In this document: one piece after another, positions 1 through 64,000 of the stretch
Numbering within the stretch: the first letter of the stretch is position 1
How the letters are laid out: each line of letters starts with the position of its first letter
Virus record (IMG/VR): IMGVR_UViG_3300006853_000001
From: a virus
Direction: 5' to 3' (one strand)
Length of the DNA stretch: 64,000 bases
Translations under genes and position numbers: made by a program
Notes under the pieces: model-generated
Seen by the model: only the letters and a program-made list of their open reading frames with translations
The model's database searches: none
What the model was told of the DNA's origin: nothing

Positions 1-92
1 GCGGTTTCGTCCCCGGCGCCGCGCGGGTCCATCGCCGCGCACAGCATGTCCAGTGTGCCGTCATCGACGGGAAAGGGTGGCAGTTCAACCAT
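1..92 (-). CDS. hypothetical protein, N-terminal part only (gene runs off the left edge)
   Basis: ATG at 92..90 lies 6 nt downstream of GAGGAGG (rc of 99-105). The frame MVELPPFPVDDGTLDMLCAAMDPRGAGDET stays open to position 1. It is absent from the ORF track because it is truncated. Confidence 0.4.
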   Translation of the reverse strand, partial: MVELPPFPVDDGTLDMLCAAMDPRGAGDET

Positions 93-122
93 CCAGAACC
101 TCCTCGACACGTTCATATGTTA

Positions 123-131
123 ACTATATCA
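123..131 (-). promoter_or_regulatory. extended -10 promoter element TGATATAGT
   Basis: The rc of actatatca matches the recurrent TGNTAYRRT motif. It lies about 30 nt upstream of the ATG at 92 and is adjacent to a direct repeat TCACGTG-T-TCACGTG (129-144). Confidence 0.4.
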
Positions 132-630
132 CGTGTTCACGTGAGTTGAGCGCCCCGGACCGGTCGTGCAGGCAGCCGTTGTACGACCGGTCGTAGTCCA
201 GCCACACCAGCCGGCCGTCCAGCCAACCCAGGTTCTCGTCCTTCAGGTCCATGTGCGGCGCGCCGAGCAGCTCGGGCACCCGCAGCGCGACATCGGTCGG
301 CAACTCGCCGGAGATGTCCACCGCGACCAGGACCTCGCACCGCGGGTAGACGTTCACCACCCCGCCGAACCACGATCGAAGGACCGGGGCGACCTTGCCC
401 CGATCCTCCGCGAACGTGCTCCACTCCGCCTCGCTCTGGTTGGCGAGAACCCCGCGGCAGACGGACCACAGGACGCCCCGCAGCCCGTCGCCGTACGGCC
501 GCAGCGAGGGCACCTTGACCGCCCAGCGACCTACCAACCACACGGTGCGGGTGATGCCGCGTCTTACGGCAGCCACACCAGCACCACGAACAGCACCGTG
601 AACGCCGCGAACGCCGCCGCCGCGAGCCAC
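124..630 (-). CDS. small protein-kinase-like protein
   Basis: WAVKVP resembles the beta3 Lys motif, HMDLKDENLGW resembles the HxDxKxxN catalytic loop, and LVWLDYD resembles a DFG-like metal-binding Asp. The GTG start at 630 has GGAG 8 nt upstream. Confidence 0.45.
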   Translation of the reverse strand: MARGGGVRGVHGAVRGAGVAAVRRGITRTVWLVGRWAVKVPSLRPYGDGLRGVLWSVCRGVLANQSEAEWSTFAEDRGKVAPVLRSWFGGVVNVYPRCEVLVAVDISGELPTDVALRVPELLGAPHMDLKDENLGWLDGRLVWLDYDRSYNGCLHDRSGALNSREHVI

Positions 631-657
631 AGGGCGGGCTCCGCCGAACGTTTCGGC

Positions 658-1017
658 TTACCCACCGCCGTCACCTCCCGTTACCAGCACGCCTACCCAC
701 ATGCCGACCACGTATAACAACACACCCAGACCCAGCGCGACCAACCCGCGCAGAACCAGCCGGGAGCCTGCTTCGCCGTGGGCGCCGTTCGCCGACCACA
801 CCGTGTCGACGCCGCGTACGACCGCCGCTGTACCGCACACCGCGACGGCGACGCCCACGAGTGAGATGACCAGGGCGCCGGTCACCACCGATACCACCGC
901 CGGATCGTATGTCCGCCGAACCACCACCCGACGGCGATACACAGCGCCGGACAGCAGACGTACGGCGCCGAGTACGCCAGGAACTCGCCCCACGTCACGT
1001 GTCACCGCCGCGACCAC
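658..1017 (-). CDS. membrane protein
   Basis: The ORF has several hydrophobic helices (VVSVVTGALVISLVGVAVAVCG, GLVALGLGVLLYVVGMWVGVLV). GC3 rises from the GTG at 1017, which follows GGGGA. The ORF track start at 1050 is also possible. Confidence 0.35.
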   Translation of the reverse strand: MVAAVTRDVGRVPGVLGAVRLLSGAVYRRRVVVRRTYDPAVVSVVTGALVISLVGVAVAVCGTAAVVRGVDTVWSANGAHGEAGSRLVLRGLVALGLGVLLYVVGMWVGVLVTGGDGGG

Positions 1018-1124
1018 TCGTTCCCCTAAACACGAAGTATGCGGCCACAAGCACGGTCAGCGGCGCACAGAGGTACGGCGTCGCCGCGACGGCGTACTCG
1101 AGGATCCGGTCCGCGACCACGGCC

Positions 1125-1322
1125 TTACGACCCCTCCGGCTCGATGTTCGTCACGGTGTAGTACGTGCCCTCGCGCTGGTCGTCGGTCCACCCCAGCGTC
1201 ACACGGTGTCCCACTATGACCGCGCTCTCCACCCGGACGCCCGACTCGTTCAGCTTCTCCACGGCACGTGCTATCGCGTACAGGTCGGCCGAGTGCAACC
1301 GAAGACGCGGCCGGTCAGTCAC
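1125..1322 (-). CDS. hypothetical protein
   Basis: 65 aa ORF whose GTG start overlaps the upstream stop codon (GTGA), consistent with translational coupling. Confidence 0.45.
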   Translation of the reverse strand: MTDRPRLRLHSADLYAIARAVEKLNESGVRVESAVIVGHRVTLGWTDDQREGTYYTVTNIEPEGS

Positions 1323-1780
1323 CCGAGGTCCACGGGTGTAACGAGCGTGACTTCATCGTCCGCGGTTCGCCACTGAGCCTCCCGGATCCGCGTCAGAAGG
1401 TCGTTCGACAGGTCGGGATCGCCGGTCCCACCGGTCTCAGCAGAGTCTTCATCGGCCGCCGCCATCCGCTCGATGAAGCCCGGGTTGATCTTGTCGACGT
1501 AGCTGCCGACCAGCGTCAGCAGCGCGCCCTCGAACAGCTCACGCAGCTTCCGGAGCTCGGCCGTGACCGCGAGGCTGGCGGCGATCTTCGCCGAGTCGCC
1601 GAGCACCGCGAGTACCACCCGCCGGTCGTCGGTGATCCGGTTTCGCGGGTCTCGCAGTGCGGCGGATCCTGCGTTGTGCAGCTCCTTCGCGGATATGCTC
1701 GCCACGTCGTGCCAGGCGAGCTCAACGGTGGAACCGTCCGTCAGCGTCACCTTGACGTCGCCGTCGCCGTCGCTCGTCAT
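1319..1780 (-). CDS. hypothetical protein
   Basis: 153 aa ORF with an ATG preceded by GGGAGGATGAGAG. The frame has high GC3. Confidence 0.55.
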   Translation of the reverse strand: MTSDGDGDVKVTLTDGSTVELAWHDVASISAKELHNAGSAALRDPRNRITDDRRVVLAVLGDSAKIAASLAVTAELRKLRELFEGALLTLVGSYVDKINPGFIERMAAADEDSAETGGTGDPDLSNDLLTRIREAQWRTADDEVTLVTPVDLG

Positions 1781-1807
1781 CTCTCATCCTCCCGATCGTA
1801 ACACATC

Positions 1808-1993
1808 TTAACTCACCCAGCGGGATCGACATGCCCGGGCGTCGACGCACAGCCGCAAGGTGTGTCCCTCGACGGTGCGTACCTCGGTCGGACACCCGAC
1901 CTCGAGACACGCGACGCACCTCGGGTCCGCGACGTCCGCGCCCAGGCGCTCGGCGGCGGAGGGCTCGTGCGGCCCGCCCGTCCTCATCACCAC
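1808..1993 (-). CDS. small Cys-rich protein
   Basis: 61 aa ORF with CVAC...C and C...C pairs. GGGAGA lies upstream of the GTG/ATG start cluster. Confidence 0.4.
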   Translation of the reverse strand: MVMRTGGPHEPSAAERLGADVADPRCVACLEVGCPTEVRTVEGHTLRLCVDARACRSRWVS

Positions 1994-2050
1994 GTGTCTG
2001 GATCTCCCATGTCCGGGCCGGAACCGACTCCCGGTCGATCCCTCGACTAG

Positions 2051-2059
2051 ATCATAGCA
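2051..2059 (-). promoter_or_regulatory. extended -10 promoter element TGCTATGAT
   Basis: The rc of atcatagca lies in an intergenic gap about 58 nt upstream of the start at 1993. Confidence 0.4.
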
Positions 2060-2083
2060 TATGTACCGCGTCGCCGTCGACGG

Positions 2084-2305
2084 TTACCTGTGTCGGGTCA
2101 GGTCTGCGATCGTCGCGACGACGTCGCCGCACAGACCCGAAACCGAGGCGACCAGCAGGCACACGAGGAGCCAGAACACCGGCCCGGCGAGCGCCCCGAT
2201 GACATCCCTGCGCCTCCTGAACGGCCTACCTGAGGTTGCTACCACGTGCGACACCCTAGCACGTCTAACAGTGTCTGAGGCGCCACCACACACGGAACCG
2301 CTCAC
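2084..2305 (-). CDS. small membrane protein
   Basis: 73 aa ORF with the transmembrane segment VFWLLVCLLVASVSGL and a GTG start. Confidence 0.4.
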   Translation of the reverse strand: MSGSVCGGASDTVRRARVSHVVATSGRPFRRRRDVIGALAGPVFWLLVCLLVASVSGLCGDVVATIADLTRHR

Positions 2306-2323
2306 GTAGGTTCACAACATCGG

Positions 2324-2530
2324 TCACAGCTCGGTGACCTCCGTGAGCCGGGCGGCGACGGCGTTCGCGACGAGGCGGGCGCACTCGTCACGGTAGGCCG
2401 TGACGAACGCCGTAGCCACACAGTGTTGCGTCCAGTCTTGCAGCGAGTCGACGTTGTGCTTCGCCGTGAGCAAGTCGTCCGGAACATCCAGGCTGCGAGA
2501 CGTCTCGCCTACGATCACCGTAACCTTCAC
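2324..2530 (-). CDS. hypothetical protein
   Basis: The GTG at 2530 overlaps the upstream stop codon (GTGA). The ORF track start (TTG at 2536) is an alternative. Confidence 0.45.
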   Translation of the reverse strand: MKVTVIVGETSRSLDVPDDLLTAKHNVDSLQDWTQHCVATAFVTAYRDECARLVANAVAARLTEVTEL

Positions 2531-2727
2531 GACCAACGCCTACCTATCGTCGTGACGGCGAACAGCACCAACGCCCCGAGGAACACCACGGCGACGACCG
2601 CACCGGCGCCGCCTACGGACGCGAAGATCAGGCCAGCTACCGTCGCGAGTACGATGAGACCGATCAACCCAACCGTACGCTCTACGTCACGCATTGCATC
2701 ATCCAATCGTACGTATTGGCTAACCAT
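2527..2727 (-). CDS. small membrane protein
   Basis: 66 aa ORF with two hydrophobic helices. It shows a TGATG start/stop overlap with the upstream gene. Confidence 0.45.
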   Translation of the reverse strand: MVSQYVRLDDAMRDVERTVGLIGLIVLATVAGLIFASVGGAGAVVAVVFLGALVLFAVTTIGRRWS

Positions 2728-3038
2728 CAGTGCCTAATCTCATCCCCGCGCTCCCGGCCGTAGATCCCGACGAGCACCCAGGTGTAGAAGCCCATCGTGC
2801 TCAGCACTCCGAGCGTCGTGGCAACCCAGCGGGGTGCAGACGTCTCCCGGACGACGTAGTACGCGGCGGCACACGTCACCGAGATCGCGCCACCGGCACG
2901 ACACACCCACGCCGCGCCTCGCGGCAGCGGCTTACGCGCGAACTGCCGCTTATACCGCCAGCCGCCGGGCCCGGTGACCGCCACTCGGCCGCACAGCCAG
3001 AGATACGCGGCGACGTACACCCGCCTGAACCTAGTCAC
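2727..3038 (-). CDS. membrane protein
   Basis: 103 aa ORF with GTG start after GGAGAGGATGAGA and several hydrophobic segments. Confidence 0.45.
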   Translation of the reverse strand: MTRFRRVYVAAYLWLCGRVAVTGPGGWRYKRQFARKPLPRGAAWVCRAGGAISVTCAAAYYVVRETSAPRWVATTLGVLSTMGFYTWVLVGIYGRERGDEIRH

Positions 3039-3200
3039 CTAGGTCTCATCCTCTCCAGTAACGATCACGCGTCCACATCAAGCTGAACGGTCCCAGGTTG
3101 ACGCCGACCGCCAGATCCTTCGCGACAGGCCACCACCAGACACCCACGTACCACTGCGTGGGTATGAAGGTGAGACTAAATCCGCGCCACAGGCGTGGCC

Positions 3201-4286
3201 TCACGACGGCACGTCCTGCAGGACCAGCAGCTTCGTACCGGCGACCAGCTTCCGGTTAACGGAGGTCGACTGCACGAAGACCTGGTACTCCGGGTTGGCC
3301 TCGGGACGAACACGAACCTCCGCGTCGGGCAGACCGAGCAGCTCCCGCGCCTCGGCGCCGGCGTAGATCCGCCCACTTTTACGGTTCCGGACGCACACCT
3401 GCTTGTAGGCCTGGACCTTCTCAGGTTTCGTCAGCTCGTAGAACGCCGAGCCCGTCCGGTACGGCTCGCCGGTGACGTACGCGACGTGTGGCCGGATGGC
3501 CAGGTCGTAGTCATCGCACACCGTGAACAACCTGTACGTGTCCCTACCTAGCGGCTTGAGACCCGCATCACGCACCGTCTCTCGGTTGACGACATCGGCT
3601 CCCGCCGTGAACAGCGTCCGTGATCCCCGGATGCCGCGCGCCCGGTTGGTCATGAACGTCTCGGTGGCGCGCCGGATCGTACCGCCGACGTCCTCCACGC
3701 CGCGCCGCGACGTCGTGTCCCAGACGGCGACGTTCTCGCCCGGGAATCCGAAGCTCTTAGCCTCGTGCGCGCCGCGCTGGTCCGGGACGAGACACGCGAC
3801 GGTCCAGTTGTCCGCGAGGCCGGCGAGACGGGTTCCCAGAAGCCGAGTGACGCCGGCGGTGGTGTACGAGGTCGGGCCCCACCTTCCCTGCCGGTGACCC
3901 GTGAACACCTCGCTGTACCGGCTGACGTTCTCCTCGCCGTCCGTCAGGACGTACGTCAGGAAAGCGTGATCTCCGTACAGCTGTGCGGTCGCCGCGAGGT
4001 CGTCCTGCGACTTCATCGTCGCGGCGATCAGCGCCGTGTTGCCGCCCGTGCGGTACAGGCCACCCAGCGAGGGCAGTCGCAGCACGTCCTTGTCGTACAC
4101 CAGGCACTCGACCTGGTCCGCGAACGCGTACACGGTGACGCGTGTCTCCTGGTCCAGCTCCTGCGACCGTCGCGCGAGGTGCGCGATCTCGCCCTCCGCC
4201 ACCGTGACGACGTCCCGCTTACGTCCTCGCATGGACGCGGACGCGTCCAACACCAGCGCGATGTGGTTGATGTAGTTCTGGGTCAT
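3201..4286 (-). CDS. von Willebrand factor type A (vWA) domain protein
   Basis: The MIDAS motif is present in IALVLDASASM (DxSxS), followed by GGNTAL and VLTDGEEN. ATG 4286 follows AGGAGA. The ORF track start at 4391 is probably too far upstream. Confidence 0.7.
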   Translation of the reverse strand: MTQNYINHIALVLDASASMRGRKRDVVTVAEGEIAHLARRSQELDQETRVTVYAFADQVECLVYDKDVLRLPSLGGLYRTGGNTALIAATMKSQDDLAATAQLYGDHAFLTYVLTDGEENVSRYSEVFTGHRQGRWGPTSYTTAGVTRLLGTRLAGLADNWTVACLVPDQRGAHEAKSFGFPGENVAVWDTTSRRGVEDVGGTIRRATETFMTNRARGIRGSRTLFTAGADVVNRETVRDAGLKPLGRDTYRLFTVCDDYDLAIRPHVAYVTGEPYRTGSAFYELTKPEKVQAYKQVCVRNRKSGRIYAGAEARELLGLPDAEVRVRPEANPEYQVFVQSTSVNRKLVAGTKLLVLQDVPS

Positions 4287-4531
4287 CTCTCGTCTCCTAA
4301 GCCGATCATCGTAGACCCGCCAGGTGTGTGCGCTCCAGCAGCTCGGCGATCGCGTGCGCGCGATCACGTGCATAGACCCGCCGAGTCTCACGACGACGAA
4401 GTTCCAGGTGCGTCTTTAAGACGTCGAGACCGCCGGTTTCCGGCAACCAGACCAGTCAACCTCGCCTATCATCCGCAGACCACACGTTGCCGAGTCGTAG
4501 TACACGTTCCCAACGTGTTGAGGTTTCTGAC

Positions 4532-4816
4532 TCACGACCCCACCGCGCCCCGGACGCAGTGGCCGTCGCTACCGGTGTCCGGCGCGCCTAGCCACGTGCC
4601 GCCGGACGTGATGCACGCCTTCTTGGTGTCCCGCTCACGGTCACTCGCCCGGTCGCAGCCCACGAACACCGCGGCGATCAGCGCGATGACGCACAGCGCG
4701 ACGCCCACGACGATGAACCGCCGCGTGGTCTCCTCACGTGCGACCGTGCGATCCTCCAGCCAGGCCGCCGACTCCTTCTCCTCATCGGTCATGGGAGCGG
4801 TGTCATCCGGTGTCAT
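4532..4816 (-). CDS. membrane protein
   Basis: 94 aa ORF with ATG after GAGGATGAGAG. It has one transmembrane segment (FIVVGVALCVIALIAAVFVG) and a Cys-containing ectodomain. Confidence 0.55.
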   Translation of the reverse strand: MTPDDTAPMTDEEKESAAWLEDRTVAREETTRRFIVVGVALCVIALIAAVFVGCDRASDRERDTKKACITSGGTWLGAPDTGSDGHCVRGAVGS

Positions 4817-4889
4817 CTCTCATCCTCTCATCACAAGTACCCGGCAGCCGACGAAGATGACGATCCGCGACCCGGGCACGGCTACCTCG

Positions 4890-4898
4890 ATTATACCA
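4890..4898 (-). promoter_or_regulatory. consensus extended -10 promoter TGGTATAAT
   Basis: The rc of attatacca is a perfect TGnTATAAT. It lies in the 91 bp gap upstream of the gene starting at 4816. Confidence 0.55.
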
Positions 4899-4907
4899 CA
4901 AATGACG

Positions 4908-5129
4908 CTATCGGCGCCTACGCTCCGAGCCGTCATCGTCGTTGTGCCTGTCGTTCGACCAGTCACCGCCACCCAGCCGGTCATACCCGTACTTGTCCGA
5001 GAACGGCCTCAGTGCGAGGTACGCCGACTGGCGTCTCGCCGCCCGCACCGCCCGTCGCCCGTCGCACAACGCACGCTCACGCGACGTCTCACCTCGGTGC
5101 GTCCTCGTCCAACGGTGGGGAACTCTCAC
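4908..5129 (-). CDS. Arg-rich hypothetical protein
   Basis: 73 aa ORF with high GC3 in this frame. The GTG start lies 3 nt after the upstream stop, with GGAGGG upstream. Confidence 0.4.
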   Translation of the reverse strand: MRVPHRWTRTHRGETSRERALCDGRRAVRAARRQSAYLALRPFSDKYGYDRLGGGDWSNDRHNDDDGSERRRR

Positions 5130-5132
5130 CCG

Positions 5133-6092
5133 TCAGCCCTCCTGCCACGTGCTGTCCACGACCGCTCCGTCCGGGTCGGTCGTCCCGGCGACCCGCCGCT
5201 GCTCCGCGTCGATGAGCAGCAACTCGCGGCGGGCGGTCGCGCGAATGCGGGCGCGGGTCGCCGGGCTGATCTCGTCGCCCAGCTCCTCGATCGTCGCGTT
5301 GATCACGCGTGCGATCGCGGTCGCCTCGTCCTGCGTCCGCTGCACCAGGTACGCCGCGACGCCCGCGTCCACGGCCCACTTCGCGCACTGTGCCATGCGT
5401 GCGTGCCAGAACTCGAGCTTCGTGTTCCAGAACGTGAGGTCGCGCAGCTTCCCGACGCCCAGCGGCTCGCCGGTGTCCGGGTCCACCAGCAGCCCCTCGT
5501 CGCTCTTGACGAGCCGGCCCTCGATCTCCAGGTCGCTGGTCGCCCGCGACAGCACGAGCTGACAGTAGGCGACCTTCCCCGCCGCGATCCGCACCGCCAT
5601 GAGCAGCGCGTCCCACGGCGACAGGTTGAGCTCCTGCGAGTACGCGTGCGCCGCCACCCAGGCCGCCTCCGCTCTTCCTCGTGCCCTGCGACCGCCGTGC
5701 GCGGCACAGGGTCCGTACCCCTCGTTCTCGGTCCTATCACCCGCCGGCCGCTCGCACGGCTCCCACGCCCGGCCCGCCCAGCGGGAGGGCCGGCCAGATC
5801 GTCCCGGCCGGGTCCAGGAGAGCGGTATGGGCTTGCCGCAACGCCGCGGCGGTCCATCATCCTCCCGGTCCTTCCAGGCGTCCCGCGCCTGCTCCAGAGC
5901 CTCCGTCTGCCACCGCGCCAGCTTCAGGTACCGCGAGTCGTTGAACTCGGCGGAATCGCCTCCCACCCAGCGATGTCCGAGGCGTGTCACATCTGGTGAG
6001 CCGAGCACCCACGTGATCCGACGTCCCGCGACGTACGAGCGCGGCACAGTAAGTACCTGTGTTCCCACACACGGTAGCTGGATGTCGGTCAC
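5133..6092 (-). CDS. hypothetical protein, possible DNA-binding (CxxHGG motif as seen in some small terminases)
   Basis: 319 aa ORF containing GYGPCAAHGG followed by a helical region. Low GC3 near position 6092 suggests the true start may be further downstream. The function is not secure. Confidence 0.5.
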   Translation of the reverse strand: MTDIQLPCVGTQVLTVPRSYVAGRRITWVLGSPDVTRLGHRWVGGDSAEFNDSRYLKLARWQTEALEQARDAWKDREDDGPPRRCGKPIPLSWTRPGRSGRPSRWAGRAWEPCERPAGDRTENEGYGPCAAHGGRRARGRAEAAWVAAHAYSQELNLSPWDALLMAVRIAAGKVAYCQLVLSRATSDLEIEGRLVKSDEGLLVDPDTGEPLGVGKLRDLTFWNTKLEFWHARMAQCAKWAVDAGVAAYLVQRTQDEATAIARVINATIEELGDEISPATRARIRATARRELLLIDAEQRRVAGTTDPDGAVVDSTWQEG

Positions 6093-6670
6093 GAGCCAAC
6101 AGTATCACATCTCATTATCGTGACTTACACCATTCTCGTGCACCGTATCGCCGGTGGCTGTTACATTTTAGCCATAAATCAACGATCTTGATTGTTTGAA
6201 GTACTACACTATGTAGAAGTTGGACTTTGGACCACGAAACCCATTTTCGGGTTCGGGCGCGTAGCGCGTAGTGTGTCATGTGTGTGCGTACCCGCGTAAC
6301 AACTGCGTTTGTAGTCCAACTGTCCAAGTATCTTGAAAAAATAGAGAGATAAATACCAACAAACTAGCTCTGAGCTGGAAGAATGTCATAAGTCTTAATT
6401 CCGCTTCCCGTCGTCGCGCTCTGTCCAACCTCGGTCCAACCGCCGTCCACCTGTCCCCAAAACACGGCCAAAGTCGCCCGAAAACGATCATACGTCATCG
6501 CTTCACAGTGCTACGTTACCGCTTCGACTTTGGCACATGCCAACTTGGACCGGTAACTTGGACGCTCTACGCCGCGGTGTGTTCCAAGTTTTCGGGCGAG
6601 TTTCCGGGCGACCTTCCGGGCGACGTTTCGGTCACTTTAATCGACACCTGTAGATCCAACAGCCGTCTCT
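6093..6670. repeat. AT-rich non-coding region with TTGGAC/GTCCAA iterons; candidate replication origin
   Basis: TTGGAC occurs at 6220, 6227, 6545 and 6558, the last two within AACTTGGAC copies. GTCCAA occurs at 6314, 6322, 6423 and 6434, and GTCCAC at 6445. GC content is far below the rest of the window, and the region lies directly downstream of the primase-helicase genes. Confidence 0.55.
6589..6635 (+). repeat. four tandem ~12 bp repeats (TTYCGGGCGAS)
   Basis: The sequence reads ttttcgggcgag / tttccgggcgac / cttccgggcgac / gtttcggtcac. Confidence 0.6.
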
Positions 6671-8239
6671 CTACGCGTCGCTCGCGTACAGCGACAGCAG
6701 CGTCGACAGCCGCCAGCCCTCCCACCGGTGCACCCCCGACTTCGTGCTCCTCCAGCCGCTCGACCGTAGCTGCGCGTTGAAGTCGTCGTAGTTCAACTTC
6801 TCCGCGCGGTCCCGCTGGGCGCCGTAGTCCTTGACCCAGAGCGCGTACCGGTCGTACATACTCTTAAGAGGTACGTACGTGGACTTGACGCCGTACGCGT
6901 TCGTGTCCACCGCCGTCAGCTGGTCGGTGTCGGTGAGCCACCGGAAGAACGAACCCAGGTGAGTGAGGTTGTCGAAGGCGTTCATCGTCGTAAGTCCCTG
7001 CGCCACGATGACGTCTGCGAGGCCGTCCCGGGCCGCCTCCTCGTAGCCGGTGATCAACCGGGCCAGCAGCCACTCGTGCACCTCCGGAGACCTCACGAAG
7101 CGGTCGCGGATCTCCGGGTCTTCCACCAGCGGTGTGTGTGTGAAGTCGAACACGACCATGCGCCGGCGCAGCGCCGCGTCCGCGCCGACGATCCGGGGCA
7201 GCACGTTGGTGACCAGCACCGGTGTAAACGCGGGCCGGACGTCACGGTACTCGTTCTCACGGAACAGCCGCGCGGTGATCGTGCCGCCGCCGGTGAGGTC
7301 CTTCACCCGGTCCCCGTGCAGCTCCCACGCCTGCGACGCCTCCGAGAAGAACGCGACCCGCCGGGCGACGGCCTTCAGGATGTCCGGTCTTCCGCGGTCA
7401 TCCAGGTTGCCGCGAAACACAGACGCCGAGCCGGCCGTCGCGTAGTCCGGGCCGAGCGTCTCCAGCAGCGCCTCCACGAGCTGCGTCTTGCCGGTGGTCG
7501 AAGGCCCCTGGATGATGATGAAGAGGCGCTGGGCGTTGCCTCCGACCAGGCACGACCCCAGCGTCTTAAAGAGCAGCCGCCGCCGCTCCTCGTCCGGGAG
7601 AAACGTCGCCAGGTAGTCCGCTACCTGTGCCGGAGGCGGACCTACTAAGATCTCCGGCCGGTAGTGCGCGCGCGTCGTTCGCGTTACCCGGTCCACGTGT
7701 GATACCGGGCGGGTCGTGACCGCCGGTCTCCGGGGCGCGGGCCGGTCAAGTGTCACAACATCCGGACCGCACACCAGCTCCCGGTCGTTCGCGTCGAAGT
7801 CCGTGAGCCGGGCCTGCAGCTCCGGAAGCGTCTCCGCGGCGCGCAGCGTCGCGGCGCGCCGGGCCACCGACTCCGACGCCGTCGCGTGCTTCGCGAGCCG
7901 GACCAGCGGGCTGTCGCCGCCACCCTCCGGCGGCTCGTCCGACGCCTCCTCCGCCTCCCGCCGGATCTCACGCACCACCCCGAGCGTCAGGGCCAGCGCA
8001 CGGTGGTGCCCCGCCGTGTCCAGTTCCCAGCGCTCGCCGCACCAGAATATCCAGCGCTCGGCGTCCGTGAGGTAGCGCGCGATCTCGCCGTACAGCCGCG
8101 CGAACCGCACGGCGTTCGCGGAGTCCGTGAGACCTAAGCCGTCCGACGCGGCGGTCGCCCAGGCCACGGCATCAGCCACGCCCTCCGGCGCGCCCAGCTC
8201 CGCGTCTACGTTCGCAGCCGAACCGCCGGGCGCGGTCAC
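6671..8239 (-). CDS. DNA primase/helicase, D5-like SF3 (phage/plasmid primase P4-family C-terminal domain)
   Basis: Walker A is present in IIQGPSTTGKTQL and Walker B-like in VAFFSEA. The segment GGGTITARLFRENEYRDVRPAFTPVLVTN is typical of D5/P4 primase-helicases. The start shows a GTGA overlap with the upstream gene. Confidence 0.8.
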   Translation of the reverse strand: MTAPGGSAANVDAELGAPEGVADAVAWATAASDGLGLTDSANAVRFARLYGEIARYLTDAERWIFWCGERWELDTAGHHRALALTLGVVREIRREAEEASDEPPEGGGDSPLVRLAKHATASESVARRAATLRAAETLPELQARLTDFDANDRELVCGPDVVTLDRPAPRRPAVTTRPVSHVDRVTRTTRAHYRPEILVGPPPAQVADYLATFLPDEERRRLLFKTLGSCLVGGNAQRLFIIIQGPSTTGKTQLVEALLETLGPDYATAGSASVFRGNLDDRGRPDILKAVARRVAFFSEASQAWELHGDRVKDLTGGGTITARLFRENEYRDVRPAFTPVLVTNVLPRIVGADAALRRRMVVFDFTHTPLVEDPEIRDRFVRSPEVHEWLLARLITGYEEAARDGLADVIVAQGLTTMNAFDNLTHLGSFFRWLTDTDQLTAVDTNAYGVKSTYVPLKSMYDRYALWVKDYGAQRDRAEKLNYDDFNAQLRSSGWRSTKSGVHRWEGWRLSTLLSLYASDA

Positions 8240-9306
8240 GGCTGGTCCCCTGTGAACGCCCGGCGACCGTTTCGCCGGTAGATGTTCGCCGAGGTATCCG
8301 AGGAGCTACCCGCCGGTCTCCCGGCGCCGAATCCTCGCGCCCGGTCGTACCAGCTCCGGCCCGCCGCCGCAACGGGGTCCGGTTTCACGTCTCGCCAGAC
8401 CTTCCGGAGCTTATACTCGCACCACTCCCAGCGGAACTCGTCGCCCTCCGGGTGCTCCAGCAGCGCGTGCTGCTCGCGCATCACCTCCCGCGCGTCGTCC
8501 CACGCCAGGCCCGCCTTGCGCAGCAGGAACGCCACGTTGTTCACGAACTCGTCACGTGATCCCACCGGCACGACGTCCGTCACCAGCCGGACCAGCCGGG
8601 TGCCGGCGTCCGTCCCGACCCGCGACCCGACCCGCTGGGCGGTGACCACCCCCAGCCTCCGGCGGGTGCCGGACCGGAACACCGGCGCCGTCCGCGCCCA
8701 CTCCGTGACCTCCGGGGACGGCGGCCGCGGCGCGAGGTCGTTCAGCCACTCGTAGCCGGGGGACGGCGGTACGATGACCAGTCCGCCCTCCGCCTTGACG
8801 TCAACGCCCCGCCGTGTCACCGCGTTGCGGGACCGGACGTCCGTCCCGTTCGGCAGGGCGTACACCAGGTGGAAGCCGCCCGACCGTGTTCGCTGGCGCA
8901 GCGTGTTCGGGAACGACCACGGCAGCCCGGTGACCTCCTCCCACGCGTCGTGCGCCTCCGGTCCGCCGTGCTTGACGTCGAAGTCCACGACGAAGATGCC
9001 CGACGCGCGCCCGGTGCGCACGGCGAGCACGTCCGCGTCCGGGAACGCGTCGCACGTGCGGTCCCAGGCGTCCGGGTCGCGGGTTCCCGCGTAGAGGCCG
9101 TGGCAGGTGGTGTGCGGGCAGGCGTCCGGCCGGTGCGGCGTCGCCCGGCACGCCGGACACATCGGCAGCGACCGCCGGACGCCGTCCGGTCCGGTGCGCT
9201 CCGGGAAGACGGCCCAGCCGCGCTCGGCTATGTACCGGTGACCGGCCGCGCGAATGACGTCTCCCGCCGGGTACACCTCGCCGGTCTGCCGTGGTATTGT
9301 CGACAC
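8236..9306 (-). CDS. bifunctional DNA primase/polymerase (AEP prim-pol)
   Basis: The motifs IFVVDFDVKHGG (DxD), RSGGFHLVY and GVDVKAEGGLVIVPPS are present. GTG 9306 follows AGGAGG. The ORF track start at 9405 is likely too long. Confidence 0.8.
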   Translation of the reverse strand: MSTIPRQTGEVYPAGDVIRAAGHRYIAERGWAVFPERTGPDGVRRSLPMCPACRATPHRPDACPHTTCHGLYAGTRDPDAWDRTCDAFPDADVLAVRTGRASGIFVVDFDVKHGGPEAHDAWEEVTGLPWSFPNTLRQRTRSGGFHLVYALPNGTDVRSRNAVTRRGVDVKAEGGLVIVPPSPGYEWLNDLAPRPPSPEVTEWARTAPVFRSGTRRRLGVVTAQRVGSRVGTDAGTRLVRLVTDVVPVGSRDEFVNNVAFLLRKAGLAWDDAREVMREQHALLEHPEGDEFRWEWCEYKLRKVWRDVKPDPVAAAGRSWYDRARGFGAGRPAGSSSDTSANIYRRNGRRAFTGDQP

Positions 9307-9555
9307 GTAGCGTAGACCTCCTATTCTGTTGTTTAGCGCGGGCGCCCCTGACTTCCTGGCCGAGGGCGCCCCCGTGTTTCTCCGGGTAGACAGGCAGCCT
9401 ACCACCGGTGGCCGCTGTGATCATTTCCCAGACGCGGCTCGTTCCGGCGGGATCTGGTCGCCGCCCCGGCGCCCCGGTTGTGGTATGATCTGGTAGGAGC
9501 CGACGCCTCCGGCCACGGCCGGCGCCGGCTCCCGACCCCTCCAGGGAGGCGAGAG
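9307..9555. promoter_or_regulatory. divergent control region between the leftward and rightward operons
   Basis: A 249 bp gap separates genes on opposite strands. It contains two copies of the palindromic GGGCGCCC(C) at 9340-9348 and 9364-9373, and an extended -10 TGGTATGAT at 9481-9489 (+). Confidence 0.55.
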
Positions 9556-10146
9556 ATGATTCCGAGCGACCGGCGGGAGCGACCCCGCGTGAGTCCCCCC
9601 GAGACCTACGGCTCCGTCGAGGCGCCGCGGCTCCGCGACGTCACGGTGCCGCTGCCCGACGACGACAGCGGGGAACTTCGCGTCCGGGCCCGGCTCCTCG
9701 GGTACTCCAGCAGCGAGCGGACCCGGCACTCGCACGACGGCGACGTCGCGCCTCCCGGCCGACGGTGCTCCGCATGTCGGTGGTTCGAGGTCCGGATCTA
9801 CGAGGTGGACGTCGAGTACGTCGAGGACTGCACGTGCGAGGCGACCGCCGGCGTGTCCGGGCGGGTGTCGCCCTCCCCGGACCCGGCGATCCACGACCGG
9901 GACTGCGGAGTCGTGGACGCCCGCGCGCGCTACCTGGTCGCCACCTCCGGCCCCAGCGTCGTACCGGGCGAGGTGAACCGCCGCCGGGCGGTGTGGACCG
10001 ACTCGCCCTGGGAGGTCCGTGAGCTGCTCACCCAGCGGAACGGCGCCGACGTCTTCGTGCCGGCACGGTCCGCACGGGCCCTCTCCCAGGCCGCGCGGTG
10101 GGACGAGGGCCTCCGGGAGGCCTACGTGTCGTGCGCGGCGGCGTAG
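9556..10146 (+). CDS. hypothetical Cys-containing protein
   Basis: ATG 9556 follows GGGAGGCGAGAG. The product is 196 aa and contains CSACRW and CTCE motifs. The antisense 305 aa ORF looks like a GC shadow. Confidence 0.5.
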   Translation: MIPSDRRERPRVSPPETYGSVEAPRLRDVTVPLPDDDSGELRVRARLLGYSSSERTRHSHDGDVAPPGRRCSACRWFEVRIYEVDVEYVEDCTCEATAGVSGRVSPSPDPAIHDRDCGVVDARARYLVATSGPSVVPGEVNRRRAVWTDSPWEVRELLTQRNGADVFVPARSARALSQAARWDEGLREAYVSCAAA

Positions 10147-10155
10147 GAGTCCGCC

Positions 10156-10425
10156 GTGACGCCGTCCGACGTTCCCGACGTCCCCGAGCCCGCCGCGCGG
10201 CACCGCTGCGAGCCGTGGGACGACATCCGGTTCCGTGCCGAGCTGAAGGCGAACTTCAACGGCCGGGTGTACGTGATCTACCGCAGCTCGAGCTGCCCGC
10301 GAGGCGAGTCCGCGTGCTACGTGCTGCGAGCCGTCCACCTCGTTCCGTCCGCCGACCTGGTCGCGGTGGCGCGTGTGTACCCGGGCCTCGGCAACGACGG
10401 CGACGTCTGCGTGTTCCTCGGCTAA
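10156..10425 (+). CDS. hypothetical protein
   Basis: GTG start after AGGAG; 89 aa. Confidence 0.5.
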   Translation: MTPSDVPDVPEPAARHRCEPWDDIRFRAELKANFNGRVYVIYRSSSCPRGESACYVLRAVHLVPSADLVAVARVYPGLGNDGDVCVFLG

Positions 10426-10433
10426 CTCGCCTG

Positions 10434-10462
10434 TTTACACCGTGATGTTGATGTGATATGAT
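10434..10462 (+). promoter_or_regulatory. sigma70/HrdB-like promoter (TTTACA-17 nt-TATGAT with TG extension)
   Basis: The -35 TTTACA is at 10434-10439, the spacer is 17 nt, and TGaTATGAT is at 10454-10462. The element is nearly identical to the one at 35243-35271, including the downstream TAAACGGACGG. Confidence 0.65.
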
Positions 10463-10517
10463 TAAACGGACGGACCGGCTACGCCGGGTCCGGGACGATT
10501 CGGATGATCGATGGGAT

Positions 10518-10976
10518 GTGGTTCACGTGACAGGCACCCAGGACCTCGGCTACCGGGTAGGTGACGTCGTCGAGTTCATCCCCGGTACGTCCGCCCGCCG
10601 GGCGGGCTGGCGCTTTCGGGTCAAGAAGATCATGCAGGTCAACGTGCAGCTCGAGGTCCCGGGTGAGACCCGCGGCCTGCGAGCCGACCGTGAGATCGTG
10701 CGCCGCTGCCCCGGCGCCGAACCCAGGCGTCCCGGCGTGTCGGCGGCCGAGGCCACGCCGATCGCGTACCACCCGCCGCTGGTCACCGGCCAGTTCGTGA
10801 CCGTCGCCGGGCCCGGCTGGAAGCAGCCACTAGACGTGATCTACTCCGTCATCCGCGACAACGTCGAGAACGTCAAGCTGGTCAGGGCCGGCGGCGAGGG
10901 CGGCCGGTACTGGCCGAAGGTGCCGCGGGCGTACTGCACGCCCGTGACGGTGACCTTGACGGTTGTGACGTCGTGA
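10518..10976 (+). CDS. hypothetical protein
   Basis: The ATG at 10458 in the ORF track sits inside the -10 box, so a start downstream of the predicted transcription start is more likely. GTG 10518 marks the rise in GC3. Confidence 0.45.
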   Translation: MVHVTGTQDLGYRVGDVVEFIPGTSARRAGWRFRVKKIMQVNVQLEVPGETRGLRADREIVRRCPGAEPRRPGVSAAEATPIAYHPPLVTGQFVTVAGPGWKQPLDVIYSVIRDNVENVKLVRAGGEGGRYWPKVPRAYCTPVTVTLTVVTS

Positions 10977-11224
10977 GGGCTCCGCTGCCGGGTCCCACCG
11001 ACCCGAAGGAGCTCTACGAGAGCCTCGAGGTCCTCAACCGTGCGATCGAGGGCACGACGGCGGAGGTGGCCTTTGATCTCGTCGTCGACGCGCTGTTGCG
11101 CCACACCGTGTTCCACAGCCCTCACATCATGGCCGAGTGCAACTCACTGTCCGCTACGATCTCGCGGTTCCAGCGGCTGTACCGGCCGACCGACGCCGAA
11201 CTTCGAAGGAGAGAGTCACCGTGA
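10973..11224 (+). CDS. hypothetical protein
   Basis: 83 aa ORF with a GTGA start/stop overlap. Confidence 0.45.
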   Translation: MRAPLPGPTDPKELYESLEVLNRAIEGTTAEVAFDLVVDALLRHTVFHSPHIMAECNSLSATISRFQRLYRPTDAELRRRESP

Positions 11225-11661
11225 GTCGCAGGTTCTCCGTCAACCTCACCACCGGCGCCGACGCCGTCATCAAGGTTGAGCTATCCGACGACGAGCTGAC
11301 CGCGATCGCCGAGAACCTCGGCGTTCCGGTCGCCGACCTAACCCTCGCCGACCTGAGTGAGACGGTTCTGGATAAAGCCCACGAGCTGGCGCCCTCGATC
11401 TGCGCGCAGTGCGCGGGCTGGAGTAATGACGATGTGTCGCTGAGTCTCGATGACGAGTGGGAGGCCACCGACGAGCCACCGCACGTAGACCTGTCGTGGG
11501 TCTCCCCCGCGGTGGCGAGGTTCTTCGGCGAACGTGAGAACCTAGACGTCAATGCGGTGAGACCGTTGATCGACGCGCTGCTGGCCGCCGCAGGTGAGCA
11601 CGTACGCACCCAGGCCGCCCGGTATCCGGCGGTCGAGGAGATCACCCACAACCGAGAGTGA
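11221..11661 (+). CDS. hypothetical acidic protein
   Basis: GTG 11221 follows GGAGAG and overlaps the upstream stop. The ORF track start at 11137 is less likely. Confidence 0.5.
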   Translation: MSRRFSVNLTTGADAVIKVELSDDELTAIAENLGVPVADLTLADLSETVLDKAHELAPSICAQCAGWSNDDVSLSLDDEWEATDEPPHVDLSWVSPAVARFFGERENLDVNAVRPLIDALLAAAGEHVRTQAARYPAVEEITHNRE

Positions 11662-11685
11662 AGTTTGACGAGAGGATGATGAGAG

Positions 11686-11892
11686 ATGCGTAGGTTGTTG
11701 CTTTCACTTCTGTTTTTCGGTAGCTGGCTGCTCGGGTCCGCGCTGTTCTACTGGTGGGGCCGGGTGCTGCTACCCGAGGTCGGTCTCACGGCACCGAACT
11801 ACTGGACCTGGTTCTGGGCCAGCCTGCCGATCATATTTTCCGTCTTATGCGGAACGCTACTCGCGGCGCTGTTCGGCGAGGTGAACCGGTGA
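11686..11892 (+). CDS. small membrane protein
   Basis: ATG after GAGAGGATGATGAGAG, with two hydrophobic helices. Confidence 0.55.
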   Translation: MRRLLLSLLFFGSWLLGSALFYWWGRVLLPEVGLTAPNYWTWFWASLPIIFSVLCGTLLAALFGEVNR

Positions 11893-12680
11893 GACGAATC
11901 ATCACCCGGGCCGAGCTGGTCGCCCTCGCCGAAGAGCTCGGCGTCCGAGCGTGCTGGCACGAGCCCGACGAGCAGAGCCTCACGGCGACCGTCGAGGGCA
12001 CAGACTTCGACAACGCCGGGTTCTGGCCGGCAGAGATGCACGGCCACACCGTAACGACGATTGACCTGCCCCGCGAGGGCGCCACCCGCTGGGTATCCGA
12101 TCGTCACGAGTACCGCGGACCGGTCGAGCTGAACGTCATCTTGTGGCGCACCGAGATACACGACGGCCGGCAGCTCCGCGTCGAGCCTCTCGCGTGCGTT
12201 AACCTCGCGACGCTGTGCGCCTGGGCAACCGGTCTGGATGACGAGACGGGCGACCGGATCGACTGGCACGAGAAGTTTGACGAAGTGCACGAGCAGCTGT
12301 CGAAGATTCTGCGCAATGCCGAAATCGAGCATCCGCTCGGTCTCGTCGGAGTACGCGACTTGGTTGCTCAGTGCGAGAAGCATCTAGCGCGGATTCACGA
12401 GCTAGAGGACCAACTTGCCGAAGTGAGTGACCTGACCGACCGGTTGGCGCTCAACCCCAACGTGTCATCTGCCGTCGTCGCCGAGCTTCGTGAGGCGCTC
12501 GACGGCGTACCCGCCGAACGTCTGACTGAGTCTAAGTACCGATCTAAGATCGCCCGTGAGATCTACAGCTTTGGCGATCATCTCGAGCGGACCGCGGAGC
12601 ACCGCGGCGTCGGACTGGCGGCACACGCGATCGTGAACGAGGTCGGCGACCGTGTCGGCCAGATGCCGAAGGCAACCTAG
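11889..12680 (+). CDS. hypothetical protein
   Basis: GTG 11889 overlaps the upstream stop (GTGA). The product is 263 aa with a coiled-coil-like C-terminal half. Confidence 0.5.
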   Translation: MRRIITRAELVALAEELGVRACWHEPDEQSLTATVEGTDFDNAGFWPAEMHGHTVTTIDLPREGATRWVSDRHEYRGPVELNVILWRTEIHDGRQLRVEPLACVNLATLCAWATGLDDETGDRIDWHEKFDEVHEQLSKILRNAEIEHPLGLVGVRDLVAQCEKHLARIHELEDQLAEVSDLTDRLALNPNVSSAVVAELREALDGVPAERLTESKYRSKIAREIYSFGDHLERTAEHRGVGLAAHAIVNEVGDRVGQMPKAT

Positions 12681-13078
12681 TGGGTTACGCGTGGTACGAC
12701 GCGGTGTCCGATGAGGTCGCGCTGACCGTGCCGTGCGGTACGTGCGCCGCGCGATCAGGCAAGCCGTGCGTCTACGTCTGGCCACACGGCGTCAACCCGA
12801 CGTCGACGGTTCGATCGGCCGACACCTGGCGGCTGGTCAACCGTGTCGGCCGACCGTGTAAACGACCGCACAACGCAAGACGCGATGAGATTCGCCGACG
12901 TCGTCGCCAGGTCGCTCTCTCGTCGCCGGTCGTGCCGGCGAACCGGGTACGTCGCGCCGCGGCGGTCGCCGAACGCGAGTTCGAGCTCCGCGAGTATGAG
13001 GCGCTGCGCGGCTGGCTCGAGAGTTACGCGTATGTACTAACCGGCGGACAGCCACCGGCCGAGGGGAGAGAGACGTGA
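12680..13078 (+). CDS. hypothetical protein with Cys cluster and basic tail (possible zinc-ribbon DNA binder)
   Basis: Contains PCGTCAARSGKPC...PCKRPHNARRDE and an RRRRR tract. The start shows a TAGTG overlap with the upstream stop. Confidence 0.45.
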   Translation: MGYAWYDAVSDEVALTVPCGTCAARSGKPCVYVWPHGVNPTSTVRSADTWRLVNRVGRPCKRPHNARRDEIRRRRRQVALSSPVVPANRVRRAAAVAEREFELREYEALRGWLESYAYVLTGGQPPAEGRET

Positions 13079-13509
13079 CGACTTCAGGCGACGGCGACTA
13101 CCTGGCCCTGCGCGGCACGTACATCGAGCGCATGCACGCCGCACTCAAGTTCGCGCACGACAACCGGCTAAAGGCGTTCCGGTACGCGGATTTTCTACGG
13201 CCGGACGTGGAACGTGATCTAACACAGCGGTCCGGCGAGGCCGGTCGTCAGCGTGCTCACGTGATGCCGTCAGCCCAGGAGGTCTCGTTCGCCCTCGACC
13301 GGCGGCTGGCCGGCGACCCGAAGTTCACCGGTCCGGTGGCGAACGAGCGCTGGGGGATCCGGCTCGCCAACACATACGCGCTGGTCGAGCTGCTGTACGC
13401 CCAGCGGTACACCAACTTCCTGCTGGAACGACTGCTGGGTCGATCGGGAGGGTCGACCGATCCACCGCCGTCGCAGGCACCCGAGCCGGGTCCGCCGGCA
13501 CAGGCGTGA
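13075..13509 (+). CDS. hypothetical protein
   Basis: 144 aa ORF with a GTGA overlap start. Confidence 0.5.
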   Translation: MTTSGDGDYLALRGTYIERMHAALKFAHDNRLKAFRYADFLRPDVERDLTQRSGEAGRQRAHVMPSAQEVSFALDRRLAGDPKFTGPVANERWGIRLANTYALVELLYAQRYTNFLLERLLGRSGGSTDPPPSQAPEPGPPAQA

Positions 13510-13515
13510 CAAACG

Positions 13516-13524
13516 TGATATAGT
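13516..13524 (+). promoter_or_regulatory. extended -10 promoter element TGATATAGT
   Basis: The element lies in the 110 bp gap upstream of the gene at 13620 and has the same 9-mer as the element at 123-131 (-). Confidence 0.45.
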
Positions 13525-13619
13525 CATACATAGGCGGCCCCGACCGTGCAGTCGCGACCCGAACTCCGGCCCGGCCGGGGCCCACACTCCCCGGCTACGC
13601 ACGTGCCAACTACGACGAG

Positions 13620-14411
13620 GTGATGAAGTTGCTGCAGAGATCAACGCACGTCGACGGCGTAGAGATCATCGAGCGGAGGCCCGCCGAGGGTCCTCACCCC
13701 CACCCCCGCTTCAACGGCAAGATCGTATCGATAACGCACGCCAACCACCTACTGCTCGCCGACGAGCGGGAGCTCTACGAGTGCGATCACTGCGGGTGGC
13801 GTCACGTGAACCTCAAGTCTGTGGTCTCGCACATGCCCGCACACTCTCCGACCAAGAACGCCCCCGACTACCCGGTCGACGTCCTGCGCACCCTCGTTCA
13901 GCTGGTCCGGGACTTCGAGAGTCAGCACGTTCGTGGTAAGTGCGAGAAGACCGCGGCCGAGCTGAACCGGCGCGGCGTCCCGCGTCGTGACGGCCGACCG
14001 TGGAACGGCCAGAACGTGTCACAGCTGTATCGCACGCACATGGACAAGTTCCGGAACCGGCCGTCCCGTTCACTCCGACCGCCGCAGCCGCAGCCGCAGC
14101 CGCAGCCGGATCTGGACACCCAGACGCCCACCACGACTGTAACTTCGGCGACCGAGACCGCCGACGTCGCGCACGCGCCCGACACGGCGCCTAAGGCACG
14201 GCGGCCGCGCCGTACAACACATGTTGACCTCGAGACCCAGACACGTGCCTTGGCGACCCGGGCCGCCGCCGCGGCGCTCCACCTGGCGCAGCTCGAGCAC
14301 GACCTGCTGGAGCTTGCAGACCGCGTCGCCGTGGCGAGCGCTCACGCCGACTCGCAGGTGCTCGAGAAGGCCGAGAAGTGGGATCAGATGCAGAAGCTGA
14401 TGAATCGTTAG
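13620..14411 (+). CDS. putative DNA-binding protein (C2H2-like finger plus recombinase-domain-like helix-turn-helix)
   Basis: CDHCGWRHVNLKSVVSHMPAH is C2H2-like. AAELNRRGVPRRDGRPWNGQNVSQLY resembles the DNA-binding 'recombinase' domain. There is a PQ repeat (CCGCAG x4 at 14082-14108) and a coiled-coil C-terminus. Confidence 0.45.
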   Translation: MMKLLQRSTHVDGVEIIERRPAEGPHPHPRFNGKIVSITHANHLLLADERELYECDHCGWRHVNLKSVVSHMPAHSPTKNAPDYPVDVLRTLVQLVRDFESQHVRGKCEKTAAELNRRGVPRRDGRPWNGQNVSQLYRTHMDKFRNRPSRSLRPPQPQPQPQPDLDTQTPTTTVTSATETADVAHAPDTAPKARRPRRTTHVDLETQTRALATRAAAAALHLAQLEHDLLELADRVAVASAHADSQVLEKAEKWDQMQKLMNR

Positions 14412-14420
14412 GACGGCAAC

Positions 14421-15443
14421 TTGCTGTGTATAGTTGAGGGCCCGGACGGCGCGGGTAAGTCCACCCTCGTCGCCGCGGTCGCCGCCGCCCTCCGCGCCAC
14501 GTGTCCCCACGATGATGTGGAGGTCTGGCACGCCGGACCTCCACCTCCGGGCGCGCACCCGCTGGACCTGTACGCCCGGCCGCTGTACGACTATCGGCCG
14601 GGCGTCGGTCGTCACATCATCTGCGACCGGTGGCACGTCGGGGAGTGGGTGTACCCCGCCGTGTTCGGTCGCCCGTCCCGGGCGGATGAGGCGAGTCGCC
14701 GGTGGCTGGACATGTTCCTGCAGGCGCGTGGCGCCCTGTTAGTTCACGTGAACCCGCCGCTGTCACGTGTCGAGGCGCAGCTCCGAGCACGTGGCGACAG
14801 CACGGTTGTCCCCGGACAGCTACCCGAGCTGTTTCTCCGTTATCACGCCGAGGTCGCCCGGTCACGGCTGCGCCGGTGGCACCTGACACACGACAGCTGG
14901 TCGGCGGCCGGCGTCGCCGAGGTGGTTCTCGAGGAGGCACGACGCGCGGAGGATGAGGCTATCCCACTCGGCCGATTCGCCACGTACGCGGGTCCTGCGC
15001 GACCCCACTACCTCCTGCTGGGCGACGTGCGCCACCAGTTGCGCGACCGTGTTGGTTCGTTTTTAACACCTCGGCACAGCGTCGCGTACGGTCCGGCGTT
15101 TGGGCCGTATCCCGGCACGTCAGGCCACTACCTGTTAACGTACCTTCCCGAGGCGATGTTTCACGCCGGCGGCGACGCGGGCATCGGCGTCGCGAACGCC
15201 TGCGACGTGGATGACTGGAAGGATCTGTGGGACGTGCTCGGCGAACCACTGATCGTGACGCTGGGCGTACGTGCGACACGTGAGTTAGGATCATTCGCAC
15301 GAGGCTCGACGCCTCACCCGCAGTACGCACGGCGATTTCACTTTAACGACGCCGTCAGGTACGGTCAAGCGATCCACCGCGCGGGGCGATACGGGGAGCA
15401 CGTGCGTAGGTGGCACGATGTCGATACCACCGGTGAGAACTAA
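14421..15443 (+). CDS. fusion protein: thymidylate/dNMP kinase-like P-loop domain plus UDG-superfamily-like domain
   Basis: The N-terminus has VEGPDGAGKST (Tmk P-loop) and ICDRW (the DR motif). The C-terminus (about aa 185-320) carries UDG-like motifs in the expected order: YLLLGDVRHQ, GPAFGPYPGTSGHYLL, VANACD, IVTLGVRA, TPHPQY. Confidence 0.55.
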   Translation: MLCIVEGPDGAGKSTLVAAVAAALRATCPHDDVEVWHAGPPPPGAHPLDLYARPLYDYRPGVGRHIICDRWHVGEWVYPAVFGRPSRADEASRRWLDMFLQARGALLVHVNPPLSRVEAQLRARGDSTVVPGQLPELFLRYHAEVARSRLRRWHLTHDSWSAAGVAEVVLEEARRAEDEAIPLGRFATYAGPARPHYLLLGDVRHQLRDRVGSFLTPRHSVAYGPAFGPYPGTSGHYLLTYLPEAMFHAGGDAGIGVANACDVDDWKDLWDVLGEPLIVTLGVRATRELGSFARGSTPHPQYARRFHFNDAVRYGQAIHRAGRYGEHVRRWHDVDTTGEN

Positions 15444-15457
15444 GGTGAGAGATTAAC

Positions 15458-15667
15458 GTGAACTGCTCGAAGTGCAGCAACGGTGACTTACCGTACGAGT
15501 GGACGGTTACGGCGGACGGCGACCCACGGGACATCATACTGTATCGTGGTCCCGACGAGTTAGCCGCGCGTGCGACGCTCGCCGCGGAGACGCCGGTCAA
15601 CGGCTGGGGTGCGACGCTCACGCGTCGTCACGTCGGACCGAGTGAGATCATGGCAACCAACCGCTAG
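15458..15667 (+). CDS. hypothetical protein
   Basis: 69 aa ORF with GTG start after GAGAG. Confidence 0.45.
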   Translation: MNCSKCSNGDLPYEWTVTADGDPRDIILYRGPDELAARATLAAETPVNGWGATLTRRHVGPSEIMATNR

Positions 15668-15682
15668 ATAAGGAGATGCAAC

Positions 15683-16522
15683 GTGGGTGCTCTCATCGAG
15701 ATCGCCAACGGCGTTCGTGGCTACGGCGACTACGTGAATCACGTGCTCAACCGATCACATCCAAGAACCGCGCGCGGCCTGCCGACGCGTGACGCCGGTT
15801 TTACGGTGGTTGTGCTTCACGACGTCACCCAGTCGCTGCCACTCGATGTCGGTCGCCAGGTCAGCACAAAAATCGCGGCGCTGGAGGCGCTTCAACTCGT
15901 TGGAGGTCACTCGGATCCTCGGTCGCTGGTAGACGCCGCGCCGTTCTTCGGCGAGCTGCTGGAGCCCGACACCCGACGGTTTCACGGCGCATACGGCGAC
16001 CGAATTCGCGGCCAACTGGTCCAGGTTGTGACGAAGTTGCGCGAGGACCCCGGCTCACGGCAGGCCGTCATCACCCTGTGGGATCCGTGGCTGGACAACC
16101 AACCGGGCAAGAAGGACTACCCATGCACCGTTGCGATTGGGTTCGAGGTAGTTCGAGGTCGAGGCCTCGACATGAACGTCACCATGCGCAGTCAGGATGT
16201 CTGGCTCGGAACGCCCTACGACTGGTTCCAGTTCTCACTCCTTCAGATGACCGTTGCCCGACTACTTGGGGTCGAACCGGCGCTCTATCATCACACAACA
16301 TGGTCCACACACATCTACGAGCGTGATATCACAAAGCTCGACTGGCTGACCGATCCGCCACCCGCCGAGCATCGAACTCAGCAACCTCACACCGGTGTTG
16401 GAGAGGTTCTCGGCAACCCACACTCGACCACCCAGCGGGCACGTGACCTGCTGTTCGACGCCGTGAAGCCCGATGAGTTGTCCGTCTCCGAGAGGATCTT
16501 GCGTGACTGGCTCACCACCTAG
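15683..16522 (+). CDS. ThyA-family pyrimidine nucleotide C5 methylase/hydroxymethylase (Asp at the Asn177-equivalent position)
   Basis: RQAVITLWDP, YPCT (catalytic Cys148) and MRSQDVWLGTPYDWFQF align to E. coli ThyA SAWN, PCH and QRSCDVFLGLPFNIASY. Codon 16220-16222 (GAC) places Asp where ThyA has Asn177. Confidence 0.7.
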   Translation: MGALIEIANGVRGYGDYVNHVLNRSHPRTARGLPTRDAGFTVVVLHDVTQSLPLDVGRQVSTKIAALEALQLVGGHSDPRSLVDAAPFFGELLEPDTRRFHGAYGDRIRGQLVQVVTKLREDPGSRQAVITLWDPWLDNQPGKKDYPCTVAIGFEVVRGRGLDMNVTMRSQDVWLGTPYDWFQFSLLQMTVARLLGVEPALYHHTTWSTHIYERDITKLDWLTDPPPAEHRTQQPHTGVGEVLGNPHSTTQRARDLLFDAVKPDELSVSERILRDWLTT

Positions 16523-17027
16523 GGTTCGCCCGTCGTGGGACGAGACGTGGCTCGCGCAGGCGCGGGCCATCGGCGCGCGCAGCCTCTGCTCGCGCGCCCA
16601 GGTCGGTGCGGTCATCGTGTCCTCGGACAACAGCCGCACGTGGGTCGGGTACAACGGCGTCCCGGCGGGGTTCGAGCACAACGATCGGCCGTGCGTCGAG
16701 TGGTGCCCGCGCGCCCAGAAGTTTCGGCGCTTTAGCCCGTCATACGACGACTGCTACACGGTGCACGCGGAGGTCAACGCTCTGCTCAAGATGGACCGCG
16801 AGCTGGGTCGCGGCGGCACCCTCTACACGACGGGTGACGTCTGCTTCGCCTGTGCTAAGGTCGTAGCCAACTCGGGTCTGGCGACCGTGGTCGTGCTGTC
16901 GGACGGCCTCGCCGCCCACCGCAAGCCCGACGACACGTACCGGTTTCTCGAGAGGTGTGGGTTATCGGTCATCGTGCACACCGGTAACCTATCCGGTTCG
17001 GGTCCCGTGGTCACGTATAACGCGTAG
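16503..17027 (+). CDS. dCMP deaminase (cytidine/deoxycytidylate deaminase family)
   Basis: The zinc motifs HAEVNAL and CFACAKVV are present, and WDETWLAQA is a typical ComEB/dCMP deaminase N-terminus. GTG 16503 follows GAGAGGA; ATG 16473 is an alternative start. Confidence 0.75.
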   Translation: MTGSPPRVRPSWDETWLAQARAIGARSLCSRAQVGAVIVSSDNSRTWVGYNGVPAGFEHNDRPCVEWCPRAQKFRRFSPSYDDCYTVHAEVNALLKMDRELGRGGTLYTTGDVCFACAKVVANSGLATVVVLSDGLAAHRKPDDTYRFLERCGLSVIVHTGNLSGSGPVVTYNA

Positions 17028-17036
17028 GAGAGTAGC

Positions 17037-18863
17037 TTGATCCTCGATGATGTCGAACTTCACCTCGTCAACTCACTGGATGAGGTGCTCGCCTTCAGAG
17101 AGTGGCTCGGCCGGCGCCGCGAGAACGATGCGATCGCCTTCGACACGGAGACGTCGGGTCTGGATACGATCCGTGACCGAGTTCGCCTCATCCAGTTCGG
17201 CGACGACGCGGCGGGGTGGGCGTTCGACCGGGATGACTGGCTCGGCGTGGCCCGCTGGGTGTTCGCCAACTGGCAGGGCGACCTCATCGGACACAACGCG
17301 CCGTTCGACACGTCGATGCTGGCCAACTCGTGTGGTATCGAGGTGCCGCGTCACCGGACTCATGACACGATGGTGCAGTCACGAGTCAACGAGTCACACA
17401 TGTCGATGGCGCTCAAGTCACAGGCGGCCCGCCACGTGGACCCGCGCGCCGCCGGGCTGCAGCTCGAGCTCGGCGGCACGGGCTTCGACTGGGCGACGGT
17501 ACCGGTCGAGTTCCCCGAGTACTGGACGTACGCCGCGCTGGACCCGGTGCTGACGTACGCTCTGGATGGCTACCACCGACCGCGCGTCCTGTCCGAGGCG
17601 CCCGCGGCGTACGACCTGGAGATGGCCGTCCTCTGGGTGGTCGAACGCATGCGAACCTACGGTACCCGGGTGGACGTGCCCTACGCGCAAGAGCACCACG
17701 GTAAGTTGGAGCGGTACTGCGAGAGCGTGGAGCGGTGGTGTCGAGACACGTACCGGGTCAAGCCCGGCTCCAACGCGGCGATCGTAGGTATCCTCGAGGA
17801 GGAGGGCTACCGCTTCTCGAAGGCGACCCAGGCCGGCGCGAAGTCGCTGGATGCCGAGGTGCTGGAGGGCATCGATCACCCGCTAGCGACGGCCGTCCTC
17901 GGTCGCCGGCGCGCCCAGAAGATGTCATCCACGTACCTCCGGTTCTACGTCGAACGCTCAGACGTGAACAGTCTCATTCACCCGTCGTTCAACACACTGG
18001 GCGCCCGAACGTCGCGTATGTCGTGCAGCGACCCCAACCTGCAGAACCTGCCGCGCGCCGGCTCCACGCCGTTCGCCGACCTGGTGCGTAACTGTATCGT
18101 AACGCGCTACGGTCCCTGGGATCCCAACCTGACCCCGGTTGCGAACGCACTCACACACGGCTGTCTGATCATGTGCGACTTCGACCAGATCGAGATGCGG
18201 CTGCTGGCGCACTTCGCGCAGGAGTTCGCGATGATCGAGGCGTTCAAGCTGCCGCAAGACTTCTTCGTGACACTTGCTCGCCAGATCTACGAGGATGAGA
18301 CAATCACTAAGCAGGACAAGCGCCGCCAGATCACCAAGAACGCGGGTTACGCCAAGATCTACTCGGCAGGCGTTAACAAGTTCGCCCAGACCGCCGGGAT
18401 CCCGGTACCACAGGCGCGTTCGTTCCTCCAGCGCTTCGATCAGCTCTACCCGGGTGTGCGGCAATTTCAAGACACCGTTCTCGAGCTAGCCTTGGGGCAG
18501 CAAGCCACCGAGGGCATCGCGTACGCCCGGTCACCCTTCACCAACCGCCGGTACGTCGCGGATCGCCGCAAGGAGTATGCCCTCATCAACTACCTCACCC
18601 AGGGTGGTGCGGCCGAGATCAACAAGATGAAGCTGGTGCAGCTTGACGCGGCCGGTCTCGGCCCGTACATGTTCGCGACCGTTCACGATGAGGTACTGCT
18701 CGACGTACCCGGCGAGCATGTCCTCGACGCGGTGCACATCCTACAGAAGATCATGAATGACGACCAGATGCTGTCGGTGCCGATCACCGCGTCCGTGTCG
18801 TTCGGCGAGAGGTGGGGGTCCAAGCTCGACTGGAGTGAGCAGCACGCGCAGGTCGCCGCGTGA
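17037..18863 (+). CDS. DNA polymerase I (family A) with 3'-5' exonuclease domain
   Basis: The exonuclease motifs are AFDTETSGLD, HNAPFDTSML and YAALDPVL. The polymerase motifs are A (CDFDQIEMRLLAH), B (RRQITKNAGYAKIYSAG) and C (ATVHDEVLLD). Confidence 0.9.
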   Translation: MILDDVELHLVNSLDEVLAFREWLGRRRENDAIAFDTETSGLDTIRDRVRLIQFGDDAAGWAFDRDDWLGVARWVFANWQGDLIGHNAPFDTSMLANSCGIEVPRHRTHDTMVQSRVNESHMSMALKSQAARHVDPRAAGLQLELGGTGFDWATVPVEFPEYWTYAALDPVLTYALDGYHRPRVLSEAPAAYDLEMAVLWVVERMRTYGTRVDVPYAQEHHGKLERYCESVERWCRDTYRVKPGSNAAIVGILEEEGYRFSKATQAGAKSLDAEVLEGIDHPLATAVLGRRRAQKMSSTYLRFYVERSDVNSLIHPSFNTLGARTSRMSCSDPNLQNLPRAGSTPFADLVRNCIVTRYGPWDPNLTPVANALTHGCLIMCDFDQIEMRLLAHFAQEFAMIEAFKLPQDFFVTLARQIYEDETITKQDKRRQITKNAGYAKIYSAGVNKFAQTAGIPVPQARSFLQRFDQLYPGVRQFQDTVLELALGQQATEGIAYARSPFTNRRYVADRRKEYALINYLTQGGAAEINKMKLVQLDAAGLGPYMFATVHDEVLLDVPGEHVLDAVHILQKIMNDDQMLSVPITASVSFGERWGSKLDWSEQHAQVAA

Positions 18864-18952
18864 GACGCCCGAGCTGGCCTCCCGTGGTCACGCAGATCCT
18901 CGTGATCTGGGCGTGCGTTACCCTCATCATCCTCTACGTGTGGTTCTCGTGA
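18860..18952 (+). CDS. 30 aa membrane peptide
   Basis: The translation is VRRPSWPPVVTQILVIWACVTLIILYVWFS. It has GTGA overlaps at both ends, with the polymerase stop and the RuvC start. It is too short for the ORF track. Confidence 0.35.
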   Translation: MRRPSWPPVVTQILVIWACVTLIILYVWFS

Positions 18953-19425
18953 CCGCGCCACCCACCCGGCCGCCCGCCTTCGTGATCGTCGGCGTCGATC
19001 CCGGCATTCACGTGGGTTTCGCCCGGCTGTGGGCCGACGACCACTTCGAGGCGTGTGAGTTAACCCGCATCGAAGCCGAGGACGCCCTGCTGACGACGTT
19101 CTACGGCAAGCATCCGCCCGGCATCATCGCGATGGAGAGGTTTACGATCGTAGGTGGTCGGGCGCGAACATCTCAGCCAGACGCGTTGGAGCTGATCGGC
19201 GCCGCGCGGTTCATCGCCCGCCACCACGAACCTACCGCGTTTCGTGTGCAGGGATCCGCAGACGCCGACCCGTTCGCCGCGCGTGACGTGCTCACCCGGC
19301 TGGGCTGGTGGATCATAGGTGCACCCGACCACGTGCGTCGTGCGTGTGGCCAGGTCGCCCTGGCGTTGTCCCTCACCGATCCGGCGAGGTACGTTCGCCT
19401 GCTGGGACCCGAACCGCTAACCTGA
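18949..19425 (+). CDS. RuvC-like Holliday junction resolvase
   Basis: FVIVGVDPG carries the first catalytic Asp, followed by IAMERF (Glu) and then DH..RA near the C-terminus. The start is GTG 18949; the ORF track start at 18757 lies inside the polymerase gene. Confidence 0.65.
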   Translation: MTAPPTRPPAFVIVGVDPGIHVGFARLWADDHFEACELTRIEAEDALLTTFYGKHPPGIIAMERFTIVGGRARTSQPDALELIGAARFIARHHEPTAFRVQGSADADPFAARDVLTRLGWWIIGAPDHVRRACGQVALALSLTDPARYVRLLGPEPLT

Positions 19426-19466
19426 TAGGATCTAACTCGCACCGTCCGATGATCGAGGAGTCGACG

Positions 19467-19631
19467 ATGAGTGATGCGTCTAACATCGGTGACACGCAAC
19501 CCACACGTGAGTTTCCACCGAACCGCACCGTAACCGAGGTCGAGGCGACCCGACTGGTCCGAGAGTTTCGAGTCGCCTACCCGGCGTATCACCGGTTCAT
19601 CGACCAACACGTTCGAGAAGACGTAGCCTAG
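19467..19631 (+). CDS. hypothetical protein
   Basis: ATG 19467 lies 6 nt after GAGGAG; 54 aa. Confidence 0.45.
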   Translation: MSDASNIGDTQPTREFPPNRTVTEVEATRLVREFRVAYPAYHRFIDQHVREDVA

Positions 19632-21649
19632 TGCCTCACGCCGACGTTCTCGGCGACCGGATCGCACTAACTACACGGTGGACCGAGGCTGAGCTGGTCA
19701 AGCAAGTTCCCGGTGCCCGCTGGAGCCCGGACGATAAGATGTGGTTCGTACCACTTACGTGGGCAGCGTGTCTCCAGCTACGCGGTCTGTTCCGCAACAC
19801 CCTCGAGGTCGGTGACGAGCTGGCCCTGTGGTCACAGCGGGAGTGGTCGCAGCGGGTCGGTCCGTCGCTGGAGATGCGTAGCCGGCTGACACGTGTGGAC
19901 GGCTGGAGTGACAGGCTCTACGACTTCCAGACGGCCGGAGCCGAGTTCCTCCTCGGGTGCGGCGAGGGTGGGTTACTCGCGGACGACTTAGGTCTCGGTA
20001 AGACGGCACAGGTACTAGCTGTCATCCAGGGACTAACAGAGCTGGACCCAGCCGACGCCCTGCCGGCCCTGGTGATCTGCCCCAACGGTGTGAAGCTGGG
20101 GTGGGAGCGTCAGATCGCACTGTGGCAAACGCCGGTGACGCCCTACGTGCTCACCGGCGGCACGGTAGGTCGACGTAAGATGCTCGAGCGGGCGCGTCAG
20201 GACCCGGGTGCCGTCGTGATCGTGAACACCGAGGCCGTGCGGCTGCTGGCCCGGCTCGCGCCGTACGGGTCCACACGCCTGAAGCGCTGCCGGGAGTGCG
20301 ATAAGAAGCGCGGTGAGGAGAAACTCACACCGGCACGCTGTGAGGTTCACCCTAAGCCGCTGAACGGTTTCGGGTTCCGCACGGTGATTCTGGACGAGGC
20401 GCACTCGATCGTCAACCCGCTGTCGAAGCAGACCCGGGCGTGCTGGTCCGTCGGTCACGACCCGTCGGTGCGACGTCGCTGGGCGACCACCGGAACGCCG
20501 ATCGCGTCGAACGTCGGCGACGTCTGGTCGATCATGCACTTTCTCGTACCGCGTGAGCATCCCACTAAGACACAGTTTGTGGACAGATATGCCTTAAGAG
20601 CGTGGAACGCGCACGGCGGTCTCGACATCGTAGGTGTCGCACCCGACACACGTGATGAATTCTTTCGCATCATCGACCCACGGTTTCGCCGGACGCCGAA
20701 GGCCGTCGTACTCGACCAGCTTCCCCCGATCGTGCGATCGGTCCGCTGGGTGGACATGTCTCCGCGCCAGGCGTCCGTCTACCGTGAGATGCACGCACGA
20801 AGCATTGCGGTGACCGATGACGGTCAAATCCTTGTGTCGCCGAATAACCTCGTGAAGGCGACCCGGTTGCTACAGCTGTCTTCGTCCTACGCGAACGTGG
20901 AGTGGGTCGAGCAACTCATCCCGACCCGTGAGATGTGTGACTGTGCGGCTAACGGCGGTACGCGCCACGTCACCAACTGTCCCGGGTCCGAGTGTTGGTG
21001 CACGACCACGGGCGACAAGTATCACAATGAAGGATGTTCTCGGCGACTGAAATGCGTTGTGACGCTCGCCGAGCCGTCCAGCAAGCTGGATGCGCTGGAG
21101 GAGGATCTACTGTCACTCGGAGGTCGGCGTGTCGTTGTGGCCGCCGAGTCGCGCCAGCTCATCGGCCTCGCCGAGAAGCGACTCATCAAGTTGAAGATCC
21201 CGTTCGGCGTCATAGCCGGCGACGTCGGCGACACGTATGAACGTCAAGACGTCATCCGCCGGTTCAACGAGGAGCGCATCCAAGCTGTGCTACTCACGAT
21301 CGGCGCGGGCGGCGTCGGTCTCGACGGTCTCCAGTGCGCCGACACGCTGCTGTGCGTCCAGCGGTCGTGGTCCATGCTCAAGAACGTGCAGCTGGACGGT
21401 CGCGTGCACCGGATCGGATCAGAGGTACATGACTCGGTGCACATCGTCGAGTACGTAGCACGTGATACGATCGAGGAGACGACGCTCTACCCACGACTTG
21501 TCAGTAAGTGGGAGCGGCTCGACGAGATCACACGGGACCGGGCGAGACTTCACGCGGCGGGCATCAAGCCCGACGAGGCGTACCGTCTCGACCTGGCGGA
21601 GAGCAGGGTTGTGAACAGCTTCCTAGGACTACCGGAGAGTTCCGAATGA
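19631..21649 (+). CDS. SNF2-family (SF2) helicase/translocase
   Basis: Motif I is LADDLGLGKTAQ, motif II is VILDEAHSIVN, followed by ATTGTPIASNVGDVWSIMHFL. The C-terminal lobe has GGVGLDGLQ and QLDGRVHRIGS. Cys-rich insertions are present. Confidence 0.85.
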   Translation: MPHADVLGDRIALTTRWTEAELVKQVPGARWSPDDKMWFVPLTWAACLQLRGLFRNTLEVGDELALWSQREWSQRVGPSLEMRSRLTRVDGWSDRLYDFQTAGAEFLLGCGEGGLLADDLGLGKTAQVLAVIQGLTELDPADALPALVICPNGVKLGWERQIALWQTPVTPYVLTGGTVGRRKMLERARQDPGAVVIVNTEAVRLLARLAPYGSTRLKRCRECDKKRGEEKLTPARCEVHPKPLNGFGFRTVILDEAHSIVNPLSKQTRACWSVGHDPSVRRRWATTGTPIASNVGDVWSIMHFLVPREHPTKTQFVDRYALRAWNAHGGLDIVGVAPDTRDEFFRIIDPRFRRTPKAVVLDQLPPIVRSVRWVDMSPRQASVYREMHARSIAVTDDGQILVSPNNLVKATRLLQLSSSYANVEWVEQLIPTREMCDCAANGGTRHVTNCPGSECWCTTTGDKYHNEGCSRRLKCVVTLAEPSSKLDALEEDLLSLGGRRVVVAAESRQLIGLAEKRLIKLKIPFGVIAGDVGDTYERQDVIRRFNEERIQAVLLTIGAGGVGLDGLQCADTLLCVQRSWSMLKNVQLDGRVHRIGSEVHDSVHIVEYVARDTIEETTLYPRLVSKWERLDEITRDRARLHAAGIKPDEAYRLDLAESRVVNSFLGLPESSE

Positions 21650-21777
21650 CCGACAGAGACGACGATCATGACACCTCGATCCACCCCGGTCTGGTCCTAC
21701 TCGGACTTCTCATAGCGGTTGGCATGGTGTGCACGACGGTGATTTGGTGCGTGCTGGCGGTGGCCAGTGGCTGCTGA
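21646..21777 (+). CDS. small membrane protein
   Basis: ATGA overlap start after GGAGAG. The transmembrane segment is LVLLGLLIAVGMVCTTVIWCVLAVA. Confidence 0.45.
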   Translation: MTDRDDDHDTSIHPGLVLLGLLIAVGMVCTTVIWCVLAVASGC

Positions 21778-23197
21778 GTCTGACCCACAGGTCGCGGCGC
21801 ACTGGGCTAAGATCCGTAAGACCTCCGGGTTATCACGAGAGCGCTTCGCCGAGGCCGCCGATGTAAAACCCGCCGCGGTCTGGCGGATCGAGACGCACGG
21901 TCGGTTCAAGGCCGGCGAGCTGGAGCGGCTGCTGATCGCGTTTCCGTCGGAAGACACCTCGAAGGTCGGTGAGTCACCCGGACAGCTCGCCGTACCGGAG
22001 ACCGTAACGGGCGCACCGGCGGCCACGAACGACCTGCTCGAGGAGGACCTGGAGCTCATCCAGTGGGTCGACGTTACCACGACAACCGAGCCGCCGGTTC
22101 GCACTTCCGTGATCCAGTTTCACGATGATCCCGTCGTGGTGTTTCCGGGTATCAGTTCGGTGTCGCTGTCACCGAGCCTAGTCAACGTGAGTGACATTCC
22201 CGCCGAGCCTCTCGTACAGGTTCCGCTGTCGCCGTGGCAACTCACCCAGCGAGACGGCATCACACGGCTGTCGAACAGCGAGCTTCGCCTCTTCCGTCGC
22301 TGCCGGCGCTCGTGGTGGCTCTCGTACTACCGTCGTCTCACGCCGATCTCCGAACCCAACACCGGGGCTCGTGCCGTCGGGGACCGGATCCACCGCGCGC
22401 TGCGGTGGCACTACCACGGCGACACGGCGCTGCGCGTCGACGTACGCGACGCGATCGAAAACGTGATCGCGTTTGACTGGCAGGCGATCTGCGACCGATA
22501 TCCGGAGTCTGAGATGGTACCGAGCGATGTTGCCGACGCATTTAAGAAGGAGTCCGACCTCGAGCGTATCATGGTGGAGGGATACGTCGAGTGGCTCGCG
22601 GAGACCGGCGAGGACTCGGACCTCCAGGTGGTCGGCTCCGAGCAGTTCCTCGAGGCGGAGTTGCCGGGTATGCCTAACGTCCGGCTGGTCGGTAAGATCG
22701 ATGCCCGTGTCCGCCGTGTCTCGGACGGCCTACGCCTCTTCATGGACCATAAGACACTCGGGGCCTTCGGTGCGGCGGTACGGATGCTTCCGCTGGACGA
22801 GCAGATGCTGTTCTACATGACGCTCGAGCGCTACCAGGACGAGAACGTCCGGTGCGTCGGCGCGCTGTACAACATGATGCGTCGGGTTAAGCGGACCGCG
22901 ACGGCGACGCCGCCGTTCTATAAGCGAGTTGAGGTTCACCACAGCGTCGTCGAGCTGGACGCGTTTGAGGTGAGGCTGCGCGGCGTCGTCCACGACCTCC
23001 TCGCACTGCGCGAGCGGCTCGACGCCGGTGTGTCGCCGAACCTCGTCGCGTACCCGCTGCCGGACTCGGATTGCACGTACCGGTGTAACTTCAACCGACA
23101 CTGCTCGATGTTTGATGACGGCTCCCGGGTGGAGAGCGCGCTCGCCGCGTACTTCGTCGAGGGAGATCCTACGGGTTACTACCTGAAGGGAGTGTAG
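21767..23197 (+). CDS. PD-(D/E)XK exonuclease (RecB/Cas4-like) with N-terminal HTH
   Basis: The N-terminus has an XRE-like HTH (SGLSRERFAEAADVKPAAVWRIE). The nuclease core is GKIDARV...LFMDHKT, and the C-terminus has a Cys cluster (DCTYRCNFNRHC). Confidence 0.65.
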   Translation: MAAESDPQVAAHWAKIRKTSGLSRERFAEAADVKPAAVWRIETHGRFKAGELERLLIAFPSEDTSKVGESPGQLAVPETVTGAPAATNDLLEEDLELIQWVDVTTTTEPPVRTSVIQFHDDPVVVFPGISSVSLSPSLVNVSDIPAEPLVQVPLSPWQLTQRDGITRLSNSELRLFRRCRRSWWLSYYRRLTPISEPNTGARAVGDRIHRALRWHYHGDTALRVDVRDAIENVIAFDWQAICDRYPESEMVPSDVADAFKKESDLERIMVEGYVEWLAETGEDSDLQVVGSEQFLEAELPGMPNVRLVGKIDARVRRVSDGLRLFMDHKTLGAFGAAVRMLPLDEQMLFYMTLERYQDENVRCVGALYNMMRRVKRTATATPPFYKRVEVHHSVVELDAFEVRLRGVVHDLLALRERLDAGVSPNLVAYPLPDSDCTYRCNFNRHCSMFDDGSRVESALAAYFVEGDPTGYYLKGV

Positions 23198-23200
23198 CGA

Positions 23201-23659
23201 TTGACGACAAGTGATGCGCCCGTCCGATACCGTAAGCTGACCGTAGGTCGGTCGGTGCTGCTGGCGCTGGCGGACCGACAGATGCACGGACCTCCGGAAC
23301 GGGATGACTTTCCGTTCGGCGCCCGGCGGCAGAATAGGTGTGATGACTGTGGTCTAACCGTGTCGCCCGGGGACCTAATCGTACAGGCGAGACGTCCGGG
23401 TCTGCAACCTGTGCTTTACGTACATGAGACGTGTCCCGGCGATGACGCTCTGTTTCGTCAGATCGAGTGGCTACGCCGGTGGGAAGGGGCCGACATCATC
23501 TCGGCGTGGACGCAGGCGCGCGTCACCCGGCGGTGCGGAAGCTGCGAGCGGGACATGTTCGTAGGTGACTGGATCGCACTCGTGCGGCGCCCCGGTCCCA
23601 TGCGCGGCGGAGGCGAGAAGCACAGCGACTGGAAGTGCGAGAGGTGCGTTAAGCTGTGA
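23201..23659 (+). CDS. zinc-ribbon protein
   Basis: 152 aa ORF with CDDCG...C and CGSC...CERC pairs; TTG start. Confidence 0.45.
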   Translation: MTTSDAPVRYRKLTVGRSVLLALADRQMHGPPERDDFPFGARRQNRCDDCGLTVSPGDLIVQARRPGLQPVLYVHETCPGDDALFRQIEWLRRWEGADIISAWTQARVTRRCGSCERDMFVGDWIALVRRPGPMRGGGEKHSDWKCERCVKL

Positions 23660-24468
23660 CCGGAGCAACCACCGAGATGTCGACGTCGGCGCTGTATAAC
23701 TATGACACAGTGGCGTGGCTTATTCACGCTGTGTCGAAGGCGGGTAAGTCGACGCTGTCCACGACGGCACCCATGCCCATCTGCGTCCTGGACGCCGAAG
23801 GAGGTTGGAAGTTCGTACGAGAGGCCGGCTACCGAACGGGCGTTCCGCTGCGTCGTGTGGAGTGGGATCCGCTGGTTGGTCCGCCTCCCCGCTGGGACGG
23901 AACGTGGGACTTCTGTCACGTGATCGTGCGTAAGTGGACCACACTCACCGCAGCGTATCAGTATCTATCCCGGACCGACCAGCACGACTTTAGGTCGATC
24001 GTGCTGGACTCCATTACGGAGGCTCAGCGGAGGCTGAAGCGACACCTCGCACCCAGCGGAAGCATGAAGGGATGGGAGAACTGGGAGGCTTTACTGGTCA
24101 ACATGGATCAGTTGATCCGTGACATACGCGACCTGGTGCTGCTGCCCAACCCCAATCCGCTGCGCTGCGTGGTCTTTATCGCCGAGACGGCGATGAAGGA
24201 TAACCAGTGGCGTCCCGCGATGCAGGGACAGATCGGGCATTCGCTGCCGTACCTGGTCGACTGCTGCGGCTACCTGTTCACCAACGTAACGGTGGATGAC
24301 CAGGGGACCACGACGGCGCGGTTTAAGCAGTTGATGATCGCCGAGGGCATCAGTCCTACGATCGTGTCGGGCGAGCGGTTCCAGGGTGCCCTGCCCGACA
24401 TCGTGGACCACCCACACATCGGTAGAATGATGGAACAGCTGTTCGGTCCGCCGAACGGCTCGAGCTAG
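23656..24468 (+). CDS. RecA-like NTPase (AAA_24 / Sak4-like recombination ATPase)
   Basis: Walker A is HAVSKAGKST, followed by PICVLDAEGG and then VLDSITE (Walker B). The GTGA overlap start and the position next to the nuclease and SSB genes fit this call. Confidence 0.6.
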   Translation: MTGATTEMSTSALYNYDTVAWLIHAVSKAGKSTLSTTAPMPICVLDAEGGWKFVREAGYRTGVPLRRVEWDPLVGPPPRWDGTWDFCHVIVRKWTTLTAAYQYLSRTDQHDFRSIVLDSITEAQRRLKRHLAPSGSMKGWENWEALLVNMDQLIRDIRDLVLLPNPNPLRCVVFIAETAMKDNQWRPAMQGQIGHSLPYLVDCCGYLFTNVTVDDQGTTTARFKQLMIAEGISPTIVSGERFQGALPDIVDHPHIGRMMEQLFGPPNGSS

Positions 24469-24476
24469 GAGGATGT

Positions 24477-25190
24477 ATGACCGGGACAACGTGGGGCGCA
24501 CTTAAGAAGCAGGCGGACGATGCCACCCGCCCGCTACCGGACGACTGGTACCGTCTCGTCTGCGCGAAGGCGACCTGTAAGACCGCCAGCACCGGGTCCT
24601 TGATGATCTACTGTCAGTTCAAGGTGGATGACGGACCACAATTCGGCAAGTCGGCGTTCACCAACCTGGTGTTCTCGCCGGACAACAGCTTCGCACTTAA
24701 CCTGTTCTTCCGGAAGCTGGCGGCGTTCGGCTTCGACGACCAGTTCTTCCGGGAGCTGGAGGCCGCGGAGCTCGACGTCGAAGACGGCCTCCAGATCATC
24801 GCCGCGCAGCTGCCGGACCGGGCCGTGAAGGCCGAGATCGGGACGCGTCAGTTCCAGGGACAAGATCGCAACGAGATCGTGTCATTTGCTGCGGTGCCCG
24901 GCGCCAACGCGCGACCGGTCGTGGACAAGCAGTTGCTGTCGGGAGCTCCGGCCGGTCCTCCGGTCCCGGGAGGACCGGTCGGCCCACCCGCCGGTCCGCC
25001 GGTGCCCGGAGCTTCCTCTGTGACGCGGTCCGGTCCTCCGGTTCCGGTGGCTCCCGTAGTTTCCACATCTCCGGTCGCCCCGACCACCCCGACGGTAGGT
25101 CAGGCCCCGACGGTCGGGGCGGGACCGGCGACGCCGTCGGCGTCACCGGTCACGACGCCGGCACAACCTCCGCCGGTGCCGACCTTCTAG
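24477..25190 (+). CDS. single-stranded DNA-binding protein (DUF669-like) with Pro-rich tail
   Basis: PLPDDWYRLVCAKATCKTASTGSLMIYCQFKVDDGPQFGK matches the DUF669 pattern. A long PxxP-rich C-terminal tail ends in PTF. ATG follows GGAGGA. Confidence 0.5.
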   Translation: MTGTTWGALKKQADDATRPLPDDWYRLVCAKATCKTASTGSLMIYCQFKVDDGPQFGKSAFTNLVFSPDNSFALNLFFRKLAAFGFDDQFFRELEAAELDVEDGLQIIAAQLPDRAVKAEIGTRQFQGQDRNEIVSFAAVPGANARPVVDKQLLSGAPAGPPVPGGPVGPPAGPPVPGASSVTRSGPPVPVAPVVSTSPVAPTTPTVGQAPTVGAGPATPSASPVTTPAQPPPVPTF

Positions 25191-25217
25191 GACTAACGTG
25201 TAGTACGACCGAGGTGA

Positions 25218-25275
25218 CCGGGTCCGGCGTCGCACCCGCGAGTCGGACCCGGCGCCGGTGCGCGTCGACGCGCAC
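25218..25275 (+). terminator. two stem-loops between the recombination genes and the glycosyltransferase operon
   Basis: A 9 bp stem pairs CCGGGTCCG (25218-25226) with CGGACCCGG (25244-25252). A perfect 18 bp palindrome GTGCGCGTCGACGCGCAC lies at 25258-25275. There is no U-tract. Confidence 0.4.
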
Positions 25276-25303
25276 GTCGTAGACGAGAGACGGTGACACA
25301 TAC

Positions 25304-26434
25304 GTGAAGATACTCATGCTGGTGCCTAACTTCTGGATCTCAGGCACCGTCACGCACATTCGCGAGCTGACGCTCGGCTGGCCGCCGGAGTGGCCGACGC
25401 CGCCGATCGCCGTGCCCACGCGTTCCGGCCGACCGTCCGGTAAGTGGGGACGCGACATCGCCGACGTGAAACGCGCCGACGCGACGACGTGGCGCCCGGA
25501 CCACTGGGGCACACCCGCCGAGATCGCACACCTGGCGCGTAACTTCGATCTCGTACACGTCAACGAGGCGGAGACGACACCGAGCTCGCAGGAGTGGTGG
25601 TACCAGACGCTCGAGCTCCTCGAGACGCCGTGGACGCTCCAGCTGAACGGAAACCTGTATCCGACCGTCAACTGGGACCGTATCCTCCGCTCGCCGCGCT
25701 CTACGGGCGTCATCTGGCAGACCCCGGGCAACGTGCCCGAGGCGCTCGTCCGTGACGACCGCGCGACGCTGGTGCCGCTATCTCGTCCCTGGAACCTGCG
25801 GTCGGCGACGTATGATCCTCCGGCCGGACCTGGAGGTGATAAGCCGCCGCTGGTCGGCTTCCACGGTCGTCTCGCGCCGGACAAGGGTGTGGCGCACGTT
25901 GCCGCGCTGGCCAAGCACCTCGACGTCGATGTCTGTCTTCACGGCGCGTCGCCGGGTGGCGGCTACCCCTACGCCTACGGTCTTCAACACACGTACCTCG
26001 GCGACCGGAAGTTTCGCGCGGAGGAGCCGTGGACCGCGCCTGATCTACCTCTACACTACGAAGGTCCCTACGGGGAGGGTTACGATGTGTCGCTGCATCA
26101 CACCGTGCACGTGTCGGCGACGCGTCTGGGCTTCTCGGCGGGTACCGAGTTCGCCCTGCTGGAGGCCATCGACGCGGGTTGTCGGATCGTCGTACCGGAT
26201 CACATGACCGAGCCCGCGACGCTCGGCGTGCTGCGGCAGTGGACGTACCCGTGGGAGCCGCGCGGCCTCAAGACCGCGCTGTCCGGCGAGCTGCGGTCGC
26301 TGAGTGAGGCGGTAAACCACGCGCTATACGTATCGTCATATGACGCCTCGCACAACCGGCAGGTGCTCGCTACGCACCACAACCCCGCCGCACTGGCCTG
26401 TGCGTTCTTCGGCGTCGCGGCATCCCGGATCTAG
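25304..26434 (+). CDS. GT-B fold glycosyltransferase (GT4-like)
   Basis: The N-terminus is MKILMLVPNF. LVGFHGRLAPDKGV is present, and the C-terminus has an E-x7-E-like motif (GTEFALLEAIDAGCRIVVPD). Confidence 0.65.
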   Translation: MKILMLVPNFWISGTVTHIRELTLGWPPEWPTPPIAVPTRSGRPSGKWGRDIADVKRADATTWRPDHWGTPAEIAHLARNFDLVHVNEAETTPSSQEWWYQTLELLETPWTLQLNGNLYPTVNWDRILRSPRSTGVIWQTPGNVPEALVRDDRATLVPLSRPWNLRSATYDPPAGPGGDKPPLVGFHGRLAPDKGVAHVAALAKHLDVDVCLHGASPGGGYPYAYGLQHTYLGDRKFRAEEPWTAPDLPLHYEGPYGEGYDVSLHHTVHVSATRLGFSAGTEFALLEAIDAGCRIVVPDHMTEPATLGVLRQWTYPWEPRGLKTALSGELRSLSEAVNHALYVSSYDASHNRQVLATHHNPAALACAFFGVAASRI

Positions 26435-26450
26435 AACGGAGGTGATAAGT

Positions 26451-27806
26451 ATGCGTGTTGGGTACGGAAAGATAGGAAGATCGATGCCGCTCAGCATCAC
26501 GAAGTGCGGTAGTCTCGGCGGCGACGTGGAGATGGCCGCGACGATCGGCGAACTCGCGCGGCGCAACCCGGAGTCAGACTTCTACCTCATCGGAAAGAAC
26601 AGCGGCGAGGAGCCCACGTCGGTCGGCCTGCCGAGCAACGTGCACAACCCGTGGATCAAGTGGGGTCCGCAGCTGCTCGACGCCAAGCGCCGTACCGGCT
26701 TGAATCACGCGAACTACTCCGTGGCCGACCACCTCGCTCTGCAAGACATCTATGACTCGGTAACGCTCGACTTCATAACGAAGCTCGACGGCATCGTACT
26801 CTGGGCCGGCCAGCACGGTACGACCAACGTGCCGCTGCCCGGCGTACGTGAACCCGGTAAGTACACCAAGCCACACGACTGGTCGGCGCACTACGTCGCG
26901 TTTCTGACACGAGCGATCAACATCTGGCGCGACGTCAACCCGTGGAAGCGCGAGGAGATCTGGCTCAACTCCGATCCGCGCAACTACCTCAAGTTACGCG
27001 ACCTCAAGTGGCCGCTGCGTCACCCGGTGCTCGCACAACACACGTATCATCACAGGATCAAGCACGCGCGGTACGGAGACCCGGGCCCGAACGGCGCTTT
27101 TGAGGAGTGGTCTGCCACGTGCGACCTCGGCGTCGAGACGCCGAGCGATGTCGATAAGGTGTGGAAGGCGTCCGTGCGGAATGTATACGCCCGGTTGGAG
27201 GTCAACGGTCTCTTGCCCAGCACACCGTTCGGCGACCTGCTGTCGTTCAACGACCGCTGGGAAGATCGCGCGGGGTTCGGCCTCTTCATGAATGAGACGC
27301 GACGCTACGTGCGCCAGGACATAACCCGGTCACACGTAATGCGTGAGTGGGTACTACCACTGGAACCGGCGTGGATTCACGGCACGTGGTCACAGGCCGG
27401 CCAGGAGGAGATCAACCGCGAGATCACCCCGGCACCGTGGGGCGACTACGTACCTAAGCTTCACTCCGTACGCTGTACCTTCACCTCACCGGCCAGCGGC
27501 ACCGGCTGGGCCACGGCTAAGCCGTGGGAAGCGTTCGCGGCCGGTACCGTGTGCTTCTTTCACCCCGGCTACGACGTCCAGGATAACATCCTCGGCGACG
27601 CACCGTTGTGGTTGAAGGACTGGCTGCGCGTCACCTCGCCCGACGAGTTGGTACACCGGGTTAAGCACCTCAGCTCAGACGCGGGTCGCACCGACTGGTA
27701 TGAGCTCGTAGCCGCCCAGCGCATACACTTCAATGACGCCGTTCGGGAGTTACGCTTTGCCCGGCTGATCGAAGCGCGCCTCGGGCTGCGAGGTACCGGT
27801 GACTAG
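26451..27806 (+). CDS. glycosyltransferase resembling T4 DNA beta-glucosyltransferase (GT63-like)
   Basis: By-eye alignment to T4 BGT gives four matches. MRVGYGKIGRS aligns with MKIAIINMGNN. IWLNSDPRN aligns with YLFTDIRL, the catalytic Asp100. NETRRYVRQ aligns with GSFRSGQRE, Arg191/Arg195. AKPWEAF aligns with LRVWETM, Arg269/Glu272. The spacings are similar. ATG 26451 follows GGAGGTGA. Confidence 0.55.
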   Translation: MRVGYGKIGRSMPLSITKCGSLGGDVEMAATIGELARRNPESDFYLIGKNSGEEPTSVGLPSNVHNPWIKWGPQLLDAKRRTGLNHANYSVADHLALQDIYDSVTLDFITKLDGIVLWAGQHGTTNVPLPGVREPGKYTKPHDWSAHYVAFLTRAINIWRDVNPWKREEIWLNSDPRNYLKLRDLKWPLRHPVLAQHTYHHRIKHARYGDPGPNGAFEEWSATCDLGVETPSDVDKVWKASVRNVYARLEVNGLLPSTPFGDLLSFNDRWEDRAGFGLFMNETRRYVRQDITRSHVMREWVLPLEPAWIHGTWSQAGQEEINREITPAPWGDYVPKLHSVRCTFTSPASGTGWATAKPWEAFAAGTVCFFHPGYDVQDNILGDAPLWLKDWLRVTSPDELVHRVKHLSSDAGRTDWYELVAAQRIHFNDAVRELRFARLIEARLGLRGTGD

Positions 27807-28593
27807 GGGATCGTCGGGCGCCACGTTCCGGTACTACCTCGAGAGCGTCGGCAAGATGTGCCGGACGGACGACGGGCGTACATCACGCCAGGGACTGTGG
27901 TTACGTCAGCACCAGTCTCCCGCCGTTCCGAAGGTACTGTCGGTATATGAGCACGGCTACCAGATGGAGCGGCTCGACGACATCTCTTACATGTGGTTAA
28001 ACCACCGTGTGGTGCTCGCCGGGATCGTGGAACAACTCGAGCAGCACGTGTGGTCACAGTCCGCCGAGGTCGAGTGGTCACAGCAGGCGACGGTCGACAA
28101 GGTGGCAGACCTACTCGGAATGTTCGACGTCGGTGTTGAGGTTCAGCTGTGGCTGGAAAAGACGCACGAGTCGATCGACTGGAACGCACTTCCACGGTGC
28201 CTAACGCACGGCGACCCGACGCTGGACAACGTGATGTTTAGGCCCGGTACATCCGAACTGGTCATCATCGACCCGGTTCCCGCGACCTCGGCGGTGCCCG
28301 ACATCCGGGCTGTGGACCTCGGTAAGATGCTCCAATCAGCGCTGGGCTGGGAGCGGGTTCGGTACGGCTACCGTGAGGTAACGGGAGCTCTCGACACGCT
28401 CGGTGGCAGTGCGCGAATCAACCCGTACCACGTGCAAACGTACGCGCAAGATGATAACGAGTGGAACGCGGCCGTACTCTGGTGCGTCATTCACCTACTA
28501 CGCACCCTACCCTACCTCGCACGATGTGCGGCACCTAAGGTTCAAGATGACGTGAGAGGCATGATCGGTGACGCAACTACGTTTCTTCCTTGA
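27799..28593 (+). CDS. APH/choline-kinase-fold small-molecule (sugar?) kinase
   Basis: The Brenner motif is present in CLTHGDPTLDNVMF, with the metal-binding Asp in LVIIDPV. Confidence 0.65.
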   Translation: MTRGSSGATFRYYLESVGKMCRTDDGRTSRQGLWLRQHQSPAVPKVLSVYEHGYQMERLDDISYMWLNHRVVLAGIVEQLEQHVWSQSAEVEWSQQATVDKVADLLGMFDVGVEVQLWLEKTHESIDWNALPRCLTHGDPTLDNVMFRPGTSELVIIDPVPATSAVPDIRAVDLGKMLQSALGWERVRYGYREVTGALDTLGGSARINPYHVQTYAQDDNEWNAAVLWCVIHLLRTLPYLARCAAPKVQDDVRGMIGDATTFLP

Positions 28594-29179
28594 TCTGGAT
28601 GGCACACTCGCCGACACCGACGCGCTTAACCGGGAGGCATATCGACGAGTTGGTGTTGAGGTACCGCCGAACGCCGCCGGCTTGTCATACCGTGAGTGGC
28701 TCGGCGATCTGGTCGGTATCGGTGATGTTGAGCGTGTTCACACCGCTAAGCAGGTGTGGTACGGCATCCTGCTGGGTGACGTAGATCCGCACACCTTAGC
28801 TCTGCCGCCGACCCGACTCGCACGTACCCTGCTGTACGGTGATGCTCGGCGGTCGGCGACCGTGTCGTGTCTAACGGCTGCGTCACACGAGTGTGCACGT
28901 ACCCTACTTCGTCGACTAGGTCTAAGCGTACCCGTCAAGCCACAGTTAACGTATGACGCACGACGCGTGATTTTGTCGCGTGCGATGTCCGTCGCCAAGC
29001 ATCGAGGTACCGGTTCCGTGGTATATGTTGATGACATGGGCAGCACCGTCGAGCGACTCACCGAGGACGTTCCGGGTCTCCGGTTGCTGCACTACACCGG
29101 GCAAACCTACGAGCAACTACGCGCCGAGCTCGCCGATGTCTTAGGAGAACTTATCACCAGAGAGTTGAAAACAGCGTGA
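28568..29179 (+). CDS. HAD-superfamily phosphatase/phosphomutase
   Basis: Motif I is FLDLDGTLADTD (DxDxT) and motif IV-like is VVYVDDMG. Confidence 0.7.
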   Translation: MTQLRFFLDLDGTLADTDALNREAYRRVGVEVPPNAAGLSYREWLGDLVGIGDVERVHTAKQVWYGILLGDVDPHTLALPPTRLARTLLYGDARRSATVSCLTAASHECARTLLRRLGLSVPVKPQLTYDARRVILSRAMSVAKHRGTGSVVYVDDMGSTVERLTEDVPGLRLLHYTGQTYEQLRAELADVLGELITRELKTA

Positions 29180-29862
29180 TCGACCACGCCGGGTTGGACG
29201 CCGTGATTCTCGCCGGTGGTAAGAGTGAGCGACTGAACGGGGTGGTACCTCCCTACTTCAAGCCGTTCGTCGTCATCGAGGGCAGGTCGCTGCTGGTCGC
29301 CGCGGTGGATAGCGCGCTGGCGATGGGTGCGCGTCGGGTGATCGTGGTGTCCGCCGGCGAGAACGCCCTGCCGGTGTTTCAACTGGTGGGTCACCGCCCG
29401 GAGATTCGCGTGATGCTGGCCACCGGCGGACCCGGCCGCGCGCTTCGCCGAGGTCTCGAGCTGTGTCAAACACAACGCGTTCTGGTGCTGATGAGCGACA
29501 ACATCCACGGACCCGAGGACGTCTACGCGGTATGCACGGCGGCGAACTACGCGGTCGGCGTGCGAGTCGTTCACCGGGTTGAGGCCGAGAGGTTTACTCG
29601 TCTCCGAGGCGACCGCTGGGTGGAGCGTAGATATGACCAAGACCCGCTCGATGATGAGGTAGCGAAATGGAGCGACGACGCTACACAGGCGGTAACGGTC
29701 TGGTGCGGCCCGCTGGTCATCGACCGGTACCGCGGTCTCAACGCACTGGCCGGCCAGGAGAAGATCGGTCCGGTGCTCAATGAGATGGCGCCCAGCTTCG
29801 CGCTGGTACACGTGTTAACGCAGGATATCGGCACGCCCGACGCGGTACGCCGGGTGACCTAG
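29176..29862 (+). CDS. nucleotidyltransferase (MobA/IspD/sugar-phosphate NTP-transferase fold)
   Basis: AVILAGGKSERL is the LAGGxGxRL signature, and VLVLMSDN is present. The start shows a GTGA overlap. Confidence 0.65.
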   Translation: MIDHAGLDAVILAGGKSERLNGVVPPYFKPFVVIEGRSLLVAAVDSALAMGARRVIVVSAGENALPVFQLVGHRPEIRVMLATGGPGRALRRGLELCQTQRVLVLMSDNIHGPEDVYAVCTAANYAVGVRVVHRVEAERFTRLRGDRWVERRYDQDPLDDEVAKWSDDATQAVTVWCGPLVIDRYRGLNALAGQEKIGPVLNEMAPSFALVHVLTQDIGTPDAVRRVT

Positions 29863-29874
29863 GAAAAATGAGAG

Positions 29875-30057
29875 ATGATGCGAGCAGGTAAGCTGACCCC
29901 GCGCCAGCGCCGGCGCGCGGCTAAGAAGAGTACGGCTGCCGCCGAGCGTCGTAAACACAACTACATCGATCAGCTGATCGAGGCGCGGGCACATCGCGCC
30001 GCGCGTAGGACAATGATAAGTGCAATGCGTGATGCTCGGAAGAAACTGGTGAGTTGA
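29875..30057 (+). CDS. small basic protein
   Basis: 60 aa, rich in Lys and Arg; ATG follows GAGAG. Confidence 0.45.
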   Translation: MMRAGKLTPRQRRRAAKKSTAAAERRKHNYIDQLIEARAHRAARRTMISAMRDARKKLVS

Positions 30058-30569
30058 TGGATCGCCTCGAGGAGATGTTACACGCCCAGCGGGAGCTCCA
30101 GGAGCTGATCAACGGCTACACGCTCGAGAGTCAGTCAGACGAGCTGCGCATCGCGAACATCAAGGAGAGCTACGTCGCGCTTATCAAGGAGCTCGGCGAG
30201 GTTCTGGATGAGATTGGCTGGAAGAGCTGGGCGACCAGTCGTCACATCAACTACGAGGCGGCACGCGGCGAGGTCGTTGACTGCTGGCACTTTCTCATGA
30301 ACCTCGCGCTGCACCTTAACGTGACCGCAGATGACCTGTACGAGGGCTACCGCCGAAAGCGTGAGAAGAACGAGCGACGCCAGCGCGAGGGCTACGACGG
30401 TGTGACGGGCAAGTGCCCGCACTGTCGACGGTCGTACGATGACCAAGGAGTCCGGTGCACCCCGTCGTGTGTCGCGACCGGCGGAACGCCGGCCTGGTGC
30501 GTGGAAGCCGGTCGGCTGGTCGGACCCGGTACACTCTCCGCTACATCAGAAACCACCCACAACACCTGA
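30057..30569 (+). CDS. all-alpha NTP pyrophosphohydrolase (MazG / dimeric dUTPase-dCTPase family) with Cys-rich tail
   Basis: Contains ALIKELGEVLDEIGWKSW and EVVDCWHFLMNLA, the paired acidic helices typical of the family. The C-terminus has CPHCRRSYDDQGVRCTPSC. Confidence 0.6.
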   Translation: MDRLEEMLHAQRELQELINGYTLESQSDELRIANIKESYVALIKELGEVLDEIGWKSWATSRHINYEAARGEVVDCWHFLMNLALHLNVTADDLYEGYRRKREKNERRQREGYDGVTGKCPHCRRSYDDQGVRCTPSCVATGGTPAWCVEAGRLVGPGTLSATSETTHNT

Positions 30570-30575
30570 TACAGT
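30567..30575 (+). promoter_or_regulatory. extended -10 element TGATACAGT, 7 nt before the HNH ATG (leaderless mRNA candidate)
   Basis: The sequence reads tgatacagt-acagtcc-ATG(30583). Confidence 0.4.
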
Positions 30576-30582
30576 ACAGTCC

Positions 30583-31215
30583 ATGGGAACAAACCCGAGT
30601 CGCAACCGTGGACGCACGGTTAAAGCGTTTCACAAAGCGTACGGTTACGGTCCCTGGTCGTGTTTCTTCTGTGTGATTCCGGTGCTAGAGATTGGGCGTG
30701 GCACATGGAACGGTAACATTCATCACATTGATGATGATGTTACGAATGACACCGCAGATAATCTCGCGATGACACACGTGCTTTGTCACCGAAAACACCA
30801 CGGGCTGTCTGACGTCGCAAGAAGTAAGCTAAGTGATGCGTTTCGCGGACGTGAGTCACCTACGAAAGGTATGCGGTTCTCCGCAGAGGTGAATGCCAAG
30901 AAAGCGCATCACGGATCAGACAATCACCAGTTTAGAAAACCACTACCACTTCACACACGACAAGCTATCAGCCGCGCCAACCGGCGAATGGTGATTTGTG
31001 AAATGTGTGGTGTCGAGATCGCAGCGCACTGGATTCGTCGGCACCAGGCAAGTGGTTGCCAGCCGAAAAAGTGCATCACAGTCAACGGTGTTGTGCGTGT
31101 GCGTGGTATCGAGCCTAAGGTGATCTGCCAGGTATGCGGTAAACCTTATGCATCCCGCTGGATGCAACGCCACAAGGACAACGGAATGTGTGTACCTATG
31201 GACGTGAACACATGA
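30583..31215 (+). mobile_element. HNH endonuclease gene (free-standing homing-endonuclease-like)
   Basis: The HNH core is GNIHHIDDDVTNDTADNLAMTHVLCHRKHHG. Two repeated CxxCG...W..RH fingers are present. GC content is clearly lower than the flanks, and the stop overlaps the methyltransferase start (ATGA). Confidence 0.75.
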
Positions 31216-32482
31216 CATACACCGCGGTGGACGTTCTTGGGTTTGCTGGAGGTTTTACCCTCGGGATGGTCCAGGCGGGCTTTAAACTGGTTGGTAAGAA
31301 GGAACTTCCAGGCGGCTTCGGTGTAGCAAACTGTCTCGCTAATCGCGCACTTCTTGGTAATAGTTGGCAGGCACAGATAGGACCTGCCGAGTCGTGGGAG
31401 GTGATCAGTGGGGGTTGTGATGTTGTATTCGGCAACCCCCCGTAAGACCGTGCTCAGGATTTTCCGTCATGAGCGCCAAGTCATTTCGCGGAGCAAACTC
31501 TAAAGTGAACGCGTGTATGTGGGCATTTGCCGACTACGTCATTCGAGCACGTCCCACGATCGCCGTCTTCGAGAGCGTTCAGCAGGCGCGCAACCGCCCC
31601 GACGGTCTGGATCTCATGCGCCGGCTGCGCGCCCACGTGGAGGAGGACACCGGCGACCGGTGGACGCTCTACCACGTCCGGCACAACGCGTATTCGGTGG
31701 GCGGATGTGCCCAGCGGAAGCGCTACTTCTGGCTCATCTCGCGGGTTCCGTTCGGCGTCGAGGTGCCACAGCCGAGAACACTGCCCGTACTGGCAGACGT
31801 GATAGCAGACCTCGCGCCTCTCGGGCGGACGTGGCACGCGCAGCCGTACCGGGCACCCGTCACACACATGTGGACGGAGCAGCTGCGGTCGGCGTCCGGC
31901 GCAGTGGACGGCCACGTTCACGTCAGCAACCCACTCACACAGCGAGTGGCCGACCTGATCGACGGCTGTGGCTGGGAGCCCGGCGCGTCGCTGGGTGAGA
32001 TCTGTCGCCGGTACTACGAGAAGCACGGCCGGCTACCGGCGTCGATGGCACAGGGTGAGGCTAAGATCGTCGCCAACGACTTCGCGATGGGTTTCACGAC
32101 CGTGACGCGCTGGCGCGGCGAGCAGCCGGCGCGCGTCATTACCGGCGCGTCGCTGCAGCTGGTCATTCACCCGTGGCTCGACCGCATGATCACACACCGT
32201 GAGGCCGCGCGCATCCTCGGCTTCCCGGACGACTGGCTGATCAAGCCACTGCGCGGCGTCAGCGGTCTCAATCTCACGTGGGGAAAGGGAATATCTGTGC
32301 ACTGCGGCCGGTGGATCGGCGGGTGGATCGCCCGCGCGCTGGACGGCAACCCCGGCACTCACGTAGGATCTCTGATCGGCGAGCGTGAGTATGATATCGA
32401 TGTGACGCACGCCTGGAAGAGCGCCGTCTCGCGCAGCAGCGTGGTCGCGCGAGACGATACCGCTGTAGATGTGCTAATGTAG
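31212..32482 (+). pseudogene. DNA (cytosine-5)-methyltransferase, reading frame broken at a C6 tract just before the catalytic Pro-Cys
   Basis: Motif I is VLGFAGGFTLG. The frame ends ...VVFGNPP-TAA at 31443. The -1 frame continues PPVRPCSGFS (motif IV), then FESVQQ (ENV-like), QRKRYFW (QxRxR), THREAARILGFPDDW and GKGISV. The C run is at 31436-31441. Confidence 0.75.
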
Positions 32483-32520
32483 ACCCTAGACAGTAAGATG
32501 TTGAGGCGAGAGGACAACTT

Positions 32521-32841
32521 GTGACTGACGTAACAGAGGCGAGCCCGGAGACAACGGCCGGCGCGGGTGAGGAGTCGGAAGGCCGCCGGCGCGGTCGGCC
32601 GCGACCGGACGCGACCCTCAAGCGTGACGAGCACGTGTACGAGGTGCTGACGTCGCCGATGACGAAGAACACCGTGGCCGAGGTCGCCGGCATCAGCCGG
32701 TCGGAGGCCTACCTCTCCCTGTGGCGACTGCGTTACAACAAGCGTGTACGGTCGATCCGCAACGGTTCGACACATACGTGGGAGCGCGTCCCGGAGGGCG
32801 AGCAGCCGGCGGTAACGCCGACCGAGCCGGCGCCCGCCTAG
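32521..32841 (+). CDS. winged-helix/HTH DNA-binding protein
   Basis: The HTH-like segment is MTKNTVAEVAGISRSEAYLSLWRL. The N-terminus is acidic and carries RRRGRPR. GTG follows GAGGCGAGAGGA. Confidence 0.5.
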   Translation: MTDVTEASPETTAGAGEESEGRRRGRPRPDATLKRDEHVYEVLTSPMTKNTVAEVAGISRSEAYLSLWRLRYNKRVRSIRNGSTHTWERVPEGEQPAVTPTEPAPA

Positions 32842-32888
32842 GCGGAGACGACCGCACGGAGGTACTTCCGGTGGACGCAGACACGCGT

Positions 32889-32929
32889 GAGGACCGGGCG
32901 CTCGTGGCGGCCCGGTCCTCGTGCGTTTT
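32889..32929 (+). terminator. rho-independent terminator
   Basis: The stem pairs GAGGACCGGG(CGC) with (GCG)GCCCGGTCCTC and is followed by GTGCGTTTT. Confidence 0.6.
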
Positions 32930-32946
32930 GAGGAAGAGGTGATTGC

Positions 32947-33144
32947 GTGAACGCGAAAGATCTGGTTGAACTAGCCGTAAGCGGTGGCACTGTGACCTCG
33001 GAGCAGGTGGAGCGTGCCGGACGAGTCGTGATGCGTCTCGGCGACAGCCGAACCACGTTTCAGCTGGGTGACGGGTCTGGTAACCTCGAGCTAGAGCTGG
33101 TCGTGCACGAGGTATCACTCAAGCGTCGAGCGGACGTGACGTAG
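32947..33144 (+). CDS. hypothetical protein
   Basis: 65 aa ORF; GTG follows GAGGAAGAGGTG. Confidence 0.45.
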   Translation: MNAKDLVELAVSGGTVTSEQVERAGRVVMRLGDSRTTFQLGDGSGNLELELVVHEVSLKRRADVT

Positions 33145-33953
33145 TGGCCGACTGGCGGGTCGCGCGCGGACTGGAGAAGCTGCTAGCACAGGTCAACGAG
33201 ATCGCGCCGAATCGCTCGAAGGTGTCCGACGGCTCCATCGGCGACCCGGCGCACCAGGGTACGTCCTCCGATCACAACCCCGACGACCAGGGCGTCGTCC
33301 GGGCACGTGACTTCACTCACGATCCGATGGCCGGGGCCAACATGCACGCGATCGCCGAGGCGATCCGGCTGTCCCGTGATCAACGCGTTAAGTACACGAT
33401 CTTCGATAAACGAATCTTCTCGTCATATGCAACATCACTACGCGACGCGTGGGAGTGGGGTCCGTACGACGGGGATAACCTACACACCAAGCACATGCAC
33501 GTCTCCGTCGTCGGGATGTCGATCGCCGACGACACGAGTGACTGGGAGGTCACGGTGCCGCTCACCAATGACGACATCAAGCGCGTGTCGGACGCGACCG
33601 CGGCCAAGGTACTCGGCAAGGCGTGGGCGATCCCGGGACGGACACTCGTGGGTACGTTCGAGGCGTTCCTCAACTACGAGGCCGCGCGTCGGGTCACGGA
33701 AGCCGAGCTTAAGTTGTCGGTCGAGGACGTGCTGGCGGCGGCCCACAACGACTCCGAGACTCCGGTCGACGTACCGGAGGAGCTGCGCGCCGACCTGTCG
33801 GAGAGGATCGCGACACGTACGTCCGAGCGCGTCATCGAGACCCTCGGCACGACCACCGTAGAGATCGCCGCCGAGACGCTGCTGGCGGCGTGGGGTCTGG
33901 AGCGTGCCGCCGCGGTAGCTGCGAGACTCGGAGAGCTGACCGGCGGTGCGTGA
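33144..33953 (+). CDS. endolysin, M15-type zinc peptidase (L-Ala-D-Glu / VanY-like)
   Basis: The metal ligand pattern is SDGSIGDPAHQGTSSDHNP...ARDFTHD...HTKHMHVS. Membrane proteins follow immediately downstream. Confidence 0.7.
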   Translation: MADWRVARGLEKLLAQVNEIAPNRSKVSDGSIGDPAHQGTSSDHNPDDQGVVRARDFTHDPMAGANMHAIAEAIRLSRDQRVKYTIFDKRIFSSYATSLRDAWEWGPYDGDNLHTKHMHVSVVGMSIADDTSDWEVTVPLTNDDIKRVSDATAAKVLGKAWAIPGRTLVGTFEAFLNYEAARRVTEAELKLSVEDVLAAAHNDSETPVDVPEELRADLSERIATRTSERVIETLGTTTVEIAAETLLAAWGLERAAAVAARLGELTGGA

Positions 33954-33986
33954 CGCACCGCGACCGAGATTCGGGGGACACCAACC

Positions 33987-34262
33987 TTGCTGGACGGGAT
34001 CACCGGAGCTAGGCTCCTGTCGTCGTCGCCCTGGGTACTGCTCGCGCTCGCCGTGTTCTTTCTCATGCGTGGGCTGCTCGTACCGCGGCGCACCTACGAT
34101 GACATTCGTGAGGATCGCCAGGAGTGGCGCGAGGCTCACCGCGTTAGCGAGGAGAGCCGCATTCAGCAGGGTGCGCAGATCGAGGAGATGCTTCGTGGGT
34201 TCGAGACCCTCGAACAGCTCATCCGGGCCCTCAGGGGTGACGACCGAGGAGGTCGTACGTGA
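33987..34262 (+). CDS. lysis-cassette membrane protein (1 TM plus coiled coil)
   Basis: The transmembrane segment is PWVLLALAVFFLMRGLLV, followed by a charged helical tail. TTG start after GGGGGA. Confidence 0.5.
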   Translation: MLDGITGARLLSSSPWVLLALAVFFLMRGLLVPRRTYDDIREDRQEWREAHRVSEESRIQQGAQIEEMLRGFETLEQLIRALRGDDRGGRT

Positions 34263-34480
34263 AGATACTTCGACGTGTCGCCCGACTGTTCGGTATCGGC
34301 CGCCGACGGCCGCGTTGCACCACAGAAGCTCGACAGGCTCGCAAGCGGGCAGATAAGCATCTCCAGGAGACGCACGAGCGATGGGATCGTGTACACCGCA
34401 CTACCTCATACCTGATCGGAGAGAGCGGCAGAAACCACTTTGGTGAGGAGATGCACAGGTTGTTCCAGGACAGGCCGTAG
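34259..34480 (+). CDS. hypothetical basic protein
   Basis: 73 aa ORF with a GTGA overlap start. Confidence 0.4.
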   Translation: MKILRRVARLFGIGRRRPRCTTEARQARKRADKHLQETHERWDRVHRTTSYLIGESGRNHFGEEMHRLFQDRP

Positions 34481-34490
34481 GAGGTTCACC

Positions 34491-34817
34491 GTGACGTGGG
34501 TCCACATCATCACACTTATCGAACTGTGCGTCGGCGCGGCCGGCACACTCGTGTTCATCGTGCTCTACTGGATGAGGAGCCGCGGTGCGTGGCGTCGTAC
34601 GGCGATCGGCCGCAACGTCATGGTGTTGATGATGTCACTAGCACTCATTATGCTGCTCGACGTCGCACATGCGTTCCTCGGCGACTACCCAGGACGCGAG
34701 CTGCTGGTCACGACGCTGCTCGGCGTCCTTACGTATGTCATCTGGGGCCGCGTCTGGTTGATCGAGAAAATCTTTCACGAGCACCGCGATGATCCCGTCA
34801 CCAAGCGTATCACGTAG
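34491..34817 (+). CDS. holin-like membrane protein
   Basis: GTG 34491 follows GGAGG. There are 3-4 hydrophobic helices. The ORF track start at 34440 is less likely. Confidence 0.5.
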   Translation: MTWVHIITLIELCVGAAGTLVFIVLYWMRSRGAWRRTAIGRNVMVLMMSLALIMLLDVAHAFLGDYPGRELLVTTLLGVLTYVIWGRVWLIEKIFHEHRDDPVTKRIT

Positions 34818-34851
34818 AAAACACGTACCACCCAGTGGAGGAGGAATCACA

Positions 34852-35199
34852 ATGTTGTTTGGTCGGGAGCCCGCACTGTGGGGTGCGCTGGCACGCGCCG
34901 TCGTGCTGCTCGTGTCTACGTTCATCATGGGTTTCACCGTTGACCAACAGGGCTGGGTAAACGCGATTAGCGCCGCGGTGATCGGCCTGCTGGTCGCGCT
35001 AACGATCCTCAGGGAGCGCGTCGTACCGGCGATCCTAGGCCTACTGGAGGCTAGCTTGGCCGTATCCGTCGCGTGGGGCTGGGGTTTGCCGCCGGACCGG
35101 CAAGCGGTAATCATGGGAATCGCGCTGGCGGTCGTCGCTATCTGGACCCGCGACCGCGTCGTGGCACCCGTCGGCGAGGACGGCGTCCGGCGCACGTAG
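34852..35199 (+). CDS. holin-like membrane protein
   Basis: ATG 34852 follows GGAGGAGGAA. There are four hydrophobic helices. Confidence 0.55.
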   Translation: MLFGREPALWGALARAVVLLVSTFIMGFTVDQQGWVNAISAAVIGLLVALTILRERVVPAILGLLEASLAVSVAWGWGLPPDRQAVIMGIALAVVAIWTRDRVVAPVGEDGVRRT

Positions 35200-35242
35200 C
35201 TAGACCGGTCAAAAACCTCACGGTTAGGTGTGTGTTTGCCTG

Positions 35243-35271
35243 TTTACACAGTGTCACAATTGTGATATGAT
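35243..35271 (+). promoter_or_regulatory. sigma70/HrdB-like promoter, second copy of the 10434-10462 element
   Basis: TTTACA (35243-35248), a 17 nt spacer, then TGaTATGAT (35263-35271), followed by TAAACGGACGG. A leader with GAGGAGG precedes ATG 35314. Confidence 0.7.
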
Positions 35272-35313
35272 TAAACGGACGGCGACGCACCACCCTCCCG
35301 AGGAGGCGACGAA

Positions 35314-35943
35314 ATGATGATCACCACGGACACACGACACGCTACCGGTCCCCAACTGGAGCTGATCCGCAACCTGGCCGCCGAGCGACCCGCCTGGCAG
35401 GACCAGCTTAATGGTCAGCCGTACGAGACGGTCTTCGACATCCTGGGCAACGTGGGCAACCCGGACCCCAAGTTTGTGTCGCTGTTCGAGGCCAAAGCCG
35501 CGATCAAGGCGCTGTTCGCGGTCGCGAAGCCCACACAGATGCTGAAGCCTACCCAGACGCTGAAGTCCGCCACCACCGGGTTCATCGAGCTGCAGACGCT
35601 GCTGAGGACCTTGCAGGTCGGCCACTACGCGCTGCCGCGCAAGGTTGACGACGTGCTCGACTTCTTCGAGATCATCGAGCGTCCCGATCAGAACGGCAAG
35701 CCGCCCACCCGCTGGGTGAACCGGCTGCTCGGCTACCCCGGAACGTGGAACCGCGACAAGCTATCGATCAACCTGCAAGCGGCCGCCGCGCGTGCCATCT
35801 CGGGTGACTGGGTGGCCTCGGCGAAGCTGTATGCCACGCACTTCCAGACCTGCGCCCGCTGCGACGCGCCGCTGTCCAACCCGCGGTCGCGCGCCGCCAA
35901 GGTCGGTCACGACTGCGCCAAGATCTGGGGCTGGAAGTGGTGA
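35314..35943 (+). CDS. hypothetical protein with DUF6011-like C-terminal zinc ribbon
   Basis: CARCDAPLSNPRSRAAKVGHDCAKIWGW fits the CxxC-x-L-x-P-S-G-x-G-x-C pattern seen in actinophage DUF6011 proteins. Confidence 0.55.
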   Translation: MMITTDTRHATGPQLELIRNLAAERPAWQDQLNGQPYETVFDILGNVGNPDPKFVSLFEAKAAIKALFAVAKPTQMLKPTQTLKSATTGFIELQTLLRTLQVGHYALPRKVDDVLDFFEIIERPDQNGKPPTRWVNRLLGYPGTWNRDKLSINLQAAAARAISGDWVASAKLYATHFQTCARCDAPLSNPRSRAAKVGHDCAKIWGWKW

Positions 35944-36123
35944 ATACCCTTCGTCAGCACCTACGAGATCTACACCCACGAGTACACATTCCACGTGCAA
36001 GTGCAGATCTTCACCAAGTTCACGCGTCCGATCACCATCACTTCACCGGAAATCATCATCACGGGCCAACGAAAGGTGCCAATGATCGACCGGTTGGGTG
36101 GCATACCGGTGAAGATGTCATAA
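35944..36123 (+). other. 59 codon coding-like extension in the same frame directly after the TGA of the previous gene
   Basis: GC3 is about 75-80 percent in this frame, against mostly A/T in the frame of the ORF track entry at 35937. There is no ATG/GTG/TTG before GTG 35995. The region ends in a TAATG overlap with the next gene. Confidence 0.4.
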
Positions 36124-36374
36124 TGAGAGAGTCGATCGGTCATCTGACCGATGACGGAGACGTCCACACCGAACACTGTTGCGCCTTACACGGCTGTAAG
36201 TACGGCGACCGGAAATGCGCGGTGAGATTAGGCACACGAAGACAAACACACATGTGTGAGTGCTGTCTCCAGGATCTTGAAGAGACCGACGTTCACCTAC
36301 TCAACGTGATGTGGGACCTCGGCTACCAAAGAGGACAGTCAGATGCAAGACGTAACACTCAGATGAGAGGATGA
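36123..36374 (+). CDS. Cys/His-rich small protein
   Basis: The translation begins MRESIGH and contains HCCALHGCKYGDRKC and MCECC. The ATG overlaps the preceding TAA. The ORF track start at 35937 is rejected on GC3. Confidence 0.45.
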   Translation: MRESIGHLTDDGDVHTEHCCALHGCKYGDRKCAVRLGTRRQTHMCECCLQDLEETDVHLLNVMWDLGYQRGQSDARRNTQMRG

Positions 36375-36377
36375 GAG

Positions 36378-37340
36378 ATGACCCAGGTAATCGAGGCGCC
36401 GACGACCACCGCCGCGCCACAGACCAACACGCAGTTCAGCACCCGCGAGGTGCCGTGGCTGAAGCTCGGCAAGCTCGGCGAACCGACCGGCTCCGCCGCG
36501 AAAGCCGCCGAACTGGGCGGTCTCAACTTCACCGTCGAGAAGCGACCGCTGTGGTACGGCGACAGCGATGACACGGCGACGTCGCAGCCGTCACACCGTG
36601 TCTCCGAGCGGTTCGCGATCGTTCGGGCGGACACCGGTAAGTGGCTCGGTATCATGTCCAAGAACTACCCGCTGCTGCAGTACGCCGAGGCCTTCGACTT
36701 CCTCGATCACGTCAACCCGATCTACGTCGCGGCCGGCGCCCTCAAGGGCGGTCGACAGGGCTTCGTGGTCGCCCAGCTCCCCGAACACACCGTACTCGCG
36801 GACGTCGACCCGCACGAGATGTTCCTCGTGCTACGTACCAGCCACGACGGTTCACGTGCGGTTGAGGCCATGGTGATGCCGCTGCGAGGTCGGTGCATGA
36901 ATCAGCTGACGCTGCGCAGCTTCTCCGCGGGTGTGGAGCACCGCTGGGCGGTTACGCACACCACCAACATGCACACGAAGCTGGCCGAGGCGCAGAAGTC
37001 GCTGACCAACCTGCTGAAGTACGGCCAGGCTTACCCGCTGGTCGTCAGGCGTCTCATCAAGACAAAAATCACCGACGATCAGGCACGCGGCATCTTGACC
37101 GACACCCTACCCAACCGGCCCCGTCGCGGCGACCAGGTCGACCGCATCATGCAACTCTGGCACACCTCAGAGCAGGTTGGCTTCGACTGGACCGGGTGGG
37201 GACTGGTAAACGCCACCTCCGAGTACTACGACTGGTGTCGTACCGGCGGTACCCCGGAGTCTCGGTTCCTCAACGCCCTCCAGGGACCGACGCACGCCGT
37301 CATCAACAAGGTCGCCGGAAACGTTCTTAGTCACACGTAA
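36378..37340 (+). CDS. DUF932-family protein (phage/plasmid-like TIGR03299 type)
   Basis: The characteristic pattern is WLKLGK...AAELGGLNFTVEKRPL...FAIVRADTGKWLGIMSKNYPLLQYAEAF...LRTSHDGSRAVE...RCMNQL. Confidence 0.6.
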   Translation: MTQVIEAPTTTAAPQTNTQFSTREVPWLKLGKLGEPTGSAAKAAELGGLNFTVEKRPLWYGDSDDTATSQPSHRVSERFAIVRADTGKWLGIMSKNYPLLQYAEAFDFLDHVNPIYVAAGALKGGRQGFVVAQLPEHTVLADVDPHEMFLVLRTSHDGSRAVEAMVMPLRGRCMNQLTLRSFSAGVEHRWAVTHTTNMHTKLAEAQKSLTNLLKYGQAYPLVVRRLIKTKITDDQARGILTDTLPNRPRRGDQVDRIMQLWHTSEQVGFDWTGWGLVNATSEYYDWCRTGGTPESRFLNALQGPTHAVINKVAGNVLSHT

Positions 37341-37369
37341 GTCACCACCTAGGGGAGGCAACGTCCGAT

Positions 37370-37394
37370 CCGTCGGGACCTCAGGTCCCGACGG
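37370..37394 (+). terminator. perfect 11 bp stem / 3 nt loop hairpin
   Basis: The sequence is CCGTCGGGACC-tca-GGTCCCGACGG, lying 30 nt after the DUF932 stop. There is no U-tract (I-shaped, actinobacterial style). Confidence 0.5.
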
Positions 37395-37433
37395 TCGGTC
37401 GTACGTCAACGCGCCAGGATGAGGTGGTGATTT

Positions 37434-37745
37434 GTGGTTAACGTAGACTGGTCCCGAGCGGCGTGTCGTAATCTCGACCGTGACATGTTCTTCGACAAGG
37501 ACCGTGCAGCCAAGGCCATCGCCGTGTGTGAATTATGTCAAGTTCGCCTCGACTGCCTAACGTGGGCGTTGGAGACCAGGCAGGAGTACGGCGTCTGGGG
37601 CGGACTAACCGAGGACGCCCGGCGGGTCCTGGTCTACCGGAAAACACGTGTTCGCTGTCCCGGCTGTCGGTCGCACGAGGTTTACGCATCACCTACCGGC
37701 CGTGGCCAGATCTGCCGGGCGTGCGGCCTATCGTGGCTCAGTTAG
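37434..37745 (+). CDS. whiB: WhiB-family transcription factor with extra C-terminal zinc ribbon
   Basis: The four Fe-S Cys residues lie in AACRN...VCELCQVRLDC, followed by YGVWGGLTE. An additional CPGC...CRAC pair lies at the C-terminus. Confidence 0.75.
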   Translation: MVNVDWSRAACRNLDRDMFFDKDRAAKAIAVCELCQVRLDCLTWALETRQEYGVWGGLTEDARRVLVYRKTRVRCPGCRSHEVYASPTGRGQICRACGLSWLS

Positions 37746-37805
37746 TGCCGGTTTTTACCCCGGATCGAACTACGGCCGGGCGTTCCGAGCGTGCTCTCAA
37801 GTGAC

Positions 37806-38924
37806 TCAAACACGGTACCGGGCAACCTCTCCGGCCAACCTACGCTCGGTCTCGAACGCGTCGGCCCAGGCCTCCGCCCAGCGCCACGTGTTGCCCTCCG
37901 TCGTCCAGTTCGCCGCGATTTCGCGTCCTCGACCAGACAGTTCATCACGTGCGTCACGACTCTCGACCAGAGACCTCAGATGCCGTAACCAACGCTTCGG
38001 TTTATCTGCGATCAGACCTACGCCCAGCCGGTGAAAGCGTAAGTACTCCGGACTCGGCGACGCGACCCACGGCACACCCAGCGCCGCGTACTCCAACGGC
38101 TTGAGCCACGACTTTCCGTCGTTGAATTTCGTCGCCGCCAGCGGTGCGACTCCGACGCCCAGTTTAGCGACCTCCGCAGGCCAGCCGACCAGCGGATCCT
38201 GCGGTCCGGTGTTCGTAGGCTCGACATCCAGCCGTAGCGCGTCCCGGACCCCGATGCCGTCACCTACCACGTGGAACGGCGTTCCGGTGTCTCGAGACAA
38301 CTGAGCTAGTGCGGTTCCCGTTGCCTGAAGGTCATCCGGGTGAGAGTGCGTTGAACCTGCCCAACCTACTACCGTCGAGTCTACCCGCTCGACCGCGAGA
38401 TAGCGCGCCGGCACACAGTTGTACAGGATCCTGCCGCGTCCGTGCGGTGCATACCGCGTCAGCAACGCGTCCGTGGACACGGTGACGAAGGTGGCCTCCT
38501 CGCACGCTCGCTGGGCGTACTGCCAGTTATGATCCTTGCTTGCGCCGAAGACCGGGTGCATGGCGGCAAACGCGGGATTGTTCGGATTCACAGCGGCGAG
38601 GTCGTCGTCCATGTCGATCACCACTGCGATGCCACGCCTACGCAGCATGCCGATCGCATCCACCAGGTGCTTGTGTGTGATGCGTTGCAAAATGATCATA
38701 TCGGCGTCCTCGGGTACCTGGACGTCTACGAGTTTACCGTCCGCGTCCACCCGTCCCTGGAACGCGGCGTTTCGATCCTTGGGCATAACAATGACAACGT
38801 CGTGTCCGTCTGCATGAAGCTGTCGTGCGGGCCATATTAGCCGGTGATACCCACACCCGTGTTCATCGGCGGGATACACGTACGTTTTCACAGGTTGTGT
38901 CCACCTCTCCGCGTAATCCACCAC
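37806..38924 (-). CDS. GT-B glycosyltransferase (group 1-like)
   Basis: Contains VGWAGSTHSHPDDL, FHVVGDG and KFNDGKSWLKPLEYAALGVPWVASP. It is a paralog of the gene at 41514-42500. Confidence 0.65.
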   Translation of the reverse strand: MVDYAERWTQPVKTYVYPADEHGCGYHRLIWPARQLHADGHDVVIVMPKDRNAAFQGRVDADGKLVDVQVPEDADMIILQRITHKHLVDAIGMLRRRGIAVVIDMDDDLAAVNPNNPAFAAMHPVFGASKDHNWQYAQRACEEATFVTVSTDALLTRYAPHGRGRILYNCVPARYLAVERVDSTVVGWAGSTHSHPDDLQATGTALAQLSRDTGTPFHVVGDGIGVRDALRLDVEPTNTGPQDPLVGWPAEVAKLGVGVAPLAATKFNDGKSWLKPLEYAALGVPWVASPSPEYLRFHRLGVGLIADKPKRWLRHLRSLVESRDARDELSGRGREIAANWTTEGNTWRWAEAWADAFETERRLAGEVARYRV

Positions 38925-38979
38925 GTGAGTGCGAGAATCACGACGCCGAGTAGAGCTCCTAGCGCTACTTGCCCGGTCA

Positions 38980-39576
38980 CTACCACCTGTCCGGCCTTCC
39001 CGAGGTGTTCTTGCCGTCGTGGTTCCAGATCCACGTCACCTCAGGTACGTGGTGAAAACGCGCACCGGCGTCCAGCAACCGGACGTAAAAGCCCCAGTCG
39101 TCGTAGTCGATCTCCACCCCGACCGGCGGCCCGAATTGTGCGCTGCACGCGAGCTCCGATCGCACCAGACTGGTCACCGGGATATACGACTTCTCACGCA
39201 GTAGCGCGGCAGAGAACTCCTGACCGAAGCGTCCCCACTCCTCCCGGAGAGGTATCTCATTTTCGTCCTTATCCAAGACCTGGCAGCCCGAATACACGAC
39301 GTCGGAATTGGTTAGCTCGGCAGCCTCCAGCAGCACGTTCACGTGATGCGACAGCCACCGGTCATCATCGTCCAGAAACGCGACCCACTCGGTGTCCACG
39401 CGTGACAGCGCACGGTTTCGCGTCGCGGCCGAGCCGGTGTGCTCGACGTCCACCTCGACGGCGATGGCGGTAACCCGCTGAGTCTGAACCGCCACGCTCT
39501 TCACCGCCGTCGCCAGGGCGTTGGGTCGGGTCGGGATGTGCGGGATGACCGCCGTAACGTCTCGCGGAAAGTTCAC
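38980..39576 (-). CDS. GT-A (family 2-like) glycosyltransferase, tandem paralog 1
   Basis: Contains VTAVIPHIPTRP, SAATRNRAL and WVAFLDDDD (DxD). The C-terminus is SGRPDRW. Confidence 0.65.
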   Translation of the reverse strand: MNFPRDVTAVIPHIPTRPNALATAVKSVAVQTQRVTAIAVEVDVEHTGSAATRNRALSRVDTEWVAFLDDDDRWLSHHVNVLLEAAELTNSDVVYSGCQVLDKDENEIPLREEWGRFGQEFSAALLREKSYIPVTSLVRSELACSAQFGPPVGVEIDYDDWGFYVRLLDAGARFHHVPEVTWIWNHDGKNTSGRPDRW

Positions 39577-39579
39577 GTT

Positions 39580-40149
39580 CTACCACCTATCAGGTTGTCC
39601 AGAGGTATTGTGTCGGTTGTGCCGCCAGATCCACGTAACCTCGGGGACGTGTGTGAACTGTGCGCCGGCGCGAAACGCACGCTGCTGAAAACCCCACTCA
39701 TCCCACTCGTTCGTGAACTTAACCCGCTGTGCCAACTCGGTACGCACCAGCATCGTAACGGTGATGTAAGGTCGAACGAACAGCAGCTCCGGATCGAACG
39801 GCTGACCGAACGGGTTCCACACCACCTCGTTGGCCTCGTTCGTGACGATGCAGTTTGTGTAGACGACATCAGCTCCGGTCCGCTCCGCGTGATCCAGCAG
39901 CGTCTCGATGTGATGCGGCAACCAGAGATCATCGTCGTCGAGAAACGCCACCCACGACGTGTCTGCTGCTGCCAACGCGCGCGTGCGCGTCACAGCAGAT
40001 CCCTCGCGCTGTGTGTCCACGGCGATGCTGATCCCACGCACTGAACGGCTCTGCGCGGTGACGCTCTCCAGCGCCTGCACCAGTACGTGCGCCCGCGGCG
40101 GTACGCTGGGGATCACGGCTGTGACGTCGCTCGGAAAGCTTGCTACCAC
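39580..40149 (-). CDS. GT-A (family 2-like) glycosyltransferase, tandem paralog 2
   Basis: Contains VTAVIPSVPPRA, SAVTRTRAL and WVAFLDDDD. The C-terminus is SGQPDRW. Confidence 0.65.
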   Translation of the reverse strand: MVASFPSDVTAVIPSVPPRAHVLVQALESVTAQSRSVRGISIAVDTQREGSAVTRTRALAAADTSWVAFLDDDDLWLPHHIETLLDHAERTGADVVYTNCIVTNEANEVVWNPFGQPFDPELLFVRPYITVTMLVRTELAQRVKFTNEWDEWGFQQRAFRAGAQFTHVPEVTWIWRHNRHNTSGQPDRW

Positions 40150-40712
40150 CTAGTAGCCAGTCCGCTGGTGTTACCGGAGTGCACCGCGTAACACCACGTG
40201 ATATCACCGGTACCTATGAACTTACCACCTAGCTCGAGACATCGCAACGTGAATCGCCAGTCCTCACCGGGCCACACGTCATTCTCGTCCTCGTGGTTTC
40301 GGAAGCCGGCCTCACGGGCCAGCTCCGTTCGCACCATGACGGTCATCGTTGTGTGGTGCGGATCGGACGGATTCATCTGCCGTCCCCGGTGCATCGGAAA
40401 CGGGTTGTTGCCGTCAAACCACGAGTAACAGTATGACGCGTCGTGATCTGCGGCTAGCTTCATCAGCGTCTCGAGGTGATGTGGGTAGAAGTAGTCATCA
40501 TCATCCAAGAACGCCACCCACTCCGTACGCACGGCATCCAGCGCACGCTGCCGGGTAGCCGCGGCACCCTCCTTCAACACGTCTAAGGCGCACGAGATGC
40601 CGCCGGATGGTTGCCTAGTCTGGTCCTTGACGCTCTGAACGGCACGGTTGAGGAGACCGCCGACGCGCGGCGGAATGGTCGGCAGCGCGACTGTGACCGA
40701 AACCTTACTCAT
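40143..40712 (-). CDS. GT-A (family 2-like) glycosyltransferase, tandem paralog 3
   Basis: Contains VTVALPTIPPRV, AAATRQRAL and WVAFLDDDD. The C-terminus is SGLATRW. ATG 40712 follows GGAG; the ORF track start at 40763 overlaps the upstream gene. Confidence 0.6.
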   Translation of the reverse strand: MSKVSVTVALPTIPPRVGGLLNRAVQSVKDQTRQPSGGISCALDVLKEGAAATRQRALDAVRTEWVAFLDDDDYFYPHHLETLMKLAADHDASYCYSWFDGNNPFPMHRGRQMNPSDPHHTTMTVMVRTELAREAGFRNHEDENDVWPGEDWRFTLRCLELGGKFIGTGDITWCYAVHSGNTSGLATRW

Positions 40713-40713
40713 C

Positions 40714-41001
40714 CTAGCTCCACTCATAGTCCACGACAGCCCCACCCTCATCTCGCACGACACCCGTCGGTTTATCGATCGACGAAAGTGTGTTCGACAG
40801 CTCTACACGCAAGTCGGCTGCCAACTTCGGCAGGCCCATCTCGCACGCGTCGGCGTAGGCGTTTAACGCTGCCCGCGCGTATGGGTCGTGCACGTAGTCC
40901 AGGACGAAGTAGCGGGCGCCGGCCTTGTCACCGCCGGGGCGATCTCGGCCGTCGACCCGTTGAACACGGTACCTACTCTGCAGACCGTCGTTCTCACTCA
41001 C
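40714..41001 (-). CDS. hypothetical protein
   Basis: GTG 41001 overlaps the upstream stop (GTGA). The 95 aa product contains ARYFVLDYVHDPYARAALNAYADA. Confidence 0.45.
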   Translation of the reverse strand: MSENDGLQSRYRVQRVDGRDRPGGDKAGARYFVLDYVHDPYARAALNAYADACEMGLPKLAADLRVELSNTLSSIDKPTGVVRDEGGAVVDYEWS

Positions 41002-41513
41002 GCCCACCTCACTCCACTCACGACGCACTGCCACGCCGGTCCCCGGTACGCGATCGGCCAGTCCGGCGGCACCGTATGCATATACACCTCGGATACCTCG
41101 CACCATCCCGCATCCCGCATCATATCGATGATCTTGCCTGGTGTGCACTCCCAGTGGTGCACGTCTCCGCTCCAGCGCCCGGCACCGTCGCGCAACTCTC
41201 CCAGGGTAATGTCAATAAGCGTTCCCGCGTCGGCCATCGCCTGCGCGCGGTCGAGGTCTGGCCCTACGACGAGCAACTGGCCACCCGGCACTGTGCAGTC
41301 GAGCAGCCGCGTTAGCAGGGCGACGCACTGCTGTGGCATTAGGTGTTCCAACACGTGGCCCGCGTAGATGCGTTCGATCGTCAGTGGCGCCCACGGCAGC
41401 TCGCCGGTGAGGTCGACCTCCAGGTCCTTCGGGTGCGGAGAACCGAAGTCGACGTTAACCCACCCCGGGGCGTACTGGTCACCGCAGCCGAGATTAAGTC
41501 TCACAGCTAGCAC
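40998..41513 (-). CDS. class I SAM-dependent methyltransferase
   Basis: Motif I is LNLGCGDQYAPGWVNVD, followed by IYAGHVLEHL. Confidence 0.65.
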   Translation of the reverse strand: MLAVRLNLGCGDQYAPGWVNVDFGSPHPKDLEVDLTGELPWAPLTIERIYAGHVLEHLMPQQCVALLTRLLDCTVPGGQLLVVGPDLDRAQAMADAGTLIDITLGELRDGAGRWSGDVHHWECTPGKIIDMMRDAGWCEVSEVYMHTVPPDWPIAYRGPAWQCVVSGVRWA

Positions 41514-42500
41514 TCAGTTCGCTTCATACGCTCTCTCCCACAAGTGAATGTGCTTACCAATCGTAGCGCGACGCGCACTTTCACGTGCCGCGGTACTCAT
41601 CGGCCCACGCATCGTGTCATCGGTGAGCGCATCTAGCGCATCCAGCCACTCGCCGAACGTGTCGACGATAAAGCCGTTCACGCCGTGCTGGACCCAGTCC
41701 GGATACTGACCCCACCGCGTGGCGATGACCGGTGCTCCGCGCGCCGCGTACTCGAGCGGCCGGGTCCACGACTTACCTCGGTTGTGCGACGTCCGGTTGA
41801 GCGGTGCCAGACCGATATCGATGTCAAACGACGCGAGGTGCGCGTTGTGTGTCTGGTATCCACTAACCCGTGCACGACCTTCCAGACGCCCGTCGGTGTA
41901 GTCGGAGCCGAGAGCGTGGAAGGTCGCACGCGGCTGCGTAGTCAGGTACTTGACGAGGACCTCAGTAAGCCTCTCGGCCTCCCAGTCGTGCCTGTGGAAC
42001 GGCGAGCCGGCCCAGCCGACAGTCAGTCGGTCTGGCGTCGTCAGCAGCGGACGCTCGACCGTGATAGCATCGACGCAGATCGGCAGCACGTGCACATTGT
42101 CGTTGAGCTCGGTGTACCGCTCGGCGACGTACGGCGTGCATGTCGTTACGACGTCGGCCGCCTGGACGTTTCTCTTCGTGTCCTCCGAGAGCGGCGCGTA
42201 GATCGAGTACGGCACCTCGTTCTCGGGATCCAGCCAGATGAGGTCGTCGTCCGCGTCGTAGACGGTAAGTACGTTCGGATCGGCGCACAGCGCCAGCCAC
42301 TCGGGATTCGAACCGGCAAGCCGCTGGCCGATCACAACATCGTAGTCGTGAATGTCCGGCGGAGGTGGTCCCCACGTCGCCGCCCAGCGGGTCGTGTCGA
42401 GCGCCTCAAGTGGTAGCTTGATCCTGTAGATGAAACAGGCGTCCACAGCCGTAATCCACGCGAAAACTCGACGCCTCACCGTCACAGCATGCCACCCCAC
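41514..42500 (-). CDS. GT-B glycosyltransferase (group 1-like)
   Basis: Contains TVGWAGSPFHRHDW and NRTSHNRGKSWTRPLEYAARGAPVIAT. It is a paralog of the gene at 37806-38924. Confidence 0.65.
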   Translation of the reverse strand: MGWHAVTVRRRVFAWITAVDACFIYRIKLPLEALDTTRWAATWGPPPPDIHDYDVVIGQRLAGSNPEWLALCADPNVLTVYDADDDLIWLDPENEVPYSIYAPLSEDTKRNVQAADVVTTCTPYVAERYTELNDNVHVLPICVDAITVERPLLTTPDRLTVGWAGSPFHRHDWEAERLTEVLVKYLTTQPRATFHALGSDYTDGRLEGRARVSGYQTHNAHLASFDIDIGLAPLNRTSHNRGKSWTRPLEYAARGAPVIATRWGQYPDWVQHGVNGFIVDTFGEWLDALDALTDDTMRGPMSTAARESARRATIGKHIHLWERAYEAN

Positions 42501-42503
42501 TTT

Positions 42504-43739
42504 CTAACCACCTAGTGCCTTAGTCGTTAGTGGGACCGGGATCGGTATGATGAACCGACCACCGTTCTTAATGAAGTTGACCTCTCGCTGGATCACCGTA
42601 CCTCGGTAATTCCACACGAACAGCAGGTACGTCACCGGATCCGGCCTGTCACCAAGTCCGACGATCGGGATCTTCATACCCGGCGACAGCCGACCGATCT
42701 TGTGAGGTGTGCTGTCGATGATGTGTGTCAACGTGTCCGGTCCGATGCCGCAGAAGTTCAACAGCGTCGCAGCCTTGGCCGGCATGCCGTAGCCGGCCAC
42801 CGAGCCGATCTTCCAGGCCTCCGCCAGCTCATCTTGTAGGCGTGTTCGTAGGTACTCGGCACGACCCTGCGTGCCGTGGTATGACTCGCTCTGACGCAGC
42901 CACCTCTCGGACAGCAAACGACGCGAGATGCCCGGGTCTTGTGCGGGATACGTGCCGTCTCCGCGAATCGCGAGTGTGACCTGCAGGCTGCCGCCCTGTG
43001 GTGAGACGCGCCGGGCGTCGATCACGTCCAGGCCAACCTGGTCACACACAAACTTCAACGCCGTCAGTGACAGGTAGTAGCGGTGCTCGTGGTACACGTG
43101 GTCGAGCTGGTTACCCAGCAGGAGGTCCGGCAGGTACTGGAACTCCAGCGACGCGACGCCGTCGCGCGCGAGTGCCGAACGCACCGCGGTCATAAATCCG
43201 ACCAGGTCCTCGACGTGCGCCACGACGTGATTCGCGATCAGCAACCCGACCGGTCCGTGGGTGTTACGTATCTCGGCCGCGACGTTGACGTCGAACGAGG
43301 TGAGCCAGACGGTTAGACCGCGTTCACGTGCCACCTCGACCGGACCTACCGCCGGGTCGACGCCGAGAGTCCGGCAACCCGCCTCCTGAAAGTGTCGCAG
43401 CAGGTCGCCGTCGTTGCACGCGACCTCGAGCGTCAGCCTCCGAGCCTGCTGCGGGAACAGCTTCAGTAGCTCCTGGGCACGCGTCTTGTGATGCGCGACC
43501 AGGGCCGGCGACGTACCCGAGTAGAACGAGTAGTCGTCTTCGAACACGTCCGCGGCCGCCGGTACGTATGTCTGCTGGACCAGCCAACACGTGGTACATA
43601 CGGCGACCTGGAGGGGGATGAAGTCCTCCTTGTCATCCACGGTCTGCGGAAGTTTATTCGCCAGCGGCGACTCCCCCAAGTCCAGAAACGTCTCGATGTC
43701 GCCGGCGCAGACGGCGCACTCGGTGAGTATCCTCGTCAC
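42504..43739 (-). CDS. SAM-dependent methyltransferase of the sugar C-methyltransferase type (N-terminal Zn ribbon plus MTase plus C-terminal domain)
   Basis: The N-terminus is CAVCAGDIETFLDLGESPLANKL. The Rossmann motif is LEVACNDGDLL. The length (411 aa) and layout resemble TylCIII-type NDP-hexose C-methyltransferases. Confidence 0.6.
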   Translation of the reverse strand: MTRILTECAVCAGDIETFLDLGESPLANKLPQTVDDKEDFIPLQVAVCTTCWLVQQTYVPAAADVFEDDYSFYSGTSPALVAHHKTRAQELLKLFPQQARRLTLEVACNDGDLLRHFQEAGCRTLGVDPAVGPVEVARERGLTVWLTSFDVNVAAEIRNTHGPVGLLIANHVVAHVEDLVGFMTAVRSALARDGVASLEFQYLPDLLLGNQLDHVYHEHRYYLSLTALKFVCDQVGLDVIDARRVSPQGGSLQVTLAIRGDGTYPAQDPGISRRLLSERWLRQSESYHGTQGRAEYLRTRLQDELAEAWKIGSVAGYGMPAKAATLLNFCGIGPDTLTHIIDSTPHKIGRLSPGMKIPIVGLGDRPDPVTYLLFVWNYRGTVIQREVNFIKNGGRFIIPIPVPLTTKALGG

Positions 43740-43796
43740 TTATCGCTCTCTCCTAGCGTGTGTTAGCTATCAATGAAGTCAAATCCGATGTCAGAT

Positions 43797-44495
43797 CTAC
43801 CACGGTCGACCTCCCCACTTCCGAGCGAACGTCTCCGCGTCGCGGCCGGCTTGCTCGGCCAGCGCCCCGACGGTCGTCGAGTTAGCGCACGTGTTGCCGC
43901 AGATCAGGCCGGGCAGCACCAGCACCCCGCCGTGTTGCTCACGCACTCGCCACTCCAGGTCGGTATCACCGTACCACCATCCGTAGTCCTCATCTGCGAA
44001 GATCCCGAGCTCACCTCGGATGATGAACGCCCATGGACACATGCGGGTCACGATGCTGCCCTCACCCCGCCGTGTTGCGATGTGCGGTGCGATGATGTGA
44101 CCGTGCGCGTCGCCAGACGCCGCGCCCGCGGAACCGGCGCGCATCGCACTCGCCACGGCGTCGAACCACCCCGCCGGTAGCGTGGCGTCATCGTTGAACA
44201 GGCCGACATCCCACGCGCCGTAGGCGTGTTCGGTCGCCCAGCGGGTCGCGGCCCGGAGCCCAACGTTCCACATCGCGTAGAGGTTAGGCGGATCACTGTC
44301 GTACGGCTTTACCGCCACGGCAGACCAGCCGCCGGAGGCCTCTCTTACCTGGCCGGACATCACCGGCGGATCGGATAAGTTGTCCACAACGACAATCAGT
44401 TCGACCCGCTGGGTGCCGAGCTGTTGGGCGAGGTCGGCGAGGTGGTGCGGACGATCACGTGTGGTCACCACCGCGATCCGGGGAATCTCTGTCAC
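43797..44495 (-). CDS. GT-A (family 2-like) glycosyltransferase
   Basis: Contains IAVVTTRDRPHHL and ELIVVVDNLSD, followed by VGLFNDDA (DxD-like). Confidence 0.55.
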   Translation of the reverse strand: MTEIPRIAVVTTRDRPHHLADLAQQLGTQRVELIVVVDNLSDPPVMSGQVREASGGWSAVAVKPYDSDPPNLYAMWNVGLRAATRWATEHAYGAWDVGLFNDDATLPAGWFDAVASAMRAGSAGAASGDAHGHIIAPHIATRRGEGSIVTRMCPWAFIIRGELGIFADEDYGWWYGDTDLEWRVREQHGGVLVLPGLICGNTCANSTTVGALAEQAGRDAETFARKWGGRPW

Positions 44496-44529
44496 ATTCC
44501 CAGCATACCACGTGGTGAGGTTATCATCG

Positions 44530-45429
44530 CTAGAAGTACCCGCTCACAATGATGATAGGAGGTCCTCCGTCGCCACCCGTCTTCGCTCCACCCGACGGGT
44601 TGTTCGACGCACCGGAGCCTCCGCCACCCCACCGTCCGCCGGTGCCTCCGTTGTTACCCGTACCGGTGGTTCGGGCTCCCGCTCCCATGTATGAGTTGCC
44701 GCCGTGGCCACCGGCGCTGCCGGTTGCGCCGAGACGAATCGCCCCTCCCGAGCCACCGCCGTTTGCGACAACCTGACCACTAAGGATCATGCTGTCCTCG
44801 GCGCCTTGACCGATCAACGGCGTCGCGGACGCGCTGAGAATTCCACCGCCGGCACCACCTTCCGCGACGACGTGAACGCCGAAGCTGGAGTCGGGCGACT
44901 TGCTACCCGCGCCCGTACCGCCGGACGCCGCGGCTCCGAGAGTAACGGTCTCGGTATCGGTCAAGTCGGCGGCCAGTAGGATCGACCGAGCCCACCCACC
45001 TCCCTGTCCACCTGCTCCCGCGCTGGTCTGACCGGCTGCGGTGGCCGGTGCTCCGCCACCTGGCCCACCGGCGGCTTGCACCTCAACATCCACCCACAGC
45101 AGACCGTCGAGCTTGGTCCACGTGTCGGTGCCGGGAAACGTCTGCACAACCGGATCTCCGCCACGCACCAGCGTTCCGATGATGTAGTTGCCGGCCGGCG
45201 GTACGAATATCACCATAACACGCTGGCCAATGCGCACACGATTGATCAGAATGATGGTGCGCATGTCGGTCTCGTCGCCGTCATACCGGACCGTCGCGGT
45301 GCCGTCCCCGACCACCGCGATAACCTCACCCGGTCGCAGCCGCCAGGTCAGTCCGAGCGCGGGAGCACGTGCCGTTATCTCCTGGATTAACGTGCCGATC
45401 AGCTCGGGTGGCAGTATAGGTTGCGTCAT
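44530..45429 (-). CDS. glycine-rich minor tail / tail fibre protein
   Basis: Long GGxGG tracts are present (GGAGGGILS, NGGGSGG, GGTGGRWGGGGSG). The ATGA start overlaps the upstream tail gene. Confidence 0.7.
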   Translation of the reverse strand: MTQPILPPELIGTLIQEITARAPALGLTWRLRPGEVIAVVGDGTATVRYDGDETDMRTIILINRVRIGQRVMVIFVPPAGNYIIGTLVRGGDPVVQTFPGTDTWTKLDGLLWVDVEVQAAGGPGGGAPATAAGQTSAGAGGQGGGWARSILLAADLTDTETVTLGAAASGGTGAGSKSPDSSFGVHVVAEGGAGGGILSASATPLIGQGAEDSMILSGQVVANGGGSGGAIRLGATGSAGGHGGNSYMGAGARTTGTGNNGGTGGRWGGGGSGASNNPSGGAKTGGDGGPPIIIVSGYF

Positions 45430-46571
45430 ACATACGTCCTTCGAAGTGTATGACGCATCTCGCCGCCCTCACGAAGCTGCATCGCCCAGCCGATCTCCAG
45501 CCAGTTGATGTCCTGCCACCTAATCACGTCATATGAGTCGTGCCGTGGGTCCGGCGGTGTGACCACCTCGAGTCGCTCGACGATCGTCTGCCGCTGGCCG
45601 ATGTTGGCCGCCACGGCGCTCGCCTGCTCGACGGTCGTCACCTGCATCTCATAGACGGCCGGCACGACGAATCCTCGGTTGGTGATCGAGTGAGGAGCAG
45701 ATGCCGGGATATCATATGACCCCACGATCGGCGCGCTCGACTCGGATATCACATCATTCGACACGATGACGATCCGGTTTGGCGCCACCAGCAGGTCACT
45801 GGTGACCGCCGGCGAGTCGCGTACCACGACGAGGTTTTCGTCCCAGTTGAAGTTAAGTGGCACCGTTGCCGGGTCAAACACACGCACGAGGTGCATGAAA
45901 CCGTCGTGCCCGAACCACGGTGCGAGGTAGTCTCCGAACAGTGCGAGGTCATTGACCACCGTTCCCCGCTGGGTGCCTGCCGGCCACGCACCCTTCGAGA
46001 AGAACTGCGTGGGCTCGCTAACCACAGTTACGGGAAGCTCCCTAAGAAGTCTCCTGATCGCCGCGTCGGCACTTTCGATGTTAATGTCTTGCAAACGAAA
46101 CTCTTGCGTGCTAAACCCGACGTCGAGTTGCTGATCCACCAGGAACATCTCGTCAAGAAGTGCGCTGGACGACCACATAGCGTCAGCCGCCACTGACGTC
46201 GGATATCCGAGCTTAACCGCAAACGCGGTGCTATCTCCGAACATGTATCGACCCAGCGGATACTCGACGTCACCTATGATCATGACCGGTTCGATGCGGT
46301 CGCGCACCGGGTTAACGATCTCAGCCTCATCCGGTTCGAGGTTAATCGGCGACAGCGACCGCATGATCACACGTGTGGTGTCGTGCGTGAGGGTCGGCGG
46401 CGAGTCCAGCCGAGGATGCACCTCACCCAGCGGCTCATTCGTCACACCGTCCACCAAGTTGAACCGAAACCGTGCCTGTACCTGTCCGACATACGTCGGT
46501 AGGTTGAGTGATGGCGGGTCGGAATCTACGACTGTTAGTGCTTGTGCGCCCCAGTGCGACGGTTCAGTCAC
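45426..46571 (-). CDS. minor tail protein
   Basis: 381 aa ORF with GTG after GAGGAGG. It lies between the large tail protein and the fibre gene. Confidence 0.6.
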   Translation of the reverse strand: MTEPSHWGAQALTVVDSDPPSLNLPTYVGQVQARFRFNLVDGVTNEPLGEVHPRLDSPPTLTHDTTRVIMRSLSPINLEPDEAEIVNPVRDRIEPVMIIGDVEYPLGRYMFGDSTAFAVKLGYPTSVAADAMWSSSALLDEMFLVDQQLDVGFSTQEFRLQDINIESADAAIRRLLRELPVTVVSEPTQFFSKGAWPAGTQRGTVVNDLALFGDYLAPWFGHDGFMHLVRVFDPATVPLNFNWDENLVVVRDSPAVTSDLLVAPNRIVIVSNDVISESSAPIVGSYDIPASAPHSITNRGFVVPAVYEMQVTTVEQASAVAANIGQRQTIVERLEVVTPPDPRHDSYDVIRWQDINWLEIGWAMQLREGGEMRHTLRRTYV

Positions 46572-46591
46572 GTACTACCTCCTCACCGCGG

Positions 46592-49087
46592 CTACGGCAG
46601 CTCGACGATCTCGGGTGTCACGGTGACCTCGATGATGTCCACACGCGCCATATACAGCTGGCGATTTCGTCGAATCGAGCCACCCGGCACCAACACCGTC
46701 GCCAGCCAGCGGTCTCCCAACTCATTTCGAACACAGACGTACGGCGAGTCCTGCCACGCCATGTCGCGTAGTGATGTGAAACCGTCGCGCATCCGGCCGG
46801 TCGACACCGCCGAGTTCTGAACGAGCATCGTGCGTGAGAACCGTTCGCCGCCGCGCTCCGCCGTCCGAAACGCGACCGCGTAGTCCCGGCCGTACAACTC
46901 GTTGATCCGGACGCGGTCGGCCTCCGGGAACTGCACGTCCTCCGCCACCGCGCCGTTCCACACCTCGACGTACGCGAGGTTGGCGCTCCCGTCCTGTAGG
47001 TGGTTGGTGGTGAAGATCAGTACCGAGTTTCCCGAGTCGGCGACGCCGAGCACACCGGGAGTCGTCAGCGTCGATGACGCTGTCGCGGACCACGCACCGA
47101 AGAAGTCTAGCACGTTAGCCGTACGGATCCGATACCGGGACTCCAGCCCCACGCGAGCCTCGTAGTCCGAGTATCCGGTCACCGCCGTCGACGTCGCGCG
47201 AAGGACTGTGTTCCACTCGGTGTCGACGTCATCTTGTCGCTGAAGCTCGTAGTAACCGAAACCCGTCGCGGGCAGGCTGGTGACAGGTAGCCACGTCACC
47301 CTGTGGTAGTAAAGCCCTGTCGGAACGCACTCCGGCGGAAGTAAGCACTCCTGCCCGGTCGTCAGAGTCTGCGTCTGCACAGACACACCTAGGCCGGTCA
47401 CGGCCGGCGGGTCCTGTGAGAACAGCAACACGGCATCCGCCGAGTCGTCTTCGACGCCGAGGTAAGACACGTCGGTACCTCGGCCTCCGTACGTCGTCTG
47501 GTCGATGTTCAGCACACCGGTACCTGTGACGCTAGGCGCGTCGGCCACCAGTATCTGCCACTGACTACCAACCGCTGCGGCCGCCGCGCGCCACGTCCAC
47601 TCGGAGTTGCTTCCCGAGTTGTCGAACGTTGGCACGACCGAGAACCTCAGGTTAACCTCGCGCCAGCCGTTCATGATTTCGGCCAGTGCGTCGAAGTCAG
47701 CCTGCGTGATGTTGACCGTCTGCGTCGGGGTGGCCGTCCGAAACAGTTCAAGTGTCCCGGACGCCGTGCCGTATCGCCGTGCGTAGAACCGAACCTGCGG
47801 AAATGACACACCGGAGGCGCCGGCGTGCTGTAACACGTCTTGTGTGACATCATTTCCCGCGTACACGGGTGCCTTCACCTGCACGCCGTAGCCGTGGACC
47901 CCGGTCACCGCGGCGCTGCTGGTATGTAGCGACAGTTGCGGCAGCACATTCACGGTGTCGATGCTAGGCGTGTCATCGAGGACCAGCGACCGGGTGACCT
48001 GCACACCGGTGTGTGCGGGCATGCCGTACAGCTCGTGCAGGGCACGTATCACCGGCTTGGCCCCAACGTTCTGGATGCTGGGACCGGCGTCCGCGACGCC
48101 TACGGTCACCGTGTATTCACCTGCGGCGAGCGCCGTTCCGGTGGTCGCACCGGTTGCCGCCGTACGAAGATGAACGATGTTTTGTCCGGCCTTGAACGGA
48201 ACCTGAGTCGTCAGGTCTGAGAAGAGGCTACTCTTACGACCGGACCATCCACCGTAGGCGACACGTGTTTCCTCGCAGTACGTCACCTCGAGAGCTGAGT
48301 AGGTCATACTGATGTTGTCGTTAATTGTGGCGTTTGTACCGGTTGATTCCCACACCAGTTCGAGGCGAGTCGCCGCGGGTGCTCCCGACTGGATCCGCTG
48401 TAGGTCTTGAAGTCGCCACGGGTATCGGCGCTGGTCGTCGGGTGTGATACCCGTAAAGTGATTAACGTTGCCCATGCCTACACGAAGCATCCGGGTGGCG
48501 TTTCCGGTGCTGGCGTAGAGTTCCGGTGTTAACGAGTAGAAGGCACGTGAGCTGGGAGTTGCCACCAGCTCAAGAACCGAGTACAGCGTCCGAATCGCGG
48601 TGTTTGGTGGCGGACCACTCGCCATGTACACCAGGTCCACGTTGAGTATGCGCTTTCCCTGGAGTTCGGTCGCGAACGAGTCTACGTCAAAAAACATAGA
48701 AAATGCCGTCACTCCGGGTATGTCGTCAAATGCGACAGACTTACCGTCATCCGGCAACAGAAGTGCGTCTACGATGCTAACCGCACCATTGAGAAGAGGC
48801 GTACCGAACAAGGTTGTGGTCGCGTTGACCGGGATAGTCAACTTCTTAATCGGACCGGTGAGGGTCTCCTGCCCGCGCGGATACACACTCATCAGCGCGG
48901 TCATCATGTTGATGCCACTCTCAACGAAGTTGTCGAGGTAGTAGGCACCTGTGACAATCGTCGTCGACGTCGGAATCCGGAACGTGTGTCCGGTCTCGGT
49001 CTCGATGTCCATGCGGTAGGGCGCGTACCGGATCGGTACCCACTCCTGACCCAGGATGTACGGTGCGTGTGCGTTGTACTCACCCAT
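46592..49087 (-). CDS. large minor tail protein (distal tail/baseplate-type, FN3-like segment)
   Basis: 831 aa ORF immediately downstream of the tape measure gene. It contains YYELQRQDDVDTEWNTVLRATSTAVTGYSDYEARVGLESRYRIR, which looks FN3-like. Confidence 0.65.
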   Translation of the reverse strand: MGEYNAHAPYILGQEWVPIRYAPYRMDIETETGHTFRIPTSTTIVTGAYYLDNFVESGINMMTALMSVYPRGQETLTGPIKKLTIPVNATTTLFGTPLLNGAVSIVDALLLPDDGKSVAFDDIPGVTAFSMFFDVDSFATELQGKRILNVDLVYMASGPPPNTAIRTLYSVLELVATPSSRAFYSLTPELYASTGNATRMLRVGMGNVNHFTGITPDDQRRYPWRLQDLQRIQSGAPAATRLELVWESTGTNATINDNISMTYSALEVTYCEETRVAYGGWSGRKSSLFSDLTTQVPFKAGQNIVHLRTAATGATTGTALAAGEYTVTVGVADAGPSIQNVGAKPVIRALHELYGMPAHTGVQVTRSLVLDDTPSIDTVNVLPQLSLHTSSAAVTGVHGYGVQVKAPVYAGNDVTQDVLQHAGASGVSFPQVRFYARRYGTASGTLELFRTATPTQTVNITQADFDALAEIMNGWREVNLRFSVVPTFDNSGSNSEWTWRAAAAAVGSQWQILVADAPSVTGTGVLNIDQTTYGGRGTDVSYLGVEDDSADAVLLFSQDPPAVTGLGVSVQTQTLTTGQECLLPPECVPTGLYYHRVTWLPVTSLPATGFGYYELQRQDDVDTEWNTVLRATSTAVTGYSDYEARVGLESRYRIRTANVLDFFGAWSATASSTLTTPGVLGVADSGNSVLIFTTNHLQDGSANLAYVEVWNGAVAEDVQFPEADRVRINELYGRDYAVAFRTAERGGERFSRTMLVQNSAVSTGRMRDGFTSLRDMAWQDSPYVCVRNELGDRWLATVLVPGGSIRRNRQLYMARVDIIEVTVTPEIVELP

Positions 49088-49090
49088 GGC

Positions 49091-51637
49091 CTACGCCGTC
49101 CTCACCGCGGTCCGAACATCCCGCCTCGCCAACGTTCGGGCGATCGCCGTGCCAACCGTACCCCCAAGTCGTTCGGCGTTCGCGCGGTCCGGCGGGTCGC
49201 CGTGCATGTCGATCTGAACGGCGCCGCGACCGAAGTTGATGCTCCGATCCGTCGTACTTGCACTACCCGGCACGAGTCGACCACCCAGCGAGTCCACCAG
49301 TCGTCGGAGATCCGGTATCTCGGCGCGAACGCCGACACCGATACCCGCCGTGATCTGCCGACCGACCTCATCCGCGAAGACCTTCGACGGCGAGCCGATG
49401 CCTAACGCGTCCTTCATACCTTGGAGGATGTTGCTAGCTGCGCGGCGCGCCATGTCATACACCCACCCGATGCCCGCGCTAATGCCGTTCGCGACACCTC
49501 GCAGGATGTCCAGACCGATGTTATACGCGCCGCTAACGACCGACCTGAGGACGCCGAGCACCAGTCCCGGCAAGGCCGACACCGCCGTTTTAGCACGTCC
49601 TGGCAGCGCCTTTAGGTATGCCAGCGTCGTGTTAACCATACCTACGATCTGACCCAGCGCCGCGTTCTTAGCTGACGTGAACACGCCGCCGATGAAGCCG
49701 ATAATCGCCGCAATCGCGGCGCGTACGCGACCCGGCAGCGCCCGGAGGAACGCCAGGGTACCCTCGATCATACTGACCACGAGCCGGATAGCCGCGTCTT
49801 TGGTCTGTGTAAACACCTGTGACACAAACGTGATCATGGTCGAGATCGCGGTCTTAATCCTGCCGGGTAGCTCCAGTGCGAACTTAATGATCGACCCGAT
49901 CGCAAACCCGACGATGTACGTCGCCTGGTCGAACGTCCGGTTGAAGATGTCAGCCACGACACCCGGCAGCGCCTTGAGCGCCGCGAGCAGACGACCGGGC
50001 AGAGTCCTCACAGATTCAACCACCTGGCCGAAGAATGAGAACATGGCCGCCGCACCCGCTGCGATCTTACCGCCGATCGTGGCGAAGAAGTTACCGACCG
50101 AGGCGAAGAAGCCACCGGTGGCGCTTCCCGCGGTCTGGATCCAGCCCCACAACATCGCGAAGAAGCCACCGACCGCCTGCGCGGCAACTACGACCCCGCG
50201 ACCGATCAGCTCGAACATCTGGAACGTCTGCTCCTGCAGAACGATCAGCGCACCGAAGATGATCAGACCTGCCTGAAGGGACTGGATGAGAACCGGCAAG
50301 CTGTCTAGCAGTCGCTGGAGAGCCTCCTGCCCCTCCGCGCTGTTCAGGAACTCGGTCATCTTGTCGACCATCTGGGTAAGTGACCGGATCAGGTTCTGGC
50401 CCTCGTCGCCGGCGTTGCCGAACAGCGCCACCAACAGCTTACCGACCGACGCCGTCAGCGCACCGAGGTCCTTCATGAGGGAGAACGCGGTCTCGAGGAA
50501 ATCCTCGAAGTCGCCCGTCTTGAGCGACCCACTTAAGAAACCAGACAGCGACTCCAGCCCACGACCCAGCGCCGCGAACGCACGCTCGATGAACGGCAAC
50601 CCGTGCTCAATCACCCCGAACAGCGTACCCAGGAACTTGGTCAGCTGCGGCGAGATGTTGGTGATGATGCGTGCCGTGGACTCGAAGACATCCCCGAGCG
50701 CCTCCACGATGTCGTTCGAACCGAGCAGCTCGCCGATCTGCTTGAACATGCCGGCGAACGCCGCCGCGACCGCGGACATCCCGGTTCGCAGCGTCGGCAG
50801 CGTCGCGTTGGCGAGCGCCGTGAGATCACCGCGTAGCGGTCCGAAGAACGACTCCTGGACGACCTTCCGAAGCTCGAGAAACGGCTTCCTGAGCTTGTCG
50901 ACCTCACGCGCGAACAGGCGCGCGCTGGGCGACAGGTTGCGCATCGCCTCCTCGATCTTCTTCAGGTCGCCGGTCGCCAGCGCGCTGATCGCGTCGTTGA
51001 CGCCGCCGAACGCCACCTTCAGCGTCGCGAACGCGGCGATCACTACCGAGATCGCCGCGGGCAGGGCCAACAGCAACGCGCTCAGGTCCAGCAACGCGCC
51101 ACCCAGAGCTATGATCGCCGGAACCGCGGCCACCAGCGCGGCCACCAGCGGGGACGGCAGCAACGCCGATATCCCCTTGAGCTGGGTACCGATCCGCGCC
51201 AGGTCGGCAAATAGTCCCGGTCCGTCCAGCGCCTCGCCTAGCTGCTTACCTAGTGACTCACCGGTGTCCTTACCCCGTCGCCGAACCTTCTCGAGCTCGC
51301 CGTCCACGCTACGCGACAGCCGACCCACCGCGGCGGCCGCGGCGTCCACACCCTCCTCGAAGCTGTCGCCGAGCGTCTTAGTGACCTTGGTGATCTCCGC
51401 GCGCTGCCGTGCCGACGCGTCGCGAACGCCGTCATCTAACTTATTCAGATGCTTTACGACGCTCTTCGTGGACTCGTTAAATGACCGGTCGATGTCCCGG
51501 CTCATGTCCTTGGACAGCTTCTCGATCCGACGCTCGATGTCGTCCGCGGCACGGTCGATGTCCCGGACCGCATCGCGCTCCCCGGAGGCGCGCAGCTCGA
51601 CGTATGTGACGTCGATCGGTCCGCCCGGCTGGGTCAC
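49091..51637 (-). CDS. tape measure protein
   Basis: 848 aa, Ala/Gly/Leu-rich, with transmembrane-like central segments. The motif (A/E/T)LPGR is repeated four times. It follows the G/GT chaperone pair. Confidence 0.85.
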   Translation of the reverse strand: MTQPGGPIDVTYVELRASGERDAVRDIDRAADDIERRIEKLSKDMSRDIDRSFNESTKSVVKHLNKLDDGVRDASARQRAEITKVTKTLGDSFEEGVDAAAAAVGRLSRSVDGELEKVRRRGKDTGESLGKQLGEALDGPGLFADLARIGTQLKGISALLPSPLVAALVAAVPAIIALGGALLDLSALLLALPAAISVVIAAFATLKVAFGGVNDAISALATGDLKKIEEAMRNLSPSARLFAREVDKLRKPFLELRKVVQESFFGPLRGDLTALANATLPTLRTGMSAVAAAFAGMFKQIGELLGSNDIVEALGDVFESTARIITNISPQLTKFLGTLFGVIEHGLPFIERAFAALGRGLESLSGFLSGSLKTGDFEDFLETAFSLMKDLGALTASVGKLLVALFGNAGDEGQNLIRSLTQMVDKMTEFLNSAEGQEALQRLLDSLPVLIQSLQAGLIIFGALIVLQEQTFQMFELIGRGVVVAAQAVGGFFAMLWGWIQTAGSATGGFFASVGNFFATIGGKIAAGAAAMFSFFGQVVESVRTLPGRLLAALKALPGVVADIFNRTFDQATYIVGFAIGSIIKFALELPGRIKTAISTMITFVSQVFTQTKDAAIRLVVSMIEGTLAFLRALPGRVRAAIAAIIGFIGGVFTSAKNAALGQIVGMVNTTLAYLKALPGRAKTAVSALPGLVLGVLRSVVSGAYNIGLDILRGVANGISAGIGWVYDMARRAASNILQGMKDALGIGSPSKVFADEVGRQITAGIGVGVRAEIPDLRRLVDSLGGRLVPGSASTTDRSINFGRGAVQIDMHGDPPDRANAERLGGTVGTAIARTLARRDVRTAVRTA

Positions 51638-51653
51638 GTCGCTACCTCCTCGA

Positions 51654-52366
51654 CTACGCCCTACGCCGCAGGGTCAGTGCGGCGGCCGCCGAGCTGCGCG
51701 ACGCGTACTCGTCGCCGCGCCACCACGGAGGAGGCACGATGCCGGTGCGCTCGTCCACGACCGTCGGTCTGTCGACGCGCGGCGGACCGACCAGGGTCCG
51801 GTTAACGCGCACGCGGTCCTCCTCTTGCTCGAGCATGCCCAGCAGGTACACGTGTACCAGGTCCAGAAACTCGGGGACGCTCAGCTCGGCGAGGCGGACA
51901 CCACGCTCGACGCAGCGTCCGTGGAAGATGTGCCACCGGTCCCGCTGGGTGATCCAGTGGACGAGTCCGATGACGGCTGTGTAGGGCGGGCGCCGTAGGC
52001 CTCCAGTAGGTGCATGACGATCGGGATCAGCTGCCTCGTCGTGTCGACCTCGTTCGCAGCGATCCGAGCCTTGAACCTATCCGCCGACTCCGGCAGGAGC
52101 AGCTTGTCGAAGATGGCGTAGATGACGTCTAGTTTCTTCTCAATCCCCGAGTCGTCATCGTCGCTTGACGTCGACCGAGTGATGTCTCCGATCGTTCGAC
52201 CGAGTCGTGTCAGCTGCTGCATGAGCGGCAGGCCGAGCATCGGATGCGCCTCGTAGACCTCCGGTGCGATCCTGAACCTGATCCGCCGGACGGGGATCGT
52301 AAAGTCCTTGATCTCGATCGAGTCATCCGCGTCGGGTAGCTCTACCAGAGCGGTCGGGTACGTCAT
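51654..52366 (-). CDS. tail assembly chaperone, predicted -1 frameshift product (GT-like)
   Basis: The -1 frame relative to G is open across the 3' end of G and continues to 51654 (…PPYTAVIGLVHWITQRDRWHIF…MLEQEEDRV…). I could not identify the slip site by eye. Confidence 0.45.
51881..52366 (-). CDS. tail assembly chaperone (G-like)
   Basis: ATG 52366 follows GAGGAG. The product is acidic, has a Ser/Gly-rich C-terminus, and lies directly upstream of the tape measure gene. Confidence 0.6.
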   Translation of the reverse strand: MTYPTALVELPDADDSIEIKDFTIPVRRIRFRIAPEVYEAHPMLGLPLMQQLTRLGRTIGDITRSTSSDDDDSGIEKKLDVIYAIFDKLLLPESADRFKARIAANEVDTTRQLIPIVMHLLEAYGARPTQPSSDSSTGSPSGTGGTSSTDAASSVVSASPS

Positions 52367-52458
52367 AGTGCGTCTCCTCGCTGTGTGCGGCCCCTTCGAG
52401 GTTAACCGTAGCCGATGCACGGTAGGTCTCATCTCCGCGCGTCTTCGCGCACGAGCAC

Positions 52459-52872
52459 CTAATCACGGGCCGCGGGTAGTGCGTCTCTCAGGTACTGGTT
52501 CTGACGCATACCCTTAACCTCACGTACGAACACCTTTCGACTCTGGATGCCGTTCCTCGGAGTGAACACCAGGAACTTGCCGCGCTTCGGTCGGATCGGC
52601 CGACGGCGCGGACCGTAGATCCCGGTACCGTCATGCACCCGGCGGGAGTACCGTACGTTGGTTCCGATCCGGACGACGGGGCTGCCTCCGAACGCCCTGA
52701 GCTGTACCTGGACGCTCGACCAGAGACGCTTGGTACGGATACGCCGCGGATGCCCAGCGGCTCCGCCGAGGAGGACTCGGGCGCGCGCCTGAACCTTGAA
52801 ACCTCGGCGCAGCAGATCCTTCGCCTGTTTTTCTCGAAGACGCGCGGTCAACTTAGCGCGGTCGATGCCCAC
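52459..52872 (-). CDS. HK97 gp10-like head-tail joining / tail completion protein
   Basis: YSRRVHDGTGIYGPRRRPIRPKRGKFLVF resembles the gp10-family (E/H)xGT...P.. motif; 137 aa. Confidence 0.45.
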   Translation of the reverse strand: MGIDRAKLTARLREKQAKDLLRRGFKVQARARVLLGGAAGHPRRIRTKRLWSSVQVQLRAFGGSPVVRIGTNVRYSRRVHDGTGIYGPRRRPIRPKRGKFLVFTPRNGIQSRKVFVREVKGMRQNQYLRDALPAARD

Positions 52873-52881
52873 GGCGTCCTC

Positions 52882-55068
52882 CTAGCAGCACGCCCGGCTG
52901 AGCCCGAACTGATATGTGATGTTGACGCCCGCGCACTCGCCCTGGGGACCCACCGTGACGGACGCGCCCACCGTGTACCCGGAGATCCGGTACGCCTCAA
53001 ACAGCGTCTTGAGACAACACGTGATCGCCTGGCGCATGGCCTCCCGGTCATCCTCGAGGATCCGCGCCGCGTCGAGCAGCGCGGCGCACGACGGCGGATG
53101 TCCGGTACTGTCGATGCCCGGAACGCACCGTGTTATGGACGCCGTGACGTCCATCACCAGAAGTGGCGGACCGCATCCGCTGAACGGCGAGCTGGTCGCC
53201 GCGGTCATGTTGGTCTGCGCGGGTGTGTCGCTGGTGATGCTCTGCGCGAACTGGCCACACTCGCAGTTATCCCAGGCGATCTCGCCCGGAACGGCTAGGC
53301 AGGCCCGTGCCGGCGGACCTCCCTCCGTCTCGGCCAGCGCGTCCACGACGCACTGCCCGACACCTGTCACAATGATAAATGCCAGCGTCACGAGGTCCAC
53401 CTCCGTTCCGGGCTCGGGCGCTGCACCCCCGCTCGAGGTGATAGGTTGTGCTGTGTCGATCTCCGTCGTCTGCGCGACGCCAACCGTGCTGAGCGCGCCC
53501 AGCGGGAGGGCGACGTTCGTCTCCGAAACCTGGCCGATCGCCGTCGTGTGACGCGGTGATACGACGCCGGCCAAGTCGTTCTCCACCGCACGACCAACCG
53601 CCGCGGTCTTCGCCGCTTCGACGGCTCCGGCCGTATCGGTCTCGGTCACCTGGGCTACGTCGACCGTCTTGAGCGCGGTGATCGTACCCGCGGAGTCGGT
53701 CTCCGTGACCTTGACGACCTCGATGACCTTGGTGCCCTGCGATGTGATCTGCTGGGCGGTGTCGAGCTCGGTCACCTGACCCAGGTGAACAGTCTTGCTA
53801 AATGTGATCGCGCTCGCGGTATCGGTCTCGACGGCCTGACCTAGTGCGAACGTCTCACGGGCCGTCACGGTACCCGCGGAGTCTGTCTCGACGACTTGTG
53901 CGACGTCCGCAGCTTTAGCGACCTCGAGCGCCCCGGCGACGTCGGTCTCGGTCGCCTGTCCCACCGTGATAACGTGCGTTGCGATTACCGTGCCGGCTGA
54001 GTCCGTCTCCGTTGCCCGGTTGACCGTGACGGTCTTCGCGGTCTCGAGGGCACCTGCCGTGTCGGTCTCGACGGCTTGACCAACGTCATACACACGCATC
54101 GGTGAGACGACACCGGCGGTGTCGGTTTCGGTGACCTGGCCGACGGCTATCGTCTTACGCATCGTCACGATGCCGGCCGCATCCGTCTCGGTGGCTTGGC
54201 CGAGAATTACGGTCTTACGAACGGTAATAACACCGGCCGAGTCGGTCTCCGTAACTTGACCGACCGCGATCGTCTGACCGCCACCCGTCTGGACCGGTGT
54301 GATGACCGCGGCGGAGTCTGTCTCGGTAACCTGGCCGATGACGTACGTGTGACGACGAGTTAGAACCCCCGCGGAGTCGGTCTCGGTGACCTGCCCTATC
54401 GCAACGGTCTGAAGACCGGGCTTGAGAAGAACGCTCGTCCCGGACAGCCGGTCCGCCGTAACGACCGAGAAGGTGATGTCACCAGTTGCGTTAGCGTTCG
54501 GTAGTGCCCGCGTCGACACCGCCGCGTTGGCGTTTGCGTTCGTGGCGTGTGTTGAGGAGACCTCAACCGTCTCGGGGTAGTTAGTGATCGCGTTGAAGTC
54601 TTGCTGGACACCACCCGCCGTGCGGGAGAACTCCCAGACGAGGTGAGTGGTACCGAGACCGGCCGGATCCACCCCGGGAACGGCCAGTGACGAGTCAGAC
54701 GCGCCCGAGGCGACGCCGGCCGGCGCCGATTCCACGATGTCTGTCGCGTCGCCGCCGGAGTACGCGACAGCGATGATCACCGCCCGGCGTGTCGACCCAC
54801 CGAAGGAGAACGTGTACGGTCCGGCCTCACCCGCCCCGCACTTCTTCTTCCACGTCGACGCAACGGTGACCGTGCCGCCGGCGATGTCTGCGGCCGTGGC
54901 TCGTGACAGCCCACCGGCCGTGTTAGTGTGCGCCCCTGTGCCGCCGGCCGAACACACACCGATGATCAACCAGTCAAACTGCTCCATCCCCGTCGGGGAC
55001 ACGGAGAGCGTGGTGGCACCGTCGGTGGTGGCCGTGTTGCTGGCCAGTGTGCGTACGCCGAGCGCCAT
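52882..55068 (-). CDS. virion structural protein with 16 tandem 20 aa repeats and Cys-rich C-terminal domain
   Basis: The protein has an N-terminal beta-rich domain of about 220 aa. It is followed by 16 copies of xxxxGQVTETDSAGVxxxxK, then a Cys-rich domain of about 180 aa (ACLAVPGEIAWDNCECGQ...). Confidence 0.6.
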   Translation of the reverse strand: MALGVRTLASNTATTDGATTLSVSPTGMEQFDWLIIGVCSAGGTGAHTNTAGGLSRATAADIAGGTVTVASTWKKKCGAGEAGPYTFSFGGSTRRAVIIAVAYSGGDATDIVESAPAGVASGASDSSLAVPGVDPAGLGTTHLVWEFSRTAGGVQQDFNAITNYPETVEVSSTHATNANANAAVSTRALPNANATGDITFSVVTADRLSGTSVLLKPGLQTVAIGQVTETDSAGVLTRRHTYVIGQVTETDSAAVITPVQTGGGQTIAVGQVTETDSAGVITVRKTVILGQATETDAAGIVTMRKTIAVGQVTETDTAGVVSPMRVYDVGQAVETDTAGALETAKTVTVNRATETDSAGTVIATHVITVGQATETDVAGALEVAKAADVAQVVETDSAGTVTARETFALGQAVETDTASAITFSKTVHLGQVTELDTAQQITSQGTKVIEVVKVTETDSAGTITALKTVDVAQVTETDTAGAVEAAKTAAVGRAVENDLAGVVSPRHTTAIGQVSETNVALPLGALSTVGVAQTTEIDTAQPITSSGGAAPEPGTEVDLVTLAFIIVTGVGQCVVDALAETEGGPPARACLAVPGEIAWDNCECGQFAQSITSDTPAQTNMTAATSSPFSGCGPPLLVMDVTASITRCVPGIDSTGHPPSCAALLDAARILEDDREAMRQAITCCLKTLFEAYRISGYTVGASVTVGPQGECAGVNITYQFGLSRACC
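53434..54408 (-). repeat. about 16 diverged 60 bp tandem repeats (coding for G-Q-V-T-E-T-D-S-A-G units)
   Basis: The period is 20 aa between aa 221 and 545 of the 728 aa ORF, with one 25 aa unit and one 22 aa unit. Confidence 0.8.
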
Positions 55069-55096
55069 GTGCGCATCCCCCTAGCTCCTAGGGGAT

Positions 55097-55570
55097 CTAC
55101 TGCGCCCGGAAGAAGCCGGCCGTCGCGATCTGTGCGGTGACGTCACTGCCGTCCGGAGTCACCACGAAGTCGTGCCAGGTGCACGGTACGATGTTCGCGT
55201 CGGTACCCGCGGTGGTGTCACTGTCATACGAGAATGACAGGTCTGTCGCCGTACCTGCGGTAACCGATGTCCACGTCTGGTCCGGGCAGTCGACGTCGAC
55301 CCAGTTGTTCGTGTCATCCACGGTTACCGTGATGCCGCCGGCATCACTCAGCGTCTTGCGCGTCCACCCCGTCGCGACCCGCTCGGTGACGCCGGTCAAC
55401 GCCTCCACGTCGGCCACCGTATTCGCGTCACGCACCTGGTCGTCGGTCGAGCTGCCGTCGTTGTTCCAAATCGAGATGATCAGCGCCGAGTTGGTCGGGT
55501 CATTTGCGTTGACGCGCGCGGCGTACTCCGCGACCTTCCCCTTAGCGATGTTGAACACGAGATCGGCCAC
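55097..55570 (-). CDS. virion structural protein (possible tail tube or decoration protein)
   Basis: 157 aa, Thr/Asp-rich, predicted beta-rich. GTG follows GGAGGG. It lies within the head-tail gene block. Confidence 0.4.
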   Translation of the reverse strand: MADLVFNIAKGKVAEYAARVNANDPTNSALIISIWNNDGSSTDDQVRDANTVADVEALTGVTERVATGWTRKTLSDAGGITVTVDDTNNWVDVDCPDQTWTSVTAGTATDLSFSYDSDTTAGTDANIVPCTWHDFVVTPDGSDVTAQIATAGFFRAQ

Positions 55571-55573
55571 GAC

Positions 55574-56074
55574 TCAGCCCTCCAGCACGAGGTCGTAGAA
55601 GTGGTCAACCCGCGTCTCGCCGGCCGCGTACAACTCCGGCGTCACCGAGGCGTCATCAGCGCCGTCCGCGACGTACTTGTCGGGCTGGTGTGTCACACGA
55701 TACACCACGTCGCCGGTCACCGCTTTGATGACGATTCGGTCGTAGTGCATGAACATGTGCGGAGCACCGGTCTGTGAGCTGTTCCAGTCGGTCTGCGCCG
55801 GTCCGGCCGGCCGAACCACCGGGTTGCCGCCGATCCCCTGGAGCCATCCCTCCGAGATGCCACGTGCCACCCAGCGGGTAGGCACGCGCGTCGCGGCCGG
55901 CACGTCACCTACGACCTCGACGCCCATGAGGGGCCACGGCTCGTGTTCCTCACCCGGAGTCGCCGGGTTAACCAGCTTCTTCAGTCCCGTCACCGGGTCG
56001 AAGCGCACCTCCCGGGTACCCGTTGACCGGTCCGCCAGCTTGCGTACCGTTAGCGGAGTCATCGTTACGCTCAT
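55574..56074 (-). CDS. virion structural / head-tail connector protein
   Basis: 166 aa ORF with ATG after GGAGGTGGG. Confidence 0.4.
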   Translation of the reverse strand: MSVTMTPLTVRKLADRSTGTREVRFDPVTGLKKLVNPATPGEEHEPWPLMGVEVVGDVPAATRVPTRWVARGISEGWLQGIGGNPVVRPAGPAQTDWNSSQTGAPHMFMHYDRIVIKAVTGDVVYRVTHQPDKYVADGADDASVTPELYAAGETRVDHFYDLVLEG

Positions 56075-56111
56075 CGTGCTGTCCCACCTCCGTCGTTAGT
56101 GCGCGGCCGAA

Positions 56112-56882
56112 CTACGTGTACCGCGGCGGGTTGTCGATGTCGTACGCCTGCGCGCGACGCGTGAGTCCGCGTGGGTTGTACGTCTGTATCAGCAGGTCCG
56201 GCAGGTAGAGTCCGGTCCTACCGTTCGCGAAGACCTCATTTGGGTCCAAAAACGTGATATTGACGCCCTGACGTGACAGCGACTGCACCTGCTTCGGTAG
56301 GCCGCACGTCTCGTCACACGCGAGCATCTTCGCGATCTCGGCCGTCAGGACCCCGTGTGCCAGCAGAGCGAGCGTCGGTATCGGCAAACCGATCTGGAAG
56401 GTCACAGACCACGTGTTAGGCTCGGTATCGGCCAGGTTGAGGTCGTTGCATTCGGGCCAGCTTCCGCCGAGGCGCACGAGACGTCGTCCGTCATCGAGAC
56501 GGTATGATCCCGTAGGTAGCGCGATCCCATCTACCTTGACCTGGATGACGGCGTACACCGGCCCCGGCAACACTACCTCGGAGACGGGCGAGCACGAGCA
56601 TCCCGTCGTACACTCACCACACGTGATGTTGTACCACGAACCGGCGTGAAGAAGTGGCACCGGGTACGTGCTGAACCCGGCGCCGCCGTCCCACCCGCCG
56701 TAGCACGTCTCGCGACAGGGACGAATCGTCACCGGGCACAGGCCGAACTGGCGCCCCGTCAGGGCGAACAAGATCTCGGTGGATGCCTCGGCGGCTAGGC
56801 CGGTGAACGCGTATGAACTCGTCGGTACGGCACACGAGAAGGTCGGCGTCCACGTCTCGCACAGTCCCGAGGGAAGCGGCAC
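56112..56882 (-). CDS. Cys-rich virion structural protein (head-tail adaptor candidate)
   Basis: 256 aa with many Cys residues (ITCGECTTGCSCSP). GTG follows GGGAGG. Confidence 0.4.
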   Translation of the reverse strand: MPLPSGLCETWTPTFSCAVPTSSYAFTGLAAEASTEILFALTGRQFGLCPVTIRPCRETCYGGWDGGAGFSTYPVPLLHAGSWYNITCGECTTGCSCSPVSEVVLPGPVYAVIQVKVDGIALPTGSYRLDDGRRLVRLGGSWPECNDLNLADTEPNTWSVTFQIGLPIPTLALLAHGVLTAEIAKMLACDETCGLPKQVQSLSRQGVNITFLDPNEVFANGRTGLYLPDLLIQTYNPRGLTRRAQAYDIDNPPRYT

Positions 56883-56898
56883 GCGACGTCACCTCCCG

Positions 56899-57561
56899 CT
56901 ACAGGAGCACGGCGCCGCACGTCGCCGTCGGCGGCGCGGCGGTCGTGATGTTGTGCAGGAAGTGTTCGCCGGACTCGACGGTGTTGATACCCAGCCACGT
57001 CGCCGCGCCGGACCGAGACAGCCACAGCGGTCCGACCGACCGGGTCTCGACCAGCGTGGTGAACTGGAACGGCGCGTTCTCGAAGGTGAAGTCCTGGATC
57101 TTCGCGTTGCCCGCGTTCATAAACGCCCAGTACACGAACTGCTGCTGTCCGCTCGCATCACACGCCCCGAGCCCGGTGACGGGCTGCCACACCTCGAGCG
57201 AGTGGCGGGACGTCAGCAGACCCTCGCCGTACGCGACGCCCGTGCCGGTGACCGTGTTGGTCGTCAGCAGCCTCTCGCCGGTGATCACAACGATCGCGTC
57301 CGGGTCGAGCACGCAGAAGTTGGTCGTCAGGTCCACCCGGGTCAGCTCAGACGCGTCCTTCTGATAGACGCACAGCGCCCCGTTGGCCTTCCGCTGGGTG
57401 TGCTCCTCGCCGTCCTGGTACTGCGGCGACGGCTCAATGGAGATGAAGCCGTCGGTGACTACGACGGCGCTCGACGCGCCGGTCACCGGGTTACCGCACA
57501 CGTCCAGCTTGATCAGGCGCGCGACCCGTGCCTGGATCGGCGACACGCACCTCGCTACCAC
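56899..57561 (-). CDS. virion structural protein (tube-like beta protein)
   Basis: 220 aa with N-terminal ARVARLIKLDVCGNPV. GTG follows AGGAGG. Confidence 0.4.
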   Translation of the reverse strand: MVARCVSPIQARVARLIKLDVCGNPVTGASSAVVVTDGFISIEPSPQYQDGEEHTQRKANGALCVYQKDASELTRVDLTTNFCVLDPDAIVVITGERLLTTNTVTGTGVAYGEGLLTSRHSLEVWQPVTGLGACDASGQQQFVYWAFMNAGNAKIQDFTFENAPFQFTTLVETRSVGPLWLSRSGAATWLGINTVESGEHFLHNITTAAPPTATCGAVLL

Positions 57562-57570
57562 GGCTTCCTC

Positions 57571-58494
57571 CTAGCTAGACGTGCCCGCCGCGCCGGCGAC
57601 GACGCCGCCGGTCGAGACGTTGACCGCAATGTGACAACACTCCCAGCCGATGACGAACGTCCTCTCGGCCAGGGTACGCAGGTTGTTCGTTGCGCGGTTG
57701 ATCGACTCGCGTCCCGACACCACCTCGAGATCACCCTTATACACGAACATCGCACCGGTCGCGTACATCCACGCGGACGCGCCGGACGACACCCCCGCCG
57801 GCGACGACCCGGTGTACCCGGCGCCCAGCACGATGACGTTCCCGGTCGGCGTCCGGTAGCGGAAGCCGTCACGTATCAGCAGGTTCGCGTTCGCCAGAGC
57901 GGGTGCGAGCACCAGCGGAACGTGAATGACGCCTACGCCGTCGTAGCAGTCACCCAGCGTCGCCTCCAGGCGGCCGAGCGCCTCCACGATGTCCAACGCC
58001 ACGGCGCCGGATACGACGACGGTCGCGGCCGTCTGCAGCGTCACACCGGCGTCATCAGTCACCGCGGCGTTGGCCGCCAGGTGCGGATACACCACGGGCT
58101 GGCCCGCCGCGGTACCGGTCCAGAACGCCCGCTCCACCTGGTAGTGCTCGGCCTCGGTGAGCGCGCGATCGCGAAGCTCCTCGAGGCGCTCCCAGAAGCC
58201 CGGCGCGGAGCAGTCCACCGTGCTGTAGACGGTGAATGATGTGGCGCCGCGCTTCGTTAGCTGGGACGTTTCGGACTTCGCCGGGGCCGGCGGGGCGGGC
58301 GCCGACCCCGATCCCGTGACCGCGAAGCACGCGTCATACGTGGTTGACGCCACCGCGCACAGCGGCTCGTATGTAACCCCGGCCTGCCAGTGACGATTAG
58401 TCGGGTTGCGCGTCTCCGTCCGTAGGGTCGAGAGTAGGCCGAACGGGCGCGAGGTGAACGCGGGTGCCGACACATACTCGCGAAATGCGACCAC
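57571..58494 (-). CDS. HK97-fold major capsid protein
   Basis: ALTEAEHYQVERAFWTGTAAG aligns with HK97 gp5 LALKEEGQLLNGDGTG. The C-terminal SINRATNNLRTLAERTFVI aligns with DNFVKNMLTILCEERLAL, which carries the crosslink Asn and catalytic Glu. Confidence 0.6.
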   Translation of the reverse strand: MVAFREYVSAPAFTSRPFGLLSTLRTETRNPTNRHWQAGVTYEPLCAVASTTYDACFAVTGSGSAPAPPAPAKSETSQLTKRGATSFTVYSTVDCSAPGFWERLEELRDRALTEAEHYQVERAFWTGTAAGQPVVYPHLAANAAVTDDAGVTLQTAATVVVSGAVALDIVEALGRLEATLGDCYDGVGVIHVPLVLAPALANANLLIRDGFRYRTPTGNVIVLGAGYTGSSPAGVSSGASAWMYATGAMFVYKGDLEVVSGRESINRATNNLRTLAERTFVIGWECCHIAVNVSTGGVVAGAAGTSS

Positions 58495-58547
58495 CCGCGC
58501 TCACCTCCCTCGTGGCTCATGCGTCGTGGTTCGTACGAACCCCGACA

Positions 58548-60290
58548 CTACGCGACGTGGCACTCGGAGCAGGTACCGCCGGTGAGACCACCGACACAGA
58601 CGGGCAAGGTGTAGAGGCGCGACTGGTGACCCTGCCGACCGATCAGGTGACACTCCTCGGACCAGGCCGCCGTGTGGTCGTTGGTTGCGTTGAGCACCGA
58701 ATCCCGCACGACACCCAGGTCCAGCGACATGCCGTTGCCGCGGAAGAACGTACCCGCGGCGTAGATCATGAACGTCACGGTGTCGGGCCACGCGAGCAGC
58801 GGCGTGGCGCCACCCGGCTGACCCGCGGTCCGGATCTGCCAGTCGGCGACCCACTGAATGCGCACCCGGCGGGCGGTGAACAGGCGGTCGATGTCCGCGT
58901 TCGAGAAGTTCGTGGGATCGACTCCGGTACGACGACTGAGGTCGCTCCGGATGGCGTCGCGCGCCCAGCGGGGAAGCACGATCTCGAGCACGTCATCGTC
59001 GCACATGCCGAACCGCGTCCGGTAGTCCTGGGCAGCCAGGCCCACGATGTCCGGTAGGTCGGTGGAGATCGCCCGGCAGGAGCCCGACGGGATGGTGGAC
59101 GAGCTCGTGGAAAGCGTCACCATCTGCTGGATGTACCGCTGGTTCATGGCGTGATAGTGCGCCGACATCAGCAGCTTAAGGAAGTTCCGCGTCGCCTCGG
59201 GCCACGCGTTGTCCGTCAGGTTGCCGGCGGTGAGACAGATGCCGTAGCACTCCAGCCGGGCTTCGTCGAAGCCGGCGCACGGCACCCGGACGCACGGCTT
59301 GGTCGGCGAGCCGGTGGCGGCGAGGATGTCGTCCGCCTCGGTCCACACCCACGGGTTGGTCGCGTTGGTGAACGTACCGGTGAAGACGTCGGCCAGGGAC
59401 GGCGACACCGGCCAGCGGAGACCGCCGCGCCGGATGCCGATGGTCGGTAGGTCGATCATCCCGTCATCACACGCGATGTTGAAGAAGTCGTACCGCGTCT
59501 CGGACGGGGCGCACCAGCCGCCCGCGGCGACCAGCGAGTCGATCCGATCGGGCGTCCGGATGTGCCGGAGCAGGTCCTCGAGCTCGGCGGGCTTGGTGCC
59601 CTCGCCGTCGAGCACGAACTCGAAGTCGTTCTGAACGCTCGCCACGAGCTGGAACCCGGGCTGGCCGTTCGTGATCGCGGCGCTGCGCGCCTGCGCCTGA
59701 ACGACCCGGACCAGCGTGTCGATGTCGGTGATGTTCGAACCCACCTGGATGCCGGACGCCGGTGCGGCCGCGACGATCGTCAGGCTGCCGCCGACCGCGG
59801 TCTCCGGATTCGGGATGGCCGGTGCGTTCGCCTGCGCGGCGGCCAGCGACGCGGCTCGAGGCGCGGTACGTGTTGGCGCCGGTGCCGGTGTCGGCTTCGT
59901 GGTAGCCGTCTCGACCTTAGCCGCGACCGTTCCCTCACCCTCGTCGCCTCCGCCGTCCCCGTCACCGTCACTCTCACCGGCGCCGGAGTCTTCCGCGGCC
60001 GGCTCGTCGGCGCGACTCTGGGCGGCGGACCGTACCTTGTCGATACGCGCCATGGCGGTGGAACGGCCGCTCGCGGCGCGGGTCTGCGAGCGCGCGGAAA
60101 CGACCGCGGCCTCGACGGCCTCGATGCCACCGGCCAGCGTCTCGAGCCGTGTCACCCCGGCCTCGTCGATCGCCTCGTTTCCGGCGAGTGTGTCGAACTC
60201 GGCGAGCGCACGCGTCTGAAGCGCGGTCAGCTCGTCCAGGGACAGCGCGGAGAGATCCTGGGGAAAGACCACAGCCTCATTCGCGTCCAC
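58548..60290 (-). CDS. capsid-associated structural protein with scaffold-like N-terminus (second capsid/scaffold candidate)
   Basis: 580 aa. The N-terminus is helical (LSLDELTALQTRALAEFDTL), followed by an acidic/Pro linker, then GGWCAPSETRYDF and KPCVRVPCAGF, which I recall from actinophage capsid-type proteins. The gene has its own promoter-like element and a GAGG site. Confidence 0.5.
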   Translation of the reverse strand: MDANEAVVFPQDLSALSLDELTALQTRALAEFDTLAGNEAIDEAGVTRLETLAGGIEAVEAAVVSARSQTRAASGRSTAMARIDKVRSAAQSRADEPAAEDSGAGESDGDGDGGGDEGEGTVAAKVETATTKPTPAPAPTRTAPRAASLAAAQANAPAIPNPETAVGGSLTIVAAAPASGIQVGSNITDIDTLVRVVQAQARSAAITNGQPGFQLVASVQNDFEFVLDGEGTKPAELEDLLRHIRTPDRIDSLVAAGGWCAPSETRYDFFNIACDDGMIDLPTIGIRRGGLRWPVSPSLADVFTGTFTNATNPWVWTEADDILAATGSPTKPCVRVPCAGFDEARLECYGICLTAGNLTDNAWPEATRNFLKLLMSAHYHAMNQRYIQQMVTLSTSSSTIPSGSCRAISTDLPDIVGLAAQDYRTRFGMCDDDVLEIVLPRWARDAIRSDLSRRTGVDPTNFSNADIDRLFTARRVRIQWVADWQIRTAGQPGGATPLLAWPDTVTFMIYAAGTFFRGNGMSLDLGVVRDSVLNATNDHTAAWSEECHLIGRQGHQSRLYTLPVCVGGLTGGTCSECHVA

Positions 60291-60442
60291 GTGGGATACC
60301 TCACTCTACGTGTGGACTGGTGGCCGCCTCGAACCTCGCGTTTCGAGCGAGGTGTTCGGCAACCTCGAACATTAGCTTGCGGCCCGAGGCTAACAGTAGC
60401 ACGGTGCGCATCACGGTGCAAGGTAGCACGGCGAAGCAGCAT

Positions 60443-60451
60443 ATCATAGCA
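60443..60451 (-). promoter_or_regulatory. extended -10 element TGCTATGAT upstream of the 580 aa capsid-region gene
   Basis: The rc of atcatagca lies immediately downstream (in the minus sense) of the 12 bp hairpin. Confidence 0.45.
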
Positions 60452-60454
60452 TCA

Positions 60455-60484
60455 CACCCCGGAGCGCCGGGTCGCTCCGGGGTG
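60455..60484 (-). terminator. perfect 12 bp stem / 6 nt loop hairpin
   Basis: The sequence is CACCCCGGAGCG-ccgggt-CGCTCCGGGGTG, lying between the protease operon and the capsid-region gene. Confidence 0.5.
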
Positions 60485-60505
60485 CGGTTGTGCGGTGTTG
60501 TGTCT

Positions 60506-60634
60506 CTAGCCGGCGGACGCTCCCACGTGTTGCGTACGCTCCGCCGCCGCACGTTCACGCGCCGCCTCGGCGGCGGCCTCGGCGGCCCTGTCCGCCTCCG
60601 CCCGCGCCAGTTGTGTGGACGTGACCTGTTCCAT
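60506..60634 (-). CDS. 42 aa Ala/Glu-rich helical peptide
   Basis: The translation is MEQVTSTQLARAEADRAAEAAAEAARERAAAERTQHVGASAG. The ribosome-binding site is weak. It is too short for the ORF track. Confidence 0.3.
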   Translation of the reverse strand: MEQVTSTQLARAEADRAAEAAAEAARERAAAERTQHVGASAG

Positions 60635-60690
60635 CCTACGCTGTCCGCATCCGCATCCCACGTGTCTCTCCCGCCTCTCGGTGGCGAGAT

Positions 60691-62841
60691 CTACTGTATC
60701 ACAACGGTGCGCGACCGATACTCTGTGATGCGACTACGCGACCTGCGAACGCGCGCCCGCCGAACCCGGGACGCGGCGGCCGTCACACGGTCACCCAGCG
60801 GAACAGCCTCGGGCAGCTCGACCTGAACCGGTACGGACGCCGCGGTCAAGACGCCATCCGTCAGCGAGACGCTGGGCGCCGACCGGGCCTCCGGGAAACC
60901 GGGCACCGGTACCAGCAGTGCCGCCACCAGCTCGGTCCAGCCGGACCGGTCCAGGTGCGCCCGCCAGTCGCCCGACAGCCGGCACGACATGATTCGTCGT
61001 ACCTGATCCGGTGTCACGTCCGGCAAGAGCGCGCCGGCGATCCAGACGCCGTCGCGGTCCTCACCCACGCGCGCCGAGGCCACCACCGAGCACGTGTTAT
61101 CGTAGTGTTGCATGGCCTGCTCGCCGCTGAGTCGCACCAGGGTGGATGCGTGACCGCAGTTCATGGTGATGACCCCGGTCGACACCCGACCGCCGTCGGC
61201 GACGATCGTCTCGCCGCCGTGGAACCGGTCGTAGTCGACGTTCCGCATCGGCACGTAGCGGTCCACGTGGGTGTACGCCCGGTGACGAACGCGAGCCGGT
61301 GCGAGGCGGCCGTAGATCCTCCCGCTGGGCAGGACGGTCAGCGCGCCGTTAATCTCAACATCGGTAGGACGTTCGAACCACGAGCGCGGCGGCGCGTCGG
61401 TAATCTCGAACACCGCGACGGCCGCGACGAGCGTCTCGTCATCGGACAGTTCACCGTCGACAACGTCATCACCGCTGTCTTCATCGGCGTTCGAATCACC
61501 GAGCTCGATCCGGGTCGTCTGCCCCCGGCCGTCGACATCGGGCGCCACCCCGAGCTGCAGCCGCGCCTCGGTGAACGCCGGTATCTCGACCAGCGTCGTC
61601 GCCCGGATTCGGCCGCGGTGGAACGTGGTGAGTACGGGCTCGGCGGCGACCACCGGGCTCACGGTCGTCTCACCGTCGGCGCTCATCTCCACCGTCGGCT
61701 CCGGGAACGTCAGCTCGACATCCGCGCCCTTCACCGAGTCGACGTCCACCGAGTTGCCACGCATGTAGTCATTACTCATCCGGCGGCGAACCTCGAGGCC
61801 GTCGGGATTGCCGAGGTCGATCGTACCGGCGCCCTTGATGATGTTTACGTCAACGCGACCGGCGGGATCGGGCTCGCGCCAGATCCGGTCGATGCTGCCG
61901 ACGCTGACCGAGACGTCGCTCTGTCCGCCGTGGCTGGTGACCTTCTGCCACATCAACGGCAGCGGCGGGGTGTCCCACGTCAGTGAGCCCGCGGCGAACA
62001 TGCGGCCGTCACCCGACTCGATGCCCTCCACGGTGAGAACACCGTGCCACGGCGCGGAACCGGTCGGAGCGTCTGGCCCGGTGACGTCACCCTCAACATT
62101 TTCGTCGACCTGTGTGTCGACCTCTGGCTTCTCTGCCACCTCCGCCGCAGCGGCCGTGAGTGCGTACGTCATCTCGTCATCAGACATACACGTGCCGTCT
62201 GGCATCTTGTGGTGCTTGGGCGGACAGTCACCGTCCGCTTCGGCGTCAGCGTTATTGCGAAACACCTCTGAGTCGCCGTCCGAGTCGGCGACCTGGGCGC
62301 CGATGTCGAGCATCGCGCGACGGATGCGCGCCTTAATCCGGCGCAGTTGTACCGCTGTATACTTAGCCGCGTTGTCTGGCTGATTGATGTACGACCACGC
62401 CGCACGAACGTGCGCTTCGGTATTCAGCGGGTACCGCTTAACGCCGTCGGGTTGCAACCCGGTGTCGGCGTACTCGACGTCACCGTAGGGTTCCTTGGTC
62501 GCTGCGATAGTCACATCAGCCACCTCCGTCTCTGATCCAGCATAGCCTAGTGCGGCGGTCGTCTCGCCGCTACTCTCGACGCCCTTCTCGGCGGGCCACT
62601 CGCCGGTCGCCGCCTTGTGATACTCGGCACACAGACCCTGTGGATTCTTCACGTGCTCTCCGAGCAACGAGACGCACCGCGCGAACGAGCCGTCGGTGCC
62701 CCACCTGATCTTCACCGCACCCTCGCCGCGCACCCAGTAGTTTCGCAGGTTGTGACCGGGTCCCGGAGCGTTGACATCGCTCTCACTTACAGCCGAGACA
62801 AATCGCGCGTCGTTTGGACTCATCGGCGATCGCCTAGTCAC
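60691..62841 (-). CDS. capsid maturation (prohead) protease, large multi-domain form
   Basis: The N-terminus has LRNYWVRGEGAVKIRWGTDGSFARCV. The S78-like core reads GDGRMFAAGSLTWDTPPLPLMWQ...SHGG...GNSVDVD. The C-terminus has ITMNCGHA...GEDRDGVWIAGALLP...LSGDWR...VPVPGFP. Confidence 0.65.
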   Translation of the reverse strand: MTRRSPMSPNDARFVSAVSESDVNAPGPGHNLRNYWVRGEGAVKIRWGTDGSFARCVSLLGEHVKNPQGLCAEYHKAATGEWPAEKGVESSGETTAALGYAGSETEVADVTIAATKEPYGDVEYADTGLQPDGVKRYPLNTEAHVRAAWSYINQPDNAAKYTAVQLRRIKARIRRAMLDIGAQVADSDGDSEVFRNNADAEADGDCPPKHHKMPDGTCMSDDEMTYALTAAAAEVAEKPEVDTQVDENVEGDVTGPDAPTGSAPWHGVLTVEGIESGDGRMFAAGSLTWDTPPLPLMWQKVTSHGGQSDVSVSVGSIDRIWREPDPAGRVDVNIIKGAGTIDLGNPDGLEVRRRMSNDYMRGNSVDVDSVKGADVELTFPEPTVEMSADGETTVSPVVAAEPVLTTFHRGRIRATTLVEIPAFTEARLQLGVAPDVDGRGQTTRIELGDSNADEDSGDDVVDGELSDDETLVAAVAVFEITDAPPRSWFERPTDVEINGALTVLPSGRIYGRLAPARVRHRAYTHVDRYVPMRNVDYDRFHGGETIVADGGRVSTGVITMNCGHASTLVRLSGEQAMQHYDNTCSVVASARVGEDRDGVWIAGALLPDVTPDQVRRIMSCRLSGDWRAHLDRSGWTELVAALLVPVPGFPEARSAPSVSLTDGVLTAASVPVQVELPEAVPLGDRVTAAASRVRRARVRRSRSRITEYRSRTVVIQ

Positions 62842-64000
62842 TTTACCACCTCCGCGTAGATGAACGCGCGTCCGTTCTTCACCTCGACGCGGTTAATCCT
62901 AATCTTCGCTCCGCGGCGAAGAAGTAACTCGTTCTGCTCGGGAAACTGGCTAACATCTGCGACGTACGCGACCTTCGTACCTTTTGGAACATCAAGTCTC
63001 ATGTGCACGTCTGAAATGAAGTCCAGGTGACTGTCCTGCGTTACCGACGTGGACAGATATGCCAGATCCTTGAACATCTTACCGTCTACGTCCACCAGCT
63101 CGGCAACGTTAGTTGCGCCAAACGCACTTGGATTCACCTGCCGAAACACCGTGAGATCACGCGGCGCGGGATACATCGCCTTGTCCAGATACCTCGTTGT
63201 CTCTCGGACCTCTACTCCCTCGAAGGTCACAGAGCTTCGATTTCGCAGCGCCTCATTTATCGGTTGCGCCGACTGCGTGTAGTCGTAGATCGTCGTAGCC
63301 GTGTCTTCGTCCCACGACTTTTGACTCATCACGGTGTCGTGCATTTCCCGTGCCTCGTCGGCCGTTATGACGTTCGATCCGGTAGACCAGTCAGCGGGCG
63401 TGTCGTCCGCCGAGACGTTTACCCACTCGTCGCGCGGTGTTCCGTAGTTGTCACTACCCGGCGGGTTAATGGGCGTGTACTGCTTACCGATCGACGTTTG
63501 CTCACCAGACTCGTCGGGCTCGTGCGGCGAGACACTTTTCCACCCGGCCCACTCGTTCTCGGCGATCTGCTCGTTGAAGTCAGACTGCTTGCGAATGTCA
63601 GTCCACTTCTTCCACGGACCGTCATTCGTCTGCGACTGCACCTCGACGTACGGCTTGCCGTTCTTCTCACGCACTACAGCACGCTGCTTGACGCCAAATT
63701 CATTCTTCAGTGTCTCGGCAATGACTTGACCAACGTGGTCTCCGAAGTTCTCCCAGAGATCACCAAGGCTGCCGCCACCCGACTCGTCCGTCCACTTACC
63801 TTCGATGTCTCGCTGCTGACTCGGATCAAAGCCGGATGAAACCGCGTCGTAAACACCGTCGCTATCGCCTAGCGAAATGTCATAAGCATCGCTGTCGCCC
63901 AGCGGGATGTCGTAGACGTCGTCACCAAACGCCACACGCACCCTGTCGAACGTCACGAATCCGGTACGATTGGCGTACTCGCGCGGGTCGGCGTCCCCGT
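62838..64000 (-). CDS. MuF-like minor capsid protein C-terminal part fused to an ADP-ribosyltransferase domain (5' end outside the window)
   Basis: The frame is open to position 64000 with high GC3, so the GTG at 63956 is probably internal. The ART motifs are YTQSAQPINEALR, FRQV (Arg), YLSTS (STS) and EQNE (QxE). Confidence 0.65.
   Translation of the reverse strand, partial: GDADPREYANRTGFVTFDRVRVAFGDDVYDIPLGDSDAYDISLGDSDGVYDAVSSGFDPSQQRDIEGKWTDESGGGSLGDLWENFGDHVGQVIAETLKNEFGVKQRAVVREKNGKPYVEVQSQTNDGPWKKWTDIRKQSDFNEQIAENEWAGWKSVSPHEPDESGEQTSIGKQYTPINPPGSDNYGTPRDEWVNVSADDTPADWSTGSNVITADEAREMHDTVMSQKSWDEDTATTIYDYTQSAQPINEALRNRSSVTFEGVEVRETTRYLDKAMYPAPRDLTVFRQVNPSAFGATNVAELVDVDGKMFKDLAYLSTSVTQDSHLDFISDVHMRLDVPKGTKVAYVADVSQFPEQNELLLRRGAKIRINRVEVKNGRAFIYAEVVK

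Follow-up and report, generated by a model that had tools for sequence, protein, structure and literature searches.

The window, by which we mean the whole 64,000-nucleotide stretch analysed (IMG/VR record IMGVR_UViG_3300006853_000001), comes from an uncultured high-GC actinobacterial phage with a GC content of about 64% and a family A DNA polymerase. The genes that the initial annotation had named for the block were all found, on the plus strand and at or near the positions given there (Table 1). Window and relatives share a conserved gene order: Tmk, ThyA, deaminase, PolA, RuvC, SNF2, PDDEXK, RecA-like, DUF669, a slot with glycosyltransferase (GT) and variable sugar genes, gp56-like and methyltransferase.

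Table 1. Genes and features of the block, with positions in the window.
Feature	Position	Strand	Evidence
Two-domain protein, N-terminal YorR/thymidylate-kinase-like P-loop nucleotide kinase	14421..15443	+	PHROG 761 and YorR profile match
Thymidylate-synthase-family enzyme, predicted dCMP hydroxymethylase (5hm-dCMP synthase)	15683..16522	+	PF00303 and active-site signature
dCMP deaminase	16503..17027	+	PF00383 3.8e-16; PHROG 174 1.3e-32; HAEVNA and CFAC zinc motifs
GT-B, GT4-like glycosyltransferase, predicted second DNA glycosyltransferase	25304..26434	+	AF2 model and Foldseek
BGT-like GT-B glycosyltransferase, predicted 5hmC-DNA glycosyltransferase	26451..27806	+	AF2 model and structure matches
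APH/protein-kinase-fold sugar(-phosphate) kinase	27799..28593	+	PF01636 1.1e-6; HGDPTLDN catalytic loop
HAD-superfamily phosphatase, predicted sugar bisphosphate phosphatase	28568..29179	+	DLDGTLADTD (motif I) and YVDDMG (motif IV)
Sugar-1-phosphate nucleotidyltransferase	29176..29862	+	PF12804 (NTP_transf_3) 1.9e-13; PF00483 9.3e-6; LAGGKSERL motif
All-alpha NTP pyrophosphatase, T4 gp56 dCTPase/dUTPase homolog	30054..30569	+	PF08761 and hhalign
HNH endonuclease between gp56-like and methyltransferase genes, outside the pathway	30583..31215	+	PHROG 15471 3.5e-9
C5 cytosine DNA methyltransferase pseudogene	31236..32482	+	tblastn frame split and direct DNA reading

The ThyA homolog matched Pfam Thymidylat_synt (PF00303) at 1.3e-23, and the alignment stopped at model position 219 of 266, leaving the C-terminal part of the model unmatched. 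The Asp claimed at the Asn177-equivalent position was confirmed when the protein was aligned, by HMMER and MAFFT, with thymidylate synthases, E. coli ThyA and T4 gp42. The gp42-type signature was complete beyond this residue, with five diagnostic positions (L143D, C146, H147T, D169 and N177D) the same as in T4 gp42. Experimental work ties N177D to dCMP specificity and an acidic residue at L143 to formation of the hydroxymethyl product, and D169N is the hallmark of the 5-hydroxycytosine (5hoC) synthases; the L143-equivalent is Asp in T4 gp42 and MilA, and a bulky hydrophobic residue there excludes water (PMC13326640). The initial annotation had allowed either hydroxymethylation or methylation at C5; because the L143-equivalent is Asp, hydroxymethylation is favoured and methylation disfavoured. 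The window and 27 of 27 relatives examined lack D169N and keep Asp; DSL-LC01 and two Gordonia phages, Sixama and GodonK, are among these relatives. The predicted product is therefore 5hm-dC and not 5ho-dC, and we predict that the enzyme is a dCMP hydroxymethylase. Metagenomic contigs with modified cytosine are enriched for Asp177 thymidylate synthase homologs (PMC8670742). Mutagenesis studies cited in that paper indicate that Asp177 alone turns thymidylate synthase to dCMP methylation, and the literature it cites knows of no Asp177 thymidylate synthase preferring dUMP.

The other nucleotide-pool genes were likewise borne out. The P-loop kinase domain beside the ThyA homolog matched PHROG 761 'thymidylate kinase' (2.6e-10), its family profile matched SPbeta YorR (2axp, 1.7e-15), and it is a predicted 5hm-dCMP kinase, analogous to T4 gp1. 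The same protein contains a second conserved domain absent from the initial annotation (residues ~183-340, the C-terminal ~160 residues), for which no match was found in Pfam, NCBIfam or PDB; it occurs in 445 representative clusters, nearly always in the same kinase fusion. The dCMP deaminase carries its expected family match. The pyrophosphatase, first placed at 30057 as a member of the dCTPase/dUTPase family, matched PF08761 dUTPase_2 (5.7e-17) and proved a true gp56 homolog by hhalign against T4 gp56 (probability 99.15%, E 3.8e-19, score 116, with a shuffled-decoy maximum of 21.8). Its preference for dCTP or dUTP is not readable from the sequence; in sequence terms, its nearest solved relative is the dimeric dUTPase from C. 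jejuni (3.4e-7).

Two GT-B enzymes follow the replication genes. For the BGT-like protein, the AF2 model (pLDDT 90.0) retrieved T4 beta-glucosyltransferase (BGT) at all of ranks 1-5 in Foldseek against PDB (3e-8 to 1e-7), with moderate TM-scores of 0.5-0.67 and generic GT-B enzymes trailing by no more than about 50-fold in E-value; the BFVD matches include a 'DNA beta-glucosyltransferase' entry (4e-17, TM 0.70). A match to cell-wall or protein glycosyltransferases rather than GT63 had been named as evidence against the pathway, and in this structure search of PDB the GT63 enzyme T4 BGT came ahead of them. By sequence the protein is not a member of GT63; it gave no family match in Pfam, NCBIfam or PHROG, and has at least 575 homologs. 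The earlier alignment by eye of its catalytic residues to BGT was recovered only for the C-terminal nucleotide-binding motif, and weakly (hhalign probability 29%, 54 columns); there, invariant K357 and E360 line up with BGT R269 and E272. Its modelled fold makes it a predicted 5hmC-DNA glycosyltransferase. The second GT-B enzyme turned out to be GT4-like (AF2 pLDDT 90.4), with tll1591 alpha-1,2-glucosyltransferase as the best Foldseek match (4e-10) and T4 alpha-glucosyltransferase 1y6g at 2e-7. It has only 18 homologs, several of which lie on contigs equal in length to contigs that bear a BGT-like homolog, and in two loci (L091 and L092) its gene is flanked by helicase and nuclease genes. From the model, it is predicted to be a sugar-on-sugar or alpha-type second DNA glycosyltransferase.

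The proposed kinase/HAD/nucleotidyltransferase trio is present and resembles the set with which known DNA-glycosylating phages make an NDP-sugar; its genes stand in the order in which the corresponding steps occur in the Afh pathway, the NDP-sugar route of the RB69/HY126 DNA-arabinosylation clusters. From the BGT-like gene through to the nucleotidyltransferase, successive genes overlap by 8, 26 and 4 nt, as in an operon, the 8-nt overlap being that of the kinase start with the BGT-like stop. Searched by phmmer in a 25-sequence database, the kinase matched the RB69 gp52 kinase (4e-6) and a nucleotidyltransferase-kinase fusion of locus L022 (4e-8). The HAD assignment rests on motifs, with very weak profile support (NCBIfam 0.027); locus L009 has a gene with a weak PF00702 match in the equivalent position and an ortholog of the nucleotidyltransferase (2.5e-38). 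The sugar genes near the GT differ by locus and include the trio, an RB69-type fusion with a SIS isomerase (L022), an RGP-like protein with an epimerase, and a UDP-galactopyranose mutase. By analogy, we regard these varying cassettes as the glycodiversification pattern known from DNA-glycosylating phages.

The separate virion-side glycosylation island described in the initial annotation is real. It occupies minus-strand positions 38980-43739 next to the virion genes and contains three GT2, one GT1 and one sugar C-methyltransferase gene. This island could in principle use up the NDP-sugar, which counts against the reading of the block that we prefer below.

We compared 26 fully covered related loci, 18 with the hydroxymethylase-like gene (ThyA+) and eight without it (ThyA-), in counts that ignore phylogeny. 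The GT and the hydroxymethylase-like gene co-occur: a DNA-type GT (BGT-like or DSL_GT) follows the replication genes in 15/18 ThyA+ loci and 0/8 ThyA- loci. The BGT-like gene itself was found in 10/18 and 0/8, and among covered loci it always came with the ThyA module. A GT-like paralog of the DSL_hyp type fills the same slot in seven of the eight ThyA-less relatives, so the slot is not tied to hmC exclusively. The uncharacterised kinase-fused domain tracks the glycosyltransferases, being present in every ThyA+ locus with a GT-like gene after DUF669; four relatives (L012, L031, Sixama and GodonK) lack both. Because these four bear the hydroxymethylase signature with no adjacent glycosyltransferase, bare 5hmC appears to be a viable state in the lineage.

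The resident C5 methyltransferase is frame-disrupted, as had been noted. An 8-nt insertion (TAAGACCG, 31443-31450) parts motif I from the catalytic Pro-Cys motif and puts a TAA just ahead of it, and tblastn with the intact orthologs of L004 and L005 broke the gene into two frames between GNPP and PCSGF. The same insertion is carried by L002, an assembly from another sample. Relatives that share the pathway have an intact C5 methyltransferase; this makes weak the suggestion that the disruption is tolerated as cytosine is already replaced, and full cytosine replacement is hard to square with it. The neighbouring HNH endonuclease gene is missing from the equivalent position in L004, L005 and L019.

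Taken together, we consider it probable that the block encodes cytosine hypermodification of the T4 kind, in two stages and with sugar-donor genes of its own. The initial reading as a T4-analog pathway is thus supported, and the in-silico versions of the checks proposed with it were all favourable. In the first stage, before replication, homology suggests that the gp56-like enzyme would turn dCTP/dCDP, as well as dUTP, into the monophosphate; the ThyA homolog, with methylene-tetrahydrofolate and water, would convert dCMP to 5-hydroxymethyl-dCMP; and the YorR/Tmk-like kinase domain with host NDP kinase would raise it to the triphosphate, which the phage family A polymerase would insert instead of dC. 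The dCMP deaminase would maintain the dUMP/dTMP supply. In the second stage, on DNA, fold and gene context suggest that the BGT-like enzyme may add a sugar to the 5-hydroxymethyl group, and that the GT4-like enzyme probably attaches a further sugar or forms a different linkage. The donor for at least one transfer would be made in situ, as in the Afh pathway of HY126/RB69, by kinase (sugar phosphate to 1,x-bisphosphate), HAD phosphatase (bisphosphate to sugar-1-phosphate) and nucleotidyltransferase (sugar-1-phosphate to NDP-sugar). Sugar identity, DNA acceptor and dCTPase specificity are what we infer here. Such DNA would be expected to withstand host restriction and other defences that target DNA, and, if true, the T4-like strategy of hmC plus sugar against restriction reaches a large, unstudied actinobacterial phage lineage.

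It is unlikely that 5hmC DNA is made in full or in part while the GT-Bs and the trio work on a different acceptor, whether virion proteins, polymers of the host envelope or a small molecule, so that the DNA bears bare or otherwise modified 5hmC. The four relatives without adjacent GT, the paralog in ThyA-less relatives, the virion-side glycosylation in the window and the promiscuity of GT-B folds, with generic GT4 enzymes scoring near BGT, all fit this. However, the best structural matches are DNA glucosyltransferases, the BGT-like gene occurs only with the ThyA module (10 loci against 0) and within a replication/recombination operon, the GT4-like gene lies between helicase and nuclease in L091 and L092, and the trio kinase is homologous to a kinase of the RB69 DNA-arabinosylation cluster.

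We think it very unlikely that the ThyA homolog is an Xp12-like dCMP methyltransferase forming 5-methyl-dCMP, with no hydroxyl acceptor in the DNA and GTs unrelated to it. The Asp177 mutagenesis cited in PMC8670742 would allow it, and pre-replicative 5mC would make a post-replicative C5 methyltransferase dispensable; yet the L143-equivalent is Asp as in gp42 and MilA in place of a bulky water-excluding hydrophobic residue, H147T is also as in gp42, the PF00303 match ends short of the model C-terminus, and the GT co-occurrence would be left without explanation. An RB69/DLP3-like scheme, in which a flavin-dependent 5-hydroxy-dCMP synthase provides a C5-OH that receives sugars directly, would suit the near-same gene content (Tmk-like kinase beside the ThyA homolog, GT-Bs, kinase/HAD/nucleotidyltransferase) and the isomerase of L022, but the absence of D169N from the window and all 27 relatives makes it highly improbable. 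Ordinary nucleotide metabolism, with thymidylate synthase, dTMP kinase, dCMP deaminase and dUTPase lifting dTTP in a high-GC host and GTs as auxiliary metabolic genes, is how DSL-LC01, Sixama and GodonK are annotated, and the DSL-LC01 paper interprets its UDP-galactopyranose mutase gene as auxiliary metabolism directed at the cell wall, but it is scarcely credible with Asn177, His147 and Leu143 all replaced precisely as in gp42 and no dUMP-preferring Asp177 enzyme in the literature cited in PMC8670742.

On the preferred reading, two-stage hypermodification, the block shares with the T4 glucosyl-5hmC system (gp42, gp1, gp56, Cd, alpha-gt and beta-gt) the gp42 active-site signature, the homologous dCTPase/dUTPase, the presence of dCMP deaminase, one GT-B nearest T4 BGT and a second with T4 AGT among its matches. 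The window genes lie among replication genes, like T4 gene 42 and beta-gt. The window phage differs from T4 in host phylum, virion type, GC content and family A polymerase; its kinase is YorR/Tmk-like instead of gp1-like and has the extra domain, its BGT-like protein exceeds BGT by about 100 residues and does not belong to GT63 by sequence, and a C5 methyltransferase accompanies the module. T4 draws on host UDP-glucose as sugar donor, whereas the window phage encodes its own predicted NDP-sugar synthesis genes.

With the arabinosyl-5hoC clusters of RB69, DLP3 and HY126 (Afh) and the galactosyl/glucosyl-5hoC cluster of Rhizobium phage RL38J1 (PMC13326640), the window shares a Tmk/YorR-like kinase adjoining the ThyA homolog and several GT-B/GT4-like GTs, its GT4-like protein and RL38J1 gp151 having the same top PDB match. 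As in these clusters, kinase, HAD phosphatase and nucleotidyltransferase would give a private NDP-sugar, the kinase being homologous to RB69 gp52; the UDP-galactopyranose mutase of RL38J1 recurs in the relative DSL-LC01. Unlike the 5hoC clusters, the window has a ThyA homolog with Asp169, a BGT-like first glycosyltransferase, separate kinase and nucleotidyltransferase genes and no SIS/arabinose-5-phosphate isomerase. The MetaGPA 5-carbamoyloxymethylcytosine phages (PMC8670742), also metagenomic phage contigs, likewise combine an Asp177 thymidylate synthase homolog with a group-transfer enzyme acting on the 5hmC hydroxyl; there a carbamoyltransferase moves a carbamoyl group, whereas the window predicts a sugar transferred by GT-Bs.

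The initial annotation read one stretch of this phage genome as a T4-style pathway of cytosine hypermodification, and placed its genes among those of replication and recombination. That observation was confirmed, and the interpretation was supported in silico. The plus-strand gene map bears out the setting, with the pathway genes interleaved between replication and recombination genes (table). The GC content of the window is about 64%, and the presence of WhiB and DUF932 genes indicates an actinobacterial host. The phage is uncultured; genes identical to those of the window were found on Logan, JGI and ENA metagenome contigs of 90-104 kb. When the whole block was searched by megablast, no nucleotide match turned up in GenBank phages. 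Three of its proteins, the beta-glucosyltransferase (BGT)-like one, the kinase and the nucleotidyltransferase, had no match in the phage collection by tblastn.

Features of the window, with coordinates and strand
Feature	Coordinates	Strand	Remark
Prim-Pol primase-polymerase and D5_N helicase-like genes	6671-9405	minus	divergent from the plus-strand replication block
Replication/recombination block	about 11.7 to 32.5 kb	plus	genes of the initial annotation interleaved
Kinase fusion protein	14421-15443	plus	C-terminal domain at 14958-15443
ThyA homolog	15683-16522	plus	predicted dCMP hydroxymethylase
dCMP deaminase	16503-17027	plus	
PolA	17037-18863	plus	followed by a RuvC-like gene
SNF2 helicase	19631-21649	plus	
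PD-(D/E)XK nuclease	21767-23197	plus	
AAA_24 RecA-like protein	23656-24468	plus	
DUF669-like protein	24477-25190	plus	
GT4-like GT-B enzyme	25304-26434	plus	
BGT-like GT-B protein	26451-27806	plus	
APH-fold sugar-phosphate kinase	27799-28593	plus	PF01636, 1.1e-6; HGDPTLDN catalytic loop
HAD enzyme	28568-29179	plus	DLDGTL and VDD motifs only; weak profile support
Sugar-1-P nucleotidyltransferase	29176-29862	plus	PF12804, 1.9e-13
gp56-like protein	30054-30569	plus	PF08761, 5.7e-17
HNH endonuclease	30583-31215		between the gp56-like and methyltransferase genes; missing at this position in relatives
Separate glycosylation island	38980-43739	minus	beside virion genes

The ThyA homolog is a genuine member of the thymidylate synthase family (PF00303, 1.3e-23, above the cutoff). 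Its sequence was compared by alignment with a solved thymidylate synthase, with E. coli ThyA, whose residue numbering was checked, and with gp42 from the T4 record. At five positions, in E. coli ThyA numbering, the protein carries exactly the pattern of T4 gp42: Asp for Leu143 (in KKDYPC, at -3 from the Cys), the catalytic Cys146 (in DYPC), Thr for His147, Asp169 (in RSQDV) and Asp for Asn177 (TPYD, compared with LPFN in ThyA and FRND in gp42). The alignments to E. coli ThyA and gp42 thus uphold the Asp that had been reported at the Asn177-equivalent position. This five-residue signature was found in 25 out of 25 related metagenomic loci carrying a ThyA-like gene, and it recurs in two cultured phages of Gordonia, Sixama (gp179) and GodonK (gp192).

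The substitution N177D gives dCMP specificity, an acidic residue at position 143 correlates with hydroxymethyl over methyl products, and D169N is the mark of flavin-dependent 5-hydroxy-dCMP synthases (Lee et al. 2026, PMC13326640). In the MetaGPA study, the two positions that best told thymidylate synthase homologs on contigs with modified cytosine apart from the others were 177 and 147 (PMC8670742). Considering the gp42-type signature, we predict from sequence that the protein is a dCMP hydroxymethylase, and synthesis of 5hm-dCMP, taken by itself, is probable. Early matches to 'pyrimidine hmase' and dUMP-hydroxymethylase entries had prompted the idea of thymidine hypermodification, and this was rejected since position 177 is Asp. 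A 5hoC synthase of the RB69 gp48 type was rejected as well, for the window protein and every relative keep Asp169 and none has Asn. The gp42-type signature makes an ordinary thymidylate synthase very unlikely.

In Sixama (11268-12699) and GodonK (11016-12843), both SEA-PHAGES isolates, the gp42-type gene is annotated 'thymidylate synthase'. It adjoins a short Tmk-like kinase gene with no glycosyltransferase gene nearby, and the DNA of both phages is predicted to contain unglycosylated 5hmC.

Other enzymes of the nucleotide pool surround the ThyA homolog. The N-terminal half of the kinase fusion belongs to the P-loop nucleotide kinases, and its family profile matched SPbeta YorR at 1.7e-15. For the 'nucleotide kinase' encoded next to the DLP3 ThyA homolog, too, the reported structural neighbour is YorR (PMC13326640). 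The all-alpha NTP pyrophosphatase of the dCTPase/dUTPase family, called earlier from motifs, could be confirmed through homology to T4 gp56: a profile of the protein and its orthologs aligned to gp56 over 111 columns with 29% identity (hhalign probability 99.15%, E 3.8e-19), scoring 115.9 against a shuffled-decoy maximum of 21.8. By plain sequence the nearest solved structure was the C. jejuni dimeric dUTPase, which is dUTP-specific. We therefore name the protein as a putative dCTPase/dUTPase homologous to T4 gp56.

The C-terminal domain of the kinase fusion (residues ~183-340, about 160 residues) is conserved, with G201, R204, F227, P229, G235, N259, G282, H299-P-Q301, R305 and F306 invariant and D202 nearly so. 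Profile searches of Pfam, NCBIfam and PDB found nothing, and an exhaustive phmmer search with the domain recovered only its own kinase-fusion family, comprising 445 clusters at 50% identity. The domain is present in every ThyA-positive locus with a GT-like gene after the DUF669 gene; it is missing in two metagenomic loci (L012 and L031), Sixama and GodonK, which have the kinase and the hydroxymethylase and no glycosyltransferase in that slot. What is observed is an association of the domain with the glycosylation stage. The motif order LLLGD... FGPYPxTSGH... NAxD... LG... HPQ had prompted, by eye, the idea of a uracil-DNA glycosylase. This was unsupported: hhalign against E. coli Mug gave nothing, and against T. 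thermophilus UDG (1UI0) it scored 13.9, whereas shuffled decoys reached as much as 18.5.

Neither of the two GT-B proteins matched anything in the Pfam, NCBIfam and PHROG libraries. For the BGT-like protein, at least 575 homologs were found in metagenomes, none of them annotated, and no PDB sequence matched it. Its AlphaFold2 model, built on 45 homologs, showed a GT-B fold of two Rossmann domains (pLDDT 90.0, pTM 0.89). When the model was searched against PDB, ranks 1-5 were all T4 beta-glucosyltransferase (3.1e-8 to 1e-7), and the generic GT-B enzymes trailed from 1.6e-6. The target-normalised TM-score to these top hits was 0.60-0.67, overall moderate at 0.5-0.67, and this moderate similarity weakens the interpretation. 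Among predicted viral structures the best named match was a 'DNA beta-glucosyltransferase' (4.3e-17, TM 0.70).

The sequence comparison was different. With hhalign, the protein aligned to T4 BGT with a probability of 29% over 54 columns, covering the C-terminal nucleotide-binding helix only; at this low confidence the family-invariant K357 and E360 lie opposite BGT R269 and E272. Considering this value and the missing library matches, membership of GT63 at the sequence level was rejected. Of the earlier claim that the protein is a T4 BGT-like GT-B enzyme, the fold and the precedence of BGT over generic GT-B enzymes in PDB stand, and the assignment to the GT63 sequence family does not. Judged from the model, the protein appears BGT-like in fold and predicted function and outside GT63 in sequence. 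Gene context and co-occurrence support duplex 5hmC DNA as its predicted acceptor.

The presence of a second GT-B enzyme was verified by predicted structure. This protein has 18 homologs, and its model (pLDDT 90.4) was that of a GT4-like GT-B enzyme, with the alpha-1,2-glucosyltransferase tll1591 as top match (4e-10) and T4 alpha-glucosyltransferase also matched (2e-7). The same tll1591 is the top PDB match reported for the second RL38J1 glucosyltransferase (PMC13326640). In a related locus, L009, a 371-aa protein whose gene separates that of the nucleotidyltransferase from the BGT-like one had no detectable GT4-like homology (hhalign probability 0.5%).

Downstream of the BGT-like gene, motifs and profiles sustained the proposed trio of kinase, HAD and nucleotidyltransferase genes. 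The three genes overlap one another, and the overlap extends to the BGT-like gene at its stop codon; this arrangement suggests a single operon with translational coupling. In phmmer searches of a 25-sequence database, the kinase matched RB69 gp52 (4e-6) and the nucleotidyltransferase-kinase fusion of the related locus L022 (4e-8). Sequence similarity to RB69 gp51 or gp53 could not be detected in the HAD enzyme or the nucleotidyltransferase, and the ORFs of the window that were scanned contained no SIS isomerase domain.

For the comparison we chose the PD-(D/E)XK nuclease to serve as neutral anchor, fetched 80 related IMG/VR loci and mapped all window genes on them. The order kept was Tmk-like, ThyA-like, deaminase, PolA, RuvC, SNF2, PD-(D/E)XK, RecA-like, DUF669-like, a slot with glycosyltransferase and sugar genes, gp56-like and C5 methyltransferase. 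In two relatives, L091 and L092, an insertion of the GT4-like gene separates the helicase gene from the nuclease gene. Co-occurrence was counted in the 26 loci covered on both sides, 18 with the module of kinase, ThyA-like and deaminase genes and eight without it. The BGT-like gene occurred in ten of the 18; five had DSL_GT, a different glycosyltransferase, together with its paralog, one had the paralog alone, and two had none. Neither the BGT-like gene nor DSL_GT was found in any of the eight loci without the module (Fisher p about 1e-4, kinship ignored).

The sugar genes of the slot vary between loci. The trio stands beside the glycosyltransferase gene in the window, L009 and L091. The commonest cassette after the BGT-like gene, found in most loci, consists of an RGP-like gene (PF03214) and an NAD-dependent epimerase gene; it was seen at 11656-13655 in L004, 11337-13279 in L005 and 11245-12784 in L092, and in many other IMG/VR loci. 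PF03214 is the plant reversibly glycosylated polypeptide family, and the cassette may supply a different, possibly arabinose-type, UDP-sugar donor. Directly after the BGT-like gene, L022 (14017-16106) carries a nucleotidyltransferase-kinase fusion in RB69/DLP3 style and then an SIS isomerase (PF01380, 2e-13) homologous to the arabinose-5-phosphate isomerase gp55 of RB69; this arrangement beside the glycosyltransferase suggests arabinosyl-5hmC in the L022 phage. In Actinomycetia phage DSL-LC01 the shared slot (22906-26051) holds a UDP-galactopyranose mutase gene between two paralogous GT-like genes. The paper on this phage read the mutase as a cell-wall auxiliary metabolic gene and did not discuss the thymidylate synthase homolog. 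Because the slot lies downstream of a gp42-type ThyA homolog, the mutase more likely serves DNA glycosylation by providing a donor of galactofuranose.

A conserved base-modifying core stands next to a sugar cassette that can be exchanged, and these two features suggest DNA as the acceptor; phages known to glycosylate their DNA show the same organisation (PMC13326640). Two further observations weaken the interpretation of the pathway. Among the eight low-GC relatives without the ThyA module, seven have a GT-like paralog of the DSL_hyp type after the DUF669 gene. Six loci (L059, L069, L071, L075, L042 and L076; 43-45% GC) lack the kinase, ThyA and deaminase genes, have tail genes directly before PolA, and carry a single DSL_hyp-like paralog after DUF669 at about 12300-13400. 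The second observation is the minus-strand glycosylation island by the virion module, which had been proposed before and proved to consist of five genes: three of GT2, one of GT1 type and one for a TylCIII-like NDP-sugar C-methyltransferase. By its position this island could act on virion proteins as putative targets, and it could in principle share the NDP-sugar.

The C5 methyltransferase gene (PF00145) is frame-broken by an 8-nt insertion, TAAGACCG, at 31443-31450, which brings in an in-frame TAA exactly between GNPP and PCSGF, before the catalytic Pro-Cys. In the window copy, no unbroken frame runs from motif I (FxGxG) through to motif IV (PC). Assembly error was rejected as the cause, as the same insertion is present in the assembly of an independent sample (L002). 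The frame disruption named in the initial annotation was therefore real; the argument that it would be tolerated because cytosine is already replaced was weakened, because orthologs are full-length in seven relatives reported with the same pathway (L004, L005, L009, L019, L022, L031 and L040). From these intact orthologs it follows that cytosine replacement is incomplete in the lineage or that the methyltransferase has another role.

Taken as a whole, the model of 5hmC incorporation followed by glycosylation of the DNA is somewhat favoured by the evidence. If it is true, pre-replicative hydroxymethylcytosine with post-replicative glycosylation reaches beyond the T-even phages of Proteobacteria, and the T4-style system extends to widespread environmental actinobacterial siphophages, as the number of metagenomic glycosyltransferase relatives would indicate. 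There would also be a new family of BGT-like DNA glycosyltransferases unrecognised by any profile library. The slot would be a hotspot where sugar-donor cassettes are swapped (the trio, nucleotidyltransferase-kinase with isomerase, RGP-like with epimerase, UDP-galactopyranose mutase), and a natural place to look for NDP-sugar pathways and DNA-modifying enzymes that are new. DNA with glycosylated 5hmC withstands many restriction enzymes, and sequencing and amplification of these phages may be biased by it. Actinophage genes labelled as thymidylate synthase, thymidylate kinase, dUTPase and 'auxiliary metabolic' sugar genes would need re-annotation, including those of Sixama and GodonK. The system is lineage-wide, and the enzyme families involved are invisible to current annotation. 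Full-text literature searches returned no account of actinobacteriophages with 5hmC or glycosylated DNA.

We might speculate further, and only tentatively, that in a large lineage of uncultured actinophages 5hmC takes the place of cytosine, which at ~64% GC makes up about one third of the bases, and that this 5hmC bears lineage-variable sugars undescribed on 5hmC. In the window this would be a mono- or disaccharide made partly from a private NDP-sugar, possibly a pentofuranose, through an isomerase-less Afh-like pathway. The glycosylation stage would then also require a new component, namely the conserved C-terminal domain of the kinase fusion.

The paradigm of a thymidylate synthase homolog combined with a group transferase is already well established (PMC13326640, PMC8670742). 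The gene order of DSL-LC01 matches the conserved order of the related loci. Compared with RB69, the window kinase is homologous to the gp52 kinase, whereas the SIS isomerase gp55 has no counterpart among the scanned window ORFs. In phage HY126, a sugar-5-phosphate is converted by AfhE and AfhF in three steps, by a kinase to the 1,5-bisphosphate, by a HAD phosphatase to the 1-phosphate and by a nucleotidyltransferase to the UDP-sugar (PMC13326640); the gene order of the window trio is the same as this order of reactions.

Follow-up and report, generated by a model that had tools for sequence, protein, structure and literature searches.

Described relatives of the two domains

YorR/Tmk-like 'nucleotide kinases' adjoin cytosine-type ThyA homologues in the hypermodification clusters of DLP3, RB69 and RL38J1, for which gp1-type dNMPKs with best matches to 1del/1dek have also been tabulated (PMC13326640). 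Uracil-DNA glycosylase (UDG) or UDG-like domains have been described as fusions to the family-A DNA polymerases of phages of the SPO1-like, N4-like and YerA41/phiLo groups (PMC13697223). Here we analyse a gene that joins a kinase of the YorR/Tmk type to a UDG-like domain, located in a 64,000-nucleotide stretch of phage DNA (IMG/VR record IMGVR_UViG_3300006853_000001; hereafter the window).

The kinase half has in common with YorR of SPbeta from B. subtilis (2axp, 3kb2) and with thymidylate kinases (1g3u, 2v54) the P-loop, the DR block, the LID RGD/E and the fold, whereas YorR is a stand-alone protein of 173 aa and the window protein carries an extra domain of 155 aa. T4 gp1, which together with gp42, gp56 and cd serves the hmC pathway, occupies the same predicted position (hm-dCMP phosphorylation), and as in that pathway the fusion is accompanied by a predicted dCMP hydroxymethylase, by a dCMP deaminase and by an NTP pyrophosphohydrolase. 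The fusion kinase is nevertheless of the Tmk/YorR and not of the gp1 type, the two being set apart by their best structural and sequence matches, and gp1 is not known to have a UDG-like domain. The polymerase fusions (PMC13697223; 9qhs, which is among the fold matches of our C-terminal domain) are alike in that a UDG-fold module is covalently joined to a phage enzyme of replication or precursor supply, and in that the phages have modified pyrimidines. They differ in that the partner here is a nucleotide kinase with the polymerase encoded as a separate gene, and in that the phages carrying them modify T, whereas the clade with the kinase fusion is predicted to modify C.

The same two-domain architecture is found in the 331-aa gp315 of Bacillus phage G (AEO93574.1, annotated only 'gp315'), a jumbo phage of a Firmicute host, which was reached via a BFVD fold match. 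Its kinase half aligns with the fusion-family profile (hhalign probability 98%, E 4.5e-14) with the DRFHEGEWIY block in common, its C-terminal half matches Pfam UDG with 48 bits, and its motif B (HPAYVKRF) resembles the HPQYVRRF of the fusion family. The neighbourhoods are also alike, that of gp315 comprising a ThyA homologue with Asp at the positions of N177 and L143, a dCMP deaminase, glucosyltransferases, a sugar-nucleotidyltransferase and a HAD phosphatase. Motif A differs, being AQNPG (Pro kept, Asn at position 3), which we take to resemble MUG/SMUG motifs, as against G-[DE]-x-R, and the C-terminal domain of gp315 aligns with that of the fusion family over just 55 columns (probability 77%).

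One gene encoding a kinase and a UDG-like domain

The ORF has no internal stop and is preceded by AGGA 8–11 nt 5' of its TTG start. Its overall layout and the elements of the kinase half are as follows.

14421..15443, + strand: whole ORF, kinase::UDG-like fusion of 340 aa (TTG start, TAA stop)
14421..14969, + strand: P-loop nucleotide-kinase domain of YorR/Tmk type, residues 1–183 (profile and fold matches)
14436..14465, + strand: Walker A / P-loop EGPDGAGKST, residues 6–15 (sequence; K13 conservation)
14625..14657, + strand: Tmk-type DR block DRWHVGEWVYP, residues 69–79 (conservation; aligned to DRFVYSNLVY of YorR and DRFHEGEWIY of phage G gp315)
14790..14798, + strand: LID segment R124-G125-D126 (aligned to RGDE of YorR)
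14904..14975, + strand: long helix linking the kinase and UDG-like domains, residues 162–185 (DSSP on the AF2 model)

The initial annotation had proposed a fusion of thymidylate-kinase-like and UDG-superfamily-like domains in a single ORF and had named, as the observation that would speak against it, an overlooked stop or frameshift between two genes. The kinase::UDG-like fusion is one intact phage gene. Neither a stop nor a frameshift was found, the frame being continuous over the 340 aa in the window (14421–15443) and in hundreds of independent homologous contigs, and 242 full-length two-domain homologues were found. The C-terminal domain moreover lies at about residues 175–320 in nearly all of the best 150 cluster matches, and the inter-domain helix is modelled with confidence (full-length AF2 model: pLDDT 93.7, pTM 0.92, the latter suggesting a rigid two-domain body). 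An artefact merging two neighbouring genes is refuted by this evidence and its likelihood is close to nil. The motifs quoted in the initial annotation were all located: EGPDGAGKST at residues 6–15, DR at 69–70, YLLLGDVRH at 197–205, GPAFGPYPGTSGHYL at 224–238, VANACD at 257–262, IVTLGVRA at 278–285 and PHPQY at 298–302.

Assignment of the N-terminal half to the thymidylate-kinase-like enzymes was borne out and narrowed to the YorR/Tmk type, both by profile comparison against the PDB (YorR 2axp, E 4e-15) and by fold (VIA-align against 2axp: Z 18.2, rmsd 2.8, 168 residues aligned; thymidylate kinases 1g3u and 2v54: Z 14.3–14.4). The Walker A pattern GxxxxGK[ST] is present as GPDGAGKS (residues 7–14), with K13 found in 364 of 371 homologues and the remaining 7 gapped at that column. 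The DR motif follows strand 2 as D69-R70-W71, aligned to DRF of YorR; D69 is conserved in 369 of the 371 sequences and R70, E75 and Y78 in every one, while the LID residue R124 is present in 351. PHROG 761 'thymidylate kinase' matches the ORF at 2.6e-10. Pfam Thymidylate_kin (PF02223) scores 17.4 bits on it, covering the P-loop only and lying under the gathering score of 27 bits; some fusion homologues carry a precomputed match to this family and gp315 reaches 28.9 bits.

The C-terminal half contains the following elements, in the order of the UDG motifs.

14976..15395, + strand: UDG-superfamily fold of ~140 aa with no Fe-S ligands, residues 186–325 (Foldseek, VIA-align, Pfam UDG in homologues, hhalign)
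15009..15035, + strand: motif A YLLLGDVRH after beta1, residues 197–205 (hhalign: D202 at the Glu of GEAPG, R204 in the place of Pro)
15090..15134, + strand: Phe loop and Ser-Gly segment GPAFGPYPGTSGHYL, residues 224–238 (hhalign; counterpart of PFVGxAGxLL)
15186..15212, + strand: end of beta2 with Asn, GVANACDVD, residues 256–264 (hhalign: N259 aligned to the family-4 Asn)
15261..15275, + strand: beta3 LGxxA, residues 281–285 (hhalign)
15312..15338, + strand: motif B PHPQYARRF after beta4, residues 298–306 (hhalign: H299 aligned to the motif-B His)

As judged from profile alignment and a structure model, this half is a UDG-superfamily fold that is nearest to family 4. The domain was modelled separately; with the full-length model, Foldseek and VIA-align gave kinase matches only. 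For the separate model the ~30 best Foldseek matches were all UdgX, family 4 or family 5 UDGs, and VIA-align placed the family-4 UDG 1l9g (Z 8.2), UdgX 6ail (Z 7.6) and the family-5 UDG 2d3y (Z 7.4) ahead of the first unrelated match at Z 6.6, a modest margin below the best UDG. Alignment of the domain profile with a home-made family-4 UDG alignment, which excludes loci L103 and L111 of the unpublished genomes G004 and G021 (no claim made here draws on either), gave E 2e-5 with the five motifs in register, as the initial annotation had arranged them. Pfam UDG (PF03167) matches 22 of 50 homologous C-terminal domains at E<=1 (best 7.2e-6), and of ten searched singly 6 match with 13.7–19 bits against a gathering score of 24.3 bits. 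The window's own domain has no match above threshold in Pfam or PHROGs, the Pfam UDG gathering score included, and Pfam UDG has none across the whole phage genome. Among PDB sequences the domain profile retrieved no UDG with the cutoff relaxed to E<=10; fold search and the home-made family-4 alignment were needed to connect the domain with UDGs.

In the model (DSSP), a four-stranded parallel sheet carries motif A (GDxR) after beta1, the Asn at the end of beta2, LGxxA on beta3 and motif B (HPQ) after beta4, and the domain is mildly basic, with a median pI of 7.9–9.1 vs 6.1 for the kinase. The family 4 UDGs of T. maritima (1l9g), T. thermophilus (1ui0) and S. tokodaii (4zby) and the UdgX structure 6ail are alike in the four-strand fold and the order of motifs, and kept from them are the acidic residue at position 2 of motif A, the Phe loop, the beta2 Asn, LGxxA and the His-Pro of motif B. 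Relative to family 4, the domain is ~50 residues shorter, is fused to a kinase, has three additional residues in the Phe loop and lacks the 4Fe-4S Cys ligands: the CxxC region falls outside the aligned part, the later Cys falls in a deletion, and no column is an invariant Cys. Motif B reads H-P-Q-Y-x-R-R-F in place of the family-4 H-P-[SA] followed by a basic residue, so that His and Pro are kept and the third position is Gln.

The altered catalytic motif noticed at the outset proved to be a family trait. Motif A takes the form G-[DE]-x-R-[HN], and Arg occupies the Pro position in 369 of 371 homologues (G201 in 370, D/E202 in 369), whereas the comparison sequences that we extracted keep the Pro (GEAPG, GEGPG or GEQPG in family 4/UdgX, GLAPA in family 5). 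To our knowledge this Pro is present in all described UDG families. Conserved positions in the other motifs are F227 and P229 (370/371), S234 (366/371) and G235 (363/371) in the Phe-loop segment; N259 (370/371), whose family-4 counterpart is presumably the uracil-reading Asn, and D/E262 (367/371); G282 (371/371) and A285 (359/371) in LGxxA; and H299, P300, R305 and F306 (each 370/371) with Q301 (364/371) in motif B. The pocket residues D/E202, R204, F227, N259, H299 and Q301 are thus conserved in >=98% of the 371 homologues, and 11 of the 13 invariant columns of the domain fall within the five UDG motifs.

Gene neighbourhood and distribution

The following genes, which give the fusion its context, lie on the same strand downstream of it.

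15683..16522, + strand: ThyA homologue, predicted 5-hm-dCMP synthase (Asp at the E. coli N177 and L143 positions, D169 kept)
16473..17027, + strand: dCMP deaminase (Pfam 3.8e-16; PHROG 174 1.3e-32)
17037..18863, + strand: family-A DNA polymerase (homology and synteny with the DSL-LC01 gene annotated 'DNA polymerase I')
30054..30569, + strand: all-alpha NTP pyrophosphohydrolase of dUTPase/dCTPase type (PHROG 18650 'dUTPase', 4.2e-40)

Asp at the N177 and L143 positions with D169 kept is the signature of hm-dCMP synthases (PMC13326640), and it is present in all 80 ThyA homologues compared. The homologue in the window is the only ThyA of the phage genome, in which no ThyX was found. The arrangement is stable among related loci, the fusion being followed, in the same order, by the ThyA homologue in 81 of 81 and by the dCMP deaminase and PolA in 79 each. 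In the window, neighbours also include an APH-fold kinase and a nucleotidyltransferase. The fusion is the sole nucleotide-kinase-like Walker-A ORF of the complete 103-kb genome. Searches of the phage with Pfam dUTPase, MazG and MazG-like gave no match. A reading in which the phage lacks a dUTPase was dropped, given the PHROG 18650 match of the ORF at 30054–30569, and with it the argument that such an absence creates a uracil problem.

The fusion occurs very commonly among uncultured phages with predicted hydroxymethyl-cytosine DNA, mostly of actinobacterial or freshwater type, with at least 828 clusters (50% identity) matching the C-terminal domain profile at E<=1e-10, among 1953 that also take in weaker matches. 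A natural kinase-only variant (L052) ends just past the inter-domain helix, which indicates that at least one lineage can do without the UDG-like half. Short proteins of 158–232 aa, considered as a stand-alone form of the C-terminal domain, come from short contigs and retain the kinase LID; they are fragments truncated at the N-terminus and not a separate architecture. BLAST against GenBank phages gave the metagenome-assembled DSL-LC01 as the sole match, and a search for prophages in 185,579 species genomes yielded three weak or truncated matches only, so that the family was not found as a prophage. The initial annotation had called the architecture unusual and not known to be described. We found no paper describing a kinase::UDG-like fusion, which is apparently unstudied, but the architecture is not rare, given its frequency in uncultured phages and its unannotated presence in phage G gp315.

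Proposed function and competing explanations

We posit, with a probability of about 0.5, that the whole protein is an enzyme of a modified-cytosine pathway, in which the kinase acts on hm-dCMP, the UDG-like half flips or excises uracil-type bases, and the two are fused for the purpose of surveillance. More specifically, the gene would encode an enzyme with two domains that belongs to a phage pathway for swapping cytosine for a C5-modified cytosine. The YorR/Tmk-type kinase would phosphorylate the modified monophosphate supplied by the adjacent ThyA homologue, most likely 5-hydroxymethyl-dCMP, and may also use dTMP, with its products feeding the phage polymerase encoded three genes downstream. 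The C-terminal half, a minimal domain of the UDG superfamily, would derive from the family-4 line. Its Fe-S cluster and the Pro of motif A are gone, while the acidic residue, the Phe for stacking, the Asn of the pocket and the His of motif B are retained. As these four residues are kept, it most likely still flips a pyrimidine and excises uracil-type bases; this putative activity would probably be directed at U, or at 5-hmU arising by deamination of C/hmC or of their nucleotides. The fusion itself would hold such a surveillance activity close to where precursors are made and DNA is replicated. Coupling of a modified-dNMP kinase with recognition or removal of a base, as first suggested from the motifs, fits the gene context. 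Points against the proposed function are the dUTPase-type NTP pyrophosphohydrolase, which implies a lesser need for a uracil glycosylase, the modest fold margin of the UDG-like domain and its lack of a Pfam or PHROG match in the window, the Arg in the place of the motif-A Pro, the ~50 missing residues and lost Fe-S cluster, and the kinase-only L052.

The UDG-like half might instead be non-catalytic and bind DNA or protein, so as to tether the kinase, and with it the supply of dNTPs, to phage DNA or the replisome. The poxvirus D4 UDG is a polymerase processivity subunit, and inactive UDG-like domains occur in phage PolA enzymes. Loss of the motif-A Pro and of the Fe-S cluster, the shortened domain, the position of the fusion gene, which in 79 of 81 loci lies three genes ahead of PolA, the documented UDG-like domains on phage family-A polymerases (some with degenerate catalytic residues), the rigid body suggested by the pTM of 0.92 and the L052 lineage, which manages without the domain, are all consistent with such a role. 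In a family of ~30–40% overall identity, however, retention at >=98% of precisely the pocket positions (acidic residue, Phe, Asn, His and Ser-Gly) would be unexpected for a mere tether, and we consider this reading somewhat unlikely. A pocket that binds a free nucleotide, serving as an allosteric sensor or to filter the substrates of the kinase, or breaking down an unwanted mononucleotide such as dUMP or dCMP as an N-glycosidase, appears decidedly unlikely. Three invariant residues near the pocket, Arg204, Arg304 and Arg305, could grip a 5'-phosphate, UdgX has been crystallised with dUMP (6ajp, among the fold matches), the fused kinase works on mononucleotides and AF2 predicts tight packing between the domains. 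Against this, the Ser-Gly segment, LGxxA and the R-R-F after the motif-B His, which we take to be the DNA-backbone and wedge elements of UDGs, are all kept, and we know of no UDG-fold enzyme with a mononucleotide as its natural substrate.

By analogy with 5-HMUDK in thymidine hypermodification, the protein could also act at the level of DNA, with the UDG-like module flipping hmC or hmU and the P-loop kinase phosphorylating its hydroxymethyl group. Kinases of hmU in DNA exist as P-loop proteins found in multi-domain fusions, hydroxymethylated DNA is predicted for the phage, and the AF2 model shows rigid coupling between the domains. The kinase nevertheless has a Tmk-type DR block and mononucleotide kinases as its nearest relatives, and kinship with 5-HMUDK was rejected at the sequence level, as the kinase-domain HMM scores 6.6 bits on a 205-aa ORF of phage M6 (presumed gp54, 5-HMUDK), with only the P-loop in common. 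The genome furthermore offers no other candidate for the phosphorylation of hm-dCMP, and the L052 kinase works without the UDG-like half, all of which makes a DNA kinase very improbable. If true, it would be the first hmC DNA kinase, with a glycosylase fold repurposed as a base-presenting module. In a milder variant, the motif-A Arg may retune the glycosylase to tell modified from unmodified pyrimidines, and thereby phage from host DNA.

Genes for the fusion carry wrong labels, either 'thymidylate kinase' or 'hypothetical'. Phages with hmC need a kinase for the modified nucleotide, and in this large uncultured clade it would be of the YorR/Tmk type and not of the T4 gp1 type, almost always joined to a minimal domain of UDG fold, in which the pocket is strongly selected. 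If that domain is an active glycosylase, it would represent a new UDG family of ~140 residues that is free of Fe-S and of the motif-A Pro, and would show how phages with modified DNA police deamination products; if inactive, it would be a clean case of a repair fold recruited to another job.

Two folds in a single ORF

The window (G+C 64%) derives from a virus record of 103,486 bp, complete by CheckV, and carries the fusion as one continuous open frame:

14421-15443 (+ strand): fusion gene, 340 codons, TTG start, no internal stops

An AGGA lies 8-11 nt 5' of this start, and every motif cited in the initial annotation is found in the ORF at the position given there. Searching with the whole protein recovered 242 full-length relatives (305-375 aa); 174 IMG/VR stretches encode relatives, of which 80 were retained. 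The AlphaFold model of the full-length protein (pLDDT 93.7, pTM 0.92) is confident over both halves, which in combination with the unbroken frame and the full-length relatives indicates one gene rather than two. With a profile built on the C-terminal half alone, 1953 clusters (50% identity level) passed E<=1e-3 and 828 passed E<=1e-10; among the best 150, nearly all place the match at about residues 175-320 of ~320-aa proteins, and the shorter matches inspected are fragments with the kinase LID still present. The same architecture occurs in the 242 relatives and 81 related loci, and also in gp315 of Bacillus phage G (AEO93574.1).

Profile and structure matches, together with conserved residues, identify the kinase half (residues 1-183) as a YorR-type member of the Tmk/dNK kinase superfamily, which upholds the thymidylate-kinase-like domain originally proposed. 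Pfam Thymidylate_kin matched the P-loop alone (17.4 bits, under the cut-off of 27), and PHROG 761 'thymidylate kinase' gave 2.6e-10. The kinase family profile matched B. subtilis SPbeta YorR (2axp/3kb2) at E 4e-15 across the whole domain, including the DR block and RGD/E LID, against just ~0.01 for thymidylate kinases; structure comparison gave Z 18.2 for YorR (rmsd 2.8, 168 residues) and Z ~14 for thymidylate kinases. K13 is present in 364 of 371 non-identical homologues (all those without a gap in that column), D69 in 369, and R70, E75 and Y78 in all 371. The virus genome contains no nucleotide-kinase-like Walker-A ORF besides the fusion.

The window's own C-domain sequence has no match in Pfam, PHROG or PDB sequences. 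Four independent lines, drawn from homologues and models, place the C-terminal half (residues ~186-325) in the UDG superfamily, nearest to family 4, in agreement with the family 4/5-like motifs noted at the outset. Among 50 homologous C-domains, 22 matched Pfam UDG (best 7.2e-6); with ten members run singly, six matched, three of them covering positions 4-135 of the profile (length 141) at 15-19 bits. With the C-domain modelled alone (pLDDT 85.7), the top ~30 consecutive Foldseek entries are UDGs (best E 1.1e-2, probability 0.98): UdgX, family 4 of T. thermophilus, S. tokodaii and T. maritima, and family 5. VIA-align over 48,161 chains likewise ranked UDGs highest (1l9g, Z 8.2 with 126 residues aligned; UdgX 6ail, Z 7.6; 2d3y, Z 7.4; best unrelated fold, Z 6.6), with MUG, SMUG1, SMUG2, TDG and the phiLo polymerase UDG domain at lower ranks. 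Finally, when the C-domain alignment was compared by hhalign with 27 actinobacterial family-4/UdgX sequences from public genomes (loci of unpublished genomes were left out), the probability was 77% and E 2e-5 over 102 columns, with all motifs in register. The order of secondary structure is UDG-compatible (beta1-motif A, beta2-Asn, beta3-LGxxA, beta4-motif B), and the ESM Atlas holds viral clusters of 127-137 aa with a Pfam UDG match in 18-36% of their members.

Correspondence of fusion and family 4 motifs in hhalign (fusion; family 4)
Motif A: LLLGDVRH; fVGEaPG
Ser-Gly segment: TSGHYLL; aAGkLL
Asn: of VANAC; of NvvKC
LGxxA: TLGVRA; tLGnfA
Motif B: PHPQY; tHPAa

A predicted hmC pathway around the fusion gene

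A ThyA homologue lies 3' of the fusion gene in all 81 related loci, with a dCMP deaminase and PolA (79/81) and an SNF2 helicase (74/81) further 3'. The sole BLAST match among GenBank phages, the metagenome-assembled Actinomycetia phage DSL-LC01, has an identical gene order and calls the fusion 'thymidylate kinase'.

15683-16522 (+ strand): ThyA homologue
27799-28593: APH-fold phosphotransferase (kinase)
29176-29862: MobA-like nucleotidyltransferase
30054-30569: all-alpha NTP pyrophosphohydrolase, 171 aa (PHROG 18650 'dUTPase', 4e-40)

Related records call the ThyA homologue thymidylate synthase; the genome has no other ThyA and no ThyX. It has Asp at N177 (PYD versus PFN) and at L143 (D-Y-P-C) and keeps D169 (E. 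coli numbering), all three in 80/80 sequences. N177D with L143D/E marks dCMP-specific, non-methylating enzymes and D169N marks 5-hydroxy-dCMP synthases (PMC13326640), so this combination predicts a 5-hm-dCMP synthase. For DLP3, RB69 and RL38J1, YorR/Tmk-like 'nucleotide kinases' are tabulated next to the respective ThyA homologues (PMC13326640). The pyrophosphohydrolase is a candidate dCTPase/dUTPase of the pathway; its ORF had no match to Pfam dUTPase, MazG or MazG-like in a whole-genome search. Two large ORFs (25304-27806) 5' of the APH-fold gene are without a family match.

A 69-aa ORF (15458-15667) with a CxxC near its N-terminus and no match in Pfam or PHROG separates the fusion gene from the ThyA homologue. 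It looks like a lineage-specific insertion, since the fusion match and the start of the ThyA match are at most ~100 nt apart in most of 80 related loci (~560-575 nt in L041 and L081). The longest dCMP-deaminase ORF (start 16473) shares 50 nt (16473-16522) with the end of the ThyA homologue; the Pfam match begins at residue 21, and the true start is thus probably further 3'. A D5_N-type primase-helicase (6671-8239) and Prim-Pol (8236-9405) lie on the - strand, 5' of and opposite to the rightward replication and nucleotide block.

In the IMG/VR phage L052, a kinase-only gene (6001-6552, 183 aa) stops just past the linker helix and directly adjoins the ThyA homologue, and its 55.9-kb contig (rated 74% complete) yielded no UDG-like sequence. 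Retention of the kinase without the UDG-like half indicates that the core function is that of the kinase, to which the UDG-like half is an addition.

A BFVD fold match led to gp315, an unannotated 331-aa protein with the same kinase::UDG architecture. Its kinase half matches the fusion family (probability 98%, E 4.5e-14) and scores above the Tmk cut-off (28.9 bits), and Pfam UDG gives 48 bits for its C-terminal half, where motif B reads HPAYVKRF. The phage G module (223187-234494; 18188-29495 of L121, our phage G stretch) also includes two alpha-glucosyltransferases, a sugar-1-phosphate nucleotidyltransferase, a HAD phosphatase, a dCMP deaminase and a ThyA homologue, the last carrying both signature Asp residues. 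Given this shared architecture and neighbourhood, the fusion recurs, together with its pathway, in a quite distinct phage lineage. The module points to glycosylated hmC in phage G as well, a subject on which we found no paper.

A reduced UDG-like domain and its possible roles

The UDG-like domain is ~140 residues long, whereas family 4 UDGs have ~190-200, and it lacks the family 4 4Fe-4S ligands (CxxC region and later Cys). Motif A had been described as altered, and it is: it reads G-[DE]-x-R-[HN], with Arg204 in 369/371 sequences where the extracted family 4, UdgX and family 5 sequences have Pro, as does gp315 (AQNPG, Asn at position 3). To our knowledge, Pro at this position is universal across described UDG families. 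Motif B is HPQ (Gln in 364/371). The Phe loop has a 3-residue insertion relative to family 4, with ambiguous gap placement in hhalign, and the invariant F227 is taken as the stacking-Phe counterpart. Our literature search found no paper on a kinase::UDG fusion, in line with the initial annotation; the closest precedent on record is the joining of UDG to phage family-A polymerases (PMC13697223). Both folds were already known; the novelty is one of variation, in how they are combined and in a mini-UDG that has neither the Pro nor the Fe-S ligands.

The two folds share one ORF within a conserved cassette, and the pocket is conserved: 11 of 13 invariant C-domain columns fall within the five UDG motifs, and D/E202, R204, F227, P229, S234, G235, N259, D/E262, H299, P300, Q301, R304, R305 and F306 are each 97.8-99.7% conserved (n=371). 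This concentration, despite ~30-40% overall identity across the family, speaks for a functional ligand pocket and against a degenerate remnant. The UDG-like half might instead be a non-catalytic tether or reader, the foremost alternative to excision though a clearly less probable one, or might bind a free nucleotide, which we consider rather unlikely. That the fusion is a DNA-base kinase seems very improbable; this idea is weakened by a similarity to the presumptive 5-HMUDK (kinase on hmU in DNA) of phage M6 that ends with the P-loop. We posit that the kinase half would phosphorylate hm-dCMP and that the UDG-like half probably still binds a flipped pyrimidine. Because Asn259, Phe227 and His299 are all kept, the UDG-like half would most likely excise uracil-type bases, either U or hmU arising from deamination.

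Follow-up and report, generated by a model that had tools for sequence, protein, structure and literature searches.

The ThyA homolog encoded at positions 15683..16522 (+) of the window, i.e. the whole 64-kb stretch of DNA analysed here out of a contig of ~103.5 kb, is predicted to be a dCMP hydroxymethylase (5hm-dCMP synthase). Judging from its sequence, this 279-aa member of the ThyA superfamily (Pfam PF00303), hereafter the query, is probably a folate-dependent deoxycytidylate 5-hydroxymethylase which would act like T4 gp42 while belonging to another lineage of the thymidylate synthase (TS) superfamily. The original prediction proposed dCMP rather than dUMP as the substrate, a choice supported by the three kinds of evidence gathered here, namely sequence, structure prediction and comparative genomics. 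It had left the product open, and the evidence now points to 5-hydroxymethyl-dCMP rather than 5-methyl-dCMP. We infer this substrate and this product from the observed fold, active-site residues, conservation, synteny and structural neighbours. In the DNA of this phage 5-hydroxymethylcytosine (5hmC) probably takes the place of cytosine, a replacement known in phages as an anti-restriction trick. ThyA thymidylate synthase is EC 2.1.1.45 and T4 gp42 is EC 2.1.2.8 (PDB 1B5E/1B49). All absences reported below apply to the window, unless other loci are named.

Gene call and active-site residues

The reading frame was found as originally described: a GTG start codon, a Shine-Dalgarno-like AAGGAG located 7 nt upstream (15670..15675, +, read from the sequence) and a 279-aa product which passes the Pfam Thymidylat_synt model (E=1.3e-23, 83.9 bits for a cutoff of 24.3). 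Eight NCBIfam TS models were matched as well, each below its equivalog cutoff; the best-scoring models gave 57-64 bits, compared to equivalog cutoffs of 108-327. A megablast search of 4.5 kb of the locus against 50,697 phage records returned zero matches, leaving no close relative from which to carry over annotation.

Residues were mapped with phmmer onto ThyA and MilA chains of solved structure, by MAFFT with reference enzymes and by family-wide MAFFT alignments. These three independent alignments all place Cys148 (TGC, 16124..16126, +), the catalytic nucleophile, on the invariant column of E. coli Cys146, and Asp180 (GAC, 16220..16222, +) on the column of E. coli Asn177. The Asn177-to-Asp substitution from which the original prediction started thus withstands realignment, and the codons it gave for Cys148, Asp180 and Asp172 (GAT, 16196..16198, +) are borne out. 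Asp172, a folate-type residue on the Asp169 column, closes the MRSQD motif, whose Ser170-Gln171-Asp172 part (16190..16198, +) spans the Ser167 and Asp169 columns. Asp145 (GAC, 16115..16117, +) occupies the Leu143 column, mapped as the third position before the catalytic Cys, and Arg126 (CGG, 16058..16060, +) the Arg126' column, a marker of deoxyribose preference where MilA has Lys. The residue following Cys148 is Thr149, as in T4 gp42 and MilA, whereas ThyA has His. The C5-proximal signature of the query thus reads L143D, H147T, Q165M, D169 kept and N177D. The gp42 reference used was the verified T4 protein, its sequence being checked against 1B49. The "deoxycytidylate 5-hydroxymethyltransferase" of AV110 (Mosigvirus) was dropped as a reference, because its Asn at the Asp169 column is the mark of a 5-hydroxy-dCMP synthase.

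The same residues recur among the relatives of the query. Across the family Asp is present at the Asn177 column in 267/267 relatives, so that the substitution is neither chance nor sequencing error; the Asp169 column is Asp in 267/267 and the Leu143 column in 261/267.

Mutagenesis and structural studies have linked Asp at the Asn177 position to cytosine nucleotides (Liu & Santi 1992; Graves et al. 1992, both as related in PMC13326640; Zhao et al. 2016, PMC5175136); Asp180 therefore argues for cytosine as the base. At the Ser167 and Arg126' columns, Ser and Arg favour deoxyribose whereas Ala and Lys, as in MilA, favour ribose (PMC5175136), and since both deoxyribose markers are present in the query (Ser170 and Arg126) the predicted sugar is deoxyribose. 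Asn at the Asp169 column marks verified 5-hydroxy-dCMP synthases (PMC13326640); Asp172 being retained, a folate-dependent one-carbon transfer is expected rather than 5-hydroxylation. A hydroxymethyl product is suggested by Asp145, Thr149 and Met168, which match T4 gp42 and MilA. An acidic residue at the Leu143 column goes with a hydroxymethyl and not a methyl product, this rule being a correlation over a handful of verified enzymes (PMC13326640). The Asn found at 143 in verified methylases is one functional group off Asp. The Trp80-to-Phe change was also considered as a discriminator of hydroxymethylation, and was discarded as Trp is kept in T4 gp42.

The AlphaFold2 model of the product (pLDDT 96) has as its nearest solved structure the CMP hydroxymethylase MilA, matched over its full length with a TM of 0.82, compared to about 0.6 for thymidylate synthases. 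The C-terminus is helical and MilA-like, unrelated to the ThyA tail …PHPxIKAPVAI. A neighbour-joining tree, built on only 125 columns and of moderate support, puts MilA and the SPO1, M6 and ViI dUMP hydroxymethylases in one group with the query family (71% bootstrap), and the Xp12-like enzyme in a group with true TS (85%). Clustering with T4 gp42 was seen in 0/100 bootstraps of this tree, and the phmmer E-value between them is 1e-4. T4 gp42 is not an ortholog of the query family, so its function was carried over on the strength of the residue signature instead of close homology: by its residues the query would be an enzyme that "works like gp42", not a "gp42 ortholog".

Reaction and competing readings

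In the proposed reaction, Cys148 would attack C6 of dCMP while Asp180 would hydrogen-bond or protonate N3/N4 of cytosine, the step at which dUMP would be excluded. C5 would then capture the methylene of 5,10-CH2-THF, a cofactor partly held by Asp172. After elimination of THF, water would be added to the exocyclic methylene, and 5hm-dCMP and THF would be released. As Asp145 stands in for Leu143 of ThyA, it may take part in water entry or activation. Without DHF formation such a reaction would make DHFR unnecessary. None was detectable in the 64-kb window or in ~88 kb of five syntenic loci of the query family, whereas a DHFR gene adjoins the methylase-type enzymes of Xp12, PaMx74 and RDJL Phi2 and lies near that of Johnathan. 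The absence of a linked DHFR supports THF as the leaving cofactor indirectly; a host DHFR could also stand in for a linked one.

The alternative that deserves the most attention, though we hold it to be rather unlikely, is a dCMP methyltransferase of the Xp12 type, in which CH2-THF would donate both carbon and hydride to form 5-methyl-dCMP and the deaminase would turn part of the 5m-dC pool into dTMP/dTTP. A single enzyme pair would then be the source of 5mC as well as of T, and this would account for a second TS not being seen. The window indeed contains none, in agreement with the original prediction: a six-frame HMM/phmmer scan matched only ORF 15683-16522 and a Pfam scan of the ~45 window ORFs gave no ThyX. 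Six window matches to the ThyX motif RHR-x7-S were rejected, since each lies either within PolA or in a frame that is non-coding. The query has Asp at the Asn177 column in common with Xp12 and PaMx74. Moreover the adjacency of a ThyA homolog and a dCMP deaminase is reported as a hallmark of 5mC phages, five of the seven deaminase-linked homologs assayed having made 5m-dCMP (bioRxiv 10.1101/2024.12.05.627091). However, the query shares only Asp177 with the Xp12-type signature (Trp80/Asn143/Pro147/Leu165/Asp177), and has Asp145, Thr149 and Met168 where verified methylases have Asn143, Pro147 and Leu165. Its helical C-terminus in place of a TS-like tail, the missing DHFR, the branching of the Xp12-like enzyme away from the query family and the glycosyltransferases of the module, which suggest a hydroxyl acceptor, also speak against methylation. 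In the cultured Gordonia phage GMA2, which pairs the same enzyme type with a genuine ThyX, a bypass from 5mC to T would not be needed.

The latter phage bears on a second reading as well, that of a genuine TS converting dUMP to dTMP in an ordinary dTTP supply running from deaminase to TS to thymidylate kinase. The fold, the Pfam score, a kinase-TS-deaminase gene order resembling the dTMP pathway and the label "thymidylate synthase" given to relatives in JGI and GenBank all fit it. We nevertheless regard it as extremely improbable: Asn177, His147, Gln165 and Leu143 of ThyA are all replaced in essentially all 267 relatives, NCBIfam scores stay far under the equivalog cutoffs, the ThyA C-terminal tail is missing, and an Asn-to-Asp change turns TS into a dCMP methylase (Liu & Santi 1992, as related in PMC13326640). 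Since GMA2 has its own ThyX, the Asp-type enzyme would not be a redundant thymidylate synthase.

Other chemistries or substrates are very unlikely. A flavin-dependent 5-hydroxy-dCMP synthase of the RB69 gp48/DLP3 gp80 type would have Asp177 and an acidic residue at 143 in common with the query, whose relatives lack the diagnostic D169N, Asp172 being kept in 267/267. A CMP hydroxymethylase like MilA or BcmA would agree with MilA as nearest solved structure, but the ribose markers Ala176/Lys133 of MilA are Ser170/Arg126 here; the location of the gene within a DNA-replication module beside PolA is also unfavourable.

Gene neighbourhood and proposed pathway

The genes around the predicted hydroxymethylase fit a T4-like pathway, with a dNMP-kinase-like protein, a deaminase, PolA, a pyrophosphatase and a GT-B glycosyltransferase; every step downstream of the query enzyme is given here as a proposal. 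Directly upstream, as always among relatives, lies a kinase-like gene (14421..15443, +) whose product combines a dTMP-kinase-like P-loop domain (residues ~1-130) and a conserved domain of ~170 aa. It matches PHROG 761 "thymidylate kinase" (2.6e-10), has weak P-loop matches in Pfam and NCBIfam, and is 29% identical over its full length to the "thymidylate kinase" of DSL-LC01. We consider it as a candidate dNMP kinase for 5hm-dCMP, which together with the host NDP kinase would yield 5hm-dCTP. On the other side, a zinc deaminase of the dCMP deaminase family (16473..17027, +; Pfam dCMP_cyt_deam_1 3.8e-16, PHROG 174 1.3e-32) adjoins the ThyA homolog in every relative; another assembly suggests that it perhaps starts at 16503. 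Its counterparts in Xp12 and PaMx74 resemble it only distantly (E about 1e-9 to 1e-14), too remotely to predict its substrate from them. It may turn some of the dCMP into dUMP and so feed dTMP synthesis, for which the enzyme would be that of the host or a ThyX not seen here. The product of the next gene (17037..18863, +) is a DNA polymerase of family A that includes a 3'-5' exonuclease domain (Pfam DNA_pol_A 2e-61, DNA_pol_A_exo1 4.4e-15), which would put 5hm-dCTP into DNA. Farther away, an all-alpha NTP pyrophosphatase of the dimeric-dUTPase/MazG-like type (30054..30569, +; Pfam dUTPase_2 5.7e-17, PHROG 18650 at 4e-40, PDB 1w2y at 3.4e-7), 34% identical to a MazG-like protein of DSL-LC01, is a candidate dCTPase/dUTPase which would perhaps hydrolyse dCTP and dUTP.

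The 5hmC placed in DNA could then be decorated by a GT-B fold glycosyltransferase (25304..26434, +; AlphaFold2 pLDDT 90), a candidate DNA (5hmC) glycosyltransferase. Its Foldseek matches in the PDB are GT4-type enzymes and the DNA-bound T4 alpha-glucosyltransferase (1y6g, 1xv5; TM ~0.6), and those in BFVD include a Gordonia phage GMA2 glycosyltransferase, an SP-15 glycosyltransferase and "DNA alpha-GT" proteins. Only 18 homologs were found; both contigs inspected among them (L010 and L011) also carry the ThyA homolog, and others agree in length with contigs bearing it. DSL-LC01 has a glycosyltransferase and a UDP-galactopyranose mutase. Glycosyltransferases thus appear to travel together with the hydroxymethylase module, which hints at a hydroxyl acceptor, though the target of this one could be other than DNA.

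A conserved cassette comprises an APH-like kinase (27799-28593), a MobA/IspD-like nucleotidyltransferase (29176-29862) and a 203-aa protein. Searches of Pfam, PHROGs, NCBIfam and PDB sequences gave nothing specific for the cassette proteins or for the C-terminal domain of the kinase-like protein. A protein of ~450 aa (26340-27806) was rejected as a modification enzyme: its homologs, at 52-70% identity, number >500, which is the pattern of a core gene in this phage group. An interrupted C5-cytosine DNA methylase gene (31188-32482) counts against the 5hmC reading, as such an enzyme would be pointless if all C were 5hmC. A more elaborate scheme, which we consider a long shot, is that the hydroxymethylase-deaminase pair feeds two modified pyrimidines, 5hm-dCMP and, by its deamination, 5hm-dUMP. 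C and T would then both be replaced, fully or partly, and their hydroxyls decorated further by the GT-B enzyme and the cassette, giving an undescribed hypermodified DNA, the first in actinobacterial phages.

Significance and comparison with known systems

If the hydroxymethylase reading is true, a large group of actinobacterial phages of ~60-105 kb, uncultivated up to now, would have 5hmC DNA, probably glycosylated. Clustering at 50% identity gives no fewer than 254 representatives of this group, which includes the cultured GMA2. No account of 5hmC DNA in actinophages, nor of the DNA chemistry of GMA2, came up in literature searches. Such DNA would bear on restriction and CRISPR evasion and on its behaviour in sequencing and cloning, and hundreds of proteins would be mislabelled "thymidylate synthase" in databases. 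For 5hmC biotechnology, new dCMP hydroxymethylases and DNA glycosyltransferases might be drawn from the family, whose MilA-like structure suggests that phage enzymes may be connected with the nucleoside-antibiotic pathways of Streptomyces. Nothing is overturned, as residue rules and pathway logic were already established; both the Asn177Asp rule and a gene neighbourhood made up of deaminase, Asp-type ThyA and PolA have served in metavirome mining (bioRxiv 10.1101/2024.12.05.627091).

With T4 gp42 the query shares, within 6 A of C5, Asp143, Cys146, Thr147, Met165, Arg166, Ser167, Asp169, Gly173 and Asp177, together with the predicted reaction and a pathway logic of kinase, pyrophosphatase, deaminase and glycosyltransferase. 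It differs by Phe in place of the Trp80 kept in gp42, by Gln at the Arg127 column, by a helical C-terminal extension of ~60 aa, and by its origin in actinobacterial phages instead of T-even coliphages. MilA, the CMP 5-hydroxymethylase of Streptomyces rimofaciens (PDB 5JNH/5B6D/5B6E), has the Asp143/Thr147/Met165/Asp169/Asp177 pattern, belongs to the same tree group and is matched up to its C-terminal helices. Its Ala176 and Lys133' are those of a ribose enzyme, compared to Ser170 and Arg126 in the query, and it serves antibiotic biosynthesis and not phage DNA replication. The dUMP hydroxymethylases of SPO1 (gp29), M6 and ViI-like phages are the top-scoring characterised phage homologs (E about 1e-17 to 1e-20). 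Like the query they have Asp at 143, as well as Gln at the Arg127 column in SPO1 and ViI, but Asn at 177, 147 and 165, in line with uracil specificity.

The 5m-dCMP synthases of Xp12 and PaMx74 have in common with the query Asp at the 177 column and a tight linkage to a dCMP deaminase; they differ by Trp80, Asn143, Pro147, Leu165, a TS-like tail (…PKPEVIE) and an adjacent DHFR. ThyA and td differ by L/H/Q/N at 143/147/165/177. The metavirome ThyA homologs found with MetaGPA likewise have dCMP_cyt_deam_1/MafB19-deam beside Thymidylat_synt, DNA_pol_A and DNA_pol_A_exo1, but the members assayed there are of the methylase type (bioRxiv 10.1101/2024.12.05.627091). GMA2 is the cultured phage with the same enzyme type and the same TMK-TS-deaminase module.

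The ThyA homolog and its active-site residues

The ORF at 15683-16522 (+) is real and encodes 279 aa from a GTG start located seven bases past AAGGAG. Its product matches the Pfam family Thymidylat_synt (E=1.3e-23, 83.9 bits for a cutoff of 24.3) and four PHROG "thymidylate synthase" families. NCBIfam thymidylate synthase (TS) equivalog models give it 57-64 bits, below their cutoffs of 108-327. The codons of the original prediction are exact, i.e. TGC at 16124-16126 (+) for Cys148 and GAC at 16220-16222 (+) for Asp180. Three kinds of alignment (phmmer against solved ThyA chains and MilA, MAFFT with reference enzymes, and family-wide alignments) concur in placing Cys148 on the column of E. coli Cys146, Asp172 on that of Asp169 and Asp180 on that of Asn177. 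The Asn177-to-Asp change is not an isolated case. Among 5.8 billion proteins searched, 624 are relatives at E<=1e-10; the cluster representatives searched include 254 at E<1e-30, and column 177 is Asp in all 267 sequences retrieved. As already noticed, a second ThyA-like sequence or a ThyX is found in no frame of the 64-kb window, which belongs to a contig of ~103.5 kb.

The residues lining the substrate were then compared with published codes. Lee et al. 2026 (PMC13326640) list 12 residues within 6 A of C5 of dUMP: the base is set by residue 177 (Asn for dUMP, Asp for dCMP), the product correlates with residue 143 (Leu for methyl, Asp or Glu for hydroxymethyl), and Asp169-to-Asn is the mark of the newly discovered flavin-dependent 5-hydroxy-dCMP synthases. 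According to Zhao et al. [quoted passage not shown] Positions 142-147 were mapped from the catalytic Cys and 165-169 from Arg166, against gap artefacts, and the T4 gp42 reference was checked against PDB 1B49 (100% identical). At columns 143, 147, 165, 169 and 177 (E. coli numbering) the homolog has Asp145, Thr149, Met168, Asp172 and Asp180, and the same Asp/Thr/Met/Asp/Asp is found in T4 gp42 (5-hydroxymethyl-dCMP) and MilA (5-hydroxymethyl-CMP). The other signatures are Leu/His/Gln/Asp/Asn for ThyA and T4 td (dTMP), Asn/Pro/Leu/Asp/Asp for Xp12 and PaMx74 (5-methyl-dCMP), Asp/Asn/Asn/Asp/Asn for SPO1, M6 and ViI-like enzymes (5-hydroxymethyl-dUMP), and Glu/Thr/Met/Asn/Asp for Mosigvirus AV110 (5-hydroxy-dCMP type). 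MilA differs from the homolog only at the two sugar markers, which are here of the deoxyribose type (Ser170 and Arg126). Among the relatives, column 143 is Asp in 261 of 267 and column 169 in all. Read with these codes, the residues would indicate a cytosine base, deoxyribose, folate one-carbon chemistry and a hydroxymethyl product; the position-143 rule comes from a small number of verified enzymes, and little separates Asn from Asp there. Enzymes of this kind, the rule on residues and such a gene neighbourhood are already known, and all three are in use for mining metaviromes.

Hydroxymethyl or methyl transfer

An AlphaFold2 model built from a 60-sequence alignment (pLDDT 96, pTM 0.94) has MilA entries as its best PDB matches, over the whole chain with the C-terminal helices (TM 0.82), compared with ~0.6 for thymidylate synthases and 0.67 for the phage HY126 dCMP hydroxylase. 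A simple neighbour-joining tree of 125 well-aligned columns groups the family with MilA and the dUMP hydroxymethylases (71% bootstrap), never with T4 gp42 (0/100 bootstraps), and places the Xp12-like enzyme with canonical TS (85%). The homolog thus comes from another lineage than T4 gp42; it seems to work like gp42 yet to sit in a different hydroxymethylase branch.

The most telling relative is the cultured Gordonia phage GMA2 (NC_070761.1, 103,424 bp), whose Orf73-Orf72-Orf71-Orf70 encode a thymidylate kinase, a 280-aa "thymidylate synthase", a small ORF and a dCMP deaminase. Orf72 (73712-74554) is 43.5% identical to the homolog over 154 aa and has the same Asp143, Thr147, Met165, Asp169 and Asp177. 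The phage also encodes a genuine ThyX, Orf44 (44075-44773, motif RHRHLSYSQLS), and a GT-B glycosyltransferase, Orf54. That a single genome has two "thymidylate synthases" is understandable if one of the two does something else. DNA modification is not mentioned in the GMA2 paper, and we found no literature report of 5hmC DNA in this phage group; GMA2 is an experimental system at hand for whether the family makes such DNA.

The residue signature, the predicted structure and the relatives support the predicted dCMP substrate and refine it: the enzyme is probably a dCMP hydroxymethylase. An Xp12-type methylase, the main rival, appears rather unlikely. It is a serious alternative because, in a preprint on metaviromes (10.1101/2024.12.05.627091), 5 of the 7 deaminase-linked ThyA homologs tested made 5-methyl-dCMP, and the authors propose that dTTP is obtained from 5-methyl-dCTP via the deaminase. 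In that work 70% of the metavirome contigs selected for modified cytosine have a dCMP deaminase gene within 3 kb of a ThyA homolog, versus 6% of unmodified contigs, and DNA_pol_A and DNA_pol_A_exo1 are among the commonest co-localised domains, the same architecture as in the window. However, the verified Xp12 and PaMx74 enzymes are unlike the homolog at 143, 147 and 165 and retain a TS-like C-terminal tail, and GMA2 combines the same enzyme type with its own ThyX.

Dihydrofolate reductase (DHFR) linkage also argues against the methylase. The 5mC phages examined carry a DHFR gene after the pair of ThyA homolog and deaminase; in Xp12 (gp57, L012 3846-4334, labelled "hypothetical protein" with a note only) and PaMx74 (frd, L013 4261-4728) it comes directly past the deaminase gene. 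RDJL Phi2 has one beside its ThyA-type enzyme (L017 2804-3328), and Microbacterium phage Johnathan near its Asp177/Ile143 enzyme. This linkage fits methyl transfer, because methyl transfer yields DHF. A DHFR profile matches neither the window nor any of five syntenic loci from the family (~88 kb in all). DHFR linkage may be a simple genomic marker parting methyl- from hydroxymethyl-transferring ThyA homologs. Johnathan gp59 (L014 1180-2091) and gp69 of Curtobacterium phage Shayna (L015 1171-2064), from cultured actinophages and both annotated "thymidylate synthase", have Asp at 177 and keep Trp80, with Ile, Met and Gln at 143, 147 and 165, respectively. This third signature suggests dCMP methylation, and 5mC DNA, in their phage clusters.

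Other genes of the window

A C5-cytosine DNA methylase gene (31188-32482 (+); 18801-20084 in the related contig L011) is broken exactly at catalytic motif IV. The motif I frame of the window runs into a stop at DVVFGNPP-TAA, immediately behind a C7 run (31435-31441), and the next frame resumes with RPCSGFSVMS; L011 reads GNPPCS-TGA-RSGWSVMS in the same frame. The two phages thus have differing lesions at one spot, and both retain an intact ORF of ~336 aa downstream. Possible readings are gene decay, recoding at this site or an enzyme made in two pieces. The ~450-aa product of 26340-27806 (+) is a highly conserved core gene product (>500 homologs at 52-70% identity) matching no known domain, encoded on ThyA-homolog contigs just past the AAA_24/DUF669 recombination genes. 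A 372-aa protein (62838-63956 (-)) has a C-terminal ADP-ribosyltransferase exoenzyme domain (ADPrib_exo_Tox, E=8e-25), and a 263-aa protein (13620-14411 (+)) contains a (Pro-Gln)5 repeat, PPQPQPQPQPQP, and gives a weak C2H2 zinc-finger-like match.

The cluster at 37806-43739 (-) contains three GT2 and two GT1-like glycosyltransferases and an NDP-sugar C-methyltransferase (Methyltransf_13/14). It adjoins apparent structural genes, and the targets of its glycosylation may be virion proteins instead of DNA. A conserved, translationally coupled cassette (27799-29862 (+); L011 15741-17705) encodes an APH-like kinase (264 aa), a 203-aa protein for which no matches were found, and a MobA/IspD/GlmU-like nucleotidyltransferase (228 aa). 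This layout suggests activation of a small molecule as an NDP derivative, possibly a donor for DNA or virion modification.

The gene module and its proposed T4 counterparts

The top match among deposited phages is DSL-LC01, a MAG-derived Actinomycetia phage (45% identity). It shares with every metagenomic contig inspected a module ordered as kinase-like protein, ThyA homolog, dCMP deaminase, PolA, SNF2 helicase, PD-(D/E)XK nuclease and AAA_24 protein. The dTMP-kinase-like protein (14421-15443 (+)) carries a ~170-aa C-terminal domain (residues ~170-340) with no Pfam, NCBIfam or PDB sequence match, kept in DSL-LC01 with a PHPQY motif at its end and absent from the 263-aa GMA2 kinase.

The 376-aa protein at 25304-26434 is a GT-B glycosyltransferase according to its predicted structure (pLDDT 90). 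Its structural neighbours include T4 alpha-glucosyltransferase bound to DNA, 5ze7 and 7qsg, the last two also listed by Lee et al. (PMC13326640) for the predicted DNA glycosyltransferase of RL38JI; in a viral structure library they include the GMA2 glycosyltransferase, one from SP-15 and "DNA alpha-GT" proteins. It has only 18 homologs, with the ThyA homolog alongside in both contigs inspected; further ones lie on contigs equal in length to contigs with a ThyA homolog. The equivalent position in DSL-LC01 is taken by a glycosyltransferase, a UDP-galactopyranose mutase and a MazG-like enzyme.

The window also encodes a dimeric-dUTPase/MazG-family pyrophosphatase (30054-30569) with relatives only in actinophages. 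The T4 set can be followed gene by gene: gp42 (dCMP hydroxymethylase) would correspond to the ThyA homolog, gp1 (dNMP kinase) to the kinase-like protein, gp56 (dCTPase/dUTPase) to the pyrophosphatase, cd (dCMP deaminase) to the deaminase at 16473-17027, and alpha/beta-gt to the GT-B protein, td and frd being the only members without a counterpart in the window.
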